Source of the DNA: a virus
Taxonomy: Duplodnaviria; Heunggongvirae; Uroviricota; Caudoviricetes
Reading direction: 5' to 3' (one strand)
Length of the DNA stretch: 64,000 nucleotides
IMG/VR virus record: IMGVR_UViG_2861079508_000001
Part shown: positions 1 to 64,000 of the stretch, in pieces
Numbering within the stretch: the first letter of the stretch is position 1
Layout of the letters: every line of letters begins with the position of its first letter
Program-made: the position numbers and the translations under genes
Notes under the pieces: generated by a model
The model's database searches: none
What the model was told of the DNA's origin: nothing
The model's input: the letters and a program-made list of their open reading frames with translations, nothing else

Positions 1-123
1 TAAATGTGATAGTACCTTCCCTGTACCACATGTTGAATATGCTCCTTGATTTGGTGGGCTATCCTTGCCCACCATTAAGTATGTACCTACTTATTTTTAC
101 CGATATAAATATTTTTTTCTACA

Positions 124-3100
124 TTACAGAAGGCCAATTCTTACTCGTAGGACGTTGTTATCGTCATAAACGTCAATCCGCTGACCATTTATGACCAGTC
201 GCCCATTACCCCCGCTATTACCGTTGATCTCAAGCGTTCCATTTTTGCCGAACCGCCATCCAGATCTACCGCTAACAAAATTGGTAGATTGCAGATCGCC
301 TACTTTTGCATTGGTGATTGTGCCATCCTTGATATACGCACCATTCATATAGGCGATACTGTTTTCGATAACAAATGGCGTGGTGATCTTCCCGTTAACA
401 GAGTTGACCAAACCAAACCTGTCAGCCTGCACCAAAAACTGAGAAAGGCCAGTGGTGTCGATACCAAGCGCAATACCAGCAACATACTTCTGCCCTCCGC
501 TCGTTGAAGTTTCCATTTTCAACGTCCACGCGGTTGACACTTTTTTGTTGGTATCAGCAATAGCTGTTGCCTGCTGTTGAATTGTCGCGGTATTTCCATC
601 CACCTCTGCTTTCAGAGTATCGATTCGCCCACTCAGAGCATTATCTGCCTGCGTTCTCGCTGTCGTTTCAGTTGTTACCGCCGCGGAAATGTTGGCTGCC
701 GTTTGAGACTCTAAGTTTGTGATTTGAGTCGCCAATGCAGCATCTTGCTCTGTACGCGTTTTCGTTTCGGTTGCTACAGCCGCTTTAATATCCTCTTTGT
801 ATTGAGAGGTCAGCTTGGTGATCTGAGACGACAACGCCGAGTCAGCATCAGTTCGAGCCTGCGTTTCAACTGCAACGGCCGCACTAATATCTTTCGCTGT
901 CTGTGCTTTTAAACTTGAAACCTCTTTTGTTAAAGCGGTATCACCATCAGCACGAGCCGTTGTTTCTCTGGCAAGAGATGCCTCGAGATCATTAGCTTTT
1001 GCTGTAAGAGACGAAATCTGAGTGGACAATGCACTATCGGCATCAGTCCTTGCCTTTGTCTCTACAGCAACCGCTGCGGCAATATCAGTTCCGGTTTGTG
1101 CTCGCAGGCTGTTAATTTCTCGTGAGAGCGCCTGGTCAGCACTTGCTCTGGCCTCCTGCTCCTGAGTGATGGCAGCGGATATATCACCGTCAACCTTTGA
1201 CTGAAGCTGGTTTATTTGTTTGGCTAACGCAGAGTCCCCGCTTGCTCGGGCCTCCTGCTCACTACGTATTGCAGCAGAAATATCATCATCAACCTTTGCC
1301 TGAAGTTGGGTGATCTGGCTTGCCAGAGCCGAATCTTCCGTTGCTCGGGCTTCTTGCTCTTCCTTAATAGCTGCGACGATATCGTTGCTTACTTTCGACT
1401 CAAGCTGAGTGATCTGTGTCGTCAGAGCTTCATCGGCAGATGTGCGAGCCTCCTGCTCTGTACTAATCGCCGCGCTGATATCTCCTTCAAACTTAGATTG
1501 CAGCTGAGTGACACGCTTTGCCAACGCTTCATCGCCATCGGCACGAGCGGTGGACTCTTCCAGAATACTGGCCTTAATGTCTTCGCCAATTTCTACGCGA
1601 ATTTCCTCAACCTTCGTGGCCATTGCAGACATATCATCAGCAAAGGTTTTCTGTGTTGTTGCGATCTTCGCGTTATTGACCATCTGCTTGTGCTGGTCTT
1701 CATCTTGACGAAGAGCTAGGTCAATATTTGTTTTGGCTAACGCCTCAATGTTCGTAGTCAGTTCTGCACTGGCACGATCGACCTCTGCAACCGTCTTTTT
1801 CATTTCTTCAACGGCAGCGGAGCTTTCCTCTACCGTTGACTGCAACACTTCCAGTTGTTTAGCGTTTGCAGCATCGCCTTCAACACGAGCCTCGCTTTCC
1901 TTAGCAATAAGAGCCGCCGCTTCATCTCTTGCAGCCTTTATTGCCTCGACTGTATTAGCGAGAGCTTTATCGTGTTCAGATACGGTGTTTTCGATTTCAA
2001 CAATTGCAGCATCAGTAGCATCAATTTTTTCAAACGCTTCATTGACCTTGTCGATCGTTGCCGAAACCTCACCTTTAAGCTCGGTTTGTGCGTTCTCCAA
2101 AGCATCGCTACGCTCGTTGAATTTTATTTCAAAACCCGCGAGGTTATCGCTGAACTGCTTATCTAATTCAGCTATATCTTCCTTAACGTCGTTTACCGAC
2201 CCCTCCAAAGATTCGACGCTCTGGTTGATATGCTCATTTAACTCGTCAACTGCTTCTTGAGAGGCTTTGCTGTTGATGTCCTCAAGCAGAGCCTGACCAA
2301 GCTCGGAAGATGTAATTTTGCCAGCCAGGAACGACAGTACATCGCGAGTTGTCGCCTCTGTACCCAAGTTTGAGTTCGGAGGGCTTAACATACCTCGCTT
2401 GTTCGATGCTCGAACCCAGTAATACCACGTTTCGCTATCCCCAAGACCAGCATGTGTAAAGGTGGTGCTTGCAGACTCTGCGATCAGTTTCGCCGTATCC
2501 AGATTGTTGGTCTGGGATGCGTAAACATTAATGTGATCAAGGTCTACCGAATCTGGATTAACCCAATTCAGTATCACATTACGATAGTCTCCAACGGCCG
2601 TTAATGACGTTGGTGCATCCGGCGGTGTCATTGTGCCCAGCACCTGATAAACGGTACTGATAATTTCTGTTTTTTTACCGTTGAATGAAACCGCATACAG
2701 TTGGAAGTCGTAGCGTCCATTCTCCGCGACATTAACGATTTCGTATTGTTCTTCGGTTACACGCGCCGATTGCCAGTTCGATACATTGTTTTCATCAGAA
2801 CGTCGCCAACTGATCCAATACTCTGGAGATTTCCCTTCCCATGTTGCAGTCAGTTTTACTGACAGGTTGCCCGGGCTTGAGAGGTAAGTCCCTTCAGTGA
2901 TTTGCAAATTAGACGGCTTGGAGTAAGTCGGGTCCAATACCGTCGTATTCTGCGGGATAAGCGTTGCACCATTGTCGATCGCCTCATATTTAGACGGATT
3001 GTTTTCAACAGCGGTGATGTCAAAGCTACCCGACGTTTCCCCCTGAGCGATGTTAACGATGCGAACGCGCATAGGTTCGAGATCTGGTTCTGTAATTGTC

Positions 3101-4842
3101 CAGACACCGTTCAAAACAGGCGTTTCCGCTGACGACAGAGCTTTTGAAAACGTAACCTTTGTTATGTTTTCGCCAGTTTCAAGAACATCGCGCTCAACGA
3201 TTTTGCCTTCCTGATTCAATATCCGAATAAAGCTGCCGCTTTTAGCTAACGACACAGGCGCATCGAGAGTGATGCTGTTTTTGGTAAACTCCACAATTCG
3301 ACCGGAGTTACGTTTACCTGCACGATATTTGTTCTGAATCAGAACGGTTTCACCGGGCATCAGAAATGAGGCGTCTAAGCCGGCAGTAAATGTAATTACA
3401 TCCGACTCCATTCTGGCGGTATACAAAAGCCACAAACCAACTCGGTGAGCCTGGCCTCGGCTTGTACATCCAAATGCTACGACTTCTGTTTTACGCTCAC
3501 CATAACGGCGCATTGCGTCCTGATCTTCAACGTACTCGATGTTTTGCTTATAACCGTCCTCCTTGTTGTTGTAGGTTACGAGCGCAACGGATGGGCGATC
3601 TTTACGCGCAGAACCTTTATAGGTAAACAGTCCATCTTTGACGTTGGAGTTGGTAAACATCATTACTGGATCTGATGGGCTATCCTGCATGATGTTAACC
3701 ATGCCACCAGCCCAAAACACCATGCCGCGGAATGCACCGGCAATATCCTGAATTAATCGGTATGCGTCTTGTCGACTGGTGATCTGCGTATTGATTGCAA
3801 AGCGTTTCTCTTTACCCCCAAAGCCATCATCGACCTCTTCGTCACAATATCGACCAATCTGGTAGAGCTGGCCGAGGTCAATCATGGATTCCGACACAAA
3901 TTGCCCAAGACCATACCGAGTATTGGTAAGCAAATCGTAGAGAATCCACGCAGGGTTTGAAGAAGACAACAGCTTAAAAGTACCGTCCCATACGCCGACA
4001 TAAGTATTGGTGTATTCGTTGTCTCGGATTTTGATACCGCGCACCAAATACGAACGGGAAGGCATTGTGCTACCAAACTGCTCTGAATTGACCTTCAAGC
4101 CAACAAGAGCAGAGTTAGGGTAGTTCATTGGCGTGTCGACAATCTCACCTATGGAATCAACCCATGTGTCGTTGTAGAGGTACTGGCTACTGTTATCATC
4201 TGTAAGACGAATCACCCTAACCTTGTATGCACGACCAGGCTTAGGTAGTTTCAGCTCATAGCTACGGTAATACACGCCGGTTTTCTTTGCCGTTAGCGTG
4301 ATATCAACGCTTTTCTCACCTTCTGCCACTACATCAGAAAATGTTGCGTCTCCGTTGGCGATCTGGAATTTGTACTTCACCGTAGTGCCATTTGTATCGC
4401 CAGAGCTTTTATCAACGCTACGTAAAGAGGGGAATTTCATGATGACACGAACGCGATCAGCTTCATCGTTATCGATTGAAACCGTAACGTCGTGTGTTTT
4501 TTTAAGCTGAATATTTACGGACTTAGGCGTTTCGACAAAATCAAAACCAGCCATTGGCGTCTGGTCTTGTGAGCCGTCACGAAAATCCCATGTAATACCG
4601 CTGAAGTTGGAAGAGCCATCTTCATTCAAGATCGGTAAATCGTCGATGAAGATCGACTTTGCGCCATTTACCAGGCCACCGATAACCCCCTCGCCAAGAA
4701 GGTCGAGGATGGCTGCCATAGCACGAGAATTGACAGTATCATCAGCTTCAACCGGGGTACGGCTGGAGCTTTTACTTTTCTTGCCACCAGCACCGGCAAT
4801 AAGAAGCGGTAATTTTTTCTTCTTGAACTGTTCCATGTCCAA
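124..4842 (-). CDS. central tail fibre / host specificity protein (lambda gpJ-like), 1572 aa, with tandem coiled-coil repeats
   Basis: Size and position at the distal end of the tail module after I/K/L/M-like genes; about 14 tandem ~25-aa repeats (DISAAI..EQEAR..ALA.QI.QLQSKV). Confidence 0.8.
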   Translation of the reverse strand: MDMEQFKKKKLPLLIAGAGGKKSKSSSRTPVEADDTVNSRAMAAILDLLGEGVIGGLVNGAKSIFIDDLPILNEDGSSNFSGITWDFRDGSQDQTPMAGFDFVETPKSVNIQLKKTHDVTVSIDNDEADRVRVIMKFPSLRSVDKSSGDTNGTTVKYKFQIANGDATFSDVVAEGEKSVDITLTAKKTGVYYRSYELKLPKPGRAYKVRVIRLTDDNSSQYLYNDTWVDSIGEIVDTPMNYPNSALVGLKVNSEQFGSTMPSRSYLVRGIKIRDNEYTNTYVGVWDGTFKLLSSSNPAWILYDLLTNTRYGLGQFVSESMIDLGQLYQIGRYCDEEVDDGFGGKEKRFAINTQITSRQDAYRLIQDIAGAFRGMVFWAGGMVNIMQDSPSDPVMMFTNSNVKDGLFTYKGSARKDRPSVALVTYNNKEDGYKQNIEYVEDQDAMRRYGERKTEVVAFGCTSRGQAHRVGLWLLYTARMESDVITFTAGLDASFLMPGETVLIQNKYRAGKRNSGRIVEFTKNSITLDAPVSLAKSGSFIRILNQEGKIVERDVLETGENITKVTFSKALSSAETPVLNGVWTITEPDLEPMRVRIVNIAQGETSGSFDITAVENNPSKYEAIDNGATLIPQNTTVLDPTYSKPSNLQITEGTYLSSPGNLSVKLTATWEGKSPEYWISWRRSDENNVSNWQSARVTEEQYEIVNVAENGRYDFQLYAVSFNGKKTEIISTVYQVLGTMTPPDAPTSLTAVGDYRNVILNWVNPDSVDLDHINVYASQTNNLDTAKLIAESASTTFTHAGLGDSETWYYWVRASNKRGMLSPPNSNLGTEATTRDVLSFLAGKITSSELGQALLEDINSKASQEAVDELNEHINQSVESLEGSVNDVKEDIAELDKQFSDNLAGFEIKFNERSDALENAQTELKGEVSATIDKVNEAFEKIDATDAAIVEIENTVSEHDKALANTVEAIKAARDEAAALIAKESEARVEGDAANAKQLEVLQSTVEESSAAVEEMKKTVAEVDRASAELTTNIEALAKTNIDLALRQDEDQHKQMVNNAKIATTQKTFADDMSAMATKVEEIRVEIGEDIKASILEESTARADGDEALAKRVTQLQSKFEGDISAAISTEQEARTSADEALTTQITQLESKVSNDIVAAIKEEQEARATEDSALASQITQLQAKVDDDISAAIRSEQEARASGDSALAKQINQLQSKVDGDISAAITQEQEARASADQALSREINSLRAQTGTDIAAAVAVETKARTDADSALSTQISSLTAKANDLEASLARETTARADGDTALTKEVSSLKAQTAKDISAAVAVETQARTDADSALSSQITKLTSQYKEDIKAAVATETKTRTEQDAALATQITNLESQTAANISAAVTTETTARTQADNALSGRIDTLKAEVDGNTATIQQQATAIADTNKKVSTAWTLKMETSTSGGQKYVAGIALGIDTTGLSQFLVQADRFGLVNSVNGKITTPFVIENSIAYMNGAYIKDGTITNAKVGDLQSTNFVSGRSGWRFGKNGTLEINGNSGGNGRLVINGQRIDVYDDNNVLRVRIGLL
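590..1700. repeat. tandem ~75-bp in-frame repeats inside the tail fibre gene
   Basis: Periodic nucleotide and amino-acid repeat visible in the ORF translation and the DNA. Confidence 0.7.
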
Positions 4843-4853
4843 AAAATCCTTGA

Positions 4854-5444
4854 TTACATAAGCTGGTCGATGGTGATAGAAGAACTCACGACCTGTGAGC
4901 CAACTAAAATTTCCTCGCCATAGATAAGCTGTACAGGGTTCCCCTGGTTTGTTGTGTTTTGAGGTCCATCAAAGTAATAAGAGTTCGAGTTATCCGCCTG
5001 CCTCACACTTTCGTTAGTGGCTTGCGGAGATATGATTTGCGCTATACCGCCCATCATCAGTGACAAACCGAGAGGCGCAAGAGCGGGCACCCATATCGAG
5101 GCAACCATTAATACTGCTCCAACAACCGTCTGAAACCATCCAAAAGCAGATCCACCACTTCCTCGCGGAACAGGGGTAATGCGGATTTTTGCAATATTGT
5201 CAGACTGCCCCATCATCTGATATTCACTCTCGTCCACAGACCACTTGTGGCCCTGTTTATTGGTGATCTGGATGTGGTATCTGTCATAGGTTTTGATATT
5301 GCGCTTCATCCATGCTTTAAACCCAGGCTTGTTGGCCTCAATTAAATCCAGAGCCTGTTTTGTATTACGCACCTTTAGATGCCAGTGGCGGCCAAAATGT
5401 TTGGCCATAGGGCCGCCAAGCTGCACATGAACTAACTCAGACAC
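4854..5444 (-). CDS. tail assembly protein (lambda gpI-like)
   Basis: 196 aa, hydrophobic C-terminal region, position between K-like and J-like genes. Confidence 0.6.
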   Translation of the reverse strand: MSELVHVQLGGPMAKHFGRHWHLKVRNTKQALDLIEANKPGFKAWMKRNIKTYDRYHIQITNKQGHKWSVDESEYQMMGQSDNIAKIRITPVPRGSGGSAFGWFQTVVGAVLMVASIWVPALAPLGLSLMMGGIAQIISPQATNESVRQADNSNSYYFDGPQNTTNQGNPVQLIYGEEILVGSQVVSSSITIDQLM

Positions 5445-6256
5445 GTCTCATCTCCCTTGAGCAAGTCTCTGTGACGCAAGTGATGCGTCGTATGTTTCTG
5501 ATACATTCCGCCGTAATAAGCACGACAACTTAGGCGGTCGATCTGGTGATGAAGAATCATTCCATCGCCGATATAAACCGCGCAGTGGTCAGGCATTTTC
5601 CCGTATTGGATAAAGAATACGTCCCCACGTTGAGGCTCTGTTCCGGGCGCAAGACGCACCAATCCCTCGTTACGGTAGTTCTGATCGAGAATGTCGTTAT
5701 CGCCGGTGTACCACGATGGAATATGCAGGTGTGCGTTCGGGTTTAGTTCGACGTTAAACTCACGCTTCAAATAGTCCCGACACAACATCCAGCAATCAAA
5801 TACGCCAAATACATACGGTCTGCCCAGGTATGGCATTTCGAAACCATCAGGTGTGATCACATTCATCTCGCTAAAATGGAAAGGGGCATCTCCCTCAACA
5901 TTCTTGCGAATAGCCAGAATCATCCACGGAACTTCCGTCGCTTCGCAGCCTGCACGATCGGCATCAGATGCTTCTGCTGATTCATCAGTATGTGAATGCC
6001 AGATTGCGATAACATCACCCGCATCCTCTGCCGCCATAATGTCGTCAACGTGCATTACAAAAGTGTTCTGCGGGTTCTCCGAAACATTCCGCGCTTCCAT
6101 AAAGCGATATTTGTCGCCATTAGTTCTAACCAGAAAGCCACACGCTTCATTAGGGTAGCGATTTATGGCGCAGAGATAGATTTGCTGCATAACGTCAGAG
6201 CCAAGCTCAGGGATTGCTTTATTACCCATACCGCGTAGCTCCAATAAATCCGCCAA
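5432..6256 (-). CDS. tail tip assembly protein (lambda gpK-like; JAB/MPN plus NlpC/P60 motifs)
   Basis: HSHTDESAEASD metalloprotease-like motif and DCWMLCRDY NlpC/P60-like Cys motif; synteny. Confidence 0.7.
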   Translation of the reverse strand: MADLLELRGMGNKAIPELGSDVMQQIYLCAINRYPNEACGFLVRTNGDKYRFMEARNVSENPQNTFVMHVDDIMAAEDAGDVIAIWHSHTDESAEASDADRAGCEATEVPWMILAIRKNVEGDAPFHFSEMNVITPDGFEMPYLGRPYVFGVFDCWMLCRDYLKREFNVELNPNAHLHIPSWYTGDNDILDQNYRNEGLVRLAPGTEPQRGDVFFIQYGKMPDHCAVYIGDGMILHHQIDRLSCRAYYGGMYQKHTTHHLRHRDLLKGDETCLS

Positions 6257-6953
6257 AATGGATCACACCGTCGGCAAAATAATTCCGACGCGCATTACAG
6301 GCGTCATAACGTTTTGTGCAGTAATCCGCACCAGACATAGACGTCTGCTGGTTATTTTTGTCGAAATATGGACCGGTATAGCCGCATTCTGGCCCTCGGT
6401 ATTTCCACGGGCAGGTGTTTTTAATGATCTGACGATACGGCAGTTGCACCCCCATCAAATCGAACACACTGGACAATTCAAACTCGACAACCTGATGAGT
6501 TTCGAGAGTTTTCTGTTCGATAAACCACATTTCATCCGGGAAATGTTGGTTTGGATCTGCTGTTGGGTTGCCGTCTTTAAAATTAACGGCATCGAGGAAG
6601 CGAGCCAGCGTCATCTTGCGAATAATGCGGCAGCCAACAAGATCGTCGTTCGCCTGAACTTCCGCAGAGACGGTTCCGGCAAAGTTCGATACCTGAATTT
6701 TTGGACGTGGCAACGTTCCCTGGCCCGTTTTGTCAAAGCCTGATGCTTTTATTGGCCACGGCTCGTATGTCACTCCTTGCCAGACGACCGGTTGCATCAG
6801 TTCGTTTGTTCCGGCGTGGAAGAATAGCTTCCCCCCTGAAGTTGTGTTCGACATATCCAGTACGAACAACTCAATGAGTGCAGAGGGAGATAAGCTCTGA
6901 ATATCAGCTTTAATTCCCATTGTTTCATCCTTGAAATAAGTAGGCGCTAACAT
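6222..6953 (-). CDS. minor tail protein (lambda gpL-like)
   Basis: C-terminal Cys motif CPWKYRGPECGYTG typical of gpL family; synteny. Confidence 0.7.
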   Translation of the reverse strand: MLAPTYFKDETMGIKADIQSLSPSALIELFVLDMSNTTSGGKLFFHAGTNELMQPVVWQGVTYEPWPIKASGFDKTGQGTLPRPKIQVSNFAGTVSAEVQANDDLVGCRIIRKMTLARFLDAVNFKDGNPTADPNQHFPDEMWFIEQKTLETHQVVEFELSSVFDLMGVQLPYRQIIKNTCPWKYRGPECGYTGPYFDKNNQQTSMSGADYCTKRYDACNARRNYFADGVIHFGGFIGATRYG

Positions 6954-7002
6954 CCTGTCAGCGCCACAATGATAGTAAATCAGTACTTACTTATCCAGAT
7001 GC

Positions 7003-7338
7003 TTAAGCCTCAAATACTTGTCTGAATGTAGCAGTTAAGACACAGTACCCCTGATATCGCTTGACCGTATGACTGTCACATACAACTACAATCTGCTTGC
7101 CTCTTGGATTAACCCAATAGAACGATTCAACGCCTGATCGCTCAGTCAGGAAGTCATCGATTGCATTAATTTCGTTGTATGATCTGGTAAAGGTTAACGA
7201 CCATTCTTCTTTAATACGATTAAGACCTTGAGCCTGTCGCTGCTCGTAGTCATCACCAAAATTAAGTACCGTTACATTCGGTTTTACGCTTTTTTCAGAT
7301 TCGTAATCTGGATACCAATTAAACGTTTGTCTTTCCAT
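7003..7338 (-). CDS. minor tail protein (lambda gpM-like)
   Basis: 111 aa ORF immediately downstream of tape measure gene; synteny. Confidence 0.6.
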   Translation of the reverse strand: MERQTFNWYPDYESEKSVKPNVTVLNFGDDYEQRQAQGLNRIKEEWSLTFTRSYNEINAIDDFLTERSGVESFYWVNPRGKQIVVVCDSHTVKRYQGYCVLTATFRQVFEA

Positions 7339-7380
7339 CTCACATCCTTGTGAGACTGCCCCGGTCGGGGCAGTCGATAG

Positions 7381-10300
7381 TTAGTTACGTTGAGTGTTTG
7401 GGTTGAGAGATCCGCCAGGGCGTTTCTCTTGAGCGATAGTCTCAAGCGCGATTGCTTTCATCCGTTGAGCGGCATTGTTCCATATGCTTTCTGTATCGCC
7501 GGATTCAGTTGTGCTACCGTCACTATGGACGTTGATCTCAATTGATACCGGAGAAAGAACATTTCCTCCTCCACTCATACCATCGGTACTGAGCGTTACA
7601 GGGATTGTTCGACCATCAGGCAATGGAACATACGCCTCATTCATATCGCCTTCCCCAAACAACGCCAATTGAGGTGAGTTGGCGATACCGCCTTTCTGGT
7701 ATGCCCGGAGCGGGATCACGCCGTCTTTTCCGAATATGCCACCATTTGCAAACTTCGGAATTGCAGGAATACCATTCGTGCCATCGGCAGCAGAACTGGT
7801 CAGATTGTTGAACCCGGAAGTTGAGCCAGAAGAACCGGACATCAATCCATCGAATCCACCACCAGCCCATACTGAAACCAAACCAGATGCAACTGTCGCG
7901 CCGAAATTCAACCACTTATTACCAGAGCCGGAAGCATTAGCTCCAAGCATTGCAAACGCGGCAGACAGAGCGCCGGTAACAGAGCTGAGGTTCTGCATCG
8001 AGAAGATGGAGTCCTTCACTGCTTTTGTCTCAGCATCTTTGGCTTCGGTGCTATCAAATAGCCCCGATACCCAGCTACCAATCGCATTTGTTGCTGTGCC
8101 AATTGCGCTGGTGGTCTGCTGTGTTGTTTGCCCCAATCCAGTTACCGAACTGGACGTCTCCTTCGTGGCTTCTCCTACCGACTTGTCGCCATTAACAGTG
8201 TTGCCCATTCGTACACCTTGATTGGCAACGGCAGAAGCAACTCCAGTGAGCAAATTGCCACTCTGTGAACTACCAGCTGCGGTGGTTCCCATCCCCAACA
8301 TGTTCATTAGAGGCAGCGTGATTTGCGACTTCACGACCATATTGGTGATATCTTTCAAAATGGACTGAGATAGGCTGGAGAAGCTCATCTTCCCGTTAAT
8401 AACGAAATCAGTCAGGACATCAGTTAAGCCACTAAACAAATCAGTCCAGGTGCTTTCGATCTGCTCTGCCAAGTTTTCGTATTCCAGTGCCAACTTCTGC
8501 GTCGCAGTCCCCGTCTCTTTAATAAGCGCGGTATTGCCAGCAGCAATCAGTTGATTGATTTTCTTTGTATAAAGCGCCACAACTTTAGGATCAGACGCCT
8601 TATCACGAAGTTCTATCAACGCTTTGAGATTGCGGTTGTAGGTGTCTTCGAAATCGGCAACTTTCTCTTCGCGAGACGGCGTATAGCCAGCACTAATAAT
8701 GGAATCCGCCTCCGGTGCCCAAGTGGAGATCATCTGCTCAACATTGCGGCGATTAAACATCTCACGATATTCAGGTGTCGCATTTTTGAGGTCTTCAAGA
8801 CGTTTTTTCGCCTTGTCGATCATCTCTTGAGTGATGAACTCGTTAGGAACCGCATTAGCCAAATCTGTCAGCGATTTCGTTGTATCGCGAAGAGACTGAT
8901 CAAACGATACCGTAGCCTTAGAGCTTTCACCCATTTGCCCCATAAGCTGATCGGCTTTGTCCAGAGCCTTCTGGTATCCGGCTGCCAGTTTCTGTTGCGC
9001 TGCCTGTTCCTTCTTGGCCGCACGCTGCGAGGCGTTAGCTGATCGTTGGGCTGCTTTCTCGGCAGCTGCTGCATCCTGTTCACGAGCTTTAGTTAGTGCA
9101 GCAATGGCTGCGGCACGCTCTTCATCGCTCATTTTCTCCAGAGAGCTGGCGCTGGATGCTTTCTGCAAATTAAGCTGCGTCTTGAGTTGTTTAGGCCCAA
9201 TAATCGGCTTACCTTCGAAGTCCATCATCGGAGTGCCGTCAGGCAAAGTACGCTGATAAGTCGCAGAATTCATCTGGTTTCGCATATATTGCGCCAACGC
9301 CTTCTGAGCAGCTTTATCAGTTGTACCTAACCCAAGAACAGTCCCCTGGTTTGACATTACGCCCTTACCAGTTTTGGCCGCGTTATCTCTCTCGAACTCT
9401 GCCTGAGTAAGTTCCTGAGCAACGGCTTCCAAATGCTCCTGATAACCACGAATACTGCCTTGCAGTTTCTGGATTTGCTCGGTATTGCCATCCTTTTTGG
9501 CTTTTTCAAGCTGATCATTAAGAGTCGCGATTTGCTTCTCGGTCGCATTCTTACGAGAAGAAAGTGAATCAACCAGTTTTTGCGCAGGCTCCAGATAGCT
9601 TTTGTTTACCGTTTCACGTAACGGTGCCAATAGCTTGTTCTTTTCGTCATCTGAAAGTGAACCGTCATCATTGATTTTCTGGATCTTATCCAGAGCCTCC
9701 TGCCGGGCTTTCACGAATGTTGCCGCGAAAATCTGGTTTTCCGCTCGAATTTTCTCAATCTGAGATTCGGCAGCCTCTTTAGCCAAACGCTTTGCTACAG
9801 CGCCGTCACCAAGAGCTATCGTGCCGGTTATCTTTTGATACTCTTCCTGATTTTTTTTCAGGCGTGCTTCGATGTCAGCCTTCGACTCTTTGTGAGTAAT
9901 AACACCGGCAGAGTTAGATACGTAATTAACACCCTCACCAGTTTTTAATGCTCGTTGATCAGCAAGAATCTGCTTTTCGAGCTTTTCTGCGCGGTCGGCC
10001 ATTTGTGCACGTTTGGCCGCCGTCATCGCCTCTGGTATTTTCCTAATCTCGTCAACGACCTTTGAAGTTTCGCTGCGGAGCATGGTCATGTACGTGATTA
10101 GGCCAGCAACAGCTACAGTGGCAACTGTAAATGCTGCCCCTATAGGGTTTGCTGCAATGAACGCCGTTAATCCAGCAAAAGCGCCTTTAAGCCCCGTAAT
10201 CGCCCCACGGATGGCGAAAATAAGAGAGGGGATCGGAGCCAGCCCCATACGTGCCGCACGATTGAATCGGGTTACTGCTGTAGCGCCGAGGTTAAATGGA

Positions 10301-11119
10301 GTCTGTATGGCGGTCGCCATCGTGGCAAAGGTGCTAACCATCTGGCTGCCTGCGCCAACTACCCCCATGATCCCTGCTCGCATCAGTTTGAACGCAACCA
10401 TCGCGGCCACGACCTTACCGAGATTAATTACCAGCTCTTGGTTCTTTGCTAACCATTGAGCAAGCTGACGCAACCCATCAATTGCCGTCGTTAACCCCGA
10501 GCCTAAAGAATTGGCAAACGAAATCCCTTCGGCGCTATTCATGATTGAAGCCAGTTCTTTCATCCCCTTCGATAGAGAATCCAGATATCCGGCCTGACCA
10601 ACCCGATCAGCAAATAACGTGAATGACGTCTGAAGTTGCGCCAGCGCACCTGTGTAGGTTTGCATCATGTCTTTCGCTGCGTTCTCATTCTCCGCACGCA
10701 GACCAACAAACATCAGAGACAACGCCTGTTTTGCCTCAACCGTACCGCTGGCAACGGCTTTAGTCAGTTCCCCCATAGTGATGCCTGCGGCGTCTGCCAT
10801 TGCCTGCATCGCGTTAGGAACGGCTTCACCTAATTGCTGACGTAGCTCTTCCATTGACACAACGCCCTTACCGGACATCTGCTGAACGGCCACAGCCGCA
10901 CGTTTCAACAGCTCACTATCACCACCAAAACGAGCAACGGAGTCCACCAGCGCCTTCAGAGAACCATCGGTTGGATCTAAGCCAGCAGAACGAAACTTCA
11001 CGAAGGAATCTGTTAACGCCTGCATCGCGAACGGCGCATTTTGCGCCATGTCTACGATGTACTTCATATCATCAGCGGCAGCCTGGCCAGGGTTGGACTT
11101 CTCCTTATTCAACCCTCGA
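7381..11119 (-). pseudogene. tape measure protein, C-terminal ~1245 codons, 5' part severed by IS insertion
   Basis: Long Ala/Gln/Lys-rich helical ORF ending with Gly-rich C-terminal region; ORF start abuts the IS left end; continues in the N-terminal fragment at 12430-13286. Confidence 0.8.
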
Positions 11120-11173
11120 TGAACCGCCCCGGGAATCCTGGAGACTAAACTCCCTGAGAAAGAGGTAAACAGG

Positions 11174-11500
11174 ATGACTAAAAATACTCGTTTTTCCCCC
11201 GAAGTCCGTCAGAGGGCGATTCGTATGGTTCTGGAAAGTCAGGGCGAATATGACTCACAGTGGGCGGCAATTTGTTCCATTGCCCCAAAGATTGGCTGTA
11301 CACCGGAGACTCTGCGTGTCTGGGTACGCCAGCATGAGCGGGATACCGGAGGCGGTGATGGCGGGCTCACCACCGCTGAACGTCAGCGTCTGAAAGAGCT
11401 GGAACGTGAAAATCGTGAACTGCGCCGCAGTAACGATATCCTTCGCCAGGCTTCCGCTTATTTTGCGAAGGCGGAGTTCGACCGCCTCTGGAAAAAATGA
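11174..11500 (+). CDS. IS3-family transposase OrfA (HTH)
   Basis: 108 aa protein [26 protein letters not shown]... recognised as IS629-type OrfA. Confidence 0.9.
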
Positions 11501-12387
11501 TGCCACTGCTGGATAAGCTGCGTGAGCAGTACGGGGTCGGACCGCTATGCAGCGAACTGCATATTGCCCCGTCAACGTATTACCACTGTCAGCAACAGCG
11601 ACATCATCCGGATAAACGCAGTGCCCGTGCGCAGCGCGATGACTGGCTGAAGAAAGAGATACAGCGCGTATACGATGAAAATCATCAGGTGTACGGTGTG
11701 CGTAAAGTCTGGCGTCAGTTGTTACGGGAAGGTATCAGAGTGGCCAGATGCACTGTGGCACGTCTCATGGCGGTTATGGGACTTGCCGGTGTTCTCCGGG
11801 GTAAAAAGGTCCGTACGACCATCAGCCGGAAAGCCGTTGCCGCAGGCGACCGCGTAAACCGTCAGTTCGTGGCAGAACGACCTGACCAGCTGTGGGTGGC
11901 TGATTTTACTTACGTCAGCACATGGCGGGGCTTCGTCTATGTGGCGTTCATCATTGATGTGTTTGCCGGATACATCGTGGGGTGGCGGGTCTCATCGTCT
12001 ATGGAAACGACATTCGTGCTGGATGCTCTGGAGCAGGCGTTATGGGCCCGTCAACCGTCCGGCACAGTCCATCACAGTGATAAAGGTTCTCAGTATGTAT
12101 CGCTGGCCTACACACAGCGGCTTAAGGAAGCCGGATTACTGGCATCAACAGGAAGTACTGGTGACTCGTATGACAACGCGATGGCGGAGAGCATCAATGG
12201 CCTTTACAAAGCGGAGGTAATACACCGTAAGAGCTGGAAAAACCGGACAGAAGTGGAGCTGGCCACACTCACGTGGGTGGACTGGTATAACAATCGACGA
12301 TTGCTGGAAAGGCTGGGCCATATCCCACCGGCAGAAGCAGAAAAAGCTTATTATGCTTCCATCGGAAACGATGATCTGGCAGCCTGA
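11497..12387 (+). CDS. IS3-family transposase OrfB (DDE integrase domain)
   Basis: 296 aa, DDE-type catalytic domain, overlaps orfA stop. Confidence 0.9.
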
Positions 12388-12429
12388 GTTCACAGATAAA
12401 ACACTCTCCAGGAAACCCGGGGCGGTTCA

Positions 12430-13286
12430 CGAAGCATCACCCGCATACGTTCCATTTCGGCCGCAGCTTCAACAATAGGCTTCTGCCACCCAAACATGAT
12501 GTCAGTAACCGTTCTGGCTGCATCTCCGATCTCGCCAAGCAGGAAAATGTTGCCACGAAGGCCAGAGAACATACCTCCTTCGTTACTTTTACCGCTATGG
12601 CCAGAAGCGCCGCTACGCCGCCCGCTACCACCATCGCCACTTCCAGATGTACGAACGCGTACCGGCTTGCTAATCAGTTGCTGACGTCCGATAACTTCGT
12701 CCATCTGCTCACGAACCTTTTTCAGTCCCTCGGCAGCCTGACTCGTTGTGACACCCCAATTACTGAGTCGCTTCGTCGTGGTATTAAGGCGCGTATTCAT
12801 GCCACTCACGGACGCAGAGGCTTCTTTGACCTCCGTACCAAAGCGGCTTGCGCTTTTGCTTGCATAGGTCGCCCAATCAGAGAAATCATTTAGCTCTGAT
12901 TGCACTTTACGTAATGACGCGGTGAGTTTATCTACTGAAGAAGTTGTCGTATCGACGCGCTCAATCAGGGCTTTAAGACCAGAATTGAGGCTGGTGATGT
13001 TGCCACGCATTTTACGCGTAGCATCTGAAGCAAGCTCAAAACCGGCAGCTACATCCTGTAGTTTATCTGCTGTAGAATCGAGCTTGCTTTCCAGAACGCC
13101 AATGATACGGGCGACCGAACCCAAAGAGCGTTCAAAGGTTTGGATTTTTTGAGCAGGCTTTGTTACCTGCTCACCAAATCGAGTAAGCAGTTTCCCCGCA
13201 CGATCGATTGACGCTGTAAACTGTTTGTCTTCCAGCGACAGGATAAACTCTACGTTTTGTGACATTCCCTTGTCATCCTCTGCCAA
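12430..13286 (-). pseudogene. tape measure protein, N-terminal ~285 codons, truncated by IS insertion
   Basis: ORF reads through into the IS right end and terminates there; frame is consistent with the C-terminal fragment once the IS and one CGA copy are removed. Confidence 0.75.
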
Positions 13287-13542
13287 ATATTTGCATCAGT
13301 TGCTCTTTGGCGTCAGGGTCTGCCTTATCCTGGCTTGGATCGTAGACTTTATCTGTTACGACTGGTCTTCCAATCCTGAGTTGCAAACCCTCCATGAACG
13401 CCTTCACAGCCTCGCCATCCGCCTGGGACGCACGAGCGACTTGTAAGTTGCGGACATCCTCTTCCGCACGCAGACGGTCTATATTGCGACTGAGCATCCA
13501 GAACATCGTGAGAGGAACGTTCAGTAGCTCTAATGGCGACAC
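13273..13542 (-). CDS. tail assembly chaperone extension (gpT-like, probably expressed by frameshift from the upstream chaperone)
   Basis: Small ORF between the G-like chaperone and the tape measure start, overlapping the latter; classic G/GT arrangement. Confidence 0.45.
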   Translation of the reverse strand: MSPLELLNVPLTMFWMLSRNIDRLRAEEDVRNLQVARASQADGEAVKAFMEGLQLRIGRPVVTDKVYDPSQDKADPDAKEQLMQIFGRG

Positions 13543-13622
13543 GGCGTAGTGAGCAACTACACGACTGAAATAGAATCCGAGATCTATTGAGACGGTCCTT
13601 GTCCCGGATTCATCGCGGGAAA

Positions 13623-13940
13623 TTACTTTGCCCCTTCGCCAGCCGCTTTTTCGTTTTCTTCATCAATCACTTCCATAGCGAAGGTGAAGATCTGCTGGAG
13701 TTGCGGAACAGTCAGTTTTTCAAGAACTTCATCAGGCACTGAAGGGATAACCTTACGAACCAGATCTGCATAAGCTGTCACTTGCTCAACAGGAGACATG
13801 TTCATGAGATCTTTGCCTTCCATCTGCTTGATGGAAACGAACAAACCTACCGTCATTTCAACGATGGGATATTCCTGACCGCCAAATTTGATGCTTTTCT
13901 TCGGAGGCAGAATGGAATCGAGATCGAGTAATTTGGTCAT
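13623..13940 (-). CDS. tail assembly chaperone (gpG-like)
   Basis: 105 aa acidic protein directly downstream of the major tail gene. Confidence 0.55.
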   Translation of the reverse strand: MTKLLDLDSILPPKKSIKFGGQEYPIVEMTVGLFVSIKQMEGKDLMNMSPVEQVTAYADLVRKVIPSVPDEVLEKLTVPQLQQIFTFAMEVIDEENEKAAGEGAK

Positions 13941-13995
13941 TGGTTTAAATCCTTTTAAAAGAGAGGCTCATCCTGAGCCTCTGCTTAGTTACTGA

Positions 13996-14742
13996 TTAAT
14001 CTGCGGAGTTAATCGTTACTGACTTAGTAGCCTTCTTAGAACCGCTATTGCTGGTGAAGGAGATGTTTGCAGTACCCTGCGCCACACCGCGCACAAGACC
14101 CGTTTGATCTACCGTGGCCTTTTCCTGGTCTTCGGATTCCCAAACACCGGTTTTGTCTGCGGCATCAGCTGGAGTGATTTCGGCTGTCAGTTGCACAGTT
14201 TCTCCAGCTTTTACGGTTGGAGATTCCGGTTTGATCGACACGGTTTTTACCGGTTTAGGGCCGCTCATTCTTCCCAGAACGCCTTCGTCATCAGGGTACG
14301 CACTGAACTGAACAGAGAACACACGAACATCATCAGACTGGTAAGTCATGGTGAAGTTACCTGCGGTCGCAGCTTTCGGGATGGTCAGAACGTAGTCGGT
14401 AGTGTCCTGCGGAGTCAGAACCAGCTCTTTGGCTACGTCGATCAGGTTGACACCCTGTGCGGAAGTGATGGTCACAGCGTTGTCGTCTTCGTTCAGAGTA
14501 GACCCCGGCATCAGATCGACCATATTTTTCAACACAGACTCGGCCAGCGGCGCAGTAATGGTAATGTTACGACCCTGCACCAGCTCGGACATAATTGTCT
14601 GCCCGTGCTGGTCGACAGTGACTTTCAGCGTTTCAGTGGCTACTTCAACCTGAACACCACCTTTGGTGTAACCCAAATCCACACCACCAAACGACACCTT
14701 ACAGGCACCAAGTTTGATGTTTTTTACATGGGTATTAGACAT
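13996..14742 (-). CDS. major tail protein with C-terminal Ig-like (Big_2) domain
   Basis: Start at ATG (MSNTHVK) preceded by AAAGGAG; C-terminal Ig-like segment similar to repeats in the 17402-18322 protein. Confidence 0.7.
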   Translation of the reverse strand: MSNTHVKNIKLGACKVSFGGVDLGYTKGGVQVEVATETLKVTVDQHGQTIMSELVQGRNITITAPLAESVLKNMVDLMPGSTLNEDDNAVTITSAQGVNLIDVAKELVLTPQDTTDYVLTIPKAATAGNFTMTYQSDDVRVFSVQFSAYPDDEGVLGRMSGPKPVKTVSIKPESPTVKAGETVQLTAEITPADAADKTGVWESEDQEKATVDQTGLVRGVAQGTANISFTSNSGSKKATKSVTINSAD

Positions 14743-14786
14743 TGATGGAAAACTCCTTTTTCCGTTAATTCTACGCATTCATTGCG

Positions 14787-14808
14787 CTAATAGTAAGTAT
14801 ATACTTAC
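14787..14808. promoter_or_regulatory. palindromic motif TAAGTA-N-TACTTA upstream of major tail gene
   Basis: One of about 14 copies of this palindrome found just upstream of minus-strand gene starts. Confidence 0.4.
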
Positions 14809-14816
14809 CGATTAAC

Positions 14817-15173
14817 TTAATTCAATAAATAGCCAGCAAATTCAACAGGAATGCCTGCTTCTATTAATGCTCCATCATTTTTGGGATAAATGATTGGCAT
14901 CGCAATCGGTCGTACCAGTCGAAAATAAACACCACCAGATTCCGTTTCCTCTACTGGAAACATCTCAATGATTTTATTGGCTTTCTCAACCGTCGTAGTA
15001 ATTGACGAACCACGCACAATGATTGTGAATGATTCGTGATAAAAGCCCTGTAGCTCATGATCGATGCTGATACCGGTATTTGGGTTAATAAGCAGGACGC
15101 CAGATTTCACATTGGCAGGCAAGTAGTGACAGAAAATGTCAGTCCCGACCGTGCCAATCTTTGCCTTCTGCAT
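14817..15173 (-). CDS. hypothetical tail/head-tail protein
   Basis: ORF in head-tail joining region; start placed at internal ATG to avoid a 120-nt overlap. Confidence 0.4.
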   Translation of the reverse strand: MQKAKIGTVGTDIFCHYLPANVKSGVLLINPNTGISIDHELQGFYHESFTIIVRGSSITTTVEKANKIIEMFPVEETESGGVYFRLVRPIAMPIIYPKNDGALIEAGIPVEFAGYLLN

Positions 15174-15201
15174 CAAACTTGCAAACGCTTCAATAAACAC
15201 A

Positions 15202-15675
15202 TTAACCTCTCGTAAATCCGGCTTTTCTGGCAGCCTCAAGAATCGCTTCTGAGAACTGCTTCTCGCTAATTTCCACCGCTCTTTCCAGAAAGTGTGGCCC
15301 AACACGGGGTTTAACACCGGCAATTGGTGGGTTTGTCACGTTCTTCATTCGAGAAAGATAACCGAGTCGGTATTTACCCAGCTCCATGTACTTAGCATAG
15401 TCACCTACTTCTACGCCCGGATGCCCCTGACGTGGTTTTGCTCCAGACACAGAAAGCTCAATACGCAGCCCTGAATAACCTTCTTTAATCACCCTGGCAA
15501 AGATGGCTGTCTCCAGAGATCCGGTTTCCAGCGGGGCCATTGCACGGCTGAGGCGCTCAACCAAACGCGCCAGCTTTTCCATGTCCCGAATAAGATATCG
15601 CTTAAATGCTTTCTGGCTGTTGTTGAGTCTATTCCCCGCACGTTTGAACTGATGCGCATCGTATTTCAGACCCAT
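15202..15675 (-). CDS. head-tail joining / tail completion protein (HK97 gp10-like)
   Basis: 157 aa, position and composition. Confidence 0.4.
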   Translation of the reverse strand: MGLKYDAHQFKRAGNRLNNSQKAFKRYLIRDMEKLARLVERLSRAMAPLETGSLETAIFARVIKEGYSGLRIELSVSGAKPRQGHPGVEVGDYAKYMELGKYRLGYLSRMKNVTNPPIAGVKPRVGPHFLERAVEISEKQFSEAILEAARKAGFTRG

Positions 15676-16106
15676 ATATTCGCCCCTACTTCAAGATGCC
15701 CAGGTCTTCCTCGTAGCCCCCAGCGGCGATGAACACTGGACACCTTTAATTTTTGACCTTCAAGGATCAGTACATCATCAAGTTGTACAGCCGCTTCTAA
15801 AGGGACAACTAACACAGCATCAAACAGCTCCAGACTCGCCTTACCACGACTACCAGAGCTATCAGCACGAACTGACGATTTCTCATTACTCTGTTCGAAC
15901 TTAACCACGCCGACATTCGTCTTCCTGACGAATTGTAATTGCGCCTCACCGTAAACGTTCTTTGCGCCAAAGCGGTAGATCGCAATTTCTGTTTGCCATG
16001 AAATATTCATGCTCTCTCCCTGTTGTTGTCGGTCGCTCTCATTACTGGCCAAAAAACCTTTCGACCAAAAGTAAATAATGCGACTGGCGTTACGCACGGC
16101 GAACAA
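15666..16106 (-). CDS. head-tail adaptor protein (putative)
   Basis: position between head and tail modules. Confidence 0.35.
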   Translation of the reverse strand: MFAVRNASRIIYFWSKGFLASNESDRQQQGESMNISWQTEIAIYRFGAKNVYGEAQLQFVRKTNVGVVKFEQSNEKSSVRADSSGSRGKASLELFDAVLVVPLEAAVQLDDVLILEGQKLKVSSVHRRWGLRGRPGHLEVGANIWV

Positions 16107-16923
16107 TCATACGGTTGTTGATGTAACTGACCAGCAAGCGCCAGGTACTACGAGCCACATGCACGTTTGCAGCTTTACCGGTACGGTACATGTTGGTTGT
16201 TTCACCGATGGACTCTGACAAAATGCCATCCTCTCGTGCTGCGGCTACATCATTGCCATTTGCGATCTCACACGCTTCGTTGACAACGGCAAGCATCAAC
16301 GCTTCTTTGAAGTAGTCAGGGAACTCTTCAAACTTCTCCTGCGTCATCTTTTCCCAATCGACTAAATCATGCCGGTACGCTCCATCTGCTTCCCACGGAA
16401 TGTCATACACATTCAGCATATTTTGAGGGCGATCGTATCGGTCAAAGTCGATACGTAGAATTTTGCGGATTGAGAACGGTAAAGTTTTAATTCGTCTGGT
16501 AGCCTCAATGAGACGCTTGCGCATTAAGCCTTCACCATCCGACAGCAAAGTGTCCCCATTCAGCATATCGATCGCCTGCATTTGAGCATCAGCGACAGTT
16601 GCAAACGACTGTTCTGGTATCGACAGTTCAAAACTATTCAGCAGAACATACATTTGCCGCTCTTCATGCGTCAGACCCGATGCAACAGCCTTCACAATGA
16701 CGTACCGCAGATCTCGCTCTTTCTCAGAGAGCTGGTTATATTCAGCCGACACGACAACCGGAATCGACATTTGACCGCTGGTAATTTCTAGCGGCTCGCC
16801 ATCAACGAGAATAGCCCCGGTGCTGTCCTTTACTGTGTAGGTGGCAGATTCGATATCCAGCACGTTGAAGGCAAATGAAAGAGAAACAGCTTCACCGCTA
16901 CGATACGAGTCGATCTGCGCCAT
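16090..16923 (-). CDS. hypothetical structural protein
   Basis: 277 aa ORF in structural module. Confidence 0.4.
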   Translation of the reverse strand: MAQIDSYRSGEAVSLSFAFNVLDIESATYTVKDSTGAILVDGEPLEITSGQMSIPVVVSAEYNQLSEKERDLRYVIVKAVASGLTHEERQMYVLLNSFELSIPEQSFATVADAQMQAIDMLNGDTLLSDGEGLMRKRLIEATRRIKTLPFSIRKILRIDFDRYDRPQNMLNVYDIPWEADGAYRHDLVDWEKMTQEKFEEFPDYFKEALMLAVVNEACEIANGNDVAAAREDGILSESIGETTNMYRTGKAANVHVARSTWRLLVSYINNRMIVRRA

Positions 16924-17357
16924 TACTCACCGCCTTGTGCTTTCAGGATGCCGTCAATCATTTCGACAATTCCTTTCGCTTTGACACCAACCTGATTACC
17001 AATAACTCGTAGACCGGCAATACCTTCGTTGTCTGCAATTGACTCCAGCTCTTCTCGTGTGAAAGTCTGGATCTGTTTGGCCGGTTCATCTGGTGTCCCA
17101 CGTTTCATTGGCACAATGTCAGGCGCTGCTGGCTCGGTAATCAGGTCTGCTGTCAATTCACCACGATCACTGTATGCGGCAGACGGAGAAACATTTTTGC
17201 CCTCTACTGTTGACGCTCGCATTGAAGCACAAATCCTCTGCTGATCGATAAAAGGCAACTCCGCTACGGATACCCCGTTCTCGAACTGAACGCCACACAG
17301 CATTCCCGAATAACCGGAAAATTGCGGTTCTAATAAAACAATTTTTGCTGGTTTCAT
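16923..17357 (-). CDS. hypothetical structural protein
   Basis: 144 aa ORF in structural module. Confidence 0.35.
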   Translation of the reverse strand: MKPAKIVLLEPQFSGYSGMLCGVQFENGVSVAELPFIDQQRICASMRASTVEGKNVSPSAAYSDRGELTADLITEPAAPDIVPMKRGTPDEPAKQIQTFTREELESIADNEGIAGLRVIGNQVGVKAKGIVEMIDGILKAQGGE

Positions 17358-17401
17358 AACGCTTTCTCTCCACTTGGGCGGCGAAAGCCGCCCAATATCG
17401 G

Positions 17402-18322
17402 TTATTCCTGTGCGGCAGTAACTTCTACAGTTGCTGTCGCTTTGTGGCTACCATCTTGGGTAGTAACCTCGATTGTGGCAGTACCAGCCGCAACACCAGT
17501 TACAACACCGGTTTCGCTGTCAACCGTTGCAAACTCGGTATTTTTGGATTCCCAAGTAACGGTTTTATTTGTGGCTCCTGCCGGCTCGACATTTGCTGTC
17601 AGCTGAACAGTTTTGTTTGCCTCAACGGTTGTGCTATTTGGGTCGATTTCGACGCCGGTAACAGCCACAACAGGCGCAGTTACTTCCACCGTTGCAGTTG
17701 CCTTTTTGCTGCCATCTTGGGAAACGATCTCAATCGTCGCAGTGCCAACTTCTACACCAGTAACGTTCCCGCTCTGGTCTACCGTTGCCTTATCTTCATT
17801 TTTGGAAGACCAGGTAACAGCCTTATTCGTCGCATTTGACGGCTGAACATTCGCTTTCAGACTGACTGATTTCCCTTTCTCAACAGACGTTGATTCTGGC
17901 GTTACCGTTACGGATTGAACGGCTACCGGATTTACGGTGACTTCCACTGAAGCGGAAAGCTGGGTTTCCTGATCAGTTGCAGTAATTTTTACTTTGCCTG
18001 GTGCTACGCCAGTTACTAATCCAGTGCCGTTAACGGTTGCAATTTGGTCATTGGCTGACTTCCAGGTGAATGAACTGGCACTCTTACCCATACTAATACC
18101 TGCACTAAGTTGAACAGTTTTCCCAACCAAAACTGACGGTGAAGCCGGGGTTATGTTTACGGATTGGGAGAGGGGAACCGCCTGCAAACAAGCAGATAGC
18201 TGACTTTGTTGCCGCTCGGTTAAAGGTTCATCGGAGATAGAATTGGTAAATCCGGCACGGCACATATGCCCCGTAAAATCCGAAAATGCCTCTTCCGTAA
18301 TCTTCATCTTTTGTTCTGGCAT
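17402..18322 (-). CDS. Ig-like (Big_2) repeat protein, candidate head decoration protein
   Basis: Three tandem Ig-like repeats (ATVDQ.G.VTGV..G.A.I); located right after the major capsid gene. Confidence 0.55.
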   Translation of the reverse strand: MPEQKMKITEEAFSDFTGHMCRAGFTNSISDEPLTERQQSQLSACLQAVPLSQSVNITPASPSVLVGKTVQLSAGISMGKSASSFTWKSANDQIATVNGTGLVTGVAPGKVKITATDQETQLSASVEVTVNPVAVQSVTVTPESTSVEKGKSVSLKANVQPSNATNKAVTWSSKNEDKATVDQSGNVTGVEVGTATIEIVSQDGSKKATATVEVTAPVVAVTGVEIDPNSTTVEANKTVQLTANVEPAGATNKTVTWESKNTEFATVDSETGVVTGVAAGTATIEVTTQDGSHKATATVEVTAAQE

Positions 18323-18340
18323 TTCTCGCTCCTACAAAAA

Positions 18341-18361
18341 GGGTGGGCGTATAGCCCACCC
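18341..18361 (-). terminator. intrinsic terminator after major capsid gene
   Basis: Hairpin GGGTGGGCGTATAGCCCACCC flanked by A-run and T-run. Confidence 0.6.
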
Positions 18362-18395
18362 TTTAACATAGATAACTACTTATCTACTACACTGA

Positions 18396-19271
18396 TTAAA
18401 TTTTTACATTGGTCAGTGCAGCGATAGCCTTATCGTGCTTATTCGCCAGAGAGCAGTACCACTTCACACGGGTACGTACTGCGTCTTTGTTCTGTACAGT
18501 ACCAATGTTTTCAACAACGATACCTGCGTTATCGCCGCCATACAGACCAGTAACGCCGTTCTCTTCTGACAGATGCAAGCAGTAGATGCTTGCTTTGCCA
18601 GAATCAGTCGGGATGAAGTCGTTGATGATGAACGGAACACCGTTATGACACAGCATCGGACGACCGAAGTTCTCCATCATGATTTCAGACGGACCTACGT
18701 TTACTGTACGCAGCAGCGCACGGTAAGCACGAAGGTGCTCTGAACGCATCATGATGCAGTCAGCACCAAGATCTTTCACCGCATCGACCAGTTCGTCGAA
18801 CATAGAGAAAGTCATAGATGCACCGGCGATATCGATCTTCTGATCTGCGTGCATCAGGCGTGGAATGCCGTCAAACGCTTTGTTGTTGGTGCTGGAGTCA
18901 CCCAAAATCAGATTGCGACGGAACGCACGAGCCAGACCTTTAACTTTCTGACGAACCTGAATAGCCAACTGGTTATTGGTGTCGGCCATAGTGGTTGCCA
19001 GGAATTTATCAACGTCTACGTCACCAGCCAGAATACGCAGTTTCGCAACGCATTCTTCGAAGGTTGCTGCACCTTCCGGGATGGTGTCGTTAACGTCGAT
19101 GAAGGTAGCCTCACTCAGCGTTTTTTCACGGTTGTACAGATATGCCTTTGAAGTAATTTTCATAAAAGGCAGGATGGCAAACAGGTCATCGCGATCGATG
19201 ATGGTTTCAATCACGCCCTGTTCAAGTTCGTTGTTAGACAGCTTTTCAGCTTCTTCACGCAGTAATGGCAT
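18396..19271 (-). CDS. major capsid protein (HK97-fold)
   Basis: 291 aa, position after scaffold gene, followed by strong terminator. Confidence 0.7.
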   Translation of the reverse strand: MPLLREEAEKLSNNELEQGVIETIIDRDDLFAILPFMKITSKAYLYNREKTLSEATFIDVNDTIPEGAATFEECVAKLRILAGDVDVDKFLATTMADTNNQLAIQVRQKVKGLARAFRRNLILGDSSTNNKAFDGIPRLMHADQKIDIAGASMTFSMFDELVDAVKDLGADCIMMRSEHLRAYRALLRTVNVGPSEIMMENFGRPMLCHNGVPFIINDFIPTDSGKASIYCLHLSEENGVTGLYGGDNAGIVVENIGTVQNKDAVRTRVKWYCSLANKHDKAIAALTNVKI

Positions 19272-19296
19272 CTATCAATTCCCTTTGATTTAGATG

Positions 19297-20184
19297 TTAC
19301 TTAAGTCCAATTTTCCCCAGACCGGAGGCCAACTTATCCATAGTCGACTTGTTCTTCGGTTGGGATATTGTGTAGGTCGATTTGGAATGTGAGCCTACAC
19401 CCTGCTTGGCTTCGCTACGCATCAATGCGTCAGCTTCCGGATCTGCCCGCACAATGCGTTCAATCGCGGATTCAAACGGCAACGGCTTACCTTCACCGTC
19501 AACCAGAACAGCTCGTTCTTTATGACCTGCCGGTTTGTCATAACCCACTACGCTACCGTCTTCACCCACTTCAAAATGAGAACCGTAGATCACGCGGGCT
19601 TTTGCCGGAGTCATCAGAACTTTGTCACGTAGGAAGAGAGAGTTACTGAAGGAAGCGCCCACGGTCATCTCGACTAATTGAGATTTCAGTGATGCGTTTT
19701 CACTTTCCAGTGCTGCATAACGTTCGTCACGCTGTGCCAGCTCTGCCTGGTGTGCTTCGATCATCTGTTTTTTAACAGCATCGAACTCACCACGACGCTC
19801 CAGTTCAGCTTGCTCCGCCTCACGACGTGCGTTTTCTGCGGCCTGTTCAGCTTCTAAAAGCTGGCGAGCACGCGCCGGGTCGATTTCACCGTACTGAGCA
19901 AGCTGATCGGCCAATGTGCGCTCTTTCTCTTTGCGCTTCATGTTCTCTTTCAGCAGTTCAGCACCAGCTTTCTTGGTTTTGCGAAGTTCGGCCAGTAACT
20001 CTTCATGAGTCATGCCAGCGTATTCGTCATCACCCTTCGGCTGCTCTTTTTGTTCACCCTGCTTGTCAGGATCTTGTGTACTCTGCTCATTATCAGCAGC
20101 TACACCGCCAGCGCCCCCACGCTCATGCGCTTCAGCAACATCCATCAGACCACGACGGGCCAAAAGCATTTGCCACAGTTTCAT
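19297..20184 (-). CDS. capsid scaffolding protein
   Basis: Charged helical protein rich in E/A/R/Q between portal and capsid genes. Confidence 0.6.
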   Translation of the reverse strand: MKLWQMLLARRGLMDVAEAHERGGAGGVAADNEQSTQDPDKQGEQKEQPKGDDEYAGMTHEELLAELRKTKKAGAELLKENMKRKEKERTLADQLAQYGEIDPARARQLLEAEQAAENARREAEQAELERRGEFDAVKKQMIEAHQAELAQRDERYAALESENASLKSQLVEMTVGASFSNSLFLRDKVLMTPAKARVIYGSHFEVGEDGSVVGYDKPAGHKERAVLVDGEGKPLPFESAIERIVRADPEADALMRSEAKQGVGSHSKSTYTISQPKNKSTMDKLASGLGKIGLK

Positions 20185-20205
20185 AAAAATTCCCTTTGTT
20201 ACTTA

Positions 20206-21780
20206 TCACTCGTTCTCTTGAGTAGATGAGTCCCCATTCCCTCGGGGTTGATCTTGCCCGCTTTCTTGGGCTGCACCACGATCATAAGTAAGTACTGACT
20301 TATTTTCAAGGGTATTTAGATCATTTTTTGGCGGAAAATTCAAGAGATCTTTATCAAATTCCTTTTTCATCGCCTCAGTAATGTTCGGGAAAATCTTCTC
20401 AATAAGCATTTCCATCTGGTGACGACGTACAGAGTCCGGTGCCTGAAGTAATGACAGTTTCTCGGCAACAGAAAATTCATCTGTAAGGCCACGAATATCG
20501 AAACTTTCTGGATACGCAATTAAAGAGTGGTCTTCGTCCAGATCTACCCCCATCCATTTCGCAACCAGTAGCATGATTTGGCGTTCAGCCCTTTCCAGAC
20601 GCTCTGCTTTTGTGACAAGCAAGCTATTTACACGCTGGAAGTCATACATTTTTGCGGCACCAGATGAGTTATCAATTCCCTGTGCGTTGTCCTGCTTCGT
20701 TCGCTCACCAGCGACACCAACTGAATGGTAGATTTCGTTAATCACCGTCTTAATCGTAGTGATGATCATCTGAGCTTGTTTCGGGTCTGGTGACAAATAA
20801 AACGGCTGGTTTCCACCTTCAGAATCGTAGGTGAAGACTCGCTTTGTGCCCATTTCAAGCACTTTAGTGTGGTTTTCATCACCAGGTAAAAGCGACTGTA
20901 CTGGTATAGCCAACTGGCTAAATGTCTGATCCTGAATAATGGCATCAAGGTTTGACAGATAGTTTGCAACCGCACGATCAAGATAAGCGATATCATCGAT
21001 CAACGATGGGCTGAAATACGGTGATTCACTTTCTCCAATACAATCAACAGGAAACACAGGAACTACGCTGAGATTATGCTCACCGCTATCCTCTAAAATA
21101 ACTTTTGCCTGACGGCGACCTGCTCCACCAGCGCCCTTCTTCACTTCCTCACGGAACAGATACCACTCGTTTTGTGTCCACAGACGATAACGTTGGTATT
21201 CCTGACCTGTAGAAGTAAAAGGATCTGCGTCATCACGAGCGACTTCCACAATTAACGCCCACAACATATTCCCGTCGTCGTCCCATGCCACATCCAGCAT
21301 TTGCTGAGGTGAAATCCAGTAGGCGTAGGCGCGAGCATCTTTCTTTTTCTCGTCAGCTACTGACTCAACATCACCACTCATCGTGCTATCGACAACAACC
21401 CATATGCGACCGTAAATAGACGACTGCAAATCAATAGCGGCCATAAATGAGTCAATAGAGGCATTCTGGCGAGTCGCACGTTTCCAGAAATTGCGGATCT
21501 GCTCTGGTGCCTCTTCGATATTTCTATGAATGTCTTCTTTAAAGAGATATTTGTTGATGAGGTTTACCACCTCACGAGTGTGGTTGAAGCGATAAGCACG
21601 CTCAACTCGCTCCTTAAACTCCTGATCTCCCTCTTTAAAGTAACGAAAGATATTGTCTGTAAACCAACCACGCCCGCCAGCGTAAGTGCTGGCGAGGAAG
21701 TCCCAATGTTCTTTTTTCTTTTCGTATTCCGGGTGGCGTCGCGCCACCAGATCCTTAATTTGTTTGTCGTTCAATTCCAT
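20206..21780 (-). CDS. portal protein
   Basis: 524 aa ORF between terminase large subunit and scaffold. Confidence 0.65.
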   Translation of the reverse strand: MELNDKQIKDLVARRHPEYEKKKEHWDFLASTYAGGRGWFTDNIFRYFKEGDQEFKERVERAYRFNHTREVVNLINKYLFKEDIHRNIEEAPEQIRNFWKRATRQNASIDSFMAAIDLQSSIYGRIWVVVDSTMSGDVESVADEKKKDARAYAYWISPQQMLDVAWDDDGNMLWALIVEVARDDADPFTSTGQEYQRYRLWTQNEWYLFREEVKKGAGGAGRRQAKVILEDSGEHNLSVVPVFPVDCIGESESPYFSPSLIDDIAYLDRAVANYLSNLDAIIQDQTFSQLAIPVQSLLPGDENHTKVLEMGTKRVFTYDSEGGNQPFYLSPDPKQAQMIITTIKTVINEIYHSVGVAGERTKQDNAQGIDNSSGAAKMYDFQRVNSLLVTKAERLERAERQIMLLVAKWMGVDLDEDHSLIAYPESFDIRGLTDEFSVAEKLSLLQAPDSVRRHQMEMLIEKIFPNITEAMKKEFDKDLLNFPPKNDLNTLENKSVLTYDRGAAQESGQDQPRGNGDSSTQENE

Positions 21781-21806
21781 TTGAATAACCTTAGATAATT
21801 ACCTAC

Positions 21807-23063
21807 CTATCGAGAACCACCAAGAATAACACGGTTTTTGACTGGATACCTACGATGTACTGGATAGCCCAATGCGTCTGCACTATGCTCAATGCCACCT
21901 GTCTTATCCATATCTCGTGTTCCAGGCTTGTAGATGACTTTTTCCAGTGAATCAATCAAATGCTTGCACTTCGGATCGATATACAACCGGATATCTCCAG
22001 ATGCGGTCATCAGCATTCGGTTAACAGCATTAACACGATCCGCAATTGGCGGGTGCTTTTTCGAATAATCGACACGTAAGAATCCCTTCTCTTTGAATAT
22101 GTCGACGTCAGACTCCCCGCGAGCATGTTGGCGATAAGCACCTGCCGGATCTGGAAATACCGTTATCTGTGATTTCCAGCGCCAGAAGCGTCTCTCAAGC
22201 TCATCACAAACCTCTGCCGTGTTAGAGGAAAAGAGCACCAATTCATCAATTGCCCATAGCTCACCATTTGGCTGAGGTTGCAAAATTACTGAAGACATCG
22301 GGTCAATGTTGAAGTCCTGCCCTACCCATATAGGCAACCGAGGGTTGAACTGAAGCGGTTTTACATGCACGTTACGATCGAACGGGTAGTAAACGCGCCC
22401 GGACATGTTCTCAAAGCTCGCCAGGTACTCCTGAGCGAACGATTTCGGGTCCATATCGTTCTTAGCAGCTTCAATTTCCGCCGTAGGCACAAACGGAGAA
22501 TCGGCAGTTACAAACTGCCAGCTCTTCCACTGTCCCTTTCTTTGCAGCTCTACGTTCTGGCCTATAGTCCACAGTTTGTGAAATTCCGAGAAACCTTTTG
22601 GCGTACCAATGATAAGTGCACCGCCGCGTGTCGATGAAAGAGTAGGTCGTAACACCTTGTACCAGGTGTCAGCCTTCATATCCTGAAATTCATCAAGCAC
22701 TACAAAATGCAACGCTACGCCGCGCAGAGTGTCAGGCTTATCAGCACCTTTGAGGGCGATCTCCGAACCGTTCTTCAACACGATTGTCATCGTGGTGTCG
22801 TTCTTTTTCCTAACCCACTTACGAGGCAGAACTTCCTGTAGATCGTCCCACAAAATCTGGCGAGCCATCTGGTAAGTAGGAGCGACATACCAGACCCTTT
22901 GCTTTTTTTCCTTTGCCGCCGCACGAATAATAGTGGAGATCGACAACCGGGATTTTCCCCAGCGTCGACCAGCACAAACAACTTTAAATCGATGCGGAGA
23001 CTGGAAGACTTTCATCTGTCCAGAATGCAGTTGCACAAGACTGAGCGAGGACGGGATTGCCAT
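21807..23063 (-). CDS. terminase large subunit
   Basis: Walker A CAGRRWGKS and Walker B VVLDEF ATPase motifs; C-terminal nuclease-like region. Confidence 0.75.
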   Translation of the reverse strand: MAIPSSLSLVQLHSGQMKVFQSPHRFKVVCAGRRWGKSRLSISTIIRAAAKEKKQRVWYVAPTYQMARQILWDDLQEVLPRKWVRKKNDTTMTIVLKNGSEIALKGADKPDTLRGVALHFVVLDEFQDMKADTWYKVLRPTLSSTRGGALIIGTPKGFSEFHKLWTIGQNVELQRKGQWKSWQFVTADSPFVPTAEIEAAKNDMDPKSFAQEYLASFENMSGRVYYPFDRNVHVKPLQFNPRLPIWVGQDFNIDPMSSVILQPQPNGELWAIDELVLFSSNTAEVCDELERRFWRWKSQITVFPDPAGAYRQHARGESDVDIFKEKGFLRVDYSKKHPPIADRVNAVNRMLMTASGDIRLYIDPKCKHLIDSLEKVIYKPGTRDMDKTGGIEHSADALGYPVHRRYPVKNRVILGGSR

Positions 23064-23695
23064 TATTCGTCCTCCCCTTCACTTCCATCATCTGTCGCAT
23101 CAAATTCGCTTAGAGCTTCTTCTTCCAACGTCTCAAGCAATTCGTCATCGATGATTTCAGGCTCGTCGTCTTCCTGACGTAATTTCGCCACCTGGGAAGG
23201 CGTAAGCTCACCAAATACCAGGTTCGGAATTTCTTCCTCGTCATTTTCCGCATGATCCATGCCCAATGCTTTGGACGAAACTTCAAAGCATTTTGCAAGG
23301 GTATTACTGGCTCTCTGTAAGCTCTTGAGAGAATCCTCAATCGCCCCTAAAGGCTTACCCTCACGTTTGGCCGTAGTGACTTCGACCATCACCATCTGCC
23401 CCAACGCATACGCCCAGCCGTCATAACGTGTACGACGTTCTTCTATCTTTTCCGCACGGGCTTTAGCGCGAAGCTCTGCGTCAGATTTAAGAGACTCACG
23501 AACCATCTTCCCAACAGAGTCCGCGCCTTTCTCTAATCCTCGCTTTTTGAAATGTCTGGAGAGTGTTTCACGACGAATGCCGTACTCTTCCTCCAGCTTT
23601 GAGAGTGTATATTCGCCTGACGTCCATTTGGCTTCAGCTTCGGCCCACTCCGCTGGTGTCAGGCGAGTTTTTACCTCGTCTTTTTCGACCGTCAT
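23063..23695 (-). CDS. terminase small subunit (putative)
   Basis: 210 aa, N-terminal HTH-like region, acidic C-terminus, directly upstream of terminase large subunit. Confidence 0.55.
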   Translation of the reverse strand: MTVEKDEVKTRLTPAEWAEAEAKWTSGEYTLSKLEEEYGIRRETLSRHFKKRGLEKGADSVGKMVRESLKSDAELRAKARAEKIEERRTRYDGWAYALGQMVMVEVTTAKREGKPLGAIEDSLKSLQRASNTLAKCFEVSSKALGMDHAENDEEEIPNLVFGELTPSQVAKLRQEDDEPEIIDDELLETLEEEALSEFDATDDGSEGEDE

Positions 23696-23744
23696 AGATC
23701 CCTCTAAAACACACAGAGCGCGTCCATGCGCTCTAAAACAACTT

Positions 23745-23776
23745 GTTTACTGCATTTTCTAACCAACTTGTTTTCT
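23745..23776. promoter_or_regulatory. two copies of palindromic motif AACAA-N-TTGTT(TTCT)
   Basis: AAAACAACTTGTTTAC and AACCAACTTGTTTTCT upstream of terminase small subunit. Confidence 0.45.
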
Positions 23777-23790
23777 GGGTTGTTTAATTA

Positions 23791-23889
23791 GGTCTGGGCA
23801 TGTCTTATTAAGCCTGCTTCCGTATATATTTAATAAGTTACTTATTATTTATATATACAGAAGCAGGTCTTTAAATAAGCTCCCAGACC
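23791..23889. repeat. long imperfect palindrome (arms GCCTGCTTCCGTATATAT / ATATATACAGAAGCAGG), copy 1
   Basis: Inverted repeat read from sequence; near-identical arms recur at 47965-48035. Confidence 0.6.
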
Positions 23890-23891
23890 GA

Positions 23892-24158
23892 TTACATCAC
23901 CAGTAACTTCGCTTTGGCTCGACCTAAAGTGGTTAACCCAAGAGTTCGGCGGTGATAGCGATTGTCACTGCGTTGGCGCGTATGCCCTTTCTCCACAAGC
24001 CCCTTTTTTATCAGAGCGCGAATTGAGAACTGGATACTTTGCTTGGTTGTCTTGTACGGCAAAACTTCAAGCAATTCGTCCAGATCAAGTAGATAACCTC
24101 GCTCATAACCGAGATTGAGCGTTTTGATGATGTCCTTTTGTTTATCGGTTAACGTCAT
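23892..24158 (-). CDS. small basic protein, possible winged-helix DNA-binding protein
   Basis: 88 aa ORF, composition. Confidence 0.35.
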   Translation of the reverse strand: MTLTDKQKDIIKTLNLGYERGYLLDLDELLEVLPYKTTKQSIQFSIRALIKKGLVEKGHTRQRSDNRYHRRTLGLTTLGRAKAKLLVM

Positions 24159-24167
24159 GGCAAATCC

Positions 24168-25058
24168 TTATGCCGGTAAAGCAATTTCTAACGGTTTATC
24201 CAAAGGTTGTTTGTCGAATGCCAGCAGTGGCAGCGTGTCAGGCAGTCGACGACCAAAGTCAGGGTTTCGATACACCCCATACAACGGAGACGTAAAGCTC
24301 AGGTTGTGAATGTCCTTGAGCAACTTCACAATGCAGGCCTCGTCCACCAGACTGTCGGCAATGTCCTGAATCGTCGTGCCACGATTCCGCCCAGCTTTTG
24401 CCAGGGAACTGTTCTTGTGGTAGTCCGCCACCAGATCACGCAGTGCACGGCGACGACGAGACTCGCTCATTGCGAACAACTCTTTGACGATCGCCTCGTT
24501 ATCACCCGGGTCGGAACGGAAATGGCGCTGGAATACACGCAGTGCACTTTCATAGCTCTTCGGTCGCTCAGGGCGGATGAACTTAAACCCTGCTTTCATG
24601 GCGAAGGGATTGTATTTGCTCATCGAGGACTGGATCTCAATGATTGGCCGGTCATGCATCCTGCTAACCAGGTTAATCATTCGATAAGAGACGCCTACGC
24701 CACGATACTGAGTATCCACAACTGAGCGACTGATCACCGCAAAGTTGTTATTCACGTACCGACCCCAGTACTGGTTAGCCACGGTGGTATTAGTGGTTGG
24801 TTTCAACTTAGGAAACATGCGGTGGCGAGGTGCCAACAGTAGTTTCGGGTAAGCCATAACCACGACGCCCACCAGACGGTCATCAAGTTCGCAGCGATAG
24901 TAAGTTGGCGCGAAAGGTTTGCCGTCTGTTTTGTAGTGAAGCGACTTAAGAGCGTGCCAGTCCTCTACAGTTCCCTTTGTAACAGTCATTCGCTCCAGAA
25001 AGTCCAGATGACGCGGAAACTCTTCAGGGCGGTAGCGTTTAATGATGATGTCCGTCAT
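24168..25058 (-). CDS. GNAT-like acetyltransferase-fold protein with C-terminal extension
   Basis: YRGVGVSYRMI and NPFAMKAGFKFI resemble GNAT motifs A and B. Confidence 0.45.
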   Translation of the reverse strand: MTDIIIKRYRPEEFPRHLDFLERMTVTKGTVEDWHALKSLHYKTDGKPFAPTYYRCELDDRLVGVVVMAYPKLLLAPRHRMFPKLKPTTNTTVANQYWGRYVNNNFAVISRSVVDTQYRGVGVSYRMINLVSRMHDRPIIEIQSSMSKYNPFAMKAGFKFIRPERPKSYESALRVFQRHFRSDPGDNEAIVKELFAMSESRRRRALRDLVADYHKNSSLAKAGRNRGTTIQDIADSLVDEACIVKLLKDIHNLSFTSPLYGVYRNPDFGRRLPDTLPLLAFDKQPLDKPLEIALPA

Positions 25059-25720
25059 GAATGGACCTCATCGTGACTACCATTGTGATATTCCACCTTC
25101 ACGCGTTCTTTGTAGTGCTTGGTGATCTGCATATCCGGGCGCAGCGCGTTCTTCAGGTCTTCGTGAGTCGTCGCCACCATTACCGTCGCACCAACCTTTC
25201 GAGCGGCACGCTGGAGGTTAGACGCCACAACCTGAGCGGTTACACGGTCGAGAACAGCGCCGAACTCGTCAGCAGCCCACACTTTAGCGCCTGACTCAAT
25301 CAGTTTGGCAATCTTGAGACGATATTTCTGGCCGTCTGACATTTCAGAAGGCTTGCGAACAAACAGATATGCATCGTTCAGACCAGCCATAGATAACAAC
25401 CCAAGCGCATCACTGGTCGTTTTGCCCAACTGATCGATGACGTTAACCTCATTATCGAAGGTAAAATCATCGATGGAGGCTACAGACAGCCCTTCATCCT
25501 TCATCTGTCGTTGCAACTCGCGCAGCACAACGGATTTGCCGGAACCGGATTGGCCGGTGATGTACACCACATCGCCCTGCTTCACTTCCAGCTCCAGATT
25601 GTCGTAAAGCGTCCACTCTTTTTCGTCCAGGCCAAGCCCGAACGACTCAGCGATTTCCAACGTGCGCGTGGTTTTATTTACGCGTGTCTGAAACGATACG
25701 TTGATGATGTATTTGCTCAT
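25055..25720 (-). CDS. stand-alone ABC-type ATPase
   Basis: Walker A GQSGSGKS, signature MSDGQKYRL, Walker B VWAADEFG, H-loop TTHED. Confidence 0.65.
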   Translation of the reverse strand: MSKYIINVSFQTRVNKTTRTLEIAESFGLGLDEKEWTLYDNLELEVKQGDVVYITGQSGSGKSVVLRELQRQMKDEGLSVASIDDFTFDNEVNVIDQLGKTTSDALGLLSMAGLNDAYLFVRKPSEMSDGQKYRLKIAKLIESGAKVWAADEFGAVLDRVTAQVVASNLQRAARKVGATVMVATTHEDLKNALRPDMQITKHYKERVKVEYHNGSHDEVHS

Positions 25721-26385
25721 GCAGCCATCTCCCCGGAAGAGATCTTCTCCGCATATGCCACAAATGCGTCTACCCCGCTTTCTCCCGTCATTTCTTCCAT
25801 GTGGGCAAGCAAATCACCAACAACAATGGCAGAGCCAGCAGGGAGCGTTTTAAAGCCCAATACGTCGACAACACGTACTTCTTCCGCTGCAACTTCACGA
25901 CTGATCTCGGTGTGTTCATCCTTCTGTCGTTTAGTTTCTTCGCCAAGATCGATAACTAGCGAGTCGGTGTCCATTTCTTCTGTCATACTGCCAACGAGAA
26001 CATTCAACTCACGCTCTTCAAAGCCGAAAACCTCGATATCGTCCAGAACAAGCGACTCAAGCTCTTTCTGTAGCTTAATTGCATCGTAATCAATGCTGGC
26101 AAGTCGGTTATCTTCAAGGCGCTTCGCACGAACCTCGTCATCACTGAGATCATCGCGAACAATAACCGGTACGCGCTCAAGTCCAGCAAAAATTGCAGCC
26201 TCACGGCGGCCGTGGCCAGTAATAATTACGTCGTTCTTATCGACCGTAATTGGCTGGTCAAATCCGCGCTTTTTAATGGCTGCGGCTAGATCTCGGATCT
26301 GCTGTTCATCATGCTTTTTGGCATTCATCTCATAGGGAATAAGATCTGCCGGGTCGCGATATACGATTTCAAACTTTTTGGTCAT
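25717..26385 (-). CDS. ParB-like N-terminal domain protein 1
   Basis: ParB/Srx motif ITGHGRREAA; start at ATG with AAGGAG; stop overlaps next gene. Confidence 0.6.
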   Translation of the reverse strand: MTKKFEIVYRDPADLIPYEMNAKKHDEQQIRDLAAAIKKRGFDQPITVDKNDVIITGHGRREAAIFAGLERVPVIVRDDLSDDEVRAKRLEDNRLASIDYDAIKLQKELESLVLDDIEVFGFEERELNVLVGSMTEEMDTDSLVIDLGEETKRQKDEHTEISREVAAEEVRVVDVLGFKTLPAGSAIVVGDLLAHMEEMTGESGVDAFVAYAEKISSGEMAA

Positions 26386-27083
26386 TACATACGCTCCTTG
26401 TAGTAGTCGACCAGCCACACCAGAGCCTCACCAGCGTTCTCCATTTCATTACCGGTGTTAATAGCCTGCTCTTTGATGATGTTTTTTATGGTTTCTGCAA
26501 CACGATCTGACGCATCGAAAGTTACTTTGAAGCGCATGGTCTGATGTTCCGCACCCACACGTTCGGTTTTCTCTCGTTTGTCGGTATCGACAGGCTCATC
26601 ACTACCACGAGACAACGCCTCCAGTGCTTCAAGGTCGATTGCCGCCTCTTTTGCTAAAACCATCGAGATTTCGTCGTCATACGGGGCGATTTCAGACAGT
26701 TGATAGTCAAGTTCTGACTGAATTTCTTCAATGAAGCGTTGCAATGCGATTTGGTCGTCTTCACCGTATCGCTCGTTGTCCACCAGTGACATCTGTTTAG
26801 CTACGACATCGCTAATTTTGCCCACAGAAAGCACCGGAACCGTTGAAATTCCTTGCTCAATAGCAGCACGCCAGCGATGTTCGCCGCCGAGGATTTCAAA
26901 AAATCCATCTTCAAGTTCACGAGCCAAAATTGGCTTAAAAAAGCCCAATTTTTCGATAGAACCTTTCAGTTTTTCAAAATTCTGCGCACCAACCGAATTG
27001 GTGTTCCAGGTATTCGGGCGAAGGTTGGCAACATCAACCTGCAAAATCGTGATTTTTACATCCATTTTATTGCTACAATACAC
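26385..27083 (-). CDS. ParB-like N-terminal domain protein 2
   Basis: ParB/Srx motif LGGEHRWRAA. Confidence 0.6.
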   Translation of the reverse strand: MYCSNKMDVKITILQVDVANLRPNTWNTNSVGAQNFEKLKGSIEKLGFFKPILARELEDGFFEILGGEHRWRAAIEQGISTVPVLSVGKISDVVAKQMSLVDNERYGEDDQIALQRFIEEIQSELDYQLSEIAPYDDEISMVLAKEAAIDLEALEALSRGSDEPVDTDKREKTERVGAEHQTMRFKVTFDASDRVAETIKNIIKEQAINTGNEMENAGEALVWLVDYYKERM

Positions 27084-27087
27084 TAAG

Positions 27088-27112
27088 TAACCACTTACTT
27101 ATTATAATAGCC
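27088..27112. promoter_or_regulatory. palindromic motif TAAGTA-N-TACTTA in divergent promoter region
   Basis: CTAAGTAACCACTTACTTATTATAAT between ParB-like gene and helicase gene. Confidence 0.4.
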
Positions 27113-27147
27113 AAATAACATACAAAAGGCACTAAGGAAAGAGGTTT

Positions 27148-28707
27148 ATGACTGTTCGGATTGTATCTAACGCAGTAAATGCGCTTATTTCTGGCGCAGA
27201 TGACAAGGTAAAGCAACTGGTGCAGCAAATGTTGAGCTACGAAGTCGAGACTGGCGACTGGAAGGGCACAAGCACGATGTTCAACTGGAGTAAAAACTCG
27301 TTCCCTGCTGGCTTTGCCAAGCCTGTAGCGGCGAACTTGAACAAGGCGGGCATCAAATGTGTTCATATCCGCAAAGACAAAGCCCCGGCGCTTGGTAAAC
27401 CAAATCCGGCGGTTAACCCATTCCCATACAATCCTGATTATGCGTATCAGGATCAGACTGTGGAAACACTGGTTCGAGAGGGAATGATGATTGCGCAGAT
27501 CGCTACTGGTGGCGGGAAATCTAACGTTGCCTGCAAAGCAGCTGCACGTATCGGTCGAATGACATTATTTTTAACAACCCGCTCTGTTCTGATGTTTCAA
27601 ATGGCCGAAAACTTCCAGAGATCCATCGACTACCGCGCCGAAAATGGCGAACCGTGGTTAAAAGACCAAAAGGTTGGAGTCATTGGCTCGGGTGAGTTCC
27701 AGGTATCACGACATATCAACGTCGCTACAGTTCAAACTCTTGCAAGTTTCCTCGAAGAACCACCACGCGATGCAACACCAGATAAGAAAAGCTACCACCT
27801 CAAACGTCGGGAGTTGGTGAAACGCTTCCTTTCAAGTGTCTCTCTTCTTATTCTGGAAGAGGCGCATGAGTCTTCAGGCTCAAATTTCTATGACATCGCC
27901 AGATTATGTGTGAACGCAGACTATCGTCTGGCGCTTACAGCCACGCCGTTCATGAAGGATTCGACGGAAGCCAACATGCGCCTGATGGCGGTGGCCGGGC
28001 GAATTGAAATTAAAGTCACAGAAAAGTACCTGATTGATCGAGGCATTCTGGCAAAGCCGTACTTCCTTTATCATAAAGTTGCCTACAAGCCAGACGAGGC
28101 CAGAATCAAGGCCGAACTTGCCAACAAACACCTCAATTTTAGAGTTGGTATGAGCACCGCCTACCAAAAGGCTTATCAGTTGGGGATCGTGTATAATTTG
28201 GGACGTAACGAGGCCATTGTTCGCGAAGCATTGCTCTATAAGCAACATTCTCTCAATTGTATGACTCTGGTTCGTCTTAAACGCCACGGGCAAATCCTGA
28301 TGGAAATGATGAAAGAGTCCGGCCTTAGAGTTGACTTCATCTATGGGGAATCTAACCAGGCGACAAGGCAAGCAAAGCTGAACAGTTTAGCGTCTGGAGA
28401 AATAGATGTTTTAATAGGCTCGACTATTCTGGATGTCGGTGTTGATGTGCCAAGCGTTGGTGCGGTCATTCTTGCTGGTGGTGGGAAAGCAGAAGTTGAA
28501 ATGAGGCAGCGTGTCGGTCGTGGCTTACGAGCCAAAAAAAATCAGGCAAACGTGTGTTTTATCACTGATTTCATTGACATTAGCAACAAATACCTGTTGT
28601 CTCACTCTTATGAGCGAAAACACATCATCGACACCACACCTGGCTTTGCAGAAGGTGTATTGCCTATTGATGGAGCATTCGATTTTGGAGTTCTGAAACG
28701 AGATTAG
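27148..28707 (+). CDS. SF2 DEAH-box helicase
   Basis: Walker A TGGGKS, DEAH-like LEEAHE, motif III LTATP, motif VI QRVGRGLR. Confidence 0.75.
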   Translation: MTVRIVSNAVNALISGADDKVKQLVQQMLSYEVETGDWKGTSTMFNWSKNSFPAGFAKPVAANLNKAGIKCVHIRKDKAPALGKPNPAVNPFPYNPDYAYQDQTVETLVREGMMIAQIATGGGKSNVACKAAARIGRMTLFLTTRSVLMFQMAENFQRSIDYRAENGEPWLKDQKVGVIGSGEFQVSRHINVATVQTLASFLEEPPRDATPDKKSYHLKRRELVKRFLSSVSLLILEEAHESSGSNFYDIARLCVNADYRLALTATPFMKDSTEANMRLMAVAGRIEIKVTEKYLIDRGILAKPYFLYHKVAYKPDEARIKAELANKHLNFRVGMSTAYQKAYQLGIVYNLGRNEAIVREALLYKQHSLNCMTLVRLKRHGQILMEMMKESGLRVDFIYGESNQATRQAKLNSLASGEIDVLIGSTILDVGVDVPSVGAVILAGGGKAEVEMRQRVGRGLRAKKNQANVCFITDFIDISNKYLLSHSYERKHIIDTTPGFAEGVLPIDGAFDFGVLKRD

Positions 28708-28709
28708 TT

Positions 28710-28988
28710 ATGAGCGAAAAGAAAACAACTTATTGTCAGGTAGCATTGTCTGATAAGGCCAATGACAAACTTGGAAAGTTTCAAGTGAAACTAAAAGAAA
28801 AAAATATCAAAATGTCTAAGGCTGAAGTCATAAATACCATTCTGGAACAATTGACAATGGCCGACTTTGACAAGGTTATATCTTCTGTCGGGGCTTCCGC
28901 TAAGACTCGTGAGAAAATCATGCGTATCTATGAGAACTCTAATATGACAAAGGAAGATCTCGAAACGCTATTAAGCAGATTAAAATAA
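28710..28988 (+). CDS. hypothetical protein
   Basis: 92 aa ORF, translationally coupled to helicase. Confidence 0.4.
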   Translation: MSEKKTTYCQVALSDKANDKLGKFQVKLKEKNIKMSKAEVINTILEQLTMADFDKVISSVGASAKTREKIMRIYENSNMTKEDLETLLSRLK

Positions 28989-29014
28989 TCACGCTATCAA
29001 TTAGGGAGACAAAG

Positions 29015-29479
29015 ATGAAGTCTCCCATACTGTTCACTTTCTGTTCTAAAACTATCATGAAATACTCGCTTCTCCCTCTACTAACGTTACCAGTGTTGAT
29101 GCTTACCGCGTGCCAATCACGCCCAATATCAATCCATGACGCCAAACCAGCACCGCAGGCCAAAGTGTTCAAGTATCAAAGCGCAGCGCCAGCTACGTTG
29201 GTGGTAATGAGAGACACAGGTTTTGTAGGAGCTGGATGTGATGCTTCCATTTTCATCAACGGCGAAACTGTCGCAAAACTGGCTACAGGCGAAAAAGCGA
29301 CTTTCCATTTAAATGCCGGAGAATTAATTGTGGGTGCATCTCTTGAAGGTGCAGGTTTATGTGCTCTAAACCCCGCTCGTCAAGAGCGAGAAACGACTCT
29401 GAAGAATGGAGACACAAAAGCGTTCAGGGTGTTCACCAGCAATTCTGGTGACATCGACATTCTGCCAACAACTCTGTGA
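29015..29479 (+). CDS. lipoprotein (candidate superinfection exclusion protein)
   Basis: Signal peptide with lipobox LTAC; start may be internal Met (MKYSLL). Confidence 0.5.
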   Translation: MKSPILFTFCSKTIMKYSLLPLLTLPVLMLTACQSRPISIHDAKPAPQAKVFKYQSAAPATLVVMRDTGFVGAGCDASIFINGETVAKLATGEKATFHLNAGELIVGASLEGAGLCALNPARQERETTLKNGDTKAFRVFTSNSGDIDILPTTL

Positions 29480-29483
29480 TGAC

Positions 29484-30008
29484 ATGACAACCAAAGATAT
29501 TACCTACGGTATCCAAGCTGAACTCTGGCCGCGAGATTACACTAACGTTGAAAAACTACTGATGTTCTGGCGCAGAGAACAAATTCCTGTAAGGGTCACT
29601 CTCGAAGATGGCCAGGCGTTTTGCATGTACGTTTATGGCCTCATGCCATCTCGTAACAAAGTTGACCTTTGCCCAGCCCCTTTTGACAAAGAAAATCGTA
29701 TAAGGCTCCCACTTGAACGCATTAGTACAATTGAATCAGGTGTGGTTGACAGTATCGCTCACGATTTCAAAGGTCGACTAACAGTTCACCCTGATTATGT
29801 CGATAATCGGCCATCACGCCGCGATTTTTTTGCAATTTGCAACCAAGCCTACAAAGCAAACAAATCTATAAGGGTGTACATGGCGGATGGCCGTGAAATT
29901 GAGGGGGTGTCAGCAGGCGCAGATGCTTGTCAGGTTACACTACGTGTCGAGAACGGTAGAAAAATAGTTGTTTTGTTCGATTGGGTTGAACGAATTTTGC
30001 CTTTTTGA
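29484..30008 (+). CDS. hypothetical protein
   Basis: ORF 29406-30008 trimmed to first non-overlapping ATG (MTTKDITYG). Confidence 0.4.
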   Translation: MTTKDITYGIQAELWPRDYTNVEKLLMFWRREQIPVRVTLEDGQAFCMYVYGLMPSRNKVDLCPAPFDKENRIRLPLERISTIESGVVDSIAHDFKGRLTVHPDYVDNRPSRRDFFAICNQAYKANKSIRVYMADGREIEGVSAGADACQVTLRVENGRKIVVLFDWVERILPF

Positions 30009-30011
30009 GTT

Positions 30012-30320
30012 ATGAAATCGATATTGTTACCACCATTATTTTTACTTTGCTCAGTTACGGCAAATGCAATGGACTATAAGCCTGTCATTCAGTCGCTGAT
30101 GAATGACGTGTGCTCAACGTCTCAGAATGTATCAGTTTGCATGTATCAATTTTCGGCAGCCGTAAAAGCAGGAAAAGCGATAGGTGAGAATGTGGAACTG
30201 TGTAAGAAAGTGGCAAATGAAGAAAGGGCAATGTTGGATTGCGAATCTAGCGAGTCATCGGCACAGTTCGTTGATGCGCTATTTGACACCAATCGTAAGG
30301 CTGTAGAGTCTGTTCAATAA
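30012..30320 (+). CDS. secreted Cys-containing small protein
   Basis: N-terminal signal peptide ending ANA; 6 Cys. Confidence 0.45.
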   Translation: MKSILLPPLFLLCSVTANAMDYKPVIQSLMNDVCSTSQNVSVCMYQFSAAVKAGKAIGENVELCKKVANEERAMLDCESSESSAQFVDALFDTNRKAVESVQ

Positions 30321-30333
30321 ATCTATAAGGTTA

Positions 30334-30362
30334 ATAACCGGCTAAGTCCGGTTATTATTTTT
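30334..30362 (+). terminator. intrinsic terminator
   Basis: Hairpin ATAACCGG-CTAAGT-CCGGTTAT followed by T-run. Confidence 0.6.
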
Positions 30363-30509
30363 CACATCACTTCTTTATATCTACAAATCAAATAACCTAA
30401 ATATATATAAGGTCTAAAGCCGCAATCGATTATTTATTTAGGGAACACCTTCGACGATCTCGCTTTTATTTCTAGGACTTTCATCCCTGCAAAAAATTTT
30501 AAAAAACAC

Positions 30510-30538
30510 TTGCAATCTATTTTCGCGTATCGATAATT
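30510..30538 (+). promoter_or_regulatory. sigma70-like promoter (TTGCAA - 17 bp - GATAAT)
   Basis: Hexamers and spacing read from sequence, about 65 bp upstream of the 30603 ORF. Confidence 0.5.
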
Positions 30539-30602
30539 GAGCTCGTCGAAAGCGAAGACGCTAACGACAATAAATTTTAAATTTACATAAGGAAAAATTA
30601 TC

Positions 30603-31253
30603 ATGGCTAACATTATCATTTCTAAAAAATCCATCATTGAAGCTGCTTCCATTGTATCCGATGAACTGCGCGAAAAAGCAGATCTGGCAACTCAAACATA
30701 TAACGAACATTATAAAAATGGTACGCACACTAAAGCAGACAAAGCAAATATGCAAGCTGCGACCACTAAACTTGCTTACTTCATCAACAACGTCGTAAAC
30801 GCAGTAGAAGACGAAAAATTATGCTCTGTTTTCTACTATGCGATTAAAGCAAGCAAACAAGCGCCAGAAGTATTTTTCCGTGATGCAATGACTAATAGTT
30901 ATTCTCTGGAAAAACTGGTTTATCTGGTTAAATCAATTAAATCTGGTAAATGCGTTTATTCCATCGCTGATATGTCAGGATCTCGTGTATTCGCTTTAAT
31001 CGATATGATTAACGACGAGATCGACACGTTCACCAATGGCGCTGTTTTCGATTTAATGAATGAAGCTAAAAAAGCGTGCGAAATTAAATTGGACGCTGGC
31101 TATACTCAAGCCAACCAGTTGATCAATCTTTGCGAACGTCTTGGACTTGTTGAGAAAGTCAAAGGAATGGGAAGCGCAAAAGCTGGTACACAGCAATATC
31201 GCTTTATCAAGAATGATTTCTACAATTATTTAGCTGATGCTTTTAAAGCGTAA
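30603..31253 (+). CDS. hypothetical protein, AT-rich codon usage
   Basis: 216 aa ORF with RBS; composition differs from flanking phage genes. Confidence 0.5.
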   Translation: MANIIISKKSIIEAASIVSDELREKADLATQTYNEHYKNGTHTKADKANMQAATTKLAYFINNVVNAVEDEKLCSVFYYAIKASKQAPEVFFRDAMTNSYSLEKLVYLVKSIKSGKCVYSIADMSGSRVFALIDMINDEIDTFTNGAVFDLMNEAKKACEIKLDAGYTQANQLINLCERLGLVEKVKGMGSAKAGTQQYRFIKNDFYNYLADAFKA

Positions 31254-31265
31254 TTAATGGAATCA

Positions 31266-31283
31266 AGCGCCCACTATGGGCGC
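31266..31283 (+). terminator. hairpin AGCGCCCACTATGGGCGCT (copy 1, weak T-run)
   Basis: Inverted repeat; identical hairpin recurs at 31764-31782. Confidence 0.35.
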
Positions 31284-31303
31284 TTTAAAGGAGCTTTAAA
31301 AAA

Positions 31304-31507
31304 ATGGTCAGCTATGACAAGATCCGCGCAAAGTATCGCGCAAAGTATCGCGCTTATAAACTGGAATTAATCGATGATTTGATCGCGCAACGCGACCAAT
31401 TAAATTTTACGTTTTCTGATTTGCTTAACAGCAAGCGAGATTGCAAGCGCAAACGTGAATACTTACGTTTAAGCGCATTAATCGGAAAACTTCAAAATTC
31501 TATTTAA
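31304..31507 (+). CDS. hypothetical small protein (low-complexity N-terminus)
   Basis: 67 aa ORF containing a 12-bp tandem repeat. Confidence 0.3.
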   Translation: MVSYDKIRAKYRAKYRAYKLELIDDLIAQRDQLNFTFSDLLNSKRDCKRKREYLRLSALIGKLQNSI

Positions 31508-31528
31508 TTTTTTTTAAGGAGCTTAATC

Positions 31529-31759
31529 ATGTTTGTTCTTATCGCTGGCGTTAACGTCCATAATGAATATTATGTTAATCGCATCGCTGGGATCGCTGGT
31601 TACGCTGGGCGCGCAGTCGAGCTTATAGATGAAACGACGCGCAAAATTGACTTATTGAGCGACCAGGAGCGAAAAAAAGCAGACGTGAACGACGCTGATA
31701 TATTTTTAATGTTAAAAGCGTTTGTAGAAATGGGATTTAAAATCAGTTTACACAAATAA
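31529..31759 (+). CDS. hypothetical small protein
   Basis: 76 aa ORF with RBS AAGGAG. Confidence 0.35.
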   Translation: MFVLIAGVNVHNEYYVNRIAGIAGYAGRAVELIDETTRKIDLLSDQERKKADVNDADIFLMLKAFVEMGFKISLHK

Positions 31760-31763
31760 AATC

Positions 31764-31789
31764 GAGCGCCCACTATGGGCGCTTTTTTT
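31764..31789 (+). terminator. intrinsic terminator (hairpin AGCGCCCACTATGGGCGCT plus T7 run)
   Basis: hairpin followed by TTTTTTT. Confidence 0.65.
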
Positions 31790-31810
31790 CGTTTCCAATA
31801 CACCTACCAT

Positions 31811-31838
31811 AACGCGCCATCATTGGCGCGTTTTTATT
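31811..31838 (+). terminator. intrinsic terminator (AACGCGCCA-TCAT-TGGCGCGTT plus T-run)
   Basis: hairpin and T-run read from sequence. Confidence 0.55.
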
Positions 31839-32244
31839 GTCTTTAACTCACTCCAACAACATAAAAATAAGCGCCAAAATAACGCCATAGACGCGCTTTT
31901 ATATCCTTACCAGTACATGCCCATTACTTAACACATTAACGCGCTTAAAACGCATTATATTGCGCTATAGAGTATGGTTAATCATTGGCTTTTAGTCTTG
32001 CTATGTGATCCGCGTTTATTTGTCGGTGCGGATCGGCATTTTGTTTTGTTCTGTATCCGCTCGCGTATTATGTGCGCGTAATTTTTCACATAATCACACC
32101 ACTTAATCACGTATGTGATTATGCTACGAAAGAAATCTGGATGTCTCAGGCGACGAAAGTCATCATAATTTCCCCCGCTCACCTGTCCGACAACCGCTGG
32201 TTGGATTCCACCAGCTTCCCGATGTTTTTTCTACACAAAGGCGA

Positions 32245-32340
32245 ATGCAGCCGTTTCCCGAAAAAATCCTGGCCGTTCCCCGTCGGCTCATGAATACGTT
32301 CCTCGCCGTTTCTGAAAATTTCCCTGCGGCAGCTGGTGGC
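32245..32340. repeat. array of GCCGTTTCC(C/T)GAAAA-like repeats ending at a Chi octamer
   Basis: Three degenerate copies plus GCTGGTGG at about 32332-32339; related array at 35380-35520. Confidence 0.5.
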
Positions 32341-32375
32341 TATAGAGAAAGGGCCGTTTCTGGCCCTCTTCTCAG

Positions 32376-32858
32376 TTACACGCCATCAAGGATGTGGATG
32401 CGGTTGCTTGCGTATACATTCAGCATAAAGTTAGCGCAAAACAGTTTCCATGTATCAACGCCAGCGGTATACGTAATGTTTTTGCATTTAATTGCATTGT
32501 TGGCGATCCGCATCCCCTGCGATACTGCTTCATCGTCGGAAAATTTGAACGACGATTGAGTTTTAATCCAGACAGAAATCTGCGTAGCGAACTCAATCAG
32601 CTTGGACTGGCAGAATCGCCCGGAGCGCACCGGAAGGACGAACGTTCCGAATCCAGAATTTACCACATATGCTTTCTCAAATACCCGCGAGTAACGACGA
32701 TTGCCAATGATGTCGCGTGCAATAATGCATTTTTCTTGTGCTGACAGTTCTACCGTCTCATTGTCGCGCCATGCACCAAGTACTCGTTTTTCAATGTCAG
32801 AGAACGTTACAGCGATATTGCCATGTGCGGGTGCGTTTACAGTAGCGATAAAATTCAT
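32376..32858 (-). CDS. hypothetical protein
   Basis: 160 aa ORF preceded by promoter and motif. Confidence 0.5.
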   Translation of the reverse strand: MNFIATVNAPAHGNIAVTFSDIEKRVLGAWRDNETVELSAQEKCIIARDIIGNRRYSRVFEKAYVVNSGFGTFVLPVRSGRFCQSKLIEFATQISVWIKTQSSFKFSDDEAVSQGMRIANNAIKCKNITYTAGVDTWKLFCANFMLNVYASNRIHILDGV

Positions 32859-32876
32859 GATTAATTCCTTATCGTA

Positions 32877-32933
32877 AATAACAAATTGTTTTCTTGTTGG
32901 TGTTAATTATCGTTGTACGAATAAGGCGTCAAA
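32877..32933 (-). promoter_or_regulatory. sigma70-like promoter (TTGACG - 16 bp - GATAAT) with downstream AACAA-N-TTGTT motif
   Basis: Hexamers on minus strand; palindrome between -10 and RBS. Confidence 0.5.
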
Positions 32934-33208
32934 GTGGAAAGTTGCGGTAGCCGGACGGGAACAGGTGGGTTTGTCGGTTGCCTGGAGGTAAGAGGTTGGT
33001 GTTATTAGCCTGAGGGAAACAGGATGGTCATTTAAGACCACCAATGCTGGTGGCCTTAATAATTATCGCCCGATTACGCTAAGGATCTTTTCCTCAACTG
33101 ATTTGTTGTTGCGACTAAACTGCCTTGCGTATCTGATGACAGAAGAGGCGTTTTGCTTTCTGACCATCTCGGCTCTTTCCTTCAGGCGTTTCTTGAAATC
33201 GCCCATAT

Positions 33209-33625
33209 TTACCACCAGGCGCAGAAGGTCAGTCTGTTATTGTGAAAGTCGTGGTTCTTAATCAGATCTTCCACAAGCTCTTTCAACTGCCCCACATCAT
33301 GCCAGTAACCTTCGTCGTACTCCTGACTGCCGAAGAAAAAACCTTCCCGAGTAGGCAAGTACTCTTCGCAATTGCTTTCGTTTATGTGCATCAAATGAGC
33401 TTTCAGAAGACAAATGTCATTCATCGTTAATTCTAAAAGCTCACAATTTTCGACTTCACCTACGTTGCGCTCCATCCACCCAACGAGCGCATTGAACTTA
33501 CGGAAGTAAGCAACCTGCTTTCTGGATGCCTCGTTATTCAGATCGTTTTTAGGCTGTGTCTCGATATAGATATCAAGTCCCATGATGGTTTCCTTATTAA
33601 CTTGCTTCAGTAAAATCATTTTCAC
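33209..33625 (-). CDS. hypothetical protein
   Basis: 138 aa ORF; likely true start a few codons inside. Confidence 0.45.
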   Translation of the reverse strand: MKMILLKQVNKETIMGLDIYIETQPKNDLNNEASRKQVAYFRKFNALVGWMERNVGEVENCELLELTMNDICLLKAHLMHINESNCEEYLPTREGFFFGSQEYDEGYWHDVGQLKELVEDLIKNHDFHNNRLTFCAWW

Positions 33626-33666
33626 AAATCAGATAAGGCAGAAAACAAATTGTTATCTGGCTTAAT

Positions 33667-33692
33667 AAAATGGCGCGGTTTACGCGCCATTT
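33667..33692. terminator. intrinsic terminator hairpin (AATGGCGCG-GTTTA-CGCGCCATT)
   Basis: Hairpin flanked by A/T runs, immediately after a TAA at about 33701. Confidence 0.5.
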
Positions 33693-33856
33693 AAAGAGGA
33701 TTAAGCGAATACGCTTTCAGGGATTAAGGTGTCGGCAGGAATGCCAGAGGTAATGCGCAGGCCGTACTGACCAATCCAGGTAGTGTTGGTATTCAGGCTG
33801 GAGGCGAATACGGTGTTAACCATATTCATCATGGTTTCAAACACCTCTTCATCAAC

Positions 33857-34096
33857 CTAGCGGAAGTAGTTCTCGATTTTCAGCAGCAGCGGGTCAGTTG
33901 CATCGAGAATGGACTGGTATTGAGTCGCGTACTCGCCGCCGGAGGCATCACCTTTACGCACGATCGTACTGGCCTGGACTTCGGCACCAGTTTCGGTGTT
34001 GTACGTAACAACGGTAATTTTTGCCACATTCTTACCTTCGGCGGTTTCAGAGGCATAGTAAACATCAACTGTCAGTTTTTCGCGTTTAACGGTCAT
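33857..34096 (-). CDS. hypothetical protein, apparently truncated (79 aa) by a premature TAG
   Basis: ORF ends at TAG; protein-like reading frame continues about 49 codons to a TAA at about 33701 followed by a terminator. Confidence 0.45.
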   Translation of the reverse strand: MTVKREKLTVDVYYASETAEGKNVAKITVVTYNTETGAEVQASTIVRKGDASGGEYATQYQSILDATDPLLLKIENYFR

Positions 34097-34221
34097 TTCA
34101 CTCTCCGTAGTGTATTGGTTATTTTTATATTCTATAATCGTAAGTATTTACTTACAATACAAAAAGCCCCGTAAGGATGGCGGGGCTGTCGTACTGTCGA
34201 CTAATTGCCACTTGCACATTA

Positions 34222-34533
34222 TCAGGCTATTGCCATCACTGATGCTCTCTGAATTTCTTGCTGGGCCACGCGGTTAACTTCCATCAAGGCCAGTTCGAGC
34301 TGATGTTCCGGCCACATTCTTTGAAACGCCATCCAGCCTTTTCCACGCTGGCGACGAACATTCATTACATAACGAGTAAAGGTGTTTTTATCGAAAGACA
34401 CCGCTGTTTCACGGAACAGACGAATAGAGGTTCCATTGGCAACGATGTCCAGCAAAGTTAATTGAGCAACCAGCGCAGGCTTCTCTTTTCTCTTCTGGTC
34501 TTTGTCCAGACCAAGAACCAATGATTTTTTCAT
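34222..34533 (-). CDS. hypothetical protein
   Basis: Start at MKKSLVLG with RBS GGAG; motif AAACAACTTGTTTTCT immediately upstream. Confidence 0.5.
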   Translation of the reverse strand: MKKSLVLGLDKDQKRKEKPALVAQLTLLDIVANGTSIRLFRETAVSFDKNTFTRYVMNVRRQRGKGWMAFQRMWPEHQLELALMEVNRVAQQEIQRASVMAIA

Positions 34534-34544
34534 CACAACTCCGT

Positions 34545-34560
34545 AAACAACTTGTTTTCT
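34545..34560. promoter_or_regulatory. palindromic motif AAACAACTTGTTTTCT
   Basis: between -10-like TATTAT and RBS of downstream gene. Confidence 0.45.
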
Positions 34561-34687
34561 CAATGGCGTAAATAATACCAATAAGAAAACGGCTACAAAG
34601 CATAATGATCAGGTGCATGAGCGATATGCAGGTTCTTCCCTGCGGCTACAGATTAAGTTAAGCCAGCAATGCTGGCTTTGGTTGGGA

Positions 34688-35017
34688 TTACGCGAATACC
34701 TCAAGAAACTCCTGAACGTCCCAATGCTGGACGAGGTGAAGATAGACCTTAGAAATCACGTCATTTTCGCTATCGCATGTGAAGTAGTACTTCTGGCTGC
34801 GGTTGTATGTGTCCACACAAAATTCGCTCATATCCATAAAGTCAGCATCATCACCCAGGTCGCTAATCATCAAAGCAGGTGCATCATCACGAGTCATCAG
34901 CTCCAGCACCCATCTTGAATTAATCAGAGTGGAAGACCAACCTTCCAGCTCATAAAACTGGTCAAACTCTTTTTGAGTCAATTTCTTAATTTGGTTGATG
35001 TCGATATTTGCAAACAT
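34688..35017 (-). CDS. hypothetical acidic protein
   Basis: Start at MFANIDINQ with RBS AAGGA. Confidence 0.5.
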   Translation of the reverse strand: MFANIDINQIKKLTQKEFDQFYELEGWSSTLINSRWVLELMTRDDAPALMISDLGDDADFMDMSEFCVDTYNRSQKYYFTCDSENDVISKVYLHLVQHWDVQEFLEVFA

Positions 35018-35029
35018 AAAGCAATCCTT

Positions 35030-35045
35030 AAACAAGATGTTTTCT
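35030..35045. promoter_or_regulatory. palindromic motif AAACAAGATGTTTTCT
   Basis: between -10-like GATAAT and RBS. Confidence 0.45.
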
Positions 35046-35379
35046 TAATGGTGTTATTATCGCAATAACGCACAGGCGAAAAAGGATTTTATTCCGGTGA
35101 ATGTGGTTTTGGCAGTGAGTTTTCAGGTTCAGTACAGAGTACACTTTTTACATTATTCTGATTTAGTGGCCGAAGATGGCTGGTGGGCAGAATAATCATC
35201 TCCCCGAAAACCTACTGAAATCGATTGTGACCCGTTGGCTGTCTGGCACAATTACGCTGTAACTGGGCATTCAGAGGGAATCCAGCGGTAAGTAGGTTCG
35301 CCTTCACGTGAGCGCCTCTCTTCTTCCCGCACATTACAGGTGGGTAGCCGCAACTCTCCCTCTCGCTATGCCGGTACGC

Positions 35380-35520
35380 CGCCGTTCCTGAACCGGCATC
35401 GAGCCTTTTCCCGAAATCCACACAGGCAACTCGACCGTTTCCCTGAAAACCTCCAGCCGTTCCCCGAAGGCAACCCAGCCGTTTCTGTAGCGGGATGCAA
35501 CCTTTTCCCTGTATGGACCG
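35380..35520. repeat. array of about 6 degenerate (G)CCGTTTCCC(T)GAA-like repeats
   Basis: Units at about 22-bp spacing read from sequence; Chi octamer at about 35179-35186 nearby. Confidence 0.5.
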
Positions 35521-35619
35521 AAGGCTGACCGTAGGGGTGTTACGGGGGATAAAATCAGGAGTTGAATAAATACGAAAAAGGAGGCGACACCCCTCCTTCC
35601 CTCCCCACTTATACATACC

Positions 35620-36580
35620 TGGCTTCTTCGCTATACATGTTGTGTTTTATCTGTCTCAACCTCTCTATAGGCGTTAATGCTCACTCCTTCCAGAATGTTC
35701 TATACGGCAACTATTTCTGTTGGTGAATTGGGTGTGTTGTTCTCTCTGTCGGTGTATGTGGTTTCGTTCGTTTTGCGGTGGTTCTTCTATGGGGTGTTCT
35801 CGTCGTTTTGGTGATTGTTCTTCTCCGTGTATGGAGTAATGGCAGGTGGGCGATTCCTTTCGTTGTTGTGTTTGAGTTGTTTGTCTGGAGTGTGTGAAAG
35901 GCTTTTGCAGTTATTCGTGTATTGGGTAATGGCATTTCCCGTGATTGTTGTGTTTCGTGTCTTTTGGGATTGAGAGAAACCTTGCGGTTACAGGCTTCGT
36001 TGGGGTTTCAGTGATTCTGGTGTTCTTCGCTGTTTGGGGAATGGCGTGTCGTGGGTATCGCGCGTATGAATGTTTTCGGATTGCCTGTGAAAGTTAGGTT
36101 GGTTGTCCGGTAGCCTGGGGAGAAGAGGTGGGTCTTTTCGGTAGCCTGCCATAAAGAGGTTGGTTGTTTTTGGAAATGGCATTTGTGTTATTTAGTTGTT
36201 TTGTTATGCCTGAAAATAAGTTGTTTATATGGTTGTGTAACGCAACGGGAGCGATTTTGAGCGTGTGTTTTTGTTGGTAGTGTGTTGGGTCGTCTGTGGT
36301 GAAAATTGGACGCTGTGGCGCTGTCTGCTGCGTAGAGTTACGGGTATAAGCAGTGATGTGTGAAAACGTCAATTTTTTAGACCAAATCGGGTGAAAGCGT
36401 TGATGTTTCGTTGATCTGTTATTCAGTTGTTTTCTTGATTGTATAAACAACTATAACTTATTGATATTTAAGGATGTGATTGCGGGTATGGAAGAAGAGT
36501 AGTGGCGATCAACGGATTCTTATAGAAAAGAATCAAATTGTGACCGCCATTATCAACTGATTGATTTGTTTACTTGTGTA
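35620..36580. repeat. ORF-free GT-rich, C-depleted region with degenerate repeats
   Basis: No ORF of 60 aa or more on plus strand; strong G+T skew; repeated GGNAATGGC and GGTAGCCTG...AGAGGTNGGT units. Confidence 0.6.
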
Positions 36581-36581
36581 G

Positions 36582-36980
36582 TCAGTTCTCGAAATGAATA
36601 GGGTCAACGTAATGCCGCTCACCGCTTTTACCATTACACAGCACTGTAACTTTCGCCTTTTCACTCCAGGCTGAGTATAGAAAGTTCCCATCAGGTTGAA
36701 CATGGTAACGAGAGAAGTAAACATCGCCGACTGAGGCGTCGAACATGTTCCTATCTTTTTCACTTTGGGCAAGCGAGATGGATATCACCGAATTCCCATT
36801 TGGGGAAACGATTTTAAATTTATTCCCTATATCCATAACAATATTGTAACCAGGTAATTGCTTGTGTGTTTCCGGATCTATTTTCATGCATCGTGGGTAC
36901 ACGATAGTGTTAGGCTCTTCAACTGGCGTGGCATTAGCAGAAAGCACAAAAAATATTAGTGCCAATGGTGCATATTTCAT
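36582..36980 (-). CDS. secreted/periplasmic hypothetical protein
   Basis: N-terminal signal peptide MKYAPLALIFFVLSANA. Confidence 0.5.
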   Translation of the reverse strand: MKYAPLALIFFVLSANATPVEEPNTIVYPRCMKIDPETHKQLPGYNIVMDIGNKFKIVSPNGNSVISISLAQSEKDRNMFDASVGDVYFSRYHVQPDGNFLYSAWSEKAKVTVLCNGKSGERHYVDPIHFEN

Positions 36981-37274
36981 TTATCCCTCACAATTTCCAA
37001 TTTTCCAGACCATCGTCTATTTCAGCGTCAGGGTGGAATTGTACCGCATCAAATCCTACATCGAGCACCTTTCGAATGTTCTTGATGGTTTGCTATGTGA
37101 CACCGTAATCACGCAGCTTTTCTTCCCTCCCCTGACTCCCCCATACTCCGTTTCTGTACCCAATTGAGTCCGAGATTGTATGGTGCTCGAAACAGATATT
37201 TGGTAGACACTCAGAGTCATGCTGTGTAACGAGGGTAGGGCTACTAACTGTCGTCTTATACAATTTGGTGAGTT

Positions 37275-37523
37275 TCAGCATTTTACCACCCCGTTCGGAA
37301 ACAACTCATTCGCCGTAGTTGATATAACCTCCCAATTAACGCCGACATCAGCGTTATGGCATTGTCTGATTTTTTGCATCACCTGTACGCATTGTTCATC
37401 AGTGAGATCTGTCCTTACTTCAGCAATATCTTCTTTGTGCCACATAACCATGAGTAAGGGTTCGTCTTCTGGATAGTTTTTCAGTTTCTCGATGATTTCT
37501 TTTGCTGTTCCAAACATCTTCAT
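37275..37523 (-). CDS. hypothetical protein
   Basis: 82 aa ORF with motif upstream. Confidence 0.45.
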   Translation of the reverse strand: MKMFGTAKEIIEKLKNYPEDEPLLMVMWHKEDIAEVRTDLTDEQCVQVMQKIRQCHNADVGVNWEVISTTANELFPNGVVKC

Positions 37524-37528
37524 CTCCT

Positions 37529-37593
37529 AAACAATTTGTTTTCTTATATGACTTATTATCTCAATCAACAAAAGGTAGAAAACAAATTGTTTT
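37529..37593. promoter_or_regulatory. two inverted copies of AACAA-N-TTGTT motif; the second is split by the host-segment junction
   Basis: AAACAATTTGTTTTCT and AGAAAACAAATTGTTTT; the latter is completed by TTGTTTTCTAG at about 41159. Confidence 0.5.
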
Positions 37594-37633
37594 AGAGTTT
37601 GTTAAAGTCAGAAGGGGTTGTGTCTATATGAAA

Positions 37634-37656
37634 ATGCCCGGCGTGTTGCCGGGCAT
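37634..37656 (-). terminator. intrinsic terminator downstream of metG
   Basis: Hairpin ATGCCCGGC-GTGTT-GCCGGGCAT followed by T-run on minus strand. Confidence 0.6.
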
Positions 37657-37676
37657 TGCGAAGAGAGGTTGTTTAA

Positions 37677-39710
37677 TTACTTAACCTGGTGGCCAGGTTT
37701 AGCACCAGCATCCGGGCTTAACAGGAAGATATCTTTCCCGCCGGGGCCAGCAGCCATCACCATGCCTTCAGAGATACCGAAGCGCATTTTACGTGGTGCC
37801 AGGTTAGCCACCATAATGGTGTGACGACCAATCAGTGCCTGTGGATCTGGATAAGCGGAACGGATGCCTGAGAAGACATTACGCTTTTCACCACCGAGAT
37901 CCAGCGTCAGGCGAAGCAGTTTGTCAGAACCTTCTACAAACTCTGCGTTTTCAATCAGCGCCACGCGCAGGTCAACTTTGGCGAAGTCGTCAAAGGTGAT
38001 AGTTTCCTGAATCGGGTCGTCAGCCAGTGGGCCAGTTACCGGTGCGGCTGTGGCTTTCACTTCTTCTTTGGATGCTTCCACCAGTGCTTCAACCTGCTTC
38101 ATATCGATGCGGTTATACAGTGCCTTGAACGGATTCACTTTATGGCCCAGCAGCGGTTGCTGGATACCATCCCAGGTCAGTTCTGTATTCAGGAATGCTT
38201 CTGCACGTTCAGTCAGTTTCGGCAGTACCGGTTTCAGGTACGTCATCAGCACGCGGAACAGGTTAATGCCCATAGAGCAAATCGCCTGCAGATCGGCATC
38301 GCGTCCTTCCTGCTTTGCCACCACCCACGGAGCCTGTTCATCAACATAGCGGTTAGCCAGGTCAGCCAGTGCCATGATTTCACGGATAGCTTTGCCAAAT
38401 TCGCGGCTTTCCCATGCTTCGCCAATCACTTCAGCGGCATCAGTAAAGGTTTTGTACAGTTGCGGGTCAGCCAGTTCGCTTGCCAGCACGCCGTCAAAAC
38501 GCTTGTTGATAAAGCCTGCATTACGGGAGGCCAGGTTAACCACTTTGTTAACGATATCGGCATTCACACGCTGAACGAAATCTTCCAGGTTGAGATCGAT
38601 ATCATCAATGCGCGAAGAGAGTTTCGCAGTGTAGTAGTAACGCAGGCTGTCGGCGTCAAAATGATTCAGCCAGGTGCTGGCTTTAATAAAGGTGCCGCGA
38701 GACTTGGACATCTTCGCGCCGTTCACCGTCACATAGCCGTGAACAAACAGGTTGGTCGGCTTGCGGAAGTTGCTGCCTTCCAGCATGGCAGGCCAGAACA
38801 GGCTGTGGAAGTAAACGATATCTTTGCCGATGAAGTGGTACAGCTCGGCGGTGGAGTCTTTCTTCCAGTATTCGTCGAAGCTGGTAGTGTCGCCGCGTTT
38901 GTCGCACAGATTCTTGAAGGAACCCATGTAGCCAATCGGCGCGTCCAGCCAGACGTAGAAGTATTTGCCCGGTGCGTTCGGAATTTCAAAACCGAAGTAA
39001 GGTGCGTCACGGGAGATATCCCACTGTTGCAGGCCAGATTCAAACCACTCCTGCATTTTGTTTGCCACCTGCTCCTGCAACGCACCGCTGCGGGTCCATG
39101 CCTGCAACATTTCGCTGAAAGAAGGCAGATCAAAGAAGAAGTGTTCGGAATCACGCATTACCGGTGTAGCGCCAGAAACCACTGATTTCGGCTCGATCAG
39201 TTCCGTCGGGCTGTATGTCGCGCCGCAGACTTCACAGTTATCGCCGTATTGATCCGGCGCTTTACATTTCGGGCATGTGCCTTTTACAAAACGGTCCGGC
39301 AGGAACATGCCTTTTTCCGGGTCGTACAGCTGAGAGATGGTGCGGTTTTTAATAAAACCGTTCTCTTTCAGGCGAGTATAGATAAGCTCGGACAACTGAC
39401 GGTTCTCTTCGCTGTGCGTCGAGTGATAGTTGTCATAGCTGATGTTAAAGCCTGCGAAATCAGTCTGATGTTCCTGACTCATTTCGCCAATCATCTGTTC
39501 CGGTGTGATACCAAGCTGCTGTGCTTTCAGCATGATTGGCGTACCGTGGGCATCGTCGGCACAGATGAAATTAACCTCGTGGCCGCGCATTCGCTGGTAA
39601 CGAACCCAGACATCAGCCTGGATGTGCTCCAGCATATGGCCGAGGTGGATTGAGCCGTTAGCGTACGGCAGCGCGCACGTCACCAGAATTTTCTTCGCGA
39701 CTTGGGTCAT
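37677..39710 (-). CDS. metG: methionine--tRNA ligase (enterobacterial host-type)
   Basis: 677 aa from [25 protein letters not shown] (HIGH motif), KMSKS motif, C-terminal tRNA-binding domain; near-identical to Escherichia MetG by recall. Confidence 0.95.
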
Positions 39711-39867
39711 AGTAGGCATTACTTCTTTGTAGTGAAAAGGGGCTTGATAGTAACAAAATGGCCTTATGTCTGCCATGTGATAACAGCATTTCTCATAAAT
39801 GATTAAATGTCGTAGCTGGAGTACACTACAAGGCGACAATTGCGCAAATTAAAATAAAGGAGACGGG

Positions 39868-40968
39868 ATGAGCGAGTCCAAATCGCCGGATGCCCTGAGA
39901 GCAATGGTAGCCGGTACGCTGGCTAATTTTCAGCACCCAACCCTGAAACACAACCTGACTACGCTTAAAGCGTTACACCATGTTGCGTTGATGGATGACA
40001 CACTGCATGTCGAACTAATCATGCCTTTCGTGTGGAATAAGCCTTTTGAAGACCTGAAAGAGCAATGTAGTGGTGATCTGCTCCGTATCACTGGCGCAAA
40101 GGCTATTGACTGGAAGCTGTCGTACAACATTGCCACGCTTAAGCGCGTCAAAAACCAACCAGGCATTAATGGCGTTAAGAACATTATCGCCGTCAGCTCA
40201 GGCAAGGGCGGCGTGGGTAAATCCTCCACGGCGGTAAACCTGGCACTGGCGTTGGCTGCTGAAGGTGCGAAAGTTGGTATTTTGGATGCCGATATCTATG
40301 GTCCATCAATTCCAACCATGCTGGGCGCGGAAAACCAACGTCCAACCTCACCGGACGGTACTCACATGGCACCTATCATGTCTCATGGCCTGGCAACCAA
40401 CTCTATTGGTTATCTGGTCACCGACGACAATGCAATGGTGTGGCGTGGACCGATGGCCAGCAAGGCGCTGATGCAGATGTTGCAGGAAACACTGTGGCCT
40501 GATCTGGACTATCTCGTTCTCGATATGCCACCGGGCACTGGTGATATTCAATTGACGCTGGCGCAGAACATTCCTGTAACTGGTGCGGTTGTGGTAACTA
40601 CGCCGCAAGACATCGCGCTGATCGATGCGAAGAAAGGCATTGTGATGTTCGAAAAAGTCGAAGTGCCGGTACTGGGTATCGTTGAAAACATGAGTGTGCA
40701 TATTTGCAGTAACTGCGGTCATCACGAGCCAATTTTTGGCACCGGTGGCGCACAGAAACTGGCCGAGAAATACAACACGCAGTTGTTAGGCCAAATGCCA
40801 CTTCATATCTCTCTTCGTGAAGATCTGGATAACGGAACACCAACCGTTATTAGTCGTCCAGATAGTGAATTTACGGCTATTTATCGTGACCTCGCAGATC
40901 GCGTTGCTGCCCAAATGTATTGGCAAGGTGAAGTAATACCTGGCGAAATCGCATTCCGCGCAGTGTGA
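39868..40968 (+). CDS. apbC: Fe-S cluster carrier ATPase ApbC/Mrp
   Basis: Walker [11 protein letters not shown] and CxxC motif CSNCGH; divergent from metG as in enterobacterial chromosomes. Confidence 0.95.
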
Positions 40969-41266
40969 TAAAAAGGTGGTGCTTTTGCCGTTACGCACCA
41001 CCCCGTCAGTAGCTGAACAGGAGGGACAGCTGATAGAAACAGAAGCCACTGGAGCACCTCAAAAACACCATCATACACTAAATCAGTAAGTTGGCAGCAT
41101 CACCGAGCGCCAGCGGCGAACATATGAGCTTCGGAAATACTAGACATTCTTAACTCCGTTGTTTTCTAGTTGTGGTTATTTTCACAAATAAGAAAAGATA
41201 GAAAACAATTTATTTAAGGCCACAACTTATGGCCTTTATTTATTCATGCCGAAGGATTTGTAGCGT

Positions 41267-41647
41267 CTAATTGCCGGATAAAATGGGGTGAGGTGCTTGC
41301 CAGTAGGCTCCACCGTTCCATGTGAACCCCATGCGAATAAGAGTGTTTATTGCGGCTTTGGTAGACTCCGATTCGACACTGGCTTTACGAAACTCTTGAA
41401 CCTCTTTCGCCAACTTGTATGTAATTGTGCAGGGGACGATTGCAGCCCAGCCTTTCTCATGACTGTTAATGACCATCTGGATGTGACCATCCAGAATAGG
41501 TTGATTAGGCATGTTATTGAAAATGTCTGCCTGTTTTTGAATGTGAAGAAAAAGCCTTGCCAGCGCCATTTGCTCACTACGAGACAAGGGATTATCAAGA
41601 GGGCTTTTTGCAAAAGCTGCTATACGCTGTGCATCAATGCCAAACAT
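41267..41647 (-). CDS. hypothetical protein
   Basis: 126 aa ORF. Confidence 0.45.
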   Translation of the reverse strand: MFGIDAQRIAAFAKSPLDNPLSRSEQMALARLFLHIQKQADIFNNMPNQPILDGHIQMVINSHEKGWAAIVPCTITYKLAKEVQEFRKASVESESTKAAINTLIRMGFTWNGGAYWQAPHPILSGN

Positions 41648-42351
41648 CAGCGCACCTCACCATCTTTATGGCTGGAGTTAACTTCCGTCATTAAATGTCT
41701 GACGTAATCGACAAGAGAGCCGCCTGGTGGAATCTGGCATTCCTCAACTAACTGGAAGTAGATATCCGCTGCATTACGTGTATTGCTACCCGCGCATATT
41801 CTTTCTTCCCGAAGTGCATGAAGCTCGTTGATCAAACGGTCACACTCTCCGTTACGCTGATCCACAACGGCCTCAAGCTCTGCGACGCGTTCACCTGGCG
41901 TCTTACCTTCTTTGCGTTGGATGGTAACGACGAAATCGCCAATTGCAGGGACGTTGTAATCCAGCTCAAGGTAGTTTTTGGCACCGCTGCGGACGAACTC
42001 ACCCGCGAACATGGTGGCGAACATCGCAGAGGCCACTTCTCCGTTGAAAAGTGACTCCAGATCTAACGGAGTCCCGGCAGCAAGAGCCTCTTTTGCTGTA
42101 TCCATTGCATCCATGAACCGATCAAACTCACTAGCGCGCTTTTCCAGGTCTTTCCATTGCTCGCTCCAACGTTTGGCAACGAAGTCTATGAATGTTTTCG
42201 CGGATTCATCAAAATTCCCCTCAAACTTAACGATGCCTTTATCAATAATGATCTGGCCTACCGCATCCTCTGCATAACCTTTCAATGTAAACTTGAAAGG
42301 AAAATCGGAATGGCCTGTGACGTTAAAATGCTCTAACTGGAGGTTGCTCAT
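41647..42351 (-). CDS. hypothetical protein
   Basis: 234 aa ORF. Confidence 0.45.
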   Translation of the reverse strand: MSNLQLEHFNVTGHSDFPFKFTLKGYAEDAVGQIIIDKGIVKFEGNFDESAKTFIDFVAKRWSEQWKDLEKRASEFDRFMDAMDTAKEALAAGTPLDLESLFNGEVASAMFATMFAGEFVRSGAKNYLELDYNVPAIGDFVVTIQRKEGKTPGERVAELEAVVDQRNGECDRLINELHALREERICAGSNTRNAADIYFQLVEECQIPPGGSLVDYVRHLMTEVNSSHKDGEVR

Positions 42352-42412
42352 GTGTTTTTCTCTTATCGTTTAGTAACTACATTCTTACATAAATTAAGTA
42401 AGCATTTACCTA

Positions 42413-44098
42413 TCATTTAACGCGTTTGAAAACGTATACGCTGACTGTGATCCCTGTGTCTTCAAACTCGTTGGTAAACGACTTCCCTCTGGCATAAACG
42501 TAATTATCCATCGTCATCCAGTCCAGTATTGGCGCAGTGCCCGGCAATACTGCTACAAGACGCCCGCCGACTTTCAGATGCCCCAGCGCAGCCAGCGTGT
42601 GCTCTCTATGACGACCAAGCGAGTACGGCGGGTTCATAACGATTTTGTCGAACTGATAACCTGCGTTGTCCTCAGACCACTTTATGAAGTCGCAGCAAAT
42701 CGTGTTCGTATACCCTTTTCCACGCAGGATATCAGCGAAGAGAGGTGCGATTTCTATGCAGGTAACATCTTCCAGATCGGCGTCAATATAGGCCAGAAGA
42801 TCCCCACGTCCGGCTTGAGGCTCCAACAGCTTCTCACCAGGCTTCAATTCAGTGGCTCTTGCAACGTACTCAGCAATCAAGCGTGGGGTAGGGTAGAACT
42901 GGTGTGATTTTGTATCCGGTATTAAACCGGTAGCCACAATCGTATTTAGCGTATGGCCGATGTCATACGGGAACTGCCAGTGCTTTTTCTCCTGCACGCC
43001 GCCAATGAAGCTCAGTGTGCGCTCAAGCTCTTCCACCTGCGACTTCTGGAGAGCTGAATCAGAGAAGTACCATACACCTTTGTCTTTGCTCAATCGCCCG
43101 TCACGAAGCGCAGTGCGAACCGGCACGGAGATCGTCTTCTGGATTAAACCGAACTGCTTTGGTGCCCGTGTTTTTGGCGCAGTTCGGCATGGCGCGGGGA
43201 TTGCAGCAGGCATACTGTAAGCCAGCACCTCATTCAACTTCCAGGCCACGTCAGGATGTATTTCAAAGTGAACGTTGCCGTTCTTGAACATCTTCACGCG
43301 CATCAGATTTCCATCGACGTTCATCCAGTCACCGGTCTGGCAGTCGTTTGCCCGATACGCAGCTGATAGCACCTCAGCAGTGCGGTTGATGGTAATAAAT
43401 TCTTTGTGCGCGAAGAAATGAAGCAAGACACGCAGATCGTCGATGTAGTCCTCTTTGCGATAGTTCACGCTAACGCTGTCCCGCCAGAAATCAGAAATGC
43501 AGTCAGCGATTATCAGCCGCTCGCTGAAACCATTTGTCTTATTTGTCTTGTGCACAGGACTCAGCGCCTTAAACAAGCCATACACGCGCTCAGAGAGATA
43601 TTTGTGCCTGTCATTCAGCAAATTAAGCATCGTGGGTATGACCGTTTCTGCTTTGAACTCCGGTACACCAACGAACTCTTTAACCTTCATCTGGTAGCCG
43701 GTTCTGTCAGTTTTGATGACTTCCTGTTTGCCCTCTATAAACTGCTCGCGCCACTCATCTCGACGGGAAGCTGGCATGATCAGCAAAACGTTAGTCATGT
43801 CCGTGACCTTCCTCCAGTACTCGGCCCAAATATTCTGTTTCACCCATTCCAGATCGACTTTATCCAACCAACCTCGATTTAAACGCGAGCGATCTTCATC
43901 TGGTCGATGGTTTAGTTTCAGCAGGCGATTAATCATGTTGTGGCGTTCGTCGCCATAAACGAAGTTGTGAACCTGATACATGAAGGCGATCTCTTTCTCG
44001 CACTCGGCCACAATTTCGTGGATAACGTTCATTTCCTGACGATAATCGATAGCAGTGTTTGAGCTGGCATCGTCGATGATGGAAAGGGCTGTATTCAT
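42413..44098 (-). CDS. N6-adenine DNA methyltransferase with large N-terminal domain of unknown function
   Basis: C-terminal motifs FYPTP, EPQAGRGD (AdoMet binding) and NPPY (catalytic). Confidence 0.65.
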   Translation of the reverse strand: MNTALSIIDDASSNTAIDYRQEMNVIHEIVAECEKEIAFMYQVHNFVYGDERHNMINRLLKLNHRPDEDRSRLNRGWLDKVDLEWVKQNIWAEYWRKVTDMTNVLLIMPASRRDEWREQFIEGKQEVIKTDRTGYQMKVKEFVGVPEFKAETVIPTMLNLLNDRHKYLSERVYGLFKALSPVHKTNKTNGFSERLIIADCISDFWRDSVSVNYRKEDYIDDLRVLLHFFAHKEFITINRTAEVLSAAYRANDCQTGDWMNVDGNLMRVKMFKNGNVHFEIHPDVAWKLNEVLAYSMPAAIPAPCRTAPKTRAPKQFGLIQKTISVPVRTALRDGRLSKDKGVWYFSDSALQKSQVEELERTLSFIGGVQEKKHWQFPYDIGHTLNTIVATGLIPDTKSHQFYPTPRLIAEYVARATELKPGEKLLEPQAGRGDLLAYIDADLEDVTCIEIAPLFADILRGKGYTNTICCDFIKWSEDNAGYQFDKIVMNPPYSLGRHREHTLAALGHLKVGGRLVAVLPGTAPILDWMTMDNYVYARGKSFTNEFEDTGITVSVYVFKRVK

Positions 44099-44110
44099 AA
44101 TTACACCATT

Positions 44111-44126
44111 AAATAATTTGTTTTCT
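44111..44126. promoter_or_regulatory. palindromic motif AAATAATTTGTTTTCT
   Basis: immediately upstream of methyltransferase gene. Confidence 0.45.
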
Positions 44127-44239
44127 GATTGGTGTAATTATCGCAAACTTGAAAAGGCATAAAAGCTGCATTCATAGGCGTTACAGCAGATTTAAGGCGT
44201 AAAAATGGGGGCTGTCGCCCCCTGTCGACTGGTGCTGTA

Positions 44240-44806
44240 TTAGAGTGCGTATTGCGTTTTGTGCGGCTGCTTATTCAAGTCATGGCGATGCGTGAGCTCC
44301 CGCATCATGTCTTCAAGGCGACTCTTTGTGTCGTCGAGCTGGTCGGCCATTGCACCTAAAAGCTGGCGAACGGCCATCGGATCGTCGCTGTTTAGTGATG
44401 GCATTTTAGAACCTGCTTTAGAAGACATAAGGTTGATTGCAGACATCAACATCGTTAGAGAGGATTTAAGCCCGGCAATTTCACGATCTTTGCTGGCAAT
44501 AATCGTCTCACTTTTGTTACCGTCATCAGTTTCTTGAGTCTCGCTCACCATATCCAAAGTCGCTTGCAACTTATCAGCTCTCTCTTTTTCAGCAAGGTAA
44601 TGAACACCGAAATGGTGTGCCAAAGCTACAATCTGAGTTGGCTCTTCAAAGGTGGAATTAAAATTAAGTATTGTAAACAGTCTCTCAAATATGGAAACGT
44701 CTTCTATTCCTCGAAGAATGGCTAACATTTTGACCAGTTCATTAGCATCCATTTCTTCGAATAAGGCGTTTTGTTCATCAGCTATCGCTTTGCATTTCTT
44801 GCACAT
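44240..44806 (-). CDS. hypothetical protein
   Basis: 188 aa ORF with motif upstream. Confidence 0.45.
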   Translation of the reverse strand: MCKKCKAIADEQNALFEEMDANELVKMLAILRGIEDVSIFERLFTILNFNSTFEEPTQIVALAHHFGVHYLAEKERADKLQATLDMVSETQETDDGNKSETIIASKDREIAGLKSSLTMLMSAINLMSSKAGSKMPSLNSDDPMAVRQLLGAMADQLDDTKSRLEDMMRELTHRHDLNKQPHKTQYAL

Positions 44807-44824
44807 GTGTTTTTCCTAATGCTT

Positions 44825-44840
44825 AAACAAGTTGTTTTCT
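44825..44840. promoter_or_regulatory. palindromic motif AAACAAGTTGTTTTCT
   Basis: upstream of 44240-44806. Confidence 0.45.
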
Positions 44841-45103
44841 TATTGTCTTTATTGTGATGTGGCATAAAAGGGGAGCAAGCTAAACGTAAAGGTGCAAACT
44901 CTCTATTTCGGTCAACGAAACACAAGGGCCATTTGGCCCTTGTCATTAACACTTTGCTTTACGAACTAACGGATAAGCGAAGTAGATCGCCAAACCAATG
45001 AGGACGCCATCAGAAATGACAGACATCATCTTTCCCGTAAAATCCACCAACACCGCCATCACCAGAAGAGCAATGACGATCACAAGCCGGAATCTCTCAA
45101 GCA

Positions 45104-45529
45104 TTAGAGATAAGCATCCAGTGACAACTGAAGCGCCTGGGCGATCTTTTTCAGTGCCTGCTCTTCTTGTTCACCAATGCCGTCCTGATCGGCAATATCA
45201 AGGCACAGACACAGAACATCGACCGCCTCTGGAGTACCCGCAATATCAGACAGCTCACGAATAGCCTGTGCATTAGCAGAACGAGGGGACGCTTCGTAAC
45301 GAGCACGGATATTGGCGCTCATTTGGGCAATTTCACCAGCAAACGGAGAAAACGCAGGCAGAGCTGCAATTGTCTTCTCAAGAATGGCAATTTCTTTTGC
45401 GTCACATGTGCCGTCGGCATAGGAGATCATGTACGCGCCCCACACGGTGGCCTCAACCGCATCACGGTTCTCCATTTTTTTGACTTCGATAACAGCTTTA
45501 CGAGTTTTCTTTTTGAAGAAACCTAACAT
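45104..45529 (-). CDS. TerB-like domain protein (putative)
   Basis: 141 aa, weak resemblance to TerB/DUF533 helical fold. Confidence 0.35.
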   Translation of the reverse strand: MLGFFKKKTRKAVIEVKKMENRDAVEATVWGAYMISYADGTCDAKEIAILEKTIAALPAFSPFAGEIAQMSANIRARYEASPRSANAQAIRELSDIAGTPEAVDVLCLCLDIADQDGIGEQEEQALKKIAQALQLSLDAYL

Positions 45530-45552
45530 GTGCTTTCCTTTTATTATTTGTC

Positions 45553-45569
45553 AAAACAAGTTGTTTTCT
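45553..45569. promoter_or_regulatory. palindromic motif AAAACAAGTTGTTTTCT
   Basis: upstream of 45104-45529. Confidence 0.45.
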
Positions 45570-45622
45570 AATTACATAAATTGCTTACGCAGAGATGGTC
45601 AATGCATATGCACTAACAGCCG

Positions 45623-45811
45623 TCAGAAATAACCAAGTACCGAACCAACTGGAAAAACAAAAATCCCAACTACACGAGCCAAGGTCATGCCAGCCTGAAA
45701 CTGGAGATCGCCAGAGCAAACAAGTTTTATAATGTTCGATACCCAACCGGCGGCCATAAGGGCAAGAATTGCCAGCCAAATTTTTCCAAAGTGATTTGAA
45801 AACCAGTTCAT
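45623..45811 (-). CDS. small membrane protein (two predicted TM helices)
   Basis: 62 aa hydrophobic ORF. Confidence 0.4.
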   Translation of the reverse strand: MNWFSNHFGKIWLAILALMAAGWVSNIIKLVCSGDLQFQAGMTLARVVGIFVFPVGSVLGYF

Positions 45812-45820
45812 ACAACCGCC

Positions 45821-46315
45821 TTAGTCACAGCATGATCCTGAGTAACTGGATGAACTTGAGGTATCGCATCCACCGCCATCCCATCCAGAGTGACAGGACG
45901 CTCCACTGGAGTGGTGGTAATTGTCGTCGACGAAGGTGTGGTGATGGATGAATCCGGCATCAAAAGGCTCTGACCGGCTGGAACGGCTACCGTCGCCAGT
46001 GAAACTATAATGAGAACGTAGGCCATTGGTTTCAGCCTCTTTCTTTGAAAATTTTCCATTCGAACTGTCCTTGTTGTTTTTCTCCTTCACTAAAGGCCGT
46101 GCATTTTTCGCTTCGCGTGAAGAACCAGAGGCAACAATCGCCCCCACGTTCGCAACAACTGACGCTTGATTATCTAAACGTTCATTCAGCAACCGAACGG
46201 TAGTCTCTAGTTCATCAAGGCGTGACATAACACGACCGCTAAATAATTCGGCCAAAATTTGACGTAAAGAACGAGGACGTTTAGTTACAGAAGTGAAATA
46301 GGTTTGACGTGCCAT
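45821..46315 (-). CDS. hypothetical protein (C-terminal part low-complexity; overlapping 83-aa signal-anchor ORF 45808-46059 in another frame)
   Basis: ORF track; overlapping frames. Confidence 0.3.
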   Translation of the reverse strand: MARQTYFTSVTKRPRSLRQILAELFSGRVMSRLDELETTVRLLNERLDNQASVVANVGAIVASGSSREAKNARPLVKEKNNKDSSNGKFSKKEAETNGLRSHYSFTGDGSRSSRSEPFDAGFIHHHTFVDDNYHHSSGASCHSGWDGGGCDTSSSSSYSGSCCD

Positions 46316-46463
46316 GTGGACTCCATCCAGTGTCAGAAAGAGTTGCGGCTGGCGATTGCCAGCCGCCTTTCTCGTTCCATCCTGGAACTGTGTCTTACCG
46401 ACACATTGTCATCCTGACGCCGATAAGATACATGATTTAAAATGATAGGTAAAAACTTACTTA

Positions 46464-47054
46464 CTATTTATTATAAACAAAACCAATATCTTTCTTGTGA
46501 GGCATATCTGCTGCTGAAAAAGCTGCGATCTTCGCGAGTCGATCACATATTTCATTTTCACGATGCCCGGCGTGACCTTTAACCCACTTCCAGCGAACAT
46601 TATGTCGACTTGCGGCCTCATCCAGACGCTTCCACAGATCAACATTCTTTACCGGTTTTTTGTCAGAAGTCATCCATCCATTGCGTTTCCACCATTTCAT
46701 CCACTGTGTCATGCCGTTTTTCAGATACTGGCTATCAGAGTGCAAAATAACGTTGCATGGATATTTCAAACGCTCCAGCCCGATAAGTGCCCCCATCATC
46801 TCCATGCGGTTATTGGTGGTGCTATGAAAACCATCTGAGAACTCGCGTTCCTCACCACGATACTGGAGAACGATACCGTAACCGCCCGGGCCACCCGGAT
46901 TTTTAAGGCAAGAGCCATCACTAAAGATTTTCACGGTTTTAAGCTGGGGATTGAACTCTACGACAGGCGTTGTGGGATTGGTGCGGGGGGAATTTTTGTT
47001 TTTGGCTTTTTTGCGAGTTTTTGCTTGCGATCGGGCTGGTGTCTTCGTCGTCAT
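46464..47054 (-). CDS. rnh: ribonuclease H (RnhA-like)
   Basis: Conserved RNase H motifs (SDGSCL, HSDSQY, KGHAGH); start at MTTKTP with AGGAG RBS. Confidence 0.8.
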
Positions 47055-47138
47055 ATAAACTCCTGAATCAAGCGCCGCGCCGATTTTTCCTCGCGCGTGC
47101 GCACACGCGTGCGTGTTAATAATTATTAAAATAAACAA

Positions 47139-47636
47139 ATTACTTCCCAGAACAGGTTTTTATAAACCTGAACTGAACGAACGAAGTGAGTGAAGTTCAC
47201 CTCGAACGAAGTGAGAGGTTGTCTTTTCAGGTAATACTCTCCCAGGGAGGTGAGTATAAAAATCTCTCACCAACCTGGTCGTTTCATAACCTGAAAAGTT
47301 ATGGTCTAAGTCTACTGCCAGCTTAGACTTGGGAAGTTATGGATGACAGCACCCCAGAACCGAGATCTTCCCACACTTTATGAAGGGGAGTACTGGATTC
47401 AACCTCTCGAAACACCCCAGACTCGACAATCATAAAGTGACCCTTGTCTCTGCTCACTTTGGTTCCCCCTTCCCCGACACCTAAACGGCACCAGTTCTAC
47501 GCTGGTAGTGAGCTTTTTTAAACCTGACGCCAGTGACGCTTACCCCCACCCATCAGGTCGAGTCTCCAGTCTACGACTGGAAACTATCAGATCTTAGCAC
47601 TTACAATTCACTTTATGAATAGTTTGTACTTATCTA
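47139..47636. repeat. ORF-free ~500-bp region rich in hairpins and short direct repeats
   Basis: No ORF of 60 aa or more on either strand; repeats CGAACGAAGTGAG x2, AAGTTATGG x2, several inverted repeats. Confidence 0.5.
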
Positions 47637-47891
47637 TCATTGTGATTGATTATTTTCTCTACCATGTAGTTGAACATTCAAGGCAAACACCTCATTGATC
47701 AACTCACCTAAAAGCTGTTCAACAAGTTCGCGATGCTCGCCAAGATGCAAGCACTTAATTGCCCATTCGTACAAGTTGAAAGCCTGCTCACGATCTTTCA
47801 TCATTTCACGAGCCTGGGCCAGAAAATCGCTCTCTACGAGCGCAACGACATTAGTCGGGTATGACATGTTGGTTTCCTTAAAGTGGTTCAT
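47637..47891 (-). CDS. hypothetical small protein
   Basis: 84 aa ORF. Confidence 0.4.
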   Translation of the reverse strand: MNHFKETNMSYPTNVVALVESDFLAQAREMMKDREQAFNLYEWAIKCLHLGEHRELVEQLLGELINEVFALNVQLHGRENNQSQ

Positions 47892-47964
47892 AAAATCGAT
47901 TTTAAAGCGTCTGGGAAGGGGTTCTAGTGGATTCTGTTGTGATGTTCAGGTCTGGAGTCTCTGA

Positions 47965-48035
47965 TACAAAACAGCCTGCTTCCGTATATTAATAATTAAT
48001 ATGTAGTTATTTATATATACAGAAGCAGGCTAATT
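47965..48035. repeat. long imperfect palindrome, copy 2 (arms AGCCTGCTTCCGTATAT / ATATATACAGAAGCAGGCT)
   Basis: Same arms as element at 23791-23889. Confidence 0.6.
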
Positions 48036-48052
48036 ACAGACGCCAGAACAAA

Positions 48053-48646
48053 CTAAGCAGCCTTCTTTGATGGTCTTTTTTTCCTGATCACATTCGCAGG
48101 ATCATACCCTCCCAGACTTTTCATGACGTCCAAAGGGATCTTGCTTATAGAGTGCCCAGCGTCCTGACAGAATCCTCGAAAAACAACGAGCATACTGCCA
48201 CCTGGGTTGATGTTTACTTCTACCTGACCCAGATTTACGTCAGGCTCGACAAACGCTACGCGGCCACCAGACAGAATAATCGTCTCATTCGCACACTCTG
48301 TTGCACGCTCATACCACTTTGTATCTAGGGATTGAGGAATTAGCATCACTGTTGTAACTCCGCGAGCCTGCTCACGTATAGCCGCATCAATCCAGGGGTA
48401 GATTTTGGAGTAGGGTGGATTGAGGAAGGCAATTGTACCTGGCTGTCCCCATTCAGATTTCAAAGCATCACGCTCAACGCCTATGAAATTAGGCAGCTTT
48501 GCATTGTCCTTGTTGCAGGCAACGTCAACATCAAATGTCACTCCAAGATAACGTTGAATGGCAGAAAACAGCCAGTCAGGTGTTCTCCAGAGGTCACGAA
48601 GAGAGTTGTCACGCTTTCGCTGTTTGATTTTTTCGGCTGCAATCAT
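48053..48646 (-). CDS. dam: phage Dam-type N6-adenine DNA methyltransferase
   Basis: Small MTase with NPPYS catalytic motif. Confidence 0.8.
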   Translation of the reverse strand: MIAAEKIKQRKRDNSLRDLWRTPDWLFSAIQRYLGVTFDVDVACNKDNAKLPNFIGVERDALKSEWGQPGTIAFLNPPYSKIYPWIDAAIREQARGVTTVMLIPQSLDTKWYERATECANETIILSGGRVAFVEPDVNLGQVEVNINPGGSMLVVFRGFCQDAGHSISKIPLDVMKSLGGYDPANVIRKKRPSKKAA

Positions 48647-48712
48647 CTTCTTTCTCGATAGGTAAGTAAATACCTATTTTTGCATTTGATTTTATGTCTG
48701 GCAATCAAATAA

Positions 48713-48755
48713 AACGCGCCAGAAATGCAAACGAGAAGCTCTCTGGCGCGTTTTT
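48713..48755. terminator. intrinsic terminator hairpin (ACGCGCCAGA...TCTGGCGCGT plus T-run)
   Basis: long stem with T-run; intergenic. Confidence 0.5.
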
Positions 48756-48829
48756 GTGGTGCTGGGTATGTGATTGGCTTACCCAGTACTATAAAGCTCT
48801 CTATGGGCTTTATTTTAAGTAGGGGAACG

Positions 48830-49639
48830 TCATCCAATAGTGTACTCCGCGACAAACTTCTTAACGATCGGTGATTCTTCGTTCAATGTTAGATTTCCAC
48901 CGTCTCTAACGGCAATTCCTGTCGCTGGAAATACAGCCATCATTTGCCCAGCCTGAGTTGACGCAGTGTTAAGCGGATACGGTTTTTCTGGATTGCTCAT
49001 TAAAGCAATCTTAATACTATTACTTGTAGCCTTCTTTTCTGTGAGAAGGTGTCTCATGGAAATTACCGTGTAAACACTAATATCTGGACCTCCGCTAAAC
49101 CAATTAAGAAGGTTTAATATCTTATCCTTTGCTTTGACAGGCGCGTTATCGTAAGCGTCTAAGAAAATATCTTTTTCTAAGCCCGCTTTATTGAAAAACG
49201 AATCATCTTTATCACTTAAAGTAAAACGAGGACCTCTTGCAGTACGAGCTTTTTTATTTGTATTGCTATCATTTGACTGTTGAACTTTTAATTCATCATT
49301 AACCTCAACACACTCTTCAACCTCAATAAATCCCAATTGTTCTGGCTCGTTTTCGGCAGCTTCAACACTTTCAGCGTTAATTACGTTTATAGGCTCATGC
49401 GCTAACTCCAACTCATTTAAAGCAGAGCTGAAATCACCTGCTTTTTCTTCATTGAAAAGTTCTTCGGCAACATCATCAGAACTCATGGCTACGCCAGCAT
49501 CTAGGCCGAGCAGCAGATCGTCAATATCATCAGTATTTTCAACCTGTGCAGCTTTTTTTACTGGTTCATCAAGTGATTGCAACATGGCTGTCAGCTCGTC
49601 CAGATCATCATTTGTCATTACATTTTCAACCGAACTCAT
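48830..49639 (-). CDS. acidic hypothetical protein
   Basis: 269 aa ORF with highly acidic N-terminal half. Confidence 0.45.
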   Translation of the reverse strand: MSSVENVMTNDDLDELTAMLQSLDEPVKKAAQVENTDDIDDLLLGLDAGVAMSSDDVAEELFNEEKAGDFSSALNELELAHEPINVINAESVEAAENEPEQLGFIEVEECVEVNDELKVQQSNDSNTNKKARTARGPRFTLSDKDDSFFNKAGLEKDIFLDAYDNAPVKAKDKILNLLNWFSGGPDISVYTVISMRHLLTEKKATSNSIKIALMSNPEKPYPLNTASTQAGQMMAVFPATGIAVRDGGNLTLNEESPIVKKFVAEYTIG

Positions 49640-49797
49640 GTAAGTCTCCTTCTGTTTGGTTACATTTGCGTTTCGATGGCTGCATTTTGACTAAACCTAT
49701 CAGGCGGAAAAGTATTAAATACAGGCAGAAAATGATTGAAAGGCGACTGTTCTTTAAAAAAAAGCCTACTTTAAACTTTTTAAAGTAGGCTTTTGTT

Positions 49798-50355
49798 TTA
49801 CACAATTTCAGAGGGTAATTTAAAAAATCCGTACTTATTACGTGCCTTAAAGAAGCATTGCATCATTAAGTTTGTGTCATATAAGGCACTATGTGCTTTG
49901 GCATGATCGTATATAAAGCCAAGAGAGAAGGCCAACTCTTCAAGGCGGGGACGTTTACCGTCTTCTGTGGCCCACAATCCCGATAACATAGTATCTATAA
50001 CAGGAACTTCTGGCAGTCTTACTCCATACCCTGAAAACTCGTGTCGAATAAATGGTATATCAAATGCTTCGCCGTTATGAGCAACCCACACACTACATGC
50101 CCCCATATAAGCGCCAATTTCGCTGGCATGATTTGACAACAAAGGTTCAGCTGCGAGCTGTTCCAATGAAATGCCATGAACGGCTTGAGCTTTCGGATCT
50201 ATGTTTCTGCGAGGGTTAAAACGCATCTCCAGACTATCAATATGTCTCTGTGTCTCCAGTTCATAGCGGGTAATTGCGATTTCAATAATTTTATGACCAG
50301 CAAGGAAATCCAGTCCCGTAGACTCGATATCGATGCCTGCAACAATCGTTGTCAT
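49798..50355 (-). CDS. DEDD-family 3'-5' exonuclease (DnaQ-like)
   Basis: Exo motifs GIDIESTG, HNGEAFD, HSALYD. Confidence 0.7.
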   Translation of the reverse strand: MTTIVAGIDIESTGLDFLAGHKIIEIAITRYELETQRHIDSLEMRFNPRRNIDPKAQAVHGISLEQLAAEPLLSNHASEIGAYMGACSVWVAHNGEAFDIPFIRHEFSGYGVRLPEVPVIDTMLSGLWATEDGKRPRLEELAFSLGFIYDHAKAHSALYDTNLMMQCFFKARNKYGFFKLPSEIV

Positions 50356-50364
50356 CAGAACTCC

Positions 50365-50784
50365 TTACAACTTCTTAGCGCCCTTAAGTAGTGCGCTACG
50401 TACAAATTGAGCCGCTTTTTTCAAAGTTTCTTCACTGGTTTCACAGACAATCGGATCTTTCCACTTACCTGACACAGTGTTGAGAATATTGATTTGGTTG
50501 CTATCCAGACAAACAGAGATATAAAGCACTGTGCCACCAGCCAGCATCAAATGCATAGGAAACAGAGGCTTTTTACTGCCTTCACTGAACTGAGACATGG
50601 CGATGTTAATGGCTTCACCCACTTGTGTACCAACAAGCCCCTGCGCAGTTTCGAATATGGCACGAATAGCCAGACGAGCCTCTCGATCGCTCATAAGCGA
50701 CCGGGAATGTTCGTCCGCTACACGAATCAAAGCCTCTGTTGTTTTCCGATCCAGTTCATCTTCAAGCAACATTTCACTAAACAT
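50365..50784 (-). CDS. hypothetical protein
   Basis: 139 aa ORF. Confidence 0.4.
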   Translation of the reverse strand: MFSEMLLEDELDRKTTEALIRVADEHSRSLMSDREARLAIRAIFETAQGLVGTQVGEAINIAMSQFSEGSKKPLFPMHLMLAGGTVLYISVCLDSNQINILNTVSGKWKDPIVCETSEETLKKAAQFVRSALLKGAKKL

Positions 50785-50845
50785 TTTTTATCCTTAACCC
50801 ATTTTGAGAGTTTTATTGTCGCAATGTCGAAGAGGCGAACAATTT

Positions 50846-51490
50846 CTAATGAACGGTCACTCGGCCACAGAACCGGTTTTCTATCTTTTCTACAGCGTTA
50901 TCTAGCATTCTCATCACTGATCGGGCTCTTGCTTCAACCGTGCGATATCGGTTGGAAACGACGAAGGTTTGCAGATCTCCCCTTTGCGGATGCAGGTGAA
51001 TTTTTGTCAGTTCCCCGCACATCAACGCATCAATACGAGCGACATACAGACGGTCTAATGATGCTCGTTGTGATCGCAAGTAATCTCGCTCTGAGAGAGC
51101 GACTCCCGGGCGTAAGCCAGCAATGGCGTTAAAGTTTGAAATAGCAGTTTTGTGGCAAAACTTTTCGATATCGAGGGCTAACTCAATACACCGATCTTCA
51201 TTTGTATGGCCGACCAAATCCAACGTGTAGGCCATAACATCAGCAGGTGTGCGATCGATAACAAAGCCTTCAACACCACGCGTAAGTAGCTCTATATGCT
51301 TTGCTATTTCCATTTGAATCTGAAGCCGCTCATATAGAGGCATAGAATCACCTACTCGAACACCGAGGCGGCTCATCAAACTTCCGACACCAGCATCCAC
51401 GTAAGGGATTCCGTAATGTTTGTCGATATATTTAGCCAGGGTTGTTTTCCCACTGCCCTGAGCACCAGTGATCCCAATCCGGTAATCCAT
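50846..51490 (-). CDS. P-loop nucleotide kinase (dNMP kinase-like)
   Basis: Walker A GAQGSGKTT; context among nucleotide-metabolism genes. Confidence 0.5.
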   Translation of the reverse strand: MDYRIGITGAQGSGKTTLAKYIDKHYGIPYVDAGVGSLMSRLGVRVGDSMPLYERLQIQMEIAKHIELLTRGVEGFVIDRTPADVMAYTLDLVGHTNEDRCIELALDIEKFCHKTAISNFNAIAGLRPGVALSERDYLRSQRASLDRLYVARIDALMCGELTKIHLHPQRGDLQTFVVSNRYRTVEARARSVMRMLDNAVEKIENRFCGRVTVH

Positions 51491-51966
51491 TACGACCTTC
51501 TGTATACGATCTGCGAAAAGCCAGGCTCTTCCTCGCTGGCTCGTTGGGTATAAGCTGTTTCAACAGGCACAAAGCCTAAGTTACGCATCATGCTTGCCGG
51601 GAAGAATGCATCGGCGTTTGGTACATCAATGCCGATGTGGGAGAGCCAAATCTCTTCAACATGCGGCATGAATAGCGAGTAAATTTGTTCCCCGCCAATC
51701 ACCCACACAGGCTCTGGTAATCGCAACACATCATCCACACCAGCAGGGTAGAATCCATTTGGTACAAAGCCATGAGAGCGCGTCAAAACGAGGTTATGAC
51801 GCTCTGGAAGAGGGCGTTTGAGACTTTCCATCGTTTTACGCCCCATAACGACAGTGGCGTTTTTGGTGAGTCTCTTAAATAGCTTCAGATCGGTAGAACA
51901 ACGCCAGGGGAGTTCATTCGCTATGCCGATCTCATAGTTACGGCCAACAGCAGCGATCATCTTCAT
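51490..51966 (-). CDS. frd: dihydrofolate reductase
   Basis: DHFR family pattern (ELPWR, VVMGRKT, VWVIGG). Confidence 0.8.
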   Translation of the reverse strand: MKMIAAVGRNYEIGIANELPWRCSTDLKLFKRLTKNATVVMGRKTMESLKRPLPERHNLVLTRSHGFVPNGFYPAGVDDVLRLPEPVWVIGGEQIYSLFMPHVEEIWLSHIGIDVPNADAFFPASMMRNLGFVPVETAYTQRASEEEPGFSQIVYRRS

Positions 51967-52376
51967 TTGCTCACCTCATAGATGACCGGTCGATGGTGAG
52001 AGTCGGCTAAAGCGGCACGGAGTCGAGGATCGTGCACCAGCGCAGCGATAAGCAGATCGCCTTTATGCTCCGCTAATGTGCGCTTAATATGCTTCTCATA
52101 ACTGGTGCCATTCGGTACGAGATGAAGCCAGTCATAATCAACGCCAAAATCTTTCAGCCATCGTTTAGTTGGCGCTTCAAGAGTTTCAGAGCGGCTACTG
52201 ATAAGCACCACTTCAGCCCCTGAGCGAGCAAAACCACGCAACATACGGCTGGTGGGGAAAATGAGTTCATCACCGGCAATGAATTGGCCTGCATCCGAGT
52301 CAGATACAGATTTACGATGGCTGGTATTTGCCAGCACACCTTCAATTTCGCATAAGACATACATACCTCTTGCCAT
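51963..52376 (-). CDS. hypothetical protein (possible HAD-like nucleotidase)
   Basis: ORF 51963-52472 trimmed to internal Met to remove overlap with thymidylate synthase gene. Confidence 0.3.
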   Translation of the reverse strand: MARGMYVLCEIEGVLANTSHRKSVSDSDAGQFIAGDELIFPTSRMLRGFARSGAEVVLISSRSETLEAPTKRWLKDFGVDYDWLHLVPNGTSYEKHIKRTLAEHKGDLLIAALVHDPRLRAALADSHHRPVIYEVSK

Positions 52377-52377
52377 A

Positions 52378-53508
52378 TCACACCGCCACTGGAACCTTGA
52401 TCCACGGTAGAGGGGCATAGCCAAGAATAAGAATCTCGTCCCATTTGAAATCATCCAGCTCAGACCATTCATTAGGGAATATAACGACCGGATCTGAATG
52501 CTCTGGAGCCTGTCGTTGCATTAGCTCACACACACCTTCCATGTGGTTGTTGTACAAATGCACGTCAAAGCCAAAATGCACAAATGCACCGGCCATGTGA
52601 CCCGTAATCTTCGCGAGAAAATGAGTGAGAATGCCATAGCCAGCAATATTGAATGGCATACCAACAAAAGTGTCTACGCTACGCTGTACGAGGCAGGAGT
52701 TGAGGATGCGTTTGGGGATTCCAAGTTCATCCAGTTCAGTTTCAGTAACACTGCCGTCCATCTCCAGATCGTATAGCATCTTGGTGTAGATAGACTCATA
52801 ACCGAGGCGACTGTGTTGAAGACCAATGTCAGTTGCCATCGTTAAACGGGTTTCAAAATCCAGTTCACGACTCCACAAAGAGAAGACAAAGTGGCAAGGT
52901 GGCAGTTTCATATCCTCAAGCTCGCCTACGTTCCATGCGTTAAGCATGATGCGACGATCGGTAGGGTTCGTGCGCAGTGTATCGACAATACGCTGTAGCT
53001 GATCGATTTCACGGGACAGCACTACGCGATCTTCACTGATACCCAGGTATCCCTCGACTTTGTACCCGCGTTCACGGAAAGTAGCGATCTTGCTCAGATA
53101 TTCACTATGGCTCACGATGCGGGTATCTTCCCATCGACGCCACTGCTTACCGTAAACCGGCCCCAAATCGCCATTCTCATCGGCCCATGCATCCCAAATC
53201 TTAACGCCGTTATCCTTGAGAAATTGGATGTTGCCCGTGCCTTTCAGATACCACTCAAGTTCGACAAGCAGTGGCTTAAGATTTACCGCCTTTCCAGAAA
53301 TAAGCGGCACAGTCCCACCAGTAAGCATGTAGTAAGAGGGAACGTAGCAGGTGCTTAAAGTACCAGTGCCTGTGCGATCATCAGCCTGCACGCCGCTTTT
53401 AAGCACCGTCTCAATAACTTTTGCATACGATGCGTTTGTTACCTGACCGTTCGTATGCTCACGATTCAAAAGGAGTGACACAAAAACCTCACAAAGATAA
53501 GTAACCAC
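52378..53508 (-). CDS. thyA: thymidylate synthase family protein with ~50-aa insertion and N-terminal extension
   Basis: DRTGTGT, IWDAWADENGDLGPVYGKQWR, catalytic PPCH, dUMP-specific PFNIAGY; start codon uncertain. Confidence 0.8.
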   Translation of the reverse strand: MVTYLCEVFVSLLLNREHTNGQVTNASYAKVIETVLKSGVQADDRTGTGTLSTCYVPSYYMLTGGTVPLISGKAVNLKPLLVELEWYLKGTGNIQFLKDNGVKIWDAWADENGDLGPVYGKQWRRWEDTRIVSHSEYLSKIATFRERGYKVEGYLGISEDRVVLSREIDQLQRIVDTLRTNPTDRRIMLNAWNVGELEDMKLPPCHFVFSLWSRELDFETRLTMATDIGLQHSRLGYESIYTKMLYDLEMDGSVTETELDELGIPKRILNSCLVQRSVDTFVGMPFNIAGYGILTHFLAKITGHMAGAFVHFGFDVHLYNNHMEGVCELMQRQAPEHSDPVVIFPNEWSELDDFKWDEILILGYAPLPWIKVPVAV

Positions 53509-53555
53509 TTATTCATTAAGTGAGTTTACATTTATTGAGGGAACAAGGCCAGATA

Positions 53556-53574
53556 GATAAAAAAATGGTGGCCA
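53556..53574 (-). terminator. intrinsic terminator
   Basis: Hairpin TGGTGGCC-ATA-GGCCACCA followed by T-run on minus strand. Confidence 0.6.
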
Positions 53575-53652
53575 TAGGCCACCAAAAACGAATAGTTGTT
53601 TCAGAAATTTAACGCGCCAGCGCAATATACACAGATAGATAACTACCTACAA

Positions 53653-54522
53653 TTATTTTTTGATCATTCCGTACATTGCTGAGGCTTTAGCTTGCTCAAC
53701 AAAGGAGGATAAATCGACATCACTATAGGTTGGAGACTTCAGAATCTTTCCATCGGAAATTCGAAAACCGATCATCTTATCGGTGCCATCAGCATGGCGA
53801 AATCCCAGGTCAGAAGAGTCGTATTTGCAGTTGGCCACAGCATGGCGACGCTCTTCGGCATCTGCAGGCCATAATTTTGTCATGTTGGACCGATGAATTT
53901 CGCCAACCAGCTCGACGACATTGATACCGAGAAAATCAGCCAGTCGATAAGTCATCATGCACGCCACATAGATTTTGTTCATTACACGGCGCAGTTCCTG
54001 AATCAGCTCAGAATCCTTAACAGTCTTCTTCTCAAGTTTATCTGCCAGCTCTTCGAGCATACATGACGCCTCACGAGCTTCCTGAAATGGCATTGCCATA
54101 TCATCGAAAACAGTGTTACCAGGCACAAAAATTGTCTGCATAAAGCGATCAATGCTCTGTTCCTGCGTGTAATAAGTCATGCCGGTAGAAATACCACCTT
54201 TGATGGCGACCATCGTACCAACACCAACGTATAAAAAGTCGGCCATTGCATCCAGCAGTTGCTCAATATCCCCATTCATTGCGGCTGGAATACCTTCCAC
54301 TACAGCTTCTTCATGAATCAGGCTTGCACGGAGACGAAGCAGCTCTGGTGTCGGCATAACGCGTCTCGGATGCTGGAAGAGTTCATGAAACTGATCGACC
54401 ATCTTGTAAATACTTTCAGTGGCTACACCATGGCCTTCATGCAATTCATATGGTTCTGGCTTAAATCCAATGAGTCGATCGGTGGCAAGTTTCAGGTGGT
54501 CAGTCAGTTTGGTAAAGTTCAT
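53653..54522 (-). CDS. MazG-like nucleotide pyrophosphohydrolase (putative, tandem domain)
   Basis: EE..E...D helical NTP-PPase-like motif (HEEAVVEG ... DIEQLLDAMAD). Confidence 0.45.
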   Translation of the reverse strand: MNFTKLTDHLKLATDRLIGFKPEPYELHEGHGVATESIYKMVDQFHELFQHPRRVMPTPELLRLRASLIHEEAVVEGIPAAMNGDIEQLLDAMADFLYVGVGTMVAIKGGISTGMTYYTQEQSIDRFMQTIFVPGNTVFDDMAMPFQEAREASCMLEELADKLEKKTVKDSELIQELRRVMNKIYVACMMTYRLADFLGINVVELVGEIHRSNMTKLWPADAEERRHAVANCKYDSSDLGFRHADGTDKMIGFRISDGKILKSPTYSDVDLSSFVEQAKASAMYGMIKK

Positions 54523-54599
54523 GCTAGTTTTGTTCCTTCTTAATTCTTGTGATCCATTGTGGCCCAGCGTTGCCAGGCCACATAATGCTTTGTATCGGT

Positions 54600-55742
54600 T
54601 TACAGGTCTGCAAACTGGCTTAGAGAAGCCTTATCCACGGTAGAATCGATCTGACCTACCAGATATGTGCTTTGCTCTGCCTCTTGTGGTGCAATTTGCA
54701 GTGTGTCGGTTAACAACCACTTGTTCATCCAGACCAGCGGGTCAGTGGTAACTTCTGGAAATAAAGCCTTCAGGCCAAGACGATTCATAGCCAGATTGGT
54801 GCGGTATTTTACATAGGTTTTGAGAATATCCGCGTTTAAACCAATCATCGAACCGTCTTTGAAGAGATAGTCTGCCCAGTTCATTTCTTGTTCGGCGACT
54901 GATTTCATGGTGTCGTAAATGACGTTTTCTTCATCAGCAGCAATCTCTTTCCACAATAAACCTTCGCGACCGGTACGCATGAAGCGGATCATGCGTTCAG
55001 TTCCTTCGCAATGCAGAGCTTCATCACGGGCAATAAAGCGCATAATTTTGGTGTTACCCTCAAGCAACTTCCGTTCACCAAAGGCAAACGTACATGCAAA
55101 ACTTACGTAGAAACGGATCGCCTCAAGCGCATTAATGGACACCAACGTGCGGAAAAGCTGACGATGCAAAGGGTATGGCTCCCAGCCATATTCATTTACG
55201 TACAGACGCTCAAATTCCTTCTCACCTAACGACTGGCGCTCGCAGGTCATCCCATAAAGCCTGTCATATTCAGCAGAGATACTGATCGCTCGGTTGATGA
55301 TTTCTTCATCCGTAACAATACCGTCAAAAACAATGCTCGGATCGTCCACCATGCCACGAATAATGTGGGTGTAGCTGCGGCTATGGATAGTCTCAGAGAA
55401 AGACCACGTTTCAACCCACGTTTCCAGTTCAGGAATAGAGATAAGCGGCAGCAGCGTTGCATTTGGGCTACGTCCCTGAACTGAATCGAGTAACGTTTGA
55501 TAACGGAGATTGCTCAGAAAAATGTGACGTTCGTGGTCCCGCAGCTTCGTGTTGAAGTCGATACGATCGCTCGAAATATCAACTTCTTCCGGCCGCCAGA
55601 AGAAAGACAATTGACGTTCAATCAACTTTTCAAAATCACGGTATTTTTGCTGATCGTAACGTGCCACGTTGACAGATTGTCCGAGGAACATAGGCTCTTT
55701 GGTTGCATCATTAGCACCCAAACGGAACGTTGAATATGACAT
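54600..55742 (-). CDS. nrdB: ribonucleotide reductase class Ia beta subunit
   Basis: About 70 percent identity by recall to E. coli NrdB over full length; start at MSYSTF. Confidence 0.9.
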
Positions 55743-55772
55743 GTGTTTTTCCTTTTTCTTTTTTATGTGTTT

Positions 55773-55804
55773 AAACAAGTTGTTATCTTATTTGTTTAAA
55801 CAAG
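55773..55804. promoter_or_regulatory. palindromic motif AAACAAGTTGTTATCT plus GTTTAAACAAGG
   Basis: between nrdA and nrdB. Confidence 0.4.
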
Positions 55805-55847
55805 GCTTACAAATCAAAGAGAAGGTGGGGATACACCCCACCATATG

Positions 55848-58163
55848 TCAGATTTTGCAGGCTCCGTCGCACTCATCTTCTGGCTCGACGGCTACAGCTT
55901 GCGTCAGTGGATTCTGCGGTTCGTCGTCATCACGCTTTCCTGCCCCATCTCTGGTGTTGTGGTAGTAAAGCGTTTTAACTCCCATCTTGTAGGCGAGAAG
56001 CACATCTGACAGTAGCGTCATCATTGGGACTTTATCGCCTTCAAAGCGAGAAGGGTCATAGTTGGTATTGGCTGAAATAGCCTGGTCAAAGAACTTCTGG
56101 ATGATCGCCACCTTTGTCAGATAGCCGCGGTTGTCCGGCATATCCCACAGGTATTCATACTGTTCCTTCAGTTTTTCAAACTCAGGCACGACCATCTTGA
56201 CGATGCCGTCCTTAGAAGATTTCACTGACACCGGGCCACGAGGCGGTTCGATGCCGTTGGTGGAATTAGTGATCTGGCTGGAAGTCTCGCATGGCATTTG
56301 TGCCGTCAGTGTGGAGTTGCGAAGGCCGTATTTTGCAATACGTTCACGCAGTTCTTCCCACGGCATCTTTAACTCAAAGTTGGTTTCGCCACTTTCGTCT
56401 AATGAAGAACGGTAATGGTCGATCGGCAACTGACCAATTGCGTACTTGGTCTGCTCAAACCAGTCACACTCACCTTTTGCTTCAGCAAGTCGGCAGCTGG
56501 CATCAAGAAGGTAATACTGGATAGCTTCGAACGTTTCATGCACCAGTTTATTGCCAGCGGTATCAGAATAACGAACGCCATTTTTTGCCAGGTAATAAGC
56601 AAAGTTGGTTACACCAATTCCCAAGCTACGACGAGCTTTGGCAGGCACTTCGGCTGCCTCCATCGGATAGTCTTGATAATCCAGTAACGAATCCAGTGCA
56701 GCAACGGCATAGAACGCCACCTCTTTAAGAGACTCCAGTGAACGGATGGCTCCGAGGTTAAAAGCGGATAAAGTGCATAGCGCGATCTCACCGTTCGGGT
56801 CGTCGGTAAATGCCAGTGGACGGGTGGGTAGGGTGATCTCCATACACAGGTTTGACTGGCGGACAGGTGCAAGAGCAGGAATGAAAGCGCCATGCTCATT
56901 AATATGATCGACGTTCGCAATATAAATTCGGCCCGTGGACGCTCGTTCCTGCATCAGAGATGAGAACAGCTCAATGGCAGGTACTGACTTCTTGCGAATT
57001 GAATCATCGGCTTCGTATTTATGGTACAGCTTTTCAAACAGATCCTGGTCTGTGAAGAAGGCTTCGTACATATCAGGCACATCATGCGGGCTGAACAGAG
57101 TGATGTTCTCGCTTCTGACGAGTCGACGGTACATCAGACGGTTACTCATGACACCGTAATCAAGATGGCGAACGCGGTTTTCATCGATACCACGGTTATT
57201 TTTCACCACCAGCAGACTTTCAACTTCAAGATGCCAAATCGGGTAAAACGCTGTTGCTGCGCCACCACGGACACCACCTTGCGAGCAAGATTTAACAGCA
57301 GTCTGGAAATGCTTCAGGAATGGAATAACTCCGGTATGGGTGGCTTCACCATTGCGGATCTCGCTGCCCAGCGCACGGATACGGCCAAAACCAATACCAA
57401 TTCCAGCACGACGTGAAACGTAGTCGATAATTGCGGCTGAAGCTGCACTAATCCCTTTCAGACTATCGCCAGACTCAATCAGCACACAACTGGAGAACTG
57501 ACGGGTTGGAGTACGGACGCCGGCCATGATTGGTGTGGGCAGAGACAGTTTGAACGTACTTGTAACGTCATAGAAACCTTTGACCATCTCCATACGTGTT
57601 TTGCCAGCGCAGTCGTCTTCCCAATTCTGGAACAGACACATGCCCACCAGCATATAGATATGTTGCGGCCCCTCATGAATCTCACCAGTAACACGGTTTT
57701 GAACGAGGTATTTGCTTTGCAATTGCACCGTAGCCGCATAGCCAAAAAGATCGTCACGTTTAGGCTTAATGTAATTGCCGAGTTCTTCGATCTCTTCAAA
57801 TGAATAATGTGTCAGCAAATCCTTGTCATAAACGCCCTTGCTAACGTTCTTGATAATGTGTTGGTAGAAGTTCGGATAGTCGTAACGACCGAAGGCATCT
57901 TTGCGGATTTTAAAAATGTTCAGGCGGGCAGCCACCTGCGAGTAATTTGGTGCATCTGGTGAGATCAAATCAGCGGCAGATTTAACCAAAGCCTCATGCA
58001 ACTGGCTGGTGGTAATCCCATCAAAAATGCTGGCCGCAGCTCCCATTGCTACAGCGGATGCGCTTACACCACGAATGCCTTCTACGCCATACATTACGAC
58101 GCGGTTGTATTTTTCTTCGGATAACGGCTCTGTTTGGCCGTTACGTTTTACGATGCTTATCAT
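55848..58163 (-). CDS. nrdA: ribonucleotide reductase class Ia alpha subunit
   Basis: Full-length similarity to E. coli NrdA including C-terminal CxxC tail. Confidence 0.9.
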   Translation of the reverse strand: MISIVKRNGQTEPLSEEKYNRVVMYGVEGIRGVSASAVAMGAAASIFDGITTSQLHEALVKSAADLISPDAPNYSQVAARLNIFKIRKDAFGRYDYPNFYQHIIKNVSKGVYDKDLLTHYSFEEIEELGNYIKPKRDDLFGYAATVQLQSKYLVQNRVTGEIHEGPQHIYMLVGMCLFQNWEDDCAGKTRMEMVKGFYDVTSTFKLSLPTPIMAGVRTPTRQFSSCVLIESGDSLKGISAASAAIIDYVSRRAGIGIGFGRIRALGSEIRNGEATHTGVIPFLKHFQTAVKSCSQGGVRGGAATAFYPIWHLEVESLLVVKNNRGIDENRVRHLDYGVMSNRLMYRRLVRSENITLFSPHDVPDMYEAFFTDQDLFEKLYHKYEADDSIRKKSVPAIELFSSLMQERASTGRIYIANVDHINEHGAFIPALAPVRQSNLCMEITLPTRPLAFTDDPNGEIALCTLSAFNLGAIRSLESLKEVAFYAVAALDSLLDYQDYPMEAAEVPAKARRSLGIGVTNFAYYLAKNGVRYSDTAGNKLVHETFEAIQYYLLDASCRLAEAKGECDWFEQTKYAIGQLPIDHYRSSLDESGETNFELKMPWEELRERIAKYGLRNSTLTAQMPCETSSQITNSTNGIEPPRGPVSVKSSKDGIVKMVVPEFEKLKEQYEYLWDMPDNRGYLTKVAIIQKFFDQAISANTNYDPSRFEGDKVPMMTLLSDVLLAYKMGVKTLYYHNTRDGAGKRDDDEPQNPLTQAVAVEPEDECDGACKI

Positions 58164-58196
58164 GTATCACCAAATAAAGAGGGCCACTATATTTAG

Positions 58197-58222
58197 TGGC
58201 CCATGTTAATAGATAAGCACTT
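58197..58222. promoter_or_regulatory. palindromic motif GATAAG-CACTTACCTATC upstream of nrdA
   Basis: member of TAAGTA-N-TACTTA family. Confidence 0.4.
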
Positions 58223-58236
58223 ACCTATCAATGAGA

Positions 58237-58806
58237 TCAAATGAGAGACTTGAGAACATCGCGCACCTGGCGAAACTGATCTGTTTGCATACCGGTATGG
58301 ATGGCAGCCACCGCATCAGCCAAATGTTCGTTTTTGTTCACGAGAACATCCTGTCCAGATTGCTTACGACGCAGCCACGGTGCTTTAGGGTGTTTTTTCG
58401 TAGCCCACTGGATAATCTCTTCTTTCGATGTAGTAAGTTTATTGCCAACAAAATGCTTGATTTCGTTTGGAGTGACCTGGATCAATGGCTTATCCACACA
58501 CGCAAGTACACCGATACAAATACCGTAAGACGTCTGCGAACGAGAGTTTTGGCTCCCAACCGGTAGTTCACAAAAAACCATATTCGCCTTATCAATGATT
58601 GGCTTCGCAACACGCCATATTTCACTGGCACGGCGCAGATCGTCACTGTTCACACGAACGGTCTTTTTGTTACTCCCCGCTTTAGTCTCAACAAGAGTAA
58701 GGCCGTGAATCTCAAGTTCGTCCGTTTCAAGGTCTAAAGTGCCCACAGCAAGCCCAAAGTTGCTCATAGAGGGATCAACACCAACTACGCTGATTTTTTT
58801 ACTCAT
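58237..58806 (-). CDS. RuvC-like Holliday junction resolvase (putative)
   Basis: N-terminal VVGVDPS and C-terminal ADAVAAIHTG resemble RuvC-family motifs. Confidence 0.55.
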   Translation of the reverse strand: MSKKISVVGVDPSMSNFGLAVGTLDLETDELEIHGLTLVETKAGSNKKTVRVNSDDLRRASEIWRVAKPIIDKANMVFCELPVGSQNSRSQTSYGICIGVLACVDKPLIQVTPNEIKHFVGNKLTTSKEEIIQWATKKHPKAPWLRRKQSGQDVLVNKNEHLADAVAAIHTGMQTDQFRQVRDVLKSLI

Positions 58807-58815
58807 ATAGTCTCC

Positions 58816-59559
58816 TTACCATGTTCCCCATAGAGGGTTTTCCAATAATCTCGCCTCCAACGAATTGGCTACTATTGCCGTTTGCAACGTTGGTTGGGGA
58901 TAGTTTGCAAAGTCTGAATACTCATTTTCCTGCGTGACACGTTTATCTACGGCATGTTTAACGCCACTTGCTATGAAATGACGCATGATGCCCAACAGCC
59001 TCCGACTGTCTGCACTATCGTTTGCTAAAACATGAGGGAGCTGAAGTTCGATTTCTACCATTTCTCCATACTTACCAACAAACTGTAGTTTGTCCGCACT
59101 GTACTTTTTATCCCTCCTTTGGATAAGGAAACCAGTAAAAGCATCACCTGGCGATGCCAAACTATCCACCCGCTTATTGGCAAGTCGAATAAGGTTCGTG
59201 AAAGCCATACAGTGATGCGCACCCATTCCCCCAAAGAACCCTTCGCTATTAATGTTAAGATCTTCAGTTTCATGGGATGCAATAAACCCAGGCCCGACGT
59301 TGGGAAGATATCCCCCCTCAACAAAAGGATTAATCAGGATCGGCGCAATACATCCAGGTGGTAGTGATTTCAAACTTTGCATCAATGGTGTCTCGGATAT
59401 TAGACCAAGCAACGCGGCGAATTGTACTCCGTCAATATTGTTGCTGCCCCATAGAATACGTGGAGCCGCACCATTGGAAGTATGCCCATTGATCAGTTTT
59501 ATCGACTGCATCACTGCAAATACCTGCAAAAACTGCGAGCGGCTTAATTTAAACGACAT
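58816..59559 (-). CDS. hypothetical protein
   Basis: 247 aa ORF. Confidence 0.45.
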   Translation of the reverse strand: MSFKLSRSQFLQVFAVMQSIKLINGHTSNGAAPRILWGSNNIDGVQFAALLGLISETPLMQSLKSLPPGCIAPILINPFVEGGYLPNVGPGFIASHETEDLNINSEGFFGGMGAHHCMAFTNLIRLANKRVDSLASPGDAFTGFLIQRRDKKYSADKLQFVGKYGEMVEIELQLPHVLANDSADSRRLLGIMRHFIASGVKHAVDKRVTQENEYSDFANYPQPTLQTAIVANSLEARLLENPLWGTW

Positions 59560-61465
59560 AGCTGCGCCCCTCTTTAACTTCCAGCGTAATAGTTTCCCGG
59601 AACCATGACTTCATCTCTTTATGGGAGATAATCAGCACAGTACCTCGCTCGCGAGCTTTGGACTCCAGAATACCCATGAGGCGTTCAAGACCGGCTGTAT
59701 CGAGTGCATCGTCAATTTCGTCGCCGATAAACAAATCGATGTTTTTACTCGCCCGGTTACTAACCAGATCCTGCAATGCCAAAGAACACGCAATGCGAAC
59801 CTTCCGCTTCTCACCACCAGAGAGGGTTTGGAACGACTTACTTGAACCTTTCTTCTGCACACTAATGTTGAATTTGTCGCGATACTCACCTTTTTTAGTG
59901 ACATCCATCGTCGACCACTCAGCAGTAATATTCCCGTCAGACAACGTATTGAGATACTCGGCAGTGCGTGTATTCAGGAAAGGCGTAACAGACGTCAAAA
60001 TATGAGAACGCACCCCGGCAGGAGAGTAGACCTGACGAGCTTTTTCCAATAGCAACGTTTGTTCCTGAATAGCCTTCAACTCATCTTTTAAGGACTTGAA
60101 GGTAGACTTACTGGATACCAGGTTATCTTCGTGTCTGGCGATAAGAGCAATAAACGGATTAATCTCTTTTGATATACGATCGACCTCAGTACGAGCACGA
60201 GTCACAAGAGACTCAATAGCAACAACCTCCTTCTCACGATGACGCAAAGATGAGAGTTGTTTCGTAAGCTCTTCAATCCGGGCAATGATAGCCGTTACAT
60301 CAGGTGTCGTTTTAACAAGGGCAGACTCAATGCTTAACGCTTTCTCAAGATTCGTTTTGTGTTTAGCCATTGCCTCTGCAAGTGTCTTCGCCTGACCAAT
60401 TTCCTGACGTGCTTGTTCAATGAAATTCTCCTTCACCGTTGATAGATCTTCTTCGCAGTAGGCTTTGCCACAAGTAGGGCATGGTGATCCCACTTTAGTA
60501 CCAACCTCTTCTGCTTTGGTCTTAAAATTACGCGCGCGGCTCATTGCATCAGCCTGACTATTTTCTGTAGCTTTGATGCTTGCCCGAATATCAGTTATCG
60601 CACCACGAACTTTGAGCAACTTGGCGTCATGTTCTTCTTTTGAGGCTAACTTTTTGCGCTCACTTTCGATTGCCTTCTCGGTATCACGGCTCTGTTCGGG
60701 AAGAGTGCGGATCTCAAGTTCAACTTCCGTTAACTCAACTTCGGCACTGGCCAGCCCAGCCAGGGCATCGTCATAACGTTTAGAACGCTCTTGCTCCCAT
60801 GATTCAGAGGAGGCTTTCGCTGACTCAATTTCTGACTGTGTTGCCTCAATGGTCGAGATTGTCGACTCCAATTTGGTTTTAACCACATCCATACGTGCGG
60901 CAGCTGCATTAGCTCGCTCACGAGCAATAGCGTAGGCGCGTGTCAGTCTGTCAACGCCAGCGGCTTCTTCTACGATGGTTTTGAGGTTTTTGTCGGACAT
61001 TCCAGGTAAATCTGGCATAGCTTCTTGGCTCGCATAGATGGAAGCCATGAAAACCTCTTTAGATGCACCGATCAGACGCTCGACGAACTCTTGCGTCAGC
61101 GCATCTTTGCCTTTCGTCATATCGCCGTCTTCACCACGAACGATAAGCCGATTTTTGAACTCTTTGTGTTTACGGTGACGAATGATCGCATATCTCTTGC
61201 CTTCATCCTCGATGGTTACTGCAACACGACAGTTCTTTTCATGGTCGGTAGACAACACATCGTCCCCCTTCACACCATGAGCTGTTTCGCCATAAAGACA
61301 CCACATCAGGCTATTCATTAGCGTTGACTTTCCAGAGCCATTACTTGATGCGGAACTATCATCACTATTAACACCCTGAATGAGCACTAAACCACGCTGA
61401 TCTAACTCGACCTCCGCGCTGGCGATAGCCATAAAATTCTCAACCTGGAGCTTTAAAAACTTCAT
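59549..61465 (-). CDS. SbcC/Rad50-like ATPase
   Basis: Walker A NGSGKST, long coiled coil with zinc-hook CPTC, signature LSGGEKRK, Walker B FIGDEID. Confidence 0.75.
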   Translation of the reverse strand: MKFLKLQVENFMAIASAEVELDQRGLVLIQGVNSDDSSASSNGSGKSTLMNSLMWCLYGETAHGVKGDDVLSTDHEKNCRVAVTIEDEGKRYAIIRHRKHKEFKNRLIVRGEDGDMTKGKDALTQEFVERLIGASKEVFMASIYASQEAMPDLPGMSDKNLKTIVEEAAGVDRLTRAYAIARERANAAAARMDVVKTKLESTISTIEATQSEIESAKASSESWEQERSKRYDDALAGLASAEVELTEVELEIRTLPEQSRDTEKAIESERKKLASKEEHDAKLLKVRGAITDIRASIKATENSQADAMSRARNFKTKAEEVGTKVGSPCPTCGKAYCEEDLSTVKENFIEQARQEIGQAKTLAEAMAKHKTNLEKALSIESALVKTTPDVTAIIARIEELTKQLSSLRHREKEVVAIESLVTRARTEVDRISKEINPFIALIARHEDNLVSSKSTFKSLKDELKAIQEQTLLLEKARQVYSPAGVRSHILTSVTPFLNTRTAEYLNTLSDGNITAEWSTMDVTKKGEYRDKFNISVQKKGSSKSFQTLSGGEKRKVRIACSLALQDLVSNRASKNIDLFIGDEIDDALDTAGLERLMGILESKARERGTVLIISHKEMKSWFRETITLEVKEGRSYVV

Positions 61466-61740
61466 ATAACACCTTTGATACCGTGTGTTAGCTTTTGACC
61501 TTCTTTCAATCTGAACTCCGTATGCGCCGGGAAGGATCTGCGCCTCAATACGCCTTTTCTGGTTAACCTTCCAAGATAAAACGCTACGGGATTTCCTTGT
61601 GGCGGGTAGGGCTTGTGAAACATCACCGTCTGGCCTCGTTCAAGTCTTTTCATCGTGATGGCAAAGTCTCGAAAGCTCCCATAACGACTTTGCCTCACAC
61701 AGCCTCCGAACTCTCCGCTTCGGTGAGGATTTCCTGACAC
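61462..61740 (-). CDS. hypothetical small basic protein in the SbcD-SbcC gap
   Basis: ORF track only; overlaps both neighbours. Confidence 0.2.
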   Translation of the reverse strand: MSGNPHRSGEFGGCVRQSRYGSFRDFAITMKRLERGQTVMFHKPYPPQGNPVAFYLGRLTRKGVLRRRSFPAHTEFRLKEGQKLTHGIKGVI

Positions 61741-62780
61741 AAAATATCCAACTTGCTCAGATCAAATCCGCCGTCAGTATCGTGGACAATCTTGCAATAA
61801 GCAGATACCGACTCTCCCAGGCTATCGATTTTGCTGGTTTCCGTTGTGCTTGCTGTCCCTTCCATCATTGATGACTTACGGATGAAGTTGCACACGACAC
61901 CTTTTGCACCCATTGTTTTGAGGATGTTCTGGTACTTAATGCCTTCTTCATCGTTCTCAATTACGGCGCGGAAACGCACGTAGTTGCCGCGAATTTGGTC
62001 ATCGGCAACATAATCTTCCAGGTTAATGAATTTAGGCGCACTGGTTTCGTAGTGACTGAAACTGCCGTCCGGGTTTACGATCATGTAACCAGCCAGAGAT
62101 CCAACATCTCCCCAATTTTGATGGGTCAGCGCACCGACACTGATAACTCCAGGAATGACCTCTTTGTGGTTGTGGTAATGCCCACTAAGCACGAGACGAA
62201 AGCCGATATCCTTTAACTCCTGCGCATCGATACCGACGTCAGGCATTGTTGGAATGGCTTTGTTAATGGATGTATGGATAACAACGTCATGGTTATCACC
62301 TTCTACGCTCTTACGTAATGCTTTCAGATCGCTGATAAGCTCCGCATGATTGTTACGCCAGCTAATCAGGTGGACAGTCACATCACCAATTTTTATTGAG
62401 TGTGGGCGCTTGCCACATACGATTACCACGCCGATAGAACTCAGCGATGCTGCTGCGTTGGCGCTATATACTGAATCGTTGGTTTCAAGATCGTGATTAC
62501 CGGCCAGCATTACTACTGTCAGATCAAGCTCGTTGATAATCCACTTGTACGTTTCAGTTACGTAATGCAAAACAGAAGGGGACACAGTTCCTCGGACGTG
62601 AAATGTATCACCGGCAACCAACATGTACTTACAACCGGCCTTCTTCATGGCGATGGCTGCTTCTTTCGTTGCTTCCAACTGTATTTCAAGTCTGGAGTTA
62701 AGCCCCTCTGCGTTCGTCGTGGAGAACGCATCCCATTTGTGGTAGTGGCAGTCAGAAATGACGCCGTATGGCAAAGTCAT
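61695..62780 (-). CDS. SbcD/Mre11-like nuclease
   Basis: Phosphoesterase motifs DCHYH, GDTFH, GNHD. Confidence 0.75.
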   Translation of the reverse strand: MTLPYGVISDCHYHKWDAFSTTNAEGLNSRLEIQLEATKEAAIAMKKAGCKYMLVAGDTFHVRGTVSPSVLHYVTETYKWIINELDLTVVMLAGNHDLETNDSVYSANAAASLSSIGVVIVCGKRPHSIKIGDVTVHLISWRNNHAELISDLKALRKSVEGDNHDVVIHTSINKAIPTMPDVGIDAQELKDIGFRLVLSGHYHNHKEVIPGVISVGALTHQNWGDVGSLAGYMIVNPDGSFSHYETSAPKFINLEDYVADDQIRGNYVRFRAVIENDEEGIKYQNILKTMGAKGVVCNFIRKSSMMEGTASTTETSKIDSLGESVSAYCKIVHDTDGGFDLSKLDILCQEILTEAESSEAV

Positions 62781-62882
62781 GTGTTTTTCCTTTGTGGTTA
62801 TTTTGATACAAATTTTAAGAGCAATGAGAAGGTAAACAACTATGCATAACGGTATGTTAGGAATGAAACGAGCGTCTTAATA

Positions 62883-62912
62883 TACAAAACTTATAAGTAA
62901 GTATATACCTAT
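62883..62912. promoter_or_regulatory. palindromic motif ATAAGTAAGTATATACCTAT upstream of SbcD-like gene
   Basis: member of TAAGTA-N-TACTTA family. Confidence 0.4.
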
Positions 62913-63034
62913 TTATTGTGGCGCAACTTTGCTTGTCTGTATGACTAAAAATAAGACAGGATCACTGTAGAACGCTATGAGAGCTATTTTGAGGAGGCGT
63001 AGATTCTATCTACGCCAATATACGATCTGGAGGG

Positions 63035-63679
63035 TTACAGCGCGTCAGTGGGCTTTTTACGCGCTGCGTTTATGCTTATGACGCCAGCTTTTGGACGTGG
63101 GTCAACAAGGTTAAGCTCTTCTTCGCTGTGGTATTCGAGGTCGAACTCACGTTTTACATGTCTGATGTAGATTGCGGTGAGCAGGCTATCTTTGGTCAGA
63201 AAGTGTCCGTAGGATTTGCGGATCACTTCTTCTACCTTCTCGATTTTCTCACCACCCATACAGAGATGATTAAACCGGCTGTGTTTCCGCAACATTTCGT
63301 CTACTGGGCCTGAGTAAACCTTGTCTACTTTCCCAAAACGGATGATTTTCCCTGTGTCTGCGGATACGAGGCAAATCAGCTTGTCTGGTGATAAACGATC
63401 TCGCCACGTCACACCTGAACGGAGTGTGTTGAAGTAGGGAGCATCCAATCCGATGATCGGTTTACGAAATGCGAGTAATGGAACGTACCTGATGCAACTG
63501 TTTAAATGAAAATTCACACCAGCCTTATCAAGTTTAATTCTGGTTTCGTAGATCGGGCACTTCGCCGCTATACCGCAGATGTCACAAAGCAACTTCTGCT
63601 TATTCAGGTTGGAATTTGATTCGATAGTGTAGGAGCCGTCTTCAAGACGACGAACCCAGCGCGTGCGTTTTAGATCCAT
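63035..63679 (-). CDS. hypothetical protein with Cys cluster (CDICGIAAKC)
   Basis: 214 aa ORF adjacent to candidate origin repeats. Confidence 0.45.
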   Translation of the reverse strand: MDLKRTRWVRRLEDGSYTIESNSNLNKQKLLCDICGIAAKCPIYETRIKLDKAGVNFHLNSCIRYVPLLAFRKPIIGLDAPYFNTLRSGVTWRDRLSPDKLICLVSADTGKIIRFGKVDKVYSGPVDEMLRKHSRFNHLCMGGEKIEKVEEVIRKSYGHFLTKDSLLTAIYIRHVKREFDLEYHSEEELNLVDPRPKAGVISINAARKKPTDAL

Positions 63680-63776
63680 ATGTCATTTTTCTGTGATTGT
63701 TAGCCGAGGCAACGATAACCCACCAGGTGCGCCGAAGGTAGTAAATGCCTGTTTTAATTATTCACATATCCACAGG

Positions 63777-63833
63777 ATAGATCCTAATAAAGAGATCCAT
63801 AGATAGATCCTTATATAGATCAAATAAGATCCC
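63777..63833. repeat. five (T/G)AGATC(C/A) heptamers at about 11-12 bp spacing (GATC cluster)
   Basis: Direct repeats read from sequence. Confidence 0.6.
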
Positions 63834-63879
63834 CGATCGCTGTAAGCCGCGCCACGACTGGTCTGAAGTCATGTTCATG

Positions 63880-63980
63880 TATGCTGTCAGCGGTAATTGA
63901 TAGTCTGTCAGCGGTTCACCGTATGCTGCCAACTGTTTTTGGTATTCTGTCAGCGGCAAATCAAGTATGCTGTCAGCGGT
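63880..63980. repeat. four to five TGCTGTCAGCGG-like iterons at about 20-bp spacing
   Basis: Direct repeats read from sequence at the window end. Confidence 0.6.
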
Positions 63981-64000
63981 TGAATGACAAAGGTGTCCAC

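Follow-up and report, generated by a model that had tools for sequence, protein, structure and literature searches.

A conserved 18-bp palindrome at predicted lytic promoters of SSU5/pHCM2-type phage-plasmids as a candidate repressor operator

An 18-bp palindrome recurs at gene boundaries throughout the window, by which we mean the whole 64,000-nucleotide stretch of DNA analysed here, and it is very probably a conserved protein-binding DNA site that marks and controls the promoters of lytic genes. The window is 98% identical to Escherichia phage Cyrano and represents a phage-plasmid of the SSU5/pHCM2 type; about 10% of it is intergenic. We give roughly even odds to the dyads being operators of the phage-plasmid's own immunity repressor, embedded in lytic sigma-70 promoters.

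An earlier note described the family as TAAGTA-N-TACTTA. Members of a palindrome family do lie at all 13 coordinates it gave, but the pattern was mis-specified: literal TAAGTA-N(0-12)-TACTTA has four matches in the window (76, 14794, 27084 and 34141) against 0.01 expected, and the remaining sites read TAGGTA, TACCTA or TAGATA rather than TAAGTA or TACTTA. The corrected motif is an 18-bp dyad, TA[AG]GTAAGY.RCTTAC[CT]TA, with 7-bp arms, a 4-bp centre and the invariant core GTAAG-NN-CTTAC. All 13 coordinates correspond to copies of this dyad and about five further copies are present in the window. Seventeen of the 18 window dyads are intergenic, with none expected by chance. Allowing up to two mismatches yields 15 matches, 14 of them intergenic, compared with 0.47 in simulations, and a 26-bp position weight matrix (PWM) finds 18–20 sites in the window. 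Enrichment far above chance is also evident genome-wide in the complete relative Cyrano, where the PWM finds 23 intergenic sites and one coding site versus 0.00 expected under an intergenic-composition null. Prior-free motif discovery returned TAAGTAA/TTACTTA as the top intergenic-enriched 7-mer (12 intergenic vs 4 coding). An arm-spacer scan found enrichment at spacers of 0, 4 and 8 and none at 5, because the dyad arms are 4-bp periodic. The 18–26 bp consensus is symmetric, the left arm being only slightly better conserved, and its core GGTAAG-NN-CTTACC has half-site centres ~9–10 bp apart, the two-fold symmetry of an XRE-type operator. The family is indeed distinct from the AACAA-N-TTGTT family; AACAA-NN-TTGTT sits upstream of different genes. 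A position 10–40 bp upstream of gene starts holds for some copies, but the distance from centre to ATG spans 20 to 170 bp in the window, and many dyads sit 7–19 bp past the preceding stop codon. Two perfect dyads in an unrelated viral contig were set aside as uninformative, belonging to a repetitive palindrome array without a homologue of any candidate binder.

Dyads occur on the minus strand among the tail and head genes. At the tailJ/tail-fibre junction (76–93; 23.6 bits) the sense strand reads TAAGTAGGTACATACTTA and a GC hairpin follows (53–73); the copy at the tailM/tailL junction (6976–6993; 24.0 bits) lies 19 bp past the stop and 31 bp from the ATG, and is followed by a terminator-like hairpin (6943–6965). 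Further copies occupy the Tc1/major tail (Ig) junction (14794–14811; 24.3 bits) and the MCP/Ig-like junction (18369–18386; 22.7 bits), the latter followed by an intrinsic terminator (18345–18361). The dyad in the 3' end of the portal gene (20281–20309; core 20285–20302, 29.3 bits) lies 109 bp upstream of the scaffold (hyp4) and MCP genes and is flanked by TTGAAA-17 bp-TATGAT, a 10/12 sigma-70 match. At the TerL/portal junction (21792–21809; 19.8 bits) the dyad occupies the 26-bp intergenic gap and has orthologous class-A promoters in GC-rich relatives.

Upstream of TerS, a long GC-clamped hairpin (23811–23869, assigned to neither strand) holds the short dyad AATAAGTAACTTATT in its loop (about 23834–23851). 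The copy earlier placed in the hairpin centre is a shortened version of the dyad, AAGTAACTT (about 23838); its orthologues ahead of TerS in distant relatives are full dyads. The hairpin also falls where the Cyrano and SSU5 records, as deposited, have their ends. The divergent control region between UvsW and ParB119 carries a dyad at 27084–27101 (26.1 bits; likewise unstranded), 27 bp from the ParB119 ATG, with TATAAT/TATTAT on one side and TTTACA-18-TACACT (27055–27084, plus strand, towards UvsW) on the other.

The remaining copies again read on the minus strand. A weaker dyad lies at the hyp106/hyp107 junction (34137–34154; 16.3 bits), and two occupy the DUF4942/Ead junction (42370–42412), one strong (42395–42412; 27.2 bits) and one weak (42370–42387; 16.6 bits). 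At the RNaseH/hyp83 junction (46446–46463; 27.7 bits) the dyad centre lies 10 bp past the stop codon, and the copy at hyp80/hyp81 is half-degenerate (47619–47636; 19.6 bits). The region upstream of Dam (48659–48704) has a 'class B' layout, in which the dyad (48659–48676; 27.2 bits), 21 bp from the Dam ATG, stands directly downstream of TTGCCA-17 bp-(TG)AAAAAT (48704–48676). Upstream of ThyX a dyad (53498–53515; 23.8 bits) lies 25 bp from the start, and a possible 14-bp short variant, TAGGTAGTTATCTA, is found nearby (about 53636–53649). Finally, dyads occupy the RuvC/NrdA junction (58210–58227; 29.2 bits), followed by an intrinsic terminator (58181–58202), and the ASCH/SbcD junction (62894–62911; 25.8 bits).

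Palindromic sites in transcribed intergenic regions, several of which adjoin ribosome-binding sites, might instead be mRNA hairpins acting as processing sites, stabilisers, translational operators or terminators. We can barely credit this reading. Mismatches between the arms divide into 28 that would give G.U pairs in the sense transcript, 28 in the antisense and 41 in neither, with no compensatory changes; predicted dyad hairpins are weak (-1 to -7 kcal/mol) and have no U-tract; and one site (27084–27101) serves two divergent genes. Base identity is conserved rather than pairing which, together with the weak hairpins, points to a DNA site and not an RNA element.

Conservation extends well beyond the window. 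Matching sites occur at identical junctions in SSU5, in a 70%-identical Klebsiella plasmid and, with variant arms, in Acinetobacter. The dyad is also kept at orthologous junctions in relatives of 58–65% GC at protein identities of 30–55%, so an AT-rich 18-mer has been held constant in GC-rich genomes.

These GC-rich relatives reveal the promoter context of the dyad. The enteric sites alone show no clear fixed -10/-35 outside the dyad; most carry a -10-like hexamer at +7 to +12 and most are without a recognisable -35. In the GC-rich relatives the dyad lies within predicted sigma-70-type promoters, either in the 17-bp spacer or directly past the -10, as would be the case for an operator that overlaps its promoter. 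Their cTTGnnn-17 bp-TACAAT promoters are gene-oriented, with TTG at -16 to -14 in 13 sense versus 0 antisense sites, and at these class-A sites TACAAT occupies +7 to +12 and the SD/ATG follows 18–30 nt downstream. Predicted spacer-class dyads comprise 13 sites in GC-rich relatives plus the in-portal site of the window, and predicted post-(-10) dyads are those of Dam, ParB119, the repressor gene and, in GC-rich relatives, MCP/tail. This strand bias and the RNA-seq step-ups described below indicate that the cis-regulatory class earlier proposed at promoters of structural and DNA-metabolism genes is real. Two interpretations attached to it fared less well. A phage-specific promoter class with its own polymerase or sigma factor finds no support: the hexamers that flank the dyad are of the usual sigma-70 type, and searches for homologues of RNA polymerase, sigma factors or Lpa came back empty. 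Nor do the sites support two temporally separated regulons, because one and the same dyad stands ahead of genes for replication, nucleotide metabolism, recombination, packaging, head, tail and lysis and thus does not split early from late.

Where the dyad stands with respect to the -10 varies: it falls in the spacer, over the start site or, before the helicase, in the 5' leader. Such variability is expected of an operator, unlike an activator site, and together with the overlap of the repressor promoter's start site it fits an operator better than a promoter-recognition element. In Cyrano, six of 19 sites come within 28 bp of the ATG that follows, too near to be a promoter element of that gene.

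The best candidate repressor is an XRE-family protein orthologous to Cyrano CYRAN_45 and encoded outside the window. Cyrano has a single perfect core (GGTAAGTGCTTACC), which stands 39 bp upstream of the CYRAN_45 ATG, over the predicted start site and directly after TTTACA-16-TAATAT, as an operator at the repressor's own promoter would. The 26-bp PWM missed this dyad because the outer TA arms are absent there. The TTTACA-16-TAATAT-C-dyad layout is kept in four enterobacterial lineages, E. coli, Y. pestis pFra, Enterobacter and Klebsiella at protein identities of 56–66%. Homologues of CYRAN_45 occur on 994 plasmids whose host spectrum is that of the capsid module, and positions Q28, N39 and N41 of the family's helix-turn-helix (HTH) are invariant down to 27% identity. 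Searches of solved structures with CYRAN_45, and with the winged-helix protein DBD123 discussed below, returned nothing useful. SSU5 is the only member in which we found no CYRAN_45 homologue, and it nonetheless retains high-scoring dyads, which is expected if the loss was recent and equally expected if the dyad acts in the lytic cycle. Absence from SSU5 is no ground for excluding CYRAN_45, given homologues in every other lineage and the core dyad at its own promoter.

From these features we infer that the dyad is bound by a protein, CYRAN_45, and that this binding is repressive. A dimeric HTH repressor encoded by the phage-plasmid would bind dyads in or just downstream of sigma-70 promoters and, in the lysogen (plasmid state), would occupy ~20 dispersed sites. 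Where the dyad lies in the 17-bp spacer or covers the start site, RNA polymerase would be kept from binding; where it lies in a leader or between genes, read-through would be stopped. Operons for replication, nucleotide metabolism, packaging, head, tail and lysis would in this way stay silent, and the repressor's own strong promoter, whose start site is covered by a weaker dyad with the core alone, would be under negative autoregulation.

Expression values for the Cyrano lysogen, taken from the supplementary table of a published RNA-seq study (PMC9928086), are in part compatible with such silencing. CYRAN_45 stands at 95.8 and most dyad-linked genes at background, ~9.8 (about 5–12); among these, hyp4 and MCP, which lie behind the 10/12 sigma-70 match, stand at 10.9 and 7.4. 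UvsW (46), hyp34 (43.7) and hyp81 (117) are dyad-linked and expressed in the lysogen, so any repression at some sites is only partial. Partial induction produced transcript step-ups at several dyads, including a rise of 2.5 log2 at the Tc1/major tail junction (PMC9928086). Three further points weigh against the operator model: a single regulator acting on replication and structural genes alike offers no obvious temporal order, the half-site AAGT/ACTT is that of the activator-dependent -22 box of phage P1, and the missing -35 at most enteric sites would suit an activator-dependent promoter.

The main rival accordingly treats the dyads as activator-dependent lytic or late promoters, like the Lpa-dependent late promoters of P1, with a phage-encoded dimer binding ~20 bp upstream of the start, replacing the -35 and recruiting host RNA polymerase. 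We regard it as possible but rather doubtful. A candidate activator would be DBD123, a conserved 88-aa winged-helix protein (23892–24158) encoded just upstream of the terminase genes, which occupies the same position in every lineage and shows weak Lrs14/Sta1-type HTH similarity. Annotated P1 late promoters carry a 9-bp palindrome, AAGT(G/T)ACTT, 4 bp upstream of the -10 and hence share the AAGT/ACTT half-site; the short dyad upstream of the window's TerS is the one copy that fits the P1 pattern AAGTNACTT; and the P1 order lpa-LPpac-pacA parallels DBD123-dyad-TerS. The -10-like hexamers without a -35, the retention of all sites in repressor-less SSU5 and the step-ups on partial induction would suit an activator as well. 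Yet no ORF from the window, from Cyrano, from SSU5, from the Acinetobacter locus or from 120 viral loci is matched by the Lpa profile (PF25716) at E≤10, and an hhalign comparison of Lpa with DBD123 gave 0.8% probability. The other copies are 18-bp dyads, twice as long as the P1 box and ~1.5 bp nearer the -10-like hexamer. Their TAnnnT flank is found on both sides alike (26 sense vs 27 antisense) and so belongs to the palindrome. Many sites would be unusable by an activator, lying over the start of strong promoters (repressor gene, Dam, GC-rich MCP/tail), in a 5' leader or ≤28 bp from an ATG, and the GC-rich class-A promoters are near-consensus (TTG-17-TACAAT), so activation should be unnecessary. 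DBD123 also rose in condition B6 without a rise in MCP or Tail (PMC9928086).

A further reading concerns the operon that the UvsW/ParB119 dyad heads, which encodes ParB119 (26385–27065), ParB120, two ABC-type ATPases and DBD123 and is syntenic in all lineages. ParB proteins bind palindromes of 13–16 bp, and the dyads could be parS-like loading sites for ParB119, a reading to which we give little credence. ParB119 aligns to Spo0J (1vz0, E 3e-9) over residues 7–154, a span that extends beyond the N-terminal domain in the direction of the HTH, and contains a GEHRWRAA motif; an HTH-bearing ParB is thus encoded beside a site, as for parS. The dyad 27–31 bp upstream of its gene is kept in E. coli, SSU5, Acinetobacter and the GC-rich clade and would fit autoregulation. 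It is improbable, on our analysis, that ParB clamps loaded at ~20 dispersed sites silence, organise or condense the genome. ParB119 stands at 4.99 in the lysogen, the detection floor (PMC9928086), and cannot be the factor that silences lytic genes there. Near-exclusive promoter and intergenic placement is unneeded for partition or condensation, and the perfect core at the XRE repressor promoter is left unaccounted for. ParB-type regulators are not known to bind inside promoter spacers (KorB class I–III operators). We likewise see little prospect for a lytic-only version, in which CTPase-type ParB119 and ParB120 load at the dyads and, with the two adjacent ABC/SMC-like ATPases, form clamps that slide from ~20 promoter-embedded sites. 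Such clamps would amount to a phage-borne mobile regulator of the KorB or T4-clamp kind, acting as a switch on lytic promoters or arranging newly replicated DNA to be packaged, while the XRE repressor merely competes for the dyads in the lysogen, a scheme we again think unlikely.

Phage-plasmids with the SSU5/pHCM2/pMT1-type module account for ~950–1000 records in the plasmid collection and are common in clinical Escherichia, Klebsiella, Enterobacter, Salmonella Typhi, Yersinia pestis (pFra/pMT1) and Acinetobacter. Some of these plasmids carry resistance genes. We found no description of the group's regulatory circuitry in the searchable literature. One conserved operator at ~20 lytic promoters, with a candidate autoregulated repressor, offers a testable model of the passage from plasmid silence to virus production, and the dyad provides a sequence signature for locating the group's promoters and spotting distant relatives. 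SSU5 is described as virulent (PMC5427195), and the operator model, if true, would account for this behaviour in a repressor-less member.

Precedents exist for several features of the dyad family. In the KorB/OB regulon of RK2 and at the SopB centromeres of phage-plasmid N15, a plasmid-encoded protein binds about a dozen palindromes scattered near promoters and thereby coordinates gene expression; the Noc/NBS system of the B. subtilis chromosome is another case of dispersed ParB-type sites. The likeness lies in the ParB-family gene headed by a dyad; unlike those systems, ParB119 is not expressed in the lysogen and the dyads are embedded in promoters instead of lying alongside or at a distance. 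The Lpa late promoters of P1 share the half-site just upstream of the -10, and P1 late boxes, like the dyads, precede many morphogenetic operons and separate a small regulator gene from those of the terminase. The P1 box is 9 bp and centred at -21, whereas the sites here are 14–20 bp, centred at ~-19.5, and also occupy start sites and leaders. Mycobacteriophage L5 (cluster A) has ~20–30 gp71 stoperators per genome, in short gaps across early and late lytic operons and often at gene boundaries, which silence the prophage by blocking polymerase. They are asymmetric 13-mers in one orientation, in contrast to the symmetric dyads here, many of them inside promoter hexamers. The C1 repressor of P1 resembles the proposed system as the immunity repressor of a phage-plasmid acting on many dispersed operators, most over lytic sigma-70 promoters and including its own gene; the P1 record annotates such operators as Oref, Ossb, Oban, Olpa and Oc1. 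C1 operators are asymmetric 17-mers, bound by a 283-aa protein unrelated to XRE proteins, whereas the dyad is symmetric. P1 morphogenetic genes are mostly under indirect control via Lpa, whereas here the dyad stands directly before head, tail and lysis genes.

The repeated palindrome in the window is real and highly non-random. An earlier note had described it as about 14 copies of TAAGTA-N-TACTTA just upstream of genes; the repetition stands, but the motif, its copy number and its distances to gene starts needed correction. Literal TAAGTA-N(0–12)-TACTTA has 4 matches in the window against 0.01 expected, and the 13 copies located by that note, read directly, form a larger, degenerate palindrome. 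With no prior, the most intergenic-enriched 7-mer was TAAGTAA/TTACTTA (12 intergenic versus 4 coding copies, intergenic DNA being only 10% of the window), and a spacer scan with arms TARGTAA/TTACYTA gave enrichment at spacers 0, 4 and 8 only. Spacer 4 with at most 2 mismatches yielded 15 matches, 14 of them intergenic, versus 0.47 in simulations, which defines an 18-bp dyad, TA(A/G)GTAAGY·RCTTAC(C/T)TA. A PWM recovered all of those copies and several others (20293, inside the portal gene; 34145; 47627; 42378). On the complete genome of the relative Escherichia phage Cyrano it found 23 intergenic sites and 1 coding site at 16 bits or more, compared with 0.00 in simulated sequence of intergenic composition. 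Dyad centres in the window lie 20–170 bp from the ATG, and many dyads follow the previous stop codon by only 7–19 bp.

The window (64 kb) shows, in reverse complement, an SSU5/pHCM2-type phage-plasmid that is 98% identical to Cyrano (pLF82) and CMS-2020a and ~80% identical to phage SSU5 of Salmonella and to phage-plasmids of Klebsiella. Gene names were carried over from the Cyrano annotation by tblastn. Nearly all genes lie on the minus strand. The window contains tail, head and packaging genes (124–23695), a ParB-ParB-ABC-ABC-DBD operon (23892–27065), a divergent UvsW gene, an accessory region and a long DNA-metabolism block (41–64 kb). A 1.3 kb insertion (11119–12429), missing from Cyrano, interrupts the tape-measure gene; its two plus-strand ORFs with HTH_Tnp_1 and rve integrase-core domains show IS3-family organisation, so this copy of the phage-plasmid probably makes no functional tails. 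Another ORF (29406–30008, plus strand) encodes an FljA-like protein of the phase-1 flagellin repressor family (Pfam Flag1_repress, E 2.5e-84) only 78% identical to its Cyrano counterpart; the ORF may be a moron, potentially giving the plasmid a means to change host flagellar expression.

Dyads are retained at the same junctions in SSU5 (~21 copies), in a Klebsiella plasmid only 70% identical in its capsid genes, and, as the variant ATTAGTAAGC·GCTTACTAAT, in an Acinetobacter baumannii phage-plasmid from another bacterial order (69% nucleotide identity). Querying a viral contig collection with the dyad returned many loci from far more distant relatives, in which the same AT-rich dyad occurs in genomes of 58–65% GC whose proteins are only 30–55% identical to those of Cyrano. 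Its positions there are UvsW|ParB, upstream of TerS, TerL|portal, before and after MCP, Tc1|tail, tailM|tailL, UvsY|SSB, before the helicase, RuvC|NrdA and CobT|CobS. The window equivalent of the TerS site is a short dyad, AAGTAACTT, in the loop of a long hairpin at ~23835. An unrelated viral contig (locus L041, IMGVR_UViG_3300047160_001655, 11600–11720) has a pair of perfect TAAGTAAGTAAGTACTTACTTAC palindromes, spaced by 55 bp and each with TACGAAGATCTTCGTA behind it, in a region holding other tandem repeats; this is probably an unrelated repeat array, since no SSU5-type protein homologue was found on that contig.

An RNA role for the dyad is extremely improbable. Across 54 distinct sites, arm mismatches were G·U-compatible in the sense strand in 28 cases, in the antisense strand in 28 and in neither in 41, and base identities in the arms are conserved beyond mere pairing. 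Folded as RNA, the sites are predicted to form weak hairpins (−1 to −7 kcal/mol), and a single dyad is shared by two divergent genes. What is under selection is a DNA sequence with two-fold symmetry, a hallmark of dimeric DNA-binding proteins.

Taken by themselves, the enteric sequences showed no constant −10 or −35 near the dyads. The promoter context is clear in the GC-rich relatives, where the dyad takes two registers. In class A (TerL|portal, tailM|tailL, MCP|hyp7) it fills the spacer of cTTGnnn-17 bp-TACAAT, with TTG at −16 to −14 in 13 sense versus 0 antisense sites and a Shine–Dalgarno sequence and ATG 18–30 nt downstream. In class B (hyp4|MCP, Tc1|tail) it directly follows TTGCAA-18 bp-TATTGT. 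The helicase dyad lies in the leader, ~35 nt past a TATAAT. TAnnnT at +7 to +12 is symmetric (26 sense, 27 antisense) and is thus part of the palindrome. The in-portal site of the window is class A (TTGAAA-17-TATGAT, a 10/12 match) and its Dam site class B (TTGCCA-17-AAAAAT with TG), while most others have a −10-like hexamer in either register and no −35. Across the window as a whole, sigma-70-like matches are fewer than in shuffled sequence (8 versus 20.9 expected in 1–20000; 20 versus 28.9 in 40001–60000), suggesting selection against spurious promoters inside long lytic operons.

Four junctions of the window share the order stop codon, dyad, terminator-like hairpin (53–73, 6943–6965, 18345–18361 and 58181–58202) and ribosome-binding site, which recurs after MCP and tail genes in Acinetobacter and the GC-rich clade. 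Hairpin stems start at +13 to +19. This order would make sense if transcription started ~19 nt past the dyad centre: RNAs begun there would be missing the stem's 5′ arm and so would not be terminated, and read-through from upstream would be halted.

Expression values from a supplementary table of PMC9928086, at gene-level resolution in a mixed population, fit the view that dyads mark promoters inactive in the lysogen. In the Cyrano lysogen in LB (median 9.8), genes just downstream of dyads are mostly at background, including hyp4 (10.9) and MCP (7.4), which lie behind the near-consensus in-portal promoter; the expressed exceptions are UvsW (46), hyp34 (43.7) and hyp81 (117) (PMC9928086). Between hyp30 and hyp31, which are separated by a long hairpin plus a dyad, expression drops 9-fold (PMC9928086). 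In bacteria from macrophages at 6 h, some lytic genes rise, with log2 steps up at several dyads (Tc1 to Tail +2.5, RecA to memb56 +3.6, hyp59 to hyp60 +3.7, primase to hyp34 +2.4, portal to hyp4 +1.2, hyp4 to MCP +1.6) and falls over dyad-plus-hairpin junctions (MCP to Ig −3.0, tailM to tailL −1.9) (PMC9928086). By far the most expressed lysogen gene is CYRAN_43 (Cyrano 40268–40822, outside the window; ~7000 normalised reads, 723-fold over background; PMC9928086), which adjoins the integrase/repressor block and encodes a 184-aa hypothetical protein with no Pfam match.

Three DNA-binding proteins are kept in all lineages: ParB119, DBD123 and CYRAN_45. ParB119 (26385–27065), on sequence grounds a genuine ParB, aligns to Spo0J (1vz0) over residues 7–154 and carries a GEHRWRAA motif. 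A conserved dyad heads its operon. ParB119 is a very unlikely dyad binder, chiefly on account of its lack of expression in the lysogen (4.99, the floor; PMC9928086). Its operon mates at 24168–27065 are a second ParB-N-domain protein and two ABC-type ATPases, which lack membrane domains; this operon is silent in lysogens and directly precedes the terminase genes in all lineages (E. coli, Acinetobacter and the GC-rich clade).

The main rival is a promoter class dependent on an activator like Lpa, the late-promoter activator of P1. Annotated P1 late promoters combine a 9-bp palindrome, AAGT(G/T)ACTT, 4 bp and a −10, with the same half-site as the dyad, and the P1 order lpa-LPpac-pacA mirrors DBD123-dyad-TerS. 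DBD123 (23892–24158; 88 aa; 7.8 in the lysogen, PMC9928086), encoded just upstream of TerS, has weak winged-helix similarity. However, no Lpa homologue was found in any genome examined, profile comparison shows DBD123 to be unrelated to Lpa, and the dyad geometry is ~1.5 bp off that of P1. Many dyads also overlie start sites, sit in leaders or come within 28 bp of the next ATG, positions from which an activator would be unable to work. We consider activation of this kind unlikely.

CYRAN_45, an XRE-family HTH repressor whose gene adjoins the integrase outside the window, is expressed in the lysogen (95.8; PMC9928086). The sole perfect core in Cyrano, GGTAAGTGCTTACC, is 39 bp from its start codon, where the repressor strand reads TTTACA-16-TAATAT-C-GGTAAGCACTTACC. 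This block of promoter and dyad is conserved in E. coli, Yersinia pestis pFra, Enterobacter and Klebsiella, whose CYRAN_45 proteins are only 56–66% identical and whose flanks have drifted. HTH residues Q28, N39 and N41 do not vary, even in homologues of 27% identity. Homologues occur on 994 plasmids with the host spectrum of the capsid module, and in one GC-rich relative the gene is flanked by dyads. No homologue was found in SSU5, which is described as virulent (PMC5427195); the reading that this absence excludes CYRAN_45 as the binder was rejected as wrong.

Other repeats accompany the dyads. A long GC-clamped hairpin with an AT-rich loop, GCCTGCTTCTGTATATA...TATATACAGAAGCAGGC, has three copies per genome (window 23811–23869 and ~47975–48035; Cyrano 31184, 78108 and the record ends). 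The copy separating DBD123 from TerS may hold a packaging or terminus site, since the Cyrano and SSU5 records both begin mid-hairpin; another marks the boundary at which the ParA operon, expressed in lysogeny, gives way to the silent hyp31-helicase operon, at the 9-fold drop. Dyads before MCP and tail genes in GC-rich relatives also sit in loops of longer inverted repeats. Another palindromic family, TAAGAAAACAA-NN-TTGTTTAA in the sense direction, lies 22–44 bp upstream of ParA, hyp58, NrdB, hyp87, hyp101 and others (for example window 34544, 35029, 37528, 44110, 44824 and 55772; Cyrano 29263, 58599, 70330, 81282 and 93169), with a degenerate copy in the repressor|hyp46 immunity region, and is a regulon separate from that of the dyad.

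The dyad is thus a real, deeply conserved cis-regulatory element, of which we found no description in the searchable literature. The earlier note's proposal that it forms another regulatory family, linked to promoters and distinct from the first, held up, whereas a phage-specific promoter class and a temporal regulon defined by the motif did not. The best explanation, to which we give about even odds, is that the dyad is the operator of the element's immunity repressor, placed inside sigma-70-type promoters of essentially all lytic operons. Such a dispersed-operator design would resemble that of P1 C1 or L5, here using a symmetric site.

Follow-up and report, generated by a model that had tools for sequence, protein, structure and literature searches.

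The elements related to SSU5 (the Salmonella phage SSU5, E. coli Cyrano/pLF82, pSLy3 and pHCM2 types) share a gene order that runs from the tail fibre gene through J, the tape measure gene, the head and terminase genes, the ParB-family genes and the nucleotide-metabolism genes to RepB. Cyrano is a plasmid present at about 5.5 copies per cell and induced by ciprofloxacin, virions with a tail of about 259 nm have been attributed to it, and the production of infectious virions has been shown for both SSU5 and Cyrano (PMC9928086). The insertion sequence IS629, known from E. coli and Shigella together with IS1203 and IS3411, has prophages and plasmids as its favoured locations (PMC3271280). Here we describe a locus in which the two are joined: very probably, an SSU5-like temperate phage-plasmid, kept as a plasmid in Escherichia coli, received a copy of IS629 by transposition at codon 279/280 of its tape measure gene. 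The tape measure region is 97.7% identical to that of Cyrano and about 81% identical to that of SSU5; the gene is intact in Cyrano and in the E. coli plasmid pSJC33-2, whereas the copy analysed here is interrupted.

The window (the whole stretch of 64,000 nucleotides that was analysed, from the IMG/VR virus record IMGVR_UViG_2861079508_000001) is collinear with positions 21715-84438 of pSJC33-2 at 99.87-99.95% identity, with the insertion sequence as the sole large difference, and by this collinearity it represents about 62.7 kb of an SSU5-like temperate phage-plasmid of about 113 kb. The remaining tail, head and packaging proteins match their pSJC33-2 counterparts exactly or with 1-2 residue differences, with no frameshifts, and J shows an in-frame gap of 4 aa; by these comparisons, every other structural gene within the window is intact. 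Plasmid functions are represented as well. Two ParB-family genes (25717..27065, minus strand) encode proteins identical to those annotated in pSJC33-2 as ParB/Srx and ParB/RepB/Spo0J, and the first 40 codons (120 nt) of a RepB-family plasmid replication initiator, cut by the window end, lie at 63881..64000 on the plus strand, with a translation identical to the N-terminal end of RepB from pSJC33-2. Complete RepB and ParA are found in pSJC33-2, which is 99.9% identical over the window. The combination that marks an SSU5-like element, a single replicon bearing structural genes alongside those for replication and partition, is found here, in part through pSJC33-2.

Is an insertion sequence out of place in such a genome? 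The preliminary description had thought so, on the grounds that the genome otherwise looked virulent, with neither integrase nor repressor, and the pSJC33-2 annotation lists none over the segment matching the window. However, a tyrosine recombinase/integrase, an adjacent HTH putative repressor and ParA are all found in pSJC33-2 and Cyrano in the part that lies outside the window, as is RepB, whose start nevertheless falls within the window along with the ParB-family genes. Furthermore, the region is held by 231 E. coli records, at 237 places, all of them on plasmids and none chromosomal, and Cyrano itself is an inducible temperate phage-plasmid. Judged on these relatives (231 of 231 being resident plasmids), the element would be maintained extrachromosomally. 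A virulent phage genome anomalously carrying an insertion sequence has almost no chance of being the right reading, and the virulent framing is refuted. On the contrary, an insertion is to be expected, because such elements persist for generations as low-copy plasmids. The appropriate label is that of a probably defective SSU5-like phage-plasmid and not of a virulent phage, with the insertion sequence as a marker of residence in the plasmid state.

The insertion itself is a complete IS3-family element of 1310 bp, located at 11120..12429 on the plus strand, with boundaries that follow from its inverted repeats and from the empty site as reconstructed. The left terminal inverted repeat (IRL, 11120..11144, starting 5'-TG) and the reverse complement of the right one (IRR, 12405..12429, ending CA-3') match at 14 of the first 14 positions and at 23 of the first 25, the ends of the element being TGAACCGCCCCGGG... 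and ...CCCGGGGCGGTTCA. The element is flanked by a CGA target-site duplication, with its left copy at 11117..11119 and its right copy at 12430..12432, while the empty site of pSJC33-2 holds one CGA only, a 3-bp stretch shared by both flanks. On the plus strand, orfA (11174..11500, 108 aa) encodes the HTH DNA-binding part of the transposase (Pfam HTH_Tnp_1, E 1.8e-12), and orfB (11497..12387, 296 aa), read in frame -1 with respect to orfA and overlapping it by 4 nt, encodes the DDE/rve catalytic part (rve 1.8e-27, HTH_21 1.3e-18, rve_3 1e-11). An ALIL pseudoknot, the stimulator of -1 frameshifting, spans 11455..11571 on the same strand (Rfam RF01497, full model 1-117, 120.2 bits for a gathering score of 50, E 5e-32), and it encloses an A6 run (11492-11497) where the stop codon of orfA overlaps with the ATG of orfB. 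The pseudoknot and the A6 run together predict a programmed -1 frameshift giving an OrfAB transposase; in the copies carried by sister plasmids, RefSeq annotates a single transposase with a programmed frameshift. Members of the IS3 family measure about 1.2-1.55 kb, with partly overlapping orfA and orfB and a direct target duplication of 3-4 bp. The length, the overlapping 0/-1 frames, the HTH and DDE parts, the frameshift signal, the TG...CA ends and the 3-bp duplication all conform to this, and the 1310-bp IS3-family element with orfA/orfB, inverted repeats and a CGA repeat that had been proposed from the sequence holds to the base.

Its assignment to IS629, also proposed at the outset, was borne out by comparison with annotated copies. 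The element is 97.8% identical over 1310 bp to the copy annotated IS629 in phage BP-4795 and 97.4% identical to the copy annotated "IS3 family IS629" in the Stx2 phage Stx2_499. By the convention of ISfinder, isoforms share at least 95% nucleotide identity over their full length; set against these annotated copies, the element is an IS629 isoform, in the broad sense that takes in IS1203 and IS3411. It has the length, frames, ALIL pseudoknot, TG...CA ends and 3-bp duplication of IS629/IS1203/IS3411, and departs from IS629 in no structural respect, being a sequence variant 2-4% distant from the O157/Stx-phage copies. This distance falls inside the range of the IS629 sub-types, which differ by 4-5% among themselves (PMC3271280). 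That the element is no chance resemblance is clear from its presence elsewhere: other E. coli records contain it at full length with 100% identity (10 of 10 among the matches listed), where RefSeq gives it only the annotation "IS3 family transposase", the best match reaches at least 99% in 135 records, and at least 80% of the element is present in 4481 records. Many E. coli strains carry IS629 in several copies, the median being 4 places per genome.

The two open reading frames with tape measure character on either side of the insertion are one gene. Its 5' fragment (12390..13265, minus strand, with the start placed by identity to the pSJC33-2 tape measure protein WP_032328865) consists of 279 native codons, 12 codons encoded by the insertion sequence and a TGA within it; the minus-strand frame crosses into the element at 12429, reads EPPRVSWRVFYL and stops at 12392-12390. 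The 3' part (7381..11119, minus strand) continues from 11119 in the same frame with residues 280-1523, and lacks any evident start site. In silico deletion of 11120-12432, that is, of the insertion sequence and one CGA, yields one open frame from 13265 to 7381 on the minus strand, whose 1523-aa product shows 1 mismatch to WP_032328865. The preliminary description had the N-terminal fragment run into the element and stop and the C-terminal fragment resume in a compatible frame, both as found here. Its figure of about 1530 codons stands for the mechanical open reading frame, which begins at a TTG at 13286, but not for the gene, whose most likely start, following the annotated homologue, is the ATG at 13265, for a protein of 1523 aa. 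The comparison with related genomes that it had called for finds the gene uninterrupted, with annotated products of 1523 aa in pSJC33-2 and 1525 aa in Cyrano, and the region is likewise uninterrupted in many other sister plasmids.

A tape measure protein is encoded by a very long open reading frame that carries tape measure domains and is bordered by tail chaperone genes on one side and by minor tail genes (M, L, K, I, J) on the other. The reconstructed gene conforms to this in its length of 1523 aa and its domains, and the surrounding gene order agrees with the annotated Cyrano and pSJC33-2. In Pfam, the 3' part matches TMP_3 (3.8e-25, profile 24-190 of 192) and Tape_meas_lam_C (4.8e-13), and the 5' fragment has a weak match to TMP_N, below the curated cut-off. 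Since the TMP_3 match in the C-terminal fragment begins only at profile position 24, the insertion cuts a single TMP_3 domain. The tail of the virions attributed to Cyrano, at about 259 nm, is in keeping with the approximately 230 nm predicted from 1525 aa. Upstream of the tape measure gene lie two small intact genes on the minus strand (13623-13940 and 13273-13497), identical to WP_000163861 and WP_000952686 of pSJC33-2; they have no Pfam match, and their position suggests that they encode the tail assembly chaperones.

Could the interruption have been produced by the assembly, with a multi-copy insertion sequence misplaced or collapsed into the tape measure gene? IS629 is a repeat, repeats are a classic cause of misassembly, and the junction is peculiar to the window sequence among the collections searched. 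Indeed, the exact junction is absent from the E. coli complete genomes and PLSDB and also, as an exact 34-mer across the left junction, from the GTDB species genomes, the JGI metagenomes and IMG/VR, and no record matches the 291-aa stub protein exactly. The insertion thus rests on one sequence, as neither the junction nor the stub protein was found elsewhere. However, a misjoin does not make a perfect 3-bp target duplication together with exact restoration of the frame, both flanks run on collinearly in the same replicon, and equivalent genuine insertions are known from closed sister plasmids. We consider an assembly artefact very improbable; the duplication and the restored frame support a genuine transposition with target-site duplication.

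Some tail function might also survive if the C-terminal 1244 residues were translated from an internal start, giving a shorter but functional tail and an element still infectious. An AAGGAG stands just downstream of the insertion sequence on the coding strand, and in the sister plasmid NZ_OZ501614 the PGAP annotation calls the C-terminal fragment a complete CDS. Moreover, in-frame deletions within the tape measure gene of lambda can yield shorter tails. Against this, the first in-frame ATG lies about 33 nt from the AAGGAG, and the only other candidate is a TTG at 11112 with improper spacing. The fragment also lacks 279 residues, among them the start of the TMP_3 domain, and ahead of it lies some 1.3 kb of IS sequence transcribed in antisense and left untranslated, a situation that favours polarity. 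A simple scan of the region for promoters and terminators gave sites no more numerous than in shuffled sequence and carries no weight on polarity either way. Residual function of this kind is highly unlikely.

On the preferred reading, that of a disrupting transposition, a functional-looking IS629 would have inserted while the element was maintained in the plasmid state in an Escherichia coli cell. The tape measure product would be reduced to a 279-residue N-terminal stub with a 12-residue tail encoded by the insertion sequence, the remaining 1244 residues being left with no start site of their own, and therefore no tails of defined length would be assembled. The tape measure gene is essential in long-tailed phages, as for gpH of lambda, and tail loss in this copy is almost certain by that analogy. 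The earlier proposal that it can no longer make infectious particles is retained as a reasonable consequence of the interrupted gene. Upon induction, replication, DNA packaging and lysis might still proceed, with the release of non-infectious heads. The element would nonetheless persist, because plasmid replication and partition are independent of the tail genes. As to the roughly 50 kb of the element outside the window, the element may already have been defective before the insertion, and a second tape measure copy there is unlikely.

IS1203v/IS629 elements are capable of precise excision, with possible reactivation of the gene (bioRxiv 10.1101/2023.06.07.543989). Precise excision, given the transposase and the IEE protein, could in the same way restore the tape measure gene and make the knock-out reversible.

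In the sister plasmids, at least 6 further independent insertions were observed, made by distinct IS629 variants (95.8-97.9% identical to the window copy), each at its own site. Two are in the tape measure gene, 247 bp (NZ_OZ501614) and 418 bp (NZ_CP117972) from the site in the window; in NZ_CP053233 both J and the small gene that immediately precedes the tape measure gene are interrupted, in CP056801 the major tail gene, and in NZ_CP025894 and its clones J, with IS100 and a deletion. A site-specific hot spot, suggested by three tape measure insertions in the same orientation within 420 bp, was rejected: J, the upstream small gene and the major tail gene were struck as well, and a shared orientation is what the search would yield in any case, as it joined same-strand pieces alone.

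Is the insertion something other than a neutral accident, in that IS629-like elements target the SSU5-like tail module, and above all its part between the major tail gene and the 5' portion of the tape measure gene, or are selected there, repeatedly turning phage-plasmids into plain plasmids? Five of the seven insertion sites (that of the window included) fall within 2.1 kb, and among the matches listed no insertion hits the head or packaging genes. Yet the clustering is inflated by one case that came from a narrower, site-centred query, the survey drew on the matches listed for each search, and insertions in the opposite orientation were invisible to it. The affected fraction of the sister plasmids is no more than about 1-2% (6 lineages in 382 PLSDB and 186 E. 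coli-genome records that span the region, the collections overlapping), a frequency compatible with rare neutral decay. Furthermore, the flanks show no shared target motif, and a selective benefit is not obvious, as a tail knock-out leaves lysis of the host in place. We regard such targeting or selection as unlikely. A fuller version, in which a regional preference or selection over the tail module, notably this stretch of about 2 kb, recurrently locks the elements into a plasmid lifestyle, reversibly in hosts with IEE, seems somewhat less likely still. If true, insertion would be a recurrent route by which SSU5-like phage-plasmids are locked into plasmid life, one that IEE hosts could undo; either way, the insertions in sister tail genes might serve as a small natural dataset on phage-plasmid decay.

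The insertion in the window is a real but ordinary event of an already known kind. Its main value lies in the annotation and interpretation of this sequence, to which it brings one more example of phage-plasmids starting to decay into plasmids, and it raises no new biological question. The closest precedent is offered by the stx2::IS1203v-type insertions of EHEC, in which the same type of insertion sequence inactivates a gene of a resident prophage, again in a manner potentially reversible by the transposase and IEE. There, however, the target is the toxin gene of an integrated lambdoid prophage, whereas here it is a structural tail gene of an extrachromosomal SSU5-like phage-plasmid, a target also in line with the recognised preference of IS629 for prophages and plasmids. 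Phage-plasmids can turn defective through loss-of-function mutations, and in the P1-like and other defective phage-plasmids an essential virion function is lost while the plasmid functions are kept (PMC12977533), as appears to be the case here. In comparison with these, the window copy would carry a single, recent and potentially reversible change, at most the first step of such a decay.

The inserted element occupies 11120-12429 (1310 bp, from sequence reading and the ORF list) and is of the IS629 type. Its terminal inverted repeats, TGAACCGCCCCGGG... and ...CCCGGGGCGGTTCA, are imperfect, matching at 14/14 and 23/25 first positions, and CGA direct repeats flank it at 11117-11119 and 12430-12432. 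Two plus-strand genes are present, orfA (11174-11500, 108 aa; Pfam HTH_Tnp_1, E 1.8e-12) and orfB (11497-12387, 296 aa; rve 1.8e-27, HTH_21 1.3e-18, and rve_3), the latter in the -1 frame relative to the former, with ATGA as their overlap. The A6 run at this frame overlap is covered by a full-length ALIL pseudoknot (11455-11571; Rfam 120 bits, gathering score 50, E 5e-32), a frameshift stimulator known from the IS3-family group to which this element belongs. The top ten matches in E. coli are all complete copies of the IS with 100% identity; the best match reaches at least 99% in 135 E. coli records, and at least 80% of the element is present in 4481. Copies annotated as IS629 (phage BP-4795, Stx2_499) are 97.4-97.8% identical to ours over their full length; the IS629 sub-types are 4-5% apart, and its isoforms include IS1203 and IS3411 (PMC3271280). 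These features and matches are not due to chance. An IS3-family match is thus present, and the coordinates, length, orfA/orfB, inverted repeats and CGA repeat of the preliminary description, made from sequence alone, were all confirmed.

The element splits the tape measure gene and most probably inactivates it, as had been proposed. On the minus strand, the N-terminal frame reads ...MERMRVMLR up to the right end of the IS, inside which it continues with EPPRVSWRVFYL until a TGA at 12392-12390; beyond the IS the same frame resumes with GLNKEKSNPGQ... and stops at 7381, so that translation confirmed both the early stop and the in-frame resumption. When 11120-12432 (the IS and one CGA) was deleted in silico, a single open frame was obtained. 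From ATG 13265 it encodes 1523 aa, with one mismatch to WP_032328865 of pSJC33-2, an E. coli plasmid with an intact tape measure gene; the mechanical ORF from TTG 13286 corresponds to the "about 1530 codons" first described. Pfam hits in the C-terminal fragment are Tape_meas_lam_C and TMP_3, the latter starting at profile position 24, and the IS therefore splits one domain of one protein and is not intergenic. Annotated intact homologues in pSJC33-2 and in the related phage-plasmid Cyrano (1525 aa) span both fragments, which are not unrelated genes, and many sister plasmids carry the region without interruption. The initial observation is confirmed in full. The exact IS junction was absent from E. 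coli complete genomes, PLSDB, GTDB genomes, JGI metagenomes and IMG/VR, and the evidence for the insertion is this one sequence. It is unlikely that misassembly produced the IS placement: a direct repeat of 3 bp together with a perfectly restored frame would not result from it, and equivalent IS insertions are known in closed sister plasmids.

Is an IS unexpected in this genome? The preliminary description had considered it odd in a virulent-looking phage. Its report of no integrase or repressor in the window is correct, and none is annotated in the matching part of pSJC33-2. The window is only about 55% of the element. pSJC33-2 carries a tyrosine recombinase/integrase with an adjacent HTH regulator (110.5-112.0 kb), a ParA-like ATPase (12.7-13.4 kb) and RepB (84.3-85.5 kb), annotated in Cyrano as Integrase, putative repressor, ParA and RepA. 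The first 120 nt of the RepB gene lie inside the window, which then ends, and two ParB-family genes are found at 25717-27065. The region is 97.7% identical to Escherichia phage Cyrano, 96-99% to "phage CMS-2020a" records and about 81% to Salmonella phage SSU5, and all 237 tail-region matches, from 231 complete E. coli genomes, fall on plasmids, with 0 on a chromosome. Cyrano has been reported at about 5.5 copies per cell with a 39-fold ciprofloxacin induction, and the tails of the siphovirus particles ascribed to it are about 259 nm long, consistent with a 1525-aa tape measure protein (PMC9928086). As the element resides mostly as a plasmid in E. coli, insertion of an E. coli IS is unsurprising, and recognition of the element as a phage-plasmid removes the oddity that had been claimed.

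The whole window is collinear with pSJC33-2 (NZ_CP080257, 113,446 bp) at 21715-84438, with 99.87-99.95% identity by local alignment, the IS being the sole large difference. We transferred the RefSeq annotation of this plasmid to the window and checked the proteins one by one: the tail, head-tail connector, capsid, portal and terminase proteins are all identical or 1-2 residues off, and this check found no frameshifts or stops in these genes. No structural gene of the window other than that for the tape measure protein is broken, an indication that the event was recent. The tail tip fibre gene J (127-4836) differs from that of pSJC33-2 by one substitution and by a gap of 12 bp (4 aa) that keeps the frame, this gap being the only other structural-gene length difference. 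Of a 99-aa hypothetical protein encoded by pSJC33-2, only residues 1-82 align to the window (about 33338-33583), suggestive of a small indel or a frameshift in this accessory gene. A 67-bp stretch between the terminase-region genes (23801-23867) has a second, 94% identical copy in the plasmid backbone outside the window (pSJC33-2 11363-11431); it is possibly a regulatory or intergenic motif that recurs. Outside the window, pSJC33-2, the nearest relative in which the tape measure gene is intact, is not pristine either (record 17588-21307 and 87.3-96 kb). Its tail fibre gene carries a pseudogene annotation, and an inserted type I restriction-modification system has a fragment of an IS3-family transposase beside it. 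Decay of the lineage may have been under way before the IS insertion seen in the window.

The window also carries two bacterial housekeeping genes, full-length metG (methionyl-tRNA synthetase; 37677-39710, minus strand) and apbC/mrp (Fe-S carrier; 39868-40968, plus strand), both identical to pSJC33-2. An IS1 remnant directly follows this stretch (37677-40968), which looks like IS-mediated cargo. A 24-kb query overlapping its start matched more than 5200 E. coli chromosomes at only 90-95% identity; we take these matches to be the chromosomal metG locus, and, if so, such identity would indicate that the stretch was captured from another, related host. A nucleotide-metabolism block (51490-58163) contains nrdA/nrdB and the thymidylate synthase gene together with dfrA51 (51490-51966), which encodes a dihydrofolate reductase resistant to trimethoprim and has reportedly been described recently as a resistance gene borne by phage-plasmids.

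In long-tailed phages the tape measure protein starts tail-tube assembly and sets the tube length (lambda gpH). As the protein is required for the tail tube, the induced element is predicted to give tailless, non-infectious heads, while plasmid maintenance would be unaffected. The 3′ part of the gene lacks a convincing start site of its own: AAGGAG adjoins the junction, but the first in-frame ATG is about 33 nt off, and upstream of this part lie 1.3 kb of IS RNA that is antisense and untranslated. A simple promoter/terminator scan of the region gave sites no more numerous than in shuffled sequence. IS3-family transposition is copy-out-paste-in via a circular intermediate (reviewed in bioRxiv 10.1101/2023.06.07.543989). 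The donor was most likely another IS copy in the same cell. The IS is complete, its target duplication is present and the reading frame is restored exactly on removal. The inactivation need not be permanent. Precise excision of IS1203v/IS629 has been shown to reactivate stx2 and a bla reporter, and is transposase-dependent and strongly boosted by the excision-enhancing protein IEE (bioRxiv 10.1101/2023.06.07.543989; see also PMC9943667, PMC9397093).

Among the matches listed by a search with the IS plus its flanks, at least six further independent IS629-like insertions were found in E. coli SSU5-like phage-plasmids, one of them with a narrower query centred on the window site. Their IS variants are 95.8-97.9% identical to ours and the insertion sites all differ. 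Two lie in the tape measure gene, 247 bp (NZ_OZ501614, GTT) and 418 bp (NZ_CP117972, TTG) from the window site. NZ_CP053233 has one in the small gene directly upstream of it (GTTA, opposite orientation) and one in J (GTA), CP056801 has one in the major tail gene (TAA), and NZ_CP025894 and its clonal relatives have one in J, flanked on one side by IS100 and a deletion. Each of the five simple insertions has its own target duplication. The window equivalents of these sites are about 3100, 3386, 12677, 12848, 13355 and 14562, so that, among the matches listed, five of the seven sites (window included) fall within 2.1 kb. The search joins same-strand matches only, so that insertions of the opposite orientation could not be seen and the orientation shared by the cases is artefactual. 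By record counts (the IS is found in 7023, the tail region in 231 and at least one of the two in 7239), about 15 of 231 E. coli plasmids have IS629-like sequence at some position. The tail-gene insertions among the matches listed affect a small fraction of the sister plasmids, about 1-2%; recurrent hits in the tail module are suggestive only. This type of IS is already well known, as is this sort of event.

Follow-up and report, generated by a model that had tools for sequence, protein, structure and literature searches.

A palindromic motif recurs at promoters of an SSU5-like phage-plasmid

The window, that is, the whole 64,000-nucleotide stretch of viral DNA analysed here (IMGVR_UViG_2861079508_000001), belongs to a phage-plasmid of the SSU5/pHCM2-like type, matching Escherichia phage CMS-2020a at 98%. 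Copies of one motif precede its small-terminase gene terS, a umuD-like gene, a DUF4942 (methyltransferase-like) gene, a TerB/TciA-like gene, nrdB and several further ORFs. The complete site, AGAAAACAAnTTGTTTTCT, is in its full form a 19-bp palindrome, AGAAAACAA-n-TTGTTTTCT, which appears to be undescribed in the literature. The positions given in the original prediction each fall within a few bases of a real copy or half-copy; 13 of them are full sites, but those at 36424 and 41159 are half-sites (AGAAAACAA only), and copies at 36210-36230 and, on the plus strand, at 28719-28739 had been missed.

Allowing at most one mismatch, AAACAAnTTGTTT / AAACAANTTGTTT matched the window 14 times (0.35 expected), a number of AAACAANTTGTTT matches reached by none of 100 shuffles, and the exact half-site AGAAAACAA is present in 13 copies (1.25 expected). 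With a weight matrix and a threshold of at least 14 bits, 16 sites were recovered, with leave-one-out scores of 16.8-26.2 bits, against a mean of 0.29 and a maximum of 2 in 200 dinucleotide shuffles. The motif is real.

Two classes of sites at fixed distances from the -10 element

About ten copies, denoted O1, lie between the -10 element and the RBS, as originally proposed for the motif as a whole, but a third lie elsewhere, the O2 copies (33649, 37586 and 41209) being mirrored in orientation and located upstream of the promoter. Measured at six promoters, the O1 centre follows the 3' end of the -10 by 20-21 nt; it lies 13-38 nt ahead of the ATG, whereas the O2 centre is 31 nt ahead of the -10 at all three O2 copies with a downstream -10 located. 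Assuming a start site 7 nt past the -10, the two classes would be centred at about +14 and about -38, respectively. O1 and O2 stand exactly 51 bp apart wherever both were paired, at two window promoters and at three of SSU5; this is close to five helical turns and thus would place them on the same face of the DNA. The dyad symmetry is exact: the C and G are mirrored, and so, between O1 and O2, are the outer AGA/TCT.

The sigma70-like -10 hexamers that had been noted are present, but they lack a -35 and, for the most part, conform to the extended type (TGnGATAAT); a -35/-10 consensus scan did not pick up the extended -10 promoters of the motif sites. Promoter, putative operator and upstream terminator form compact modules with identical spacing. 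Since the O2 copies are located after terminators and ahead of the next -10, upstream of the promoter, they should not be transcribed.

Individual sites in the window

Two sites, 25 bp apart, stand ahead of the terminase operon in the terS leader. Site A (CAGAAAACAAGTTGGTTAGAA; 23757-23777, minus strand, centre 23767; 20.9 bits) lies 8 nt past a -10-like TAATTAA (23784-23790) and is preserved in 21 distinct leader variants, whereas the 8-nt spacer that separates it from site B is hypervariable. Site B (CAGTAAACAAGTTGTTTTAGA; 23732-23752, minus strand, centre 23742; 26.4 bits) is kept in relatives, and its 3' flank is the base of a downstream leader hairpin, AGAGCGC-ATGGAC-GCGCTCT followed by GTGTGTTTT (23715-23734, minus strand), which lies between the sites and the terS RBS. 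Two of the six stem pairs show compensatory double changes, and others change in a wobble-compatible manner; this hairpin looks like a terminator or attenuator.

All but one of the remaining sites are likewise on the minus strand. The O1 site at 32875-32895 (22.4 bits), with a -10 GATAAT at 32906-32911, precedes ORF 32376-32858 (-) and stands out as a footprint across 24 promoter variants. The O2 site at 33639-33659 (26.6 bits), with TTGTTTTCT facing the promoter, is located 13 nt past a terminator (hairpin 33672-33688) and, like the other O2 sites, 31 nt ahead of the 3' end of its -10, here an extended TGTGAAAAT (33618-33626); its O1 partner is degenerate in the window and intact in SSU5 (pair 93668/93719). 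ORFs 34222-34533 (-) and 34688-35017 (-) are preceded by O1 sites at 34541-34561 (27.0 bits; extended -10 TGGTATTAT, 34572-34580), with a footprint across 15 variants, and at 35026-35046 (21.9 bits; extended -10 TGCGATAAT, 35056-35064), also with a footprint. The site at 36210-36230 (copy 36220; ATATAAACAACTTATTTTCAG; 19.2 bits, leave-one-out 16.8), which is O2-like by orientation only, falls within or at the end of ORF 36094-36450 and ahead of ORF 35988-36182; a half-site-like AAAACAAC follows about 25 bp downstream, and orthologues of the site are found in Cyrano (94611) and SSU5 (90746). At 36416-36436, an O1 half-site (AAGAAAACAACTGAATAACAG, with an exact AGAAAACAA; 9.4 bits as a full site) lies 1 nt past TACAAT.

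A complete O1/O2 pair, 51 bp apart, is found at the promoter of ORF 37275-37523 (-): the O1 site at 37525-37545 (24.1 bits) has the extended -10 TGAGATAAT (37555-37563), and the O2 site at 37576-37596 (26.2 bits) is about 40 nt past a terminator (hairpin 37636-37654). The same pair is present in SSU5 (88325/88376) and Cyrano (93120/93171). At the umuD-like gene (ATG at about 41145), which is cut by an IS1 fragment, an O1 half-site (TAGAAAACAACGGAGTTAAGA; 41148-41168; extended -10 TGTGAAAAT, 41178-41186) is separated by 51 bp from an O2 site at 41199-41219 (22.8 bits) directly after a hairpin (41216-41236); at 85608, SSU5 has a full O2 and, 51 bp on, the same degenerate O1 half-site. Further O1 sites precede the DUF4942 gene 42413-44098 (-) (44107-44127, 24.3 bits; extended -10 TGCGATAAT at 44137-44145), ORF 44240-44806 (-) (44821-44841, 24.8 bits, with a footprint), the TerB/TciA-like gene 45104-45529 (-) (45550-45570, 24.5 bits) and nrdB with its ATG at 55742 (55769-55789, 21.4 bits), the last of these being kept in Cyrano (70332) and SSU5 (70225). 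The plus-strand match at 28719-28739 (19.0 bits) lies inside the first codons of ORF 28710-28988 (+), its counterpart is weaker in Cyrano (14.0), and the homologous gene on the divergent Klebsiella plasmid has none; it is doubtful as a site and possibly a by-product of coding.

Conservation and regulon content

The same promoters carry the sites in SSU5 (about 21 sites), in 76 IMG/VR loci from metagenomic relatives, in a Klebsiella lineage with TerS only 59% identical and in Y. pestis pMT1, with both half-sites conserved. At many promoters of a divergent lineage, O2 is complete and O1 just a half-site. Fifteen of the 18 Cyrano sites are intergenic, compared with 13% non-coding DNA (P = 3e-11), and all are upstream of co-oriented genes. 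Alignments of orthologous promoters show conservation of the -10 and of both half-sites, whereas the central base and the flanks vary; half-sites more conserved than the surrounding promoter, around a free central base, are the signature of contacts by a dimer. A scan of viral contigs returned multi-site loci that were all SSU5-like, the remaining matches being single and attributable to chance.

The regulon of early and accessory genes with the methyltransferase and nrdB that had been proposed is part of a broader set: in the window it also includes the small-terminase/packaging operon, and in complete relatives parA, a DnaB-like helicase gene and cobT. The regulon is absent from the scanned 108-kb plasmid of a Moellerella relative from an enterobacterial host, and in the 36 kb examined of an Acinetobacter relative neither the regulon nor an FljA-like gene is present.

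Expression of the targets in a lysogen

In RNA-seq of an LF82 lysogen (PMC9928086, supplementary file 2), background levels (5-25 versus a median of 9.8) are seen for genes preceded by a full O1 site. This single data set comes from a relative with 97% identity, and the O1 genes are silent in it despite near-consensus extended -10 elements. The Cyrano umuD-like gene CYRAN_98, the O1 of which is only a half-site in the window and in SSU5, is expressed (148). Of the operons that the motif precedes, only that of parA shows clear expression (50/89/55); given that parA has an O1 site, the site alone does not equal silence. Low target mRNA could instead stem from post-transcriptional decay or from activator-dependent promoters.

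A putative operator of a dimeric repressor

Taken together, sequence, comparative data and the one published RNA-seq set make it probable that the palindrome is a double-stranded DNA operator of a dimeric, element-encoded repressor that silences genes in the plasmid-prophage state. The operator for a phage dimeric regulator envisaged in the original prediction accords with the enrichment, the intergenic location and the fixed distance from the -10, except that the element is a phage-plasmid and not simply a phage; the independent conservation of the two halves in orthologous promoters and the silence of the targets support the proposed coordinate control of this promoter set. A phage-plasmid-encoded DNA-binding protein, acting as a dimer or a higher-order form, would recognise the two half-sites, most targets being putative sigma-70 promoters of the extended -10 class without a -35. 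Bound at O1 alone, between the start site and the Shine-Dalgarno sequence, or bridging O1 and the second operator O2 of some promoters across the -10, the protein may keep RNA polymerase from binding or from leaving the promoter. In this way, some 16 transcription units of the window (18-21 in a genome) would be silenced during plasmid-prophage carriage, among them the terminase/packaging operon, the helicase gene of replication, nrdB (nucleotide metabolism), the methyltransferase-like gene and numerous small accessory genes, whereas weak or half operators, as at the umuD-like gene and parA, would allow expression.

Candidate binding proteins

The best candidate for the binder, tentative as it is, is CY29 (CYRAN_29; SSU5 31162-31518), a small protein whose gene immediately follows parA and lies outside the window. 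The clear expression of the parA operon in the lysogen counts in its favour. By eye, its layout resembles that of ParG and omega, with a basic tail followed by a putative ribbon-helix-helix. CY29 would autoregulate the partition operon and act in this lineage as a global silencer, a role that KorB and omega play on plasmids. Of 796 plasmids, 735 encode CY29 with 90% identity or more, and the SSU5 protein is 93% identical. A homologue about 52% identical conserves the basic arm and predicted beta-strand (PVRPQGRPTRGK..IKSRTMS) together with the beginning of helix 2 (FTRSDVIRAAI), and its plasmid keeps the motif at parA and dnaB; the Moellerella homologue retains IKSRTVS and SRSDVFRAA, and the top motif match on that plasmid (17.6 bits) lies within the 318 bp of the parA promoter region. 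Neither Pfam nor PDB profiles gave a match to CY29, and NCBIfam gave a weak one, far under the cutoff (E = 2e-4, 21 bits), to aCcr1, a small archaeal ribbon-helix-helix regulator. Against CY29, pMT1 has sites without CY29, Moellerella has a CY29 homologue without the regulon, parA has a single site in place of the repeat array typical of type Ib centromeres, and the protein is encoded outside the window.

Among the few lineages examined, presence or absence of the regulon tracks an FljA-family (PF03614) gene better than CY29. This candidate trans factor, with two tandem Sm/Hfq-like domains, is encoded at 29487-30008 (+). A 92-aa protein homologous to CYRAN_117 (28710-28988, +), strongly expressed in the lysogen (114), is a further candidate; it looks ribbon-helix-helix-like by eye, profile searches give this no support, and its monomer model has a pLDDT of 55. 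Separately, the winged-helix-like p88 (88 aa, CYRAN_123 homologue; 23892-24158, -), directly upstream of the terS leader, has a weak full-length match to LexA_DNA_bind (E = 0.07); it is disfavoured as the binder, its predicted recognition helix being identical in Moellerella, which lacks the regulon.

Alternative explanations

A conserved leader element had been the other possibility raised for the motif. As an RNA element, AGAAAACAAnUUGUUU at the 5' end of the leader, just ahead of the Shine-Dalgarno sequence, would be the target of the tandem-Sm FljA-family protein, which, acting like Salmonella FljA on the fliC leader, would prevent translation and make the mRNAs unstable; the reported post-transcriptional action of FljA on fliC mRNA (PMC2652032) counts in favour. 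The gene belongs clearly to its family (Pfam E = 2.5e-84), is found in every relative with enough sequence and is expressed in the lysogen, and its product is modelled as two Hfq-like Sm domains. O1 occupies the gap between the inferred start site and the RBS, and the motif consists of an A-rich and then a U-rich stretch, such as the faces of Hfq bind. Regulon and FljA-like gene are both present in the E. coli-type, SSU5, divergent Klebsiella and pMT1 elements and both missing from Moellerella and the Acinetobacter sequence, although only these two lineages lack both. However, O2 is as conserved as O1, yet should be in neither mRNA, and one lineage combines full O2 with half O1 sites. Exact dyad symmetry has no reason in single-stranded RNA, a mismatch in one half-site is never compensated in the other, and the motif hardly folds as an RNA hairpin (-0.7 kcal/mol, z about 0). 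Real sites score 19-27 bits, the natural FljA targets 0.4 bits (Salmonella fliC leader) and -1.4 bits (E. coli), and one lineage has the motif unchanged but an FljA-like protein that has drifted to 35% identity. The position of O2, the lack of compensation and the negligible hairpin thus make an RNA leader element improbable.

Very unlikely, too, is the absence of a dedicated regulator, with the motif residing in a terminator-promoter cassette spread by duplication or recombination and serving the promoter or a host protein as initial transcribed sequence, AT-rich upstream element or nucleoid-protein site (IHF, Fis, H-NS). Such a cassette would fit the compact, identically spaced modules, the motif is the same across Escherichia, Salmonella, Klebsiella and Yersinia hosts, as expected of a host-factor site, and the core loosely resembles the IHF consensus. 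Yet the half-sites exceed their promoter surroundings in conservation, leave the central base free and persist, mirrored, on both sides of the -10; the multi-site loci among the viral contigs scanned are all SSU5-like, the Moellerella relative lacks the regulon in an enterobacterial host too, and the targets are silent, not active.

Least probable is that the sites are primarily dispersed, centromere-like partition sites for ParA and CY29, with a secondary effect on transcription: a parA-promoter site is present in every lineage with a CY29 homologue, Moellerella included, the surroundings of parA show no obvious repeat array suited to be a conventional centromere, and N15 provides a precedent with four separate palindromic centromere sites, IR1-4 (PMC7205306), but pMT1 keeps the sites without CY29, and the +14/-38 spacing holds at nearly every occurrence, a fixed distance from the -10 being expected of operators and not of centromeres. 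The partition reading and the operator reading overlap and are compatible.

Comparison with known systems

The FljA-fliC system of Salmonella phase variation shares with the element the Pfam family of the candidate protein and, with O1, a position in the leader just upstream of the Shine-Dalgarno sequence, but the fliC leaders lack the motif, O2 is outside leaders and the dyad here is of DNA type. The putative operator that we favour, when paired, brackets the promoter at a fixed, helically phased distance as do lac O1/O3 and gal OE/OI, lac O1 being centred at +11, just downstream of the start site; at only 51 bp, the distance is much shorter than in the classical loops, and cooperativity is putative.

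Unlike parH, which is an array of tetramer boxes beside its operon, the parA site is a single palindrome, with about 17 more elsewhere. The likeness to type Ib partition systems lies in a small ParA that lacks an N-terminal DNA-binding domain, in the small protein encoded next to it, with a flexible basic tail and, here, a candidate ribbon-helix-helix, and in an operator at the par promoter. ParG/parH autoregulation has been described for one such system, TP228 (PMC3130281).

KorA/KorB of IncP RK2 and omega of pSM19035 are regulators encoded in a partition/stability operon that autoregulate and co-repress replication and other functions, and, as here, many promoters of a single replicon carry a short palindrome or repeat. 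The core here resembles KorB sites, 13-bp palindromes in which the central base is free. RK2 and pSM19035 are conjugative or Gram-positive plasmids, not phages, and KorB is a ParB-type helix-turn-helix protein often acting at a distance, whereas the ParG/omega-like protein here, with its weakly supported fold, is only a candidate binder. A temperate phage maintained as a plasmid, with one operator dispersed at many promoters for one repressor, is found in P1 with its C1 protein, the targets of which likewise include DNA-metabolism, accessory and late-control promoters; P1 operators are asymmetric 17-bp sites bound by monomeric C1, in contrast to the 19-bp palindrome at two fixed positions (+14 and -38) described here.

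Enrichment of the palindromic motif

The 20 kb around the motif share 98% identity with Escherichia phage CMS-2020a, 97% with Cyrano (pLF82) and ~82% with Salmonella phage SSU5, with Klebsiella phage-plasmids as remoter matches. Cyrano, the element of E. coli LF82, is one example of the SSU5/pHCM2-type phage-plasmids, and its annotation divides the window into structural and packaging genes on the minus strand (1 to ~23.7 kb), a ParB-like operon and a plus-strand island (24-32 kb), and a long minus-strand run of accessory and DNA-metabolism genes (32-64 kb). Homologues of the small terminase TerS, of the XRE-type protein CY45 and of CY29, the product of CYRAN_29, are each found in ~800-950 PLSDB plasmids from Klebsiella, E. 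coli, Enterobacter and Salmonella, and the Yersinia pestis pMT1/pFra plasmids also carry TerS and CY45 homologues.

The 19-bp palindrome does recur in the window, far beyond chance: allowing one mismatch at most, AAACAANTTGTTT occurs 14 times (0.35 expected), and the exact half-site AGAAAACAA 13 times (1.25 expected). Scores from a symmetric, 21-nt weight matrix were bimodal, with 16 sites reaching at least 14 bits and 15 at least 18 bits, and leave-one-out scores ranged from 16.8 to 26.2 bits. The original prediction had staked the motif on enrichment over shuffled sequence, and the enrichment is clear: 16 sites of at least 14 bits, versus a mean of 0.29 in 200 dinucleotide shuffles. All the copies it listed correspond to real sequence, those at 36424 and 41159 being half-sites, but those at 36220 and 28729 had been overlooked. 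The dyad is apparent from the symmetry of the matrix, the free central base and the tolerance, without compensation, of a mismatch in a single half. By sequence, the sites do not match the LexA/SOS box, a CTGT-N8-ACAG palindrome.

Promoter geometry

Most copies, denoted O1, read (A/T/C)AGAAAACAAnTTGTTTA on the minus strand and lie past the -10 element but ahead of the RBS and ATG. Six promoters have the O1 centre 20-21 nt beyond the 3' end of the -10, which in five of the six is of the extended type (TGnGATAAT, TGnTATTAT or TGnGAAAAT); with a start site assumed at the usual 7 nt from the -10, O1 would be centred at about +14. No -35 element is recognisable at these promoters, and a -35/-10 consensus scan, which misses them for this reason, is uninformative. 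The second class, O2 (33649, 37586 and 41209), runs in mirrored orientation (…AAACAAnTTGTTTTCT) 31 nt ahead of the -10; its distance from the O1 position, exactly 51 bp, recurs at three SSU5 promoters. In both classes, the complete 9-mer is on the promoter-facing side. Two O2 copies are located 13 and ~40 nt past good terminators (hairpin and T-run) of the upstream gene and ahead of the promoter, and are therefore expected in neither transcript. One promoter with O2 and half O1 precedes a umuD-like (S24 peptidase) gene broken by an IS1 fragment (99% identity) at ~40975-41108; the gene content around this region differs in Cyrano and SSU5.

The small terminase gene, terS, has two copies upstream, spaced 25 bp apart; a hairpin with a T-run separates them from the RBS. 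This conserved hairpin, AGAGCGC..GCGCTCT followed by GTGTGTTTT (23715-23734, minus strand), has undergone compensatory and wobble-compatible changes among relatives, and by eye a different hairpin, without a T-run, occupies the same place in a divergent Klebsiella lineage; it suggests that late genes are controlled by attenuation or antitermination. Further upstream, the block TATATACGGAAGCAGG (~23813-23828, minus strand) is conserved in the enterobacterial relatives examined, and a similar TATAAATACTATGGGAACTAGG was noticed by eye in the Moellerella relative. The block may be a late-promoter element, and its natural candidate reader would be the neighbouring 88-aa protein p88 (23892-24158), which has an identical predicted recognition helix in Moellerella.

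Conservation in the SSU5-like lineage

Conservation of position in related genomes, on which the original prediction also depended, was found at orthologous promoters of SSU5, in IMG/VR loci, in divergent Klebsiella elements and in pMT1. SSU5 carries ~21 strong sites at the same promoters. In Cyrano, 15 of the 18 strong sites are intergenic, compared with 13% of the genome being non-coding (P = 3e-11), and all are upstream of co-oriented genes; the targets include terS (two sites), parA, the gene for a DnaB-like helicase, cobT, CYRAN_58, nrdB, a tciA-like gene and several small genes. Across 76 IMG/VR loci, both sites of the terS leader are invariant and the 8-nt spacer between them is hypervariable, and in alignments of eight orthologous promoters the -10 and both half-sites are the most conserved parts and the central base is free. 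The same motif recurs in a Klebsiella lineage whose TerS is just 59% identical: 19 kb of it contain 11 sites scoring at least 21 bits, and many promoters there pair a full O2 with no more than a half O1. Sites are also retained in Y. pestis pMT1.

The regulon, that is, the set of genes behind motif copies, is absent from the Moellerella relative and from the 36-kb portion of an Acinetobacter relative that was examined. Scanning viral contigs for AGAAAACAANTTGTTTA recovered SSU5-like contigs and isolated chance matches; multi-site loci were confined to the SSU5-like contigs, and those that appeared to lie elsewhere proved to be accessory regions of SSU5-like contigs of 107-113 kb. Because the regulon is missing from the Moellerella relative and the Acinetobacter stretch and the scan returned multi-site loci from SSU5-like contigs only, the motif is, as judged from the genomes compared, specific to the enterobacterial SSU5-like lineage.

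Probable recognition as DNA rather than RNA

The original prediction had also allowed for a conserved leader element, which would act in RNA; the data speak against this. Half-site mismatches (AAATAA, TTATTT, TTGGTT and ACATCTTG) are never compensated in the opposite half, the motif hairpin has a folding energy of -0.7 kcal/mol (z ~0), no Rfam family matched at the sites, and the O2 copies lie outside leaders, upstream of promoters and past terminators. The weak fold, the uncompensated mismatches and the lack of an Rfam match argue against an RNA hairpin or known RNA family at the sites and, together with the position of O2 and the exact dyad, point to a motif read as double-stranded DNA by a symmetric protein.

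Elsewhere in the window, Rfam identified an ALIL pseudoknot (11455-11571, plus strand, 120 bits) in the tail-gene region, where the G+C content is raised (0.54 at 10-12 kb). ALIL pseudoknots serve IS3-family transposases as a frameshift signal; given its location and the raised G+C, an insertion sequence probably sits there.

Expression in the lysogen

In RNA-seq data from the Cyrano lysogen, the median for prophage genes is 9.8 (PMC9928086, supplementary file 2). Genes behind a full O1 (CYRAN_1, 70, 85, 87, 90, 101, 103, 105, 106, 110 and 111) read 5-25, and the umuD-like gene, CYRAN_98, reads 148 (PMC9928086). The umuD-like promoter of the window and SSU5 has a full O2 and half O1 only. The low-reading genes with a full O1 possess near-consensus extended -10 elements, which should be active unaided. 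The parA operon, preceded by O1 and a weak -10, reads 50-89. This pattern fits, but does not prove, repression by a lysogen-borne factor, graded by operator quality. In its essentials, the original proposal that the motif is a transcriptional operator, predicted to overlap the promoter, is supported; candidates for its regulator are ranked by comparison only.

Candidate binding proteins

The best candidate binder, although a tentative one, is CY29, encoded outside the window directly after parA (CYRAN_29; Cyrano 29975-30334, SSU5 31162-31518) and annotated as a putative RelE/ParE toxin. The annotated SSU5 ORF (31231-31521) seems to start too late, with the tblastn match beginning at 31162. By eye, CY29 combines two helices with a basic tail and a short strand (IKSRTMS), and looks like the ParG/omega centromere-binding partners of small ParA proteins; CY28, the small ParA, is 222 aa long according to its coordinates. 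Evidence for this fold is weak: searches with CY29 against Pfam and PDB profiles found nothing, and its match to aCcr1 (E = 2e-4) scored 21 bits against a cutoff of 60. The parA operon, which includes CY29, is the only clearly expressed motif-bearing operon in the lysogen.

Among 796 plasmids, 735 encode CY29 with at least 90% identity, and the SSU5 version is 93% identical. In a homologue of ~52% identity, the conserved parts are chiefly the arm, the strand and the beginning of helix 2; the plasmid that encodes this homologue keeps the motif at parA and dnaB. Sites in the parA promoter were located in Cyrano (29265), SSU5 (30455), K. pneumoniae NZ_CP065827 (21.0 bits) and Moellerella (17.6 bits), where this region holds the best motif match of the whole plasmid. 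The sites and CY29 co-occur in the E. coli-type elements, SSU5 and Klebsiella, and Acinetobacter is likewise concordant; against CY29, pMT1 has sites and lacks the protein, and Moellerella is partly discordant, with a CY29 homologue and the parA site only. It also counts against CY29 that beside parA of Cyrano there is no centromere repeat array, a single site lying upstream of the gene.

The FljA-like protein (29487-30008, plus strand), with tandem Sm/Hfq-like domains, is an unlikely binder. It matches PF03614 with E = 2.5e-84 and is predicted to adopt a tandem Hfq-like fold. A link to the natural target of FljA was rejected, as fliC leaders share only CAAGTTGT with the motif and score at best 0.4 bits in Salmonella and -1.4 bits in E. 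coli, versus 19-27 bits for real sites; nor do the copies behave as an FljA-type 5' UTR operator, given that not all of them are in leaders near the RBS and that O2 lies upstream of promoters. The gene belongs to the plus-strand island (28000-32000), which has a low G+C content (0.38-0.44) and also encodes a UvsW-like helicase, the CYRAN_117 homologue and a lipoprotein-like ORF. The segment at ~29.0-30.3 kb is unmatched by Cyrano at the megablast level, and FljA-like alleles are 59-100% identical among otherwise near-identical relatives.

What probability these two proteins leave falls to other element-encoded proteins or a host factor, and several of the former were rejected. CY45, a 'putative repressor' encoded beside the integrase outside the window, has homologues in 864 related plasmids, but its divergent control region is devoid of the motif and carries another palindrome, GGTAAGTGCTTACC, and SSU5 keeps its ~21 sites although the CY45 gene is absent. 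CY45 probably belongs to a second palindrome family. SSU5 has no detectable homologue of the whole integrase and XRE repressor module (CYRAN_43-46, Cyrano 40268-43038) and, since so many plasmids do have CY45, may be a derivative that lost this repressor. The well-conserved p88 is winged-helix-like, with a weak full-length match to LexA_DNA_bind, but Moellerella, where both the regulon and the terS-leader site are missing, retains its predicted recognition helix unaltered. The CYRAN_117 homologue (28710-28988, plus strand) is strongly expressed in the lysogen (114), but Pfam and PDB profiles do not support a ribbon-helix-helix fold, its monomer model has a pLDDT of 55, it is 34% identical both in lineages that have the regulon and in lineages that lack it, and the motif copy within its first codons is unconserved. 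The small regulon genes are dismissed as autoregulators because Pfam detects no DNA-binding domain in them.

A second dispersed palindrome

A second, unrelated palindrome, approximately ATAGGTAAGnnCTTACCTAT, is also dispersed in these genomes. With at most one mismatch, GTAAGNNCTTAC has six matches in the window (1.13 expected), at 20288, 27087, 34140, 42398, 46449 and 58213. The Cyrano copies (22452, 42607, 45267, 57450, 67887, 77440, 79655 and 84624) are mostly just past stop codons, between co-oriented genes; one copy is in the divergent region of the ParB-like and UvsW genes, and the perfect copy is in the CY45 control region. The Acinetobacter relative (L311), which lacks the first motif, has the variant TAGTAAGnnCTTACTA at five places read as intergenic (10982, 14474, 21806, 29442 and 35838). 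This palindrome may be the operator of a CY45-type repressor; compared with the first motif, it looks more ancient and more widely distributed.

Implications and comparison with known systems

Our literature search yielded no paper containing the motif words and no description of how lysis-lysogeny and the plasmid programme are wired in SSU5/pHCM2-type elements. What is new is the regulon itself and its promoter-operator module, both previously undescribed, in a phage-plasmid family that is widespread; the kind of system is already known. As these phage-plasmids are common, the motif provides a ready map of a regulon of ~20 promoters, defines a compact, portable module (an extended -10 with O1, with or without O2) and makes the missing regulator directly testable.

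A doubtful possibility is that a ParG/omega-like protein of the partition operon has had its autoregulatory site copied to ~20 promoters, silencing replication, accessory and packaging genes, and that the sites might double as centromeres. Were this so, the inheritance of the plasmid would be mechanically tied to the maintenance of lysogeny, Moellerella, with its parA site only, would preserve the ancestral state, and the element would clearly exemplify control of a phage lytic programme by plasmid segregation machinery. In N15, separate palindromic centromere sites set a precedent for a phage-plasmid with dispersed partition sites (PMC7205306). It is decidedly improbable that an FljA-family tandem-Sm protein reads the motif and that the Salmonella flagellar phase-variation repressor is a domesticated phage-plasmid regulator.

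Among known systems, the motif is not a copy of the fliC leader target of FljA. The dispersal of operators over a phage-plasmid, with 18 strong sites in Cyrano and ~21 in SSU5, is akin to that of P1 C1, but the element is not a member of the C1 system, because its site is palindromic and C1 operators are asymmetric 17-bp sites. The O1/O2 pair resembles the operator pairs that bracket promoters, and the working arrangement is similar to that of the plasmid global regulons of KorA/KorB and omega.

Follow-up and report, generated by a model that had tools for sequence, protein, structure and literature searches.

Several described systems place palindromes in the gaps between genes. Intrinsic terminators and the terminator-promoter insulators of phages set a GC-clamped RNA hairpin right after a stop codon. 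The early RNase III sites of T7 (R0.3 to R1.3) and lambda sib are looped intergenic hairpins of ~60 to 100 nt, several of them mutually similar, placed between the genes of a single transcription unit, where they leave a stabilizing hairpin at the 3′ end. REP, BIME, and ERIC sequences are repeated imperfect palindromes that follow stop codons and can stabilize the upstream mRNA and attenuate readthrough. N15 carries dispersed palindromic centromere sites, and P1 has its parS site; here too the setting is a phage-plasmid with a few dispersed, conserved palindromes and ParB-like genes nearby. The palindrome considered here has features in common with each of these systems.

It lies in a 64,000-nt stretch of DNA (the window; IMG/VR record IMGVR_UViG_2861079508_000001) that belongs to an SSU5/pHCM2/pMT1-type phage-plasmid, 97 to 99% identical to Escherichia phages CMS-2020a, PhiR41_1, and Cyrano, ~85% identical to Salmonella phage SSU5, and ~80% identical to Klebsiella relatives. 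The initial annotation had described a nested inverted repeat of ~100 bp between the gene for the terminase small subunit and an accessory block. Direct reading of the sequence, a repeat search, and RNA and DNA folds compared with shuffled sequences all bear out the nested repeat, and the gene calls bear out its location. With moderate confidence, we favor the view that this palindrome (copy 1, at site 1) and its two homologs form a family of intrinsic-terminator/insulator hairpins at operon ends, within which copy 1 would be a U-poor, extended, derived variant.

Folded as RNA, the minus (sense) strand of copy 1 reaches -50.6 kcal/mol, far beyond its shuffles (z -10.6), and the plus strand reaches -45.7 kcal/mol (z -9.0); 0 of 200 shuffles were equally stable. 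Folded as DNA, it reaches -25 kcal/mol (z -8.1). Though AT-rich, it is in the top 4 of 4,260 sliding 110-nt windows for stability. The repeat search returned 39-nt arms at 72% complementarity together with an inner 16-nt pair at 88%. In the predicted RNA, stems of 17 and 7 bp are stacked coaxially with a 3×1 internal loop between them, and the outer pairing adds 8, 6, and 3 bp. The 17-bp stem has a GC-rich base of 9 to 10 bp, and the single C·A mismatch that ATATATACAGAAGCAGG carries on the plus strand becomes a U·G wobble on the sense strand. The transcript thus contains the GC-containing stem-loop of an intrinsic terminator as well as the near-continuous double-stranded RNA of at least ~20 bp looked for in an RNase III substrate. 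Coordinates are collected in Table 1.

Table 1. Palindrome copies and neighboring features (window positions unless another locus is named)
Feature	Position	Strand	Remarks
Copy 1, whole nested palindrome	23791..23889	-	~99-nt sense-strand hairpin
Copy 1 outer arm GGTCTGGG	23791..23798		pairs with 23882-23889
Copy 1 outer arm CCCAGACC	23882..23889		pairs with 23791-23798
Copy 1 inner arm GCCTGCTTCCGTATATAT	23812..23829		essentially invariant across genera
Copy 1 inner arm ATATATACAGAAGCAGG	23851-23867		with added (T) to 23868
Copy 1 AT-rich asymmetric center	23830..23850		upper 7-bp stem
Sub-palindrome ATAAGT-T-ACTTAT	23833-23845		within copy 1 center
Copy 2 (site 2)	47949..48049	-	core 47974-48030
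Copy 2 weaker outer arms	47949-47955; 48043-48049		GGTCTGG; CCAGAAC
Copy 2 sense-strand U-tail GCAGGC-UGUUUUGUAU	47963..47973	-	tail score -3.64
88-aa ORF	23892..24158	-	PHROG 900; equivalent of Cyrano CYRAN_123
TerS-like DNA-binding protein	23063..23695	-	PHROG 867; first packaging/late operon gene
Small GC hairpin and U-run TAGAGCGCATGGACGCGCTCTG-TGTGTTTTAG	23714..23735	-	directly before terS ribosome-binding site
13-bp palindrome AAACAAnTTGTTT, two copies	23736-23748; 23761-23773		between large hairpin and leader hairpin
Genes in palindrome-bounded slots	L139 465-1232; L245 1623-2300; L189 4723-5526; L259 549-1307; L266 156-1049		
Putative replication-operon promoter stretch	L257 6230-6290; L245 2585-2640; L259/L260 equivalents		

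All genes flanking copies 1 and 2 are on the minus strand, and both copies stand at the 3′ end of a transcription unit, as judged by the position of the stop codon. The hairpin of copy 1 starts 2 nt past the TAA of the 88-aa ORF, whose Cyrano counterpart is annotated as a "DNA binding domain containing protein" and which is the last gene of an operon with two ParB-N-domain proteins and ABC-type ATPases. From there it is ~95 nt to the TerS-like gene, followed by the genes for TerL and then the portal protein. For copy 2, the gene upstream is a Dam methylase ORF (48053-48646, minus strand), and the hairpin starts 3 nt past its TAG. A scan for sigma-70 promoters called none in or beside copy 1, nor in the gap that holds the site 3 copy of Cyrano.

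The short gap between copy 1 and terS is itself structured. The small hairpin directly ahead of the terS ribosome-binding site has stems that vary from lineage to lineage, by eye, through compensated changes (GAGCGC/GCGCTC, CGGCGC/GCGCCG, GGCGTC/GATGCC), and its sequence, with the U-run, resembles that of a terminator or attenuator in the leader of the late operon. The 13-bp palindrome AAACAAnTTGTTT present twice in the same gap recurs through the window, with 14 occurrences at up to one mismatch versus 0.35 expected (starts at 23736, 23761, 32879, 33643, 34545, 35030, 36214, 37529, 37580, 41203, 44111, 44825, 45554, and 55773, 13 bp each). It is kept upstream of terS even in distant relatives and looks like a dispersed operator or promoter motif of a phage regulator.

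The initial annotation had also remarked that the arms are near-identical to those of an element at 47965-48035. That element contains the core of copy 2, and the likeness holds, with arms identical to those of copy 1 over 16 nt and 23 nt and centers that differ. The 16-nt arm occurs five times in the window against 0.32 expected (both arms of the two elements plus one weak match), and a search with an nhmmer profile found no copies in the window beyond these two. The third site is not within the window; it falls between a ParA-type operon and an operon for a 246-aa protein, DnaB helicase, and primase; where the flank carries a co-directional gene, the hairpin begins 26 nt after its stop codon. 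In Cyrano, all three copies are between co-directional genes on the same strand, at ~0, 31, and 78 kb, and they delimit a late/lysis/ParA block, a replication and nucleotide-metabolism block, and a regulatory/ParB block.

The family as a whole usually consists of these three orthologous sites: site 1, site 2 after Dam, and site 3. A specific two-arm pattern found 118 viral-contig loci, and the flanks of all of them map to the three sites. In PLSDB, 799 plasmids from at least seven genera carry the element (Klebsiella, Escherichia, Enterobacter, Yersinia [pMT1], Salmonella [pHCM2], Citrobacter, and Cronobacter), as do 259 of 5,426 complete E. coli genomes, where it is nearly always plasmid borne. 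In a scan of genome contigs with the 16-base degenerate arm, nearly all of the at least 120 matches were due to chance; a Kluyvera locus (L033) was the only real one among the matches listed. The element is family-wide. Rfam gave no match at gathering thresholds, the sub-threshold matches being only eukaryotic microRNA-precursor hairpins (19 to 27 bits versus gathering thresholds of 46 to 211). The literature searched makes no mention of the palindrome and contains no mapping of SSU5-type virion ends; a paper on attC sites in phages does not concern the element, and one on phage-plasmid recombination is not relevant to it. Within that literature, the hairpin family is previously undescribed, although it is a known kind of element.

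We scored U-tails in the style of TransTermHP, over unique variants, taking the 5th percentile of the window (-2.22) as the threshold for a pass. The claim that copy 1 has no clear U-tract is borne out quantitatively: its sense tail, CUUAAUAAGACAUG, scores -1.98. Just 18% of unique site 1 variants pass, and in the E. coli, Salmonella/Yersinia/Enterobacter, and K. pneumoniae lineages tail scoring found a convincing U-tail on neither strand at this site, with scores of -2.0 (sense) and -2.2 (antisense). The U-tract of an intrinsic terminator is thus absent at copy 1 and present at sites 2 and 3, where the mean sense-tail scores of -3.16 and -3.02 fall at about the 1st percentile for the window, the pass rates among unique variants are 96% and 100%, and the antisense tails are ordinary. 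The tail sequences differ between lineages (GCUUUUUAAG, GCUGUUUUGU, GUCUUUUAAAAG, GUCUUUUUCUAU, GUCAUUUUCG); because the tails of sites 2 and 3 pass all the same, it is U-richness itself that is conserved. Copy 1 is an atypical member of the family, since it is without the usual U-run and has an extra outer stem.

Published expression data for Cyrano in LF82 bear most directly on site 3. In the per-gene table (PMC9928086 S1), the ParA operon CYRAN_28-30 has log2(FPKM+5) values of 10.1 to 10.8, while CYRAN_31, 193 nt downstream, has values of 2.3 to 4.2 on a scale whose floor is 2.32; in overnight LB, the linear values across the site are 54.6 versus 6.2 (PMC9928086 S1). RNA drops at least 40-fold over this gap, as read from per-gene counts rather than 3′-end mapping. 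The sole strong structure in the 193 nt is the site 3 copy, a 25-bp stem followed by UCUUUUAAAG, and we infer that termination causes the drop. CYRAN_99 was considered as the neighbor of site 3 and rejected. At site 1 of Cyrano, the step is merely ~2- to 3-fold, in per-gene counts at near-background expression, and CYRAN_123 (log2 up to 6.6), the gene ending at the hairpin, is ~8-fold above the preceding gene of its operon, CYRAN_122 (3.5 to 3.7), under late and macrophage conditions (PMC9928086 S1). This excess fits either a stabilized 3′ fragment or an internal promoter. Because levels at sites 1 and 2 are near background, the LF82 RNA-Seq data cannot test termination there.

These results change one part of the earlier description. 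Copy 1 had been proposed to be something other than a simple terminator; for the family, that proposal fails. Sites 2 and 3 have strand-specific U-tails, site 3 coincides with the fall in RNA just described, and about half of the distant lineages have, in the very slot of copy 1, a hairpin with a U-run. Those lineages, with TerS proteins 50 to 68% identical, usually keep a hairpin at site 1, its sequence drifted or unrelated. The slot has a U-run in 6 of 10 and a hairpin without one in 3 of 10; the left arm is lost in the remaining case (1 of 10), being missing in L261. In two lineages (L250 and L262) a recognizable 5′ arm, GCCTGaTTCTGTATgT, is followed by a long U-run, the first of them reading AGAGCCTGATTCTG...GGCTCT and then AUUUUUUUUUAUUUUUU; another (L266) has CCTGCTTCC...GGAAGCAGG plus CUUUUU. 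At site 3 of one distant lineage, an unrelated canonical terminator stands at the same operon end beside a decayed remnant of the element.

The 53-bp core of site 1, including the "loop," is near-invariant across genera, the outer-arm block is 80 to 99% conserved across lineages, and the linkers that split these blocks are only ~50% conserved. Core conservation exceeds that of third codon positions in the flanking genes, and the neighboring codons show normal third-position change. Judged from these alignments, the constraint on the core is greater than a plain terminator would need. Stem positions show compensated pairs (CG 11/UG 7/UA 2 and AU 9/GC 6/UA 1), and one lineage (L249) has a fully compensated pair, CTGCTTTCG/CGAAAGCAG. 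Because MAFFT and RNAalifold could not align the divergent linkers, covariation there is undercounted, and flank-to-flank duplex energies compared with shuffles were used. By this measure, the site 1 flanks pair at -20 to -32 kcal/mol (z -2 to -5) in each lineage lacking a U-tail (the E. coli, Salmonella/Yersinia/Enterobacter, and K. pneumoniae lineages), so pairing is retained despite unrelated linker sequences.

Two positions of the inner arm GCCTGCTTCCGTATATAT vary as discrete alleles (TTCC, TTCT, GTCT, TTTC), and these half-site alleles combine into perfect or hybrid palindromes. Hybrid, mismatched combinations are common and confer no consistent advantage on the sense strand. The asymmetry between G·U and A·C pairs is uninformative, since E. 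coli copies favor the sense strand and SSU5-type site 2 favors the antisense strand (-42.8 kcal/mol sense versus -56.5 antisense). In some E. coli genomes, the core of site 3 is the exact reverse complement of the core of site 1.

The motif TCTGGG/CCCAGA is under-represented in the window (14 copies versus ~27 expected). Nine of these copies are no more than ~1 kb away from the two palindromes, at 23774, 23793, 23882, 47146, 47353, 47416, 47910, 48111, and 48228, and in L249 three direct GGTCTGG repeats flank site 2.

Site 3 is also an exact mosaic junction: homology among E. coli plasmids starts at the edge of the core, and there are at least four alternative left flanks, including ones with and without a gene for a GIY-YIG nuclease. 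In many genomes the site 3 copy lies between divergent genes, with no obvious need for termination. Slots bounded by the palindrome at site 3 contain a LEM-3-like GIY-YIG nuclease gene, a 225-aa or 272-aa gene, a co-directional 267-aa gene, or a DUF2971 gene, and in L266 the site 1 palindrome has an inserted AbiJ/Abi_C abortive-infection gene beside it. One SSU5-type fragment, consisting of the GIY-YIG gene, the site 3 palindrome, and the start of the replication-operon leader, has ended up in an unrelated E. coli CFA/III-pilus plasmid of 141 kb, where IS elements surround it (L005; NZ_CP062888.1, 20435-20500). Downstream of site 3, a conserved stretch contains a plausible sigma-70 promoter, TTCCAA-N17-TATCAT/TATGAT, seen by eye and negative in the consensus scan.

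We imagine that the preferred mechanism, termination and insulation at operon ends, would work as follows. The nascent transcript would fold into the GC-clamped 17-bp stem with its AT-rich 7-bp upper stem, and at sites 2 and 3 the U-run after the stem would release polymerase. Plasmid-state operons (ParA, Dam, and ParB/ABC) would in this way be kept from reading into lytic operons, shielding DnaB/primase, the RNase H block, and the packaging operon. At copy 1, with its poor U-run, the 8-bp outer stem and partly paired linker would extend the hairpin to ~99 nt. It would probably be only a partial terminator, leaving a very stable hairpin at the 3′ end of the upstream mRNA that could keep 3′ exonucleases off the message or serve RNase III as a substrate. 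Any remaining readthrough past copy 1 might then meet a second barrier, the small leader terminator right before terS. Copy 1 is thus probably a leaky terminator and/or a 3′-end stabilizing or processing hairpin; what it does in vivo we infer in all aspects.

Ordinary GC-rich intrinsic terminators, unrelated to the palindrome family, are found in the gaps at 48700-48760 and 46340-46375, both on the minus strand; one reads GGCGGCUGGC...GCCAGCCGC, and the other, AAAACGCGCCAGA...UCUGGCGCGUUUUAUUU, precedes the Dam gene, which is accordingly bracketed by terminators. Since the same genome uses such unrelated terminators, the likeness of the three hairpins to one another is left unexplained by termination.

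What else might account for the element? A role for copy 1 as an RNase III-type processing or mRNA-stabilizing hairpin, setting the 3′ end and half-life of the upstream message without termination, overlaps with our preferred explanation for this copy; as an account in its own right we consider it unlikely. Either RNase III would cleave the interrupted duplex of ~40 bp, or the duplex would simply block 3′ exonucleases. Its long, near-continuous stem, the missing U-tail, and the outer stem kept in spite of divergent linkers all agree with this, as does the excess of CYRAN_123 over CYRAN_122, which an internal promoter fits equally well. However, that excess is small and was read from per-gene counts, there is no dependable sequence signature by which to recognize an RNase III site, and the paralogous sites resemble ordinary terminators. 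It is less probable still that the element works at the DNA level, as a duplex or cruciform bound by a protein of the phage-plasmid (a regulator, a ParB-like protein, or a recombination factor) or as a preferred crossover point for module exchange. The blockwise conservation of the core above third codon positions, the recombination of half-sites into hybrid palindromes, the clustering of TCTGGG motifs and GGTCTGG repeats, the exact junction at site 3, the Abi insertion beside site 1, and the two ParB-N-domain proteins and small DNA-binding protein encoded next to site 1 would all be at home in such a scheme. Yet distant relatives lose the sequence and usually keep the hairpin, the arm centers are ~38 bp apart, unlike the operator of a dimeric regulator, strand-specific U-tails have no explanation at the DNA level, and junctions at terminators are usual for phage "moron" slots. 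Given the invariant core, the hybrids, the motif clustering, the junctions, the divergent genes at site 3, and the ordinary terminators nearby, we keep a DNA-level or factor-dependent role as a minority reading. In one speculative form, which we would rate just as doubtful, the three hairpins are a co-regulated set of gates rather than passive terminators, one leading to the packaging operon, one to the RNase H block, and one to the DnaB/primase operon. A phage-plasmid factor (an antiterminator or nuclease that binds RNA, or a protein that binds DNA as duplex or cruciform) might recognize the stem, the center, and the TCTGGG/CCCAGA blocks and open them together at induction, with the cores also serving as crossover points.

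The initial annotation had raised the possibility of a packaging site, and we find it very improbable that the palindrome is a cos/pac signal recognized or cut by terminase. Its place upstream of terS is the canonical one for cos, and the linear SSU5 record (JQ965645) has both of its ends within the center of the palindrome, ~9 nt from the dyad. But the SSU5 ends join seamlessly, with no bases missing or duplicated relative to circular relatives, and palindromes are a frequent source of assembly breaks; the Cyrano record copies the SSU5 start point, the Cyrano paper being without end mapping, and the records of PhiR41_1 and other phages open elsewhere. A packaging site should also be unique, whereas there are three copies per genome, with the inverted site 3 cores of some E. 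coli genomes among them, and TerL, a Terminase_6N/6C protein, comes closest to T4 gp17 and P74-26 and is not of the lambda GpA or HK97 type. To the idea of a miniature mobile palindrome (MITE, REP, or ERIC-like) that spread within the phage-plasmid we give hardly any credence. Several near-identical copies with terminal inverted repeats, one of them on the unrelated E. coli plasmid, would suit it, but every viral-contig locus is at one of the three orthologous sites, the analysis turned up no empty sites, and target-site duplication is not consistent, with a 4-bp ATTA bordering the E. coli copy but neither the SSU5 nor the Klebsiella copies. Moreover, E. coli chromosomal copies occur only inside one integrated SSU5-like segment, and the copy on the foreign plasmid arrived together with SSU5-type flanks.

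Two further kinds of palindrome were set aside. A protelomerase target such as N15 telRL was rejected, as relatives, deposited as circular plasmids, carry the palindrome internally and in several copies per genome; an integron attC site was rejected on direct reading, the outer blocks being GGTCTGGG/CCCAGACC with no GTTRRRY core.

Elsewhere in the window, a stretch of ~500 nt without ORFs (47139-47636) lies between the RNase H gene and an 84-aa ORF. It contains the counterpart of CYRAN_81 (~47323-47457, minus strand), which in lysogeny reaches 117 against a background of 9.8 (PMC9928086 S1). The region has no Rfam match, and its expression suggests an abundant small RNA or micro-peptide locus. 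At 11455-11571 on the plus strand is an ALIL pseudoknot (RF01497, 120 bits). IS3-family insertion sequences use this pseudoknot as their frameshift signal, and its presence indicates that an IS element has inserted into the phage-plasmid.

SSU5/pHCM2/pMT1-type phage-plasmids are common in clinical Enterobacteriaceae and carry resistance and defense genes in variable slots. The three conserved hairpins provide testable landmarks for where plasmid-state operons would be separated from lytic ones. At least two variable slots (with GIY-YIG, DUF2971, Abi, and other genes) have their exact boundaries at these hairpins, which should help in annotation and in following mosaicism. If their conservation reflects a factor that recognizes them, the elements would give a handle on the lysis-lysogeny switch of the SSU5-type family.

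Set against the systems with which we began, the family is distinct from each. REP, BIME, and ERIC sequences are dispersed, whereas this element keeps to three fixed orthologous sites in one phage-plasmid family with no dispersal and, on direct reading, has no sequence similarity to them. No P1 BoxA/BoxB or sopC-like motif is visible in the sequence, and the U-tails together with the drifting sequence in relatives point to a role in RNA rather than to a centromere of the N15 or P1 type. The T7 sites R0.3 to R1.3 and lambda sib differ in that two of the three copies here carry terminator U-tails, there is no sequence similarity, and the fold of the present element is a predicted one. With intrinsic terminators and "moron" insulators the element shares the U-run at sites 2 and 3, the collapse of RNA at site 3, and the position at the boundary of a variable slot. 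Unlike the usual intrinsic terminator, it has an unusually long stem (17 + 7 bp) with an AT-rich upper part, it recurs in three near-identical copies within a genome and across genera, and copy 1 dispenses with the U-run and carries an additional outer stem.
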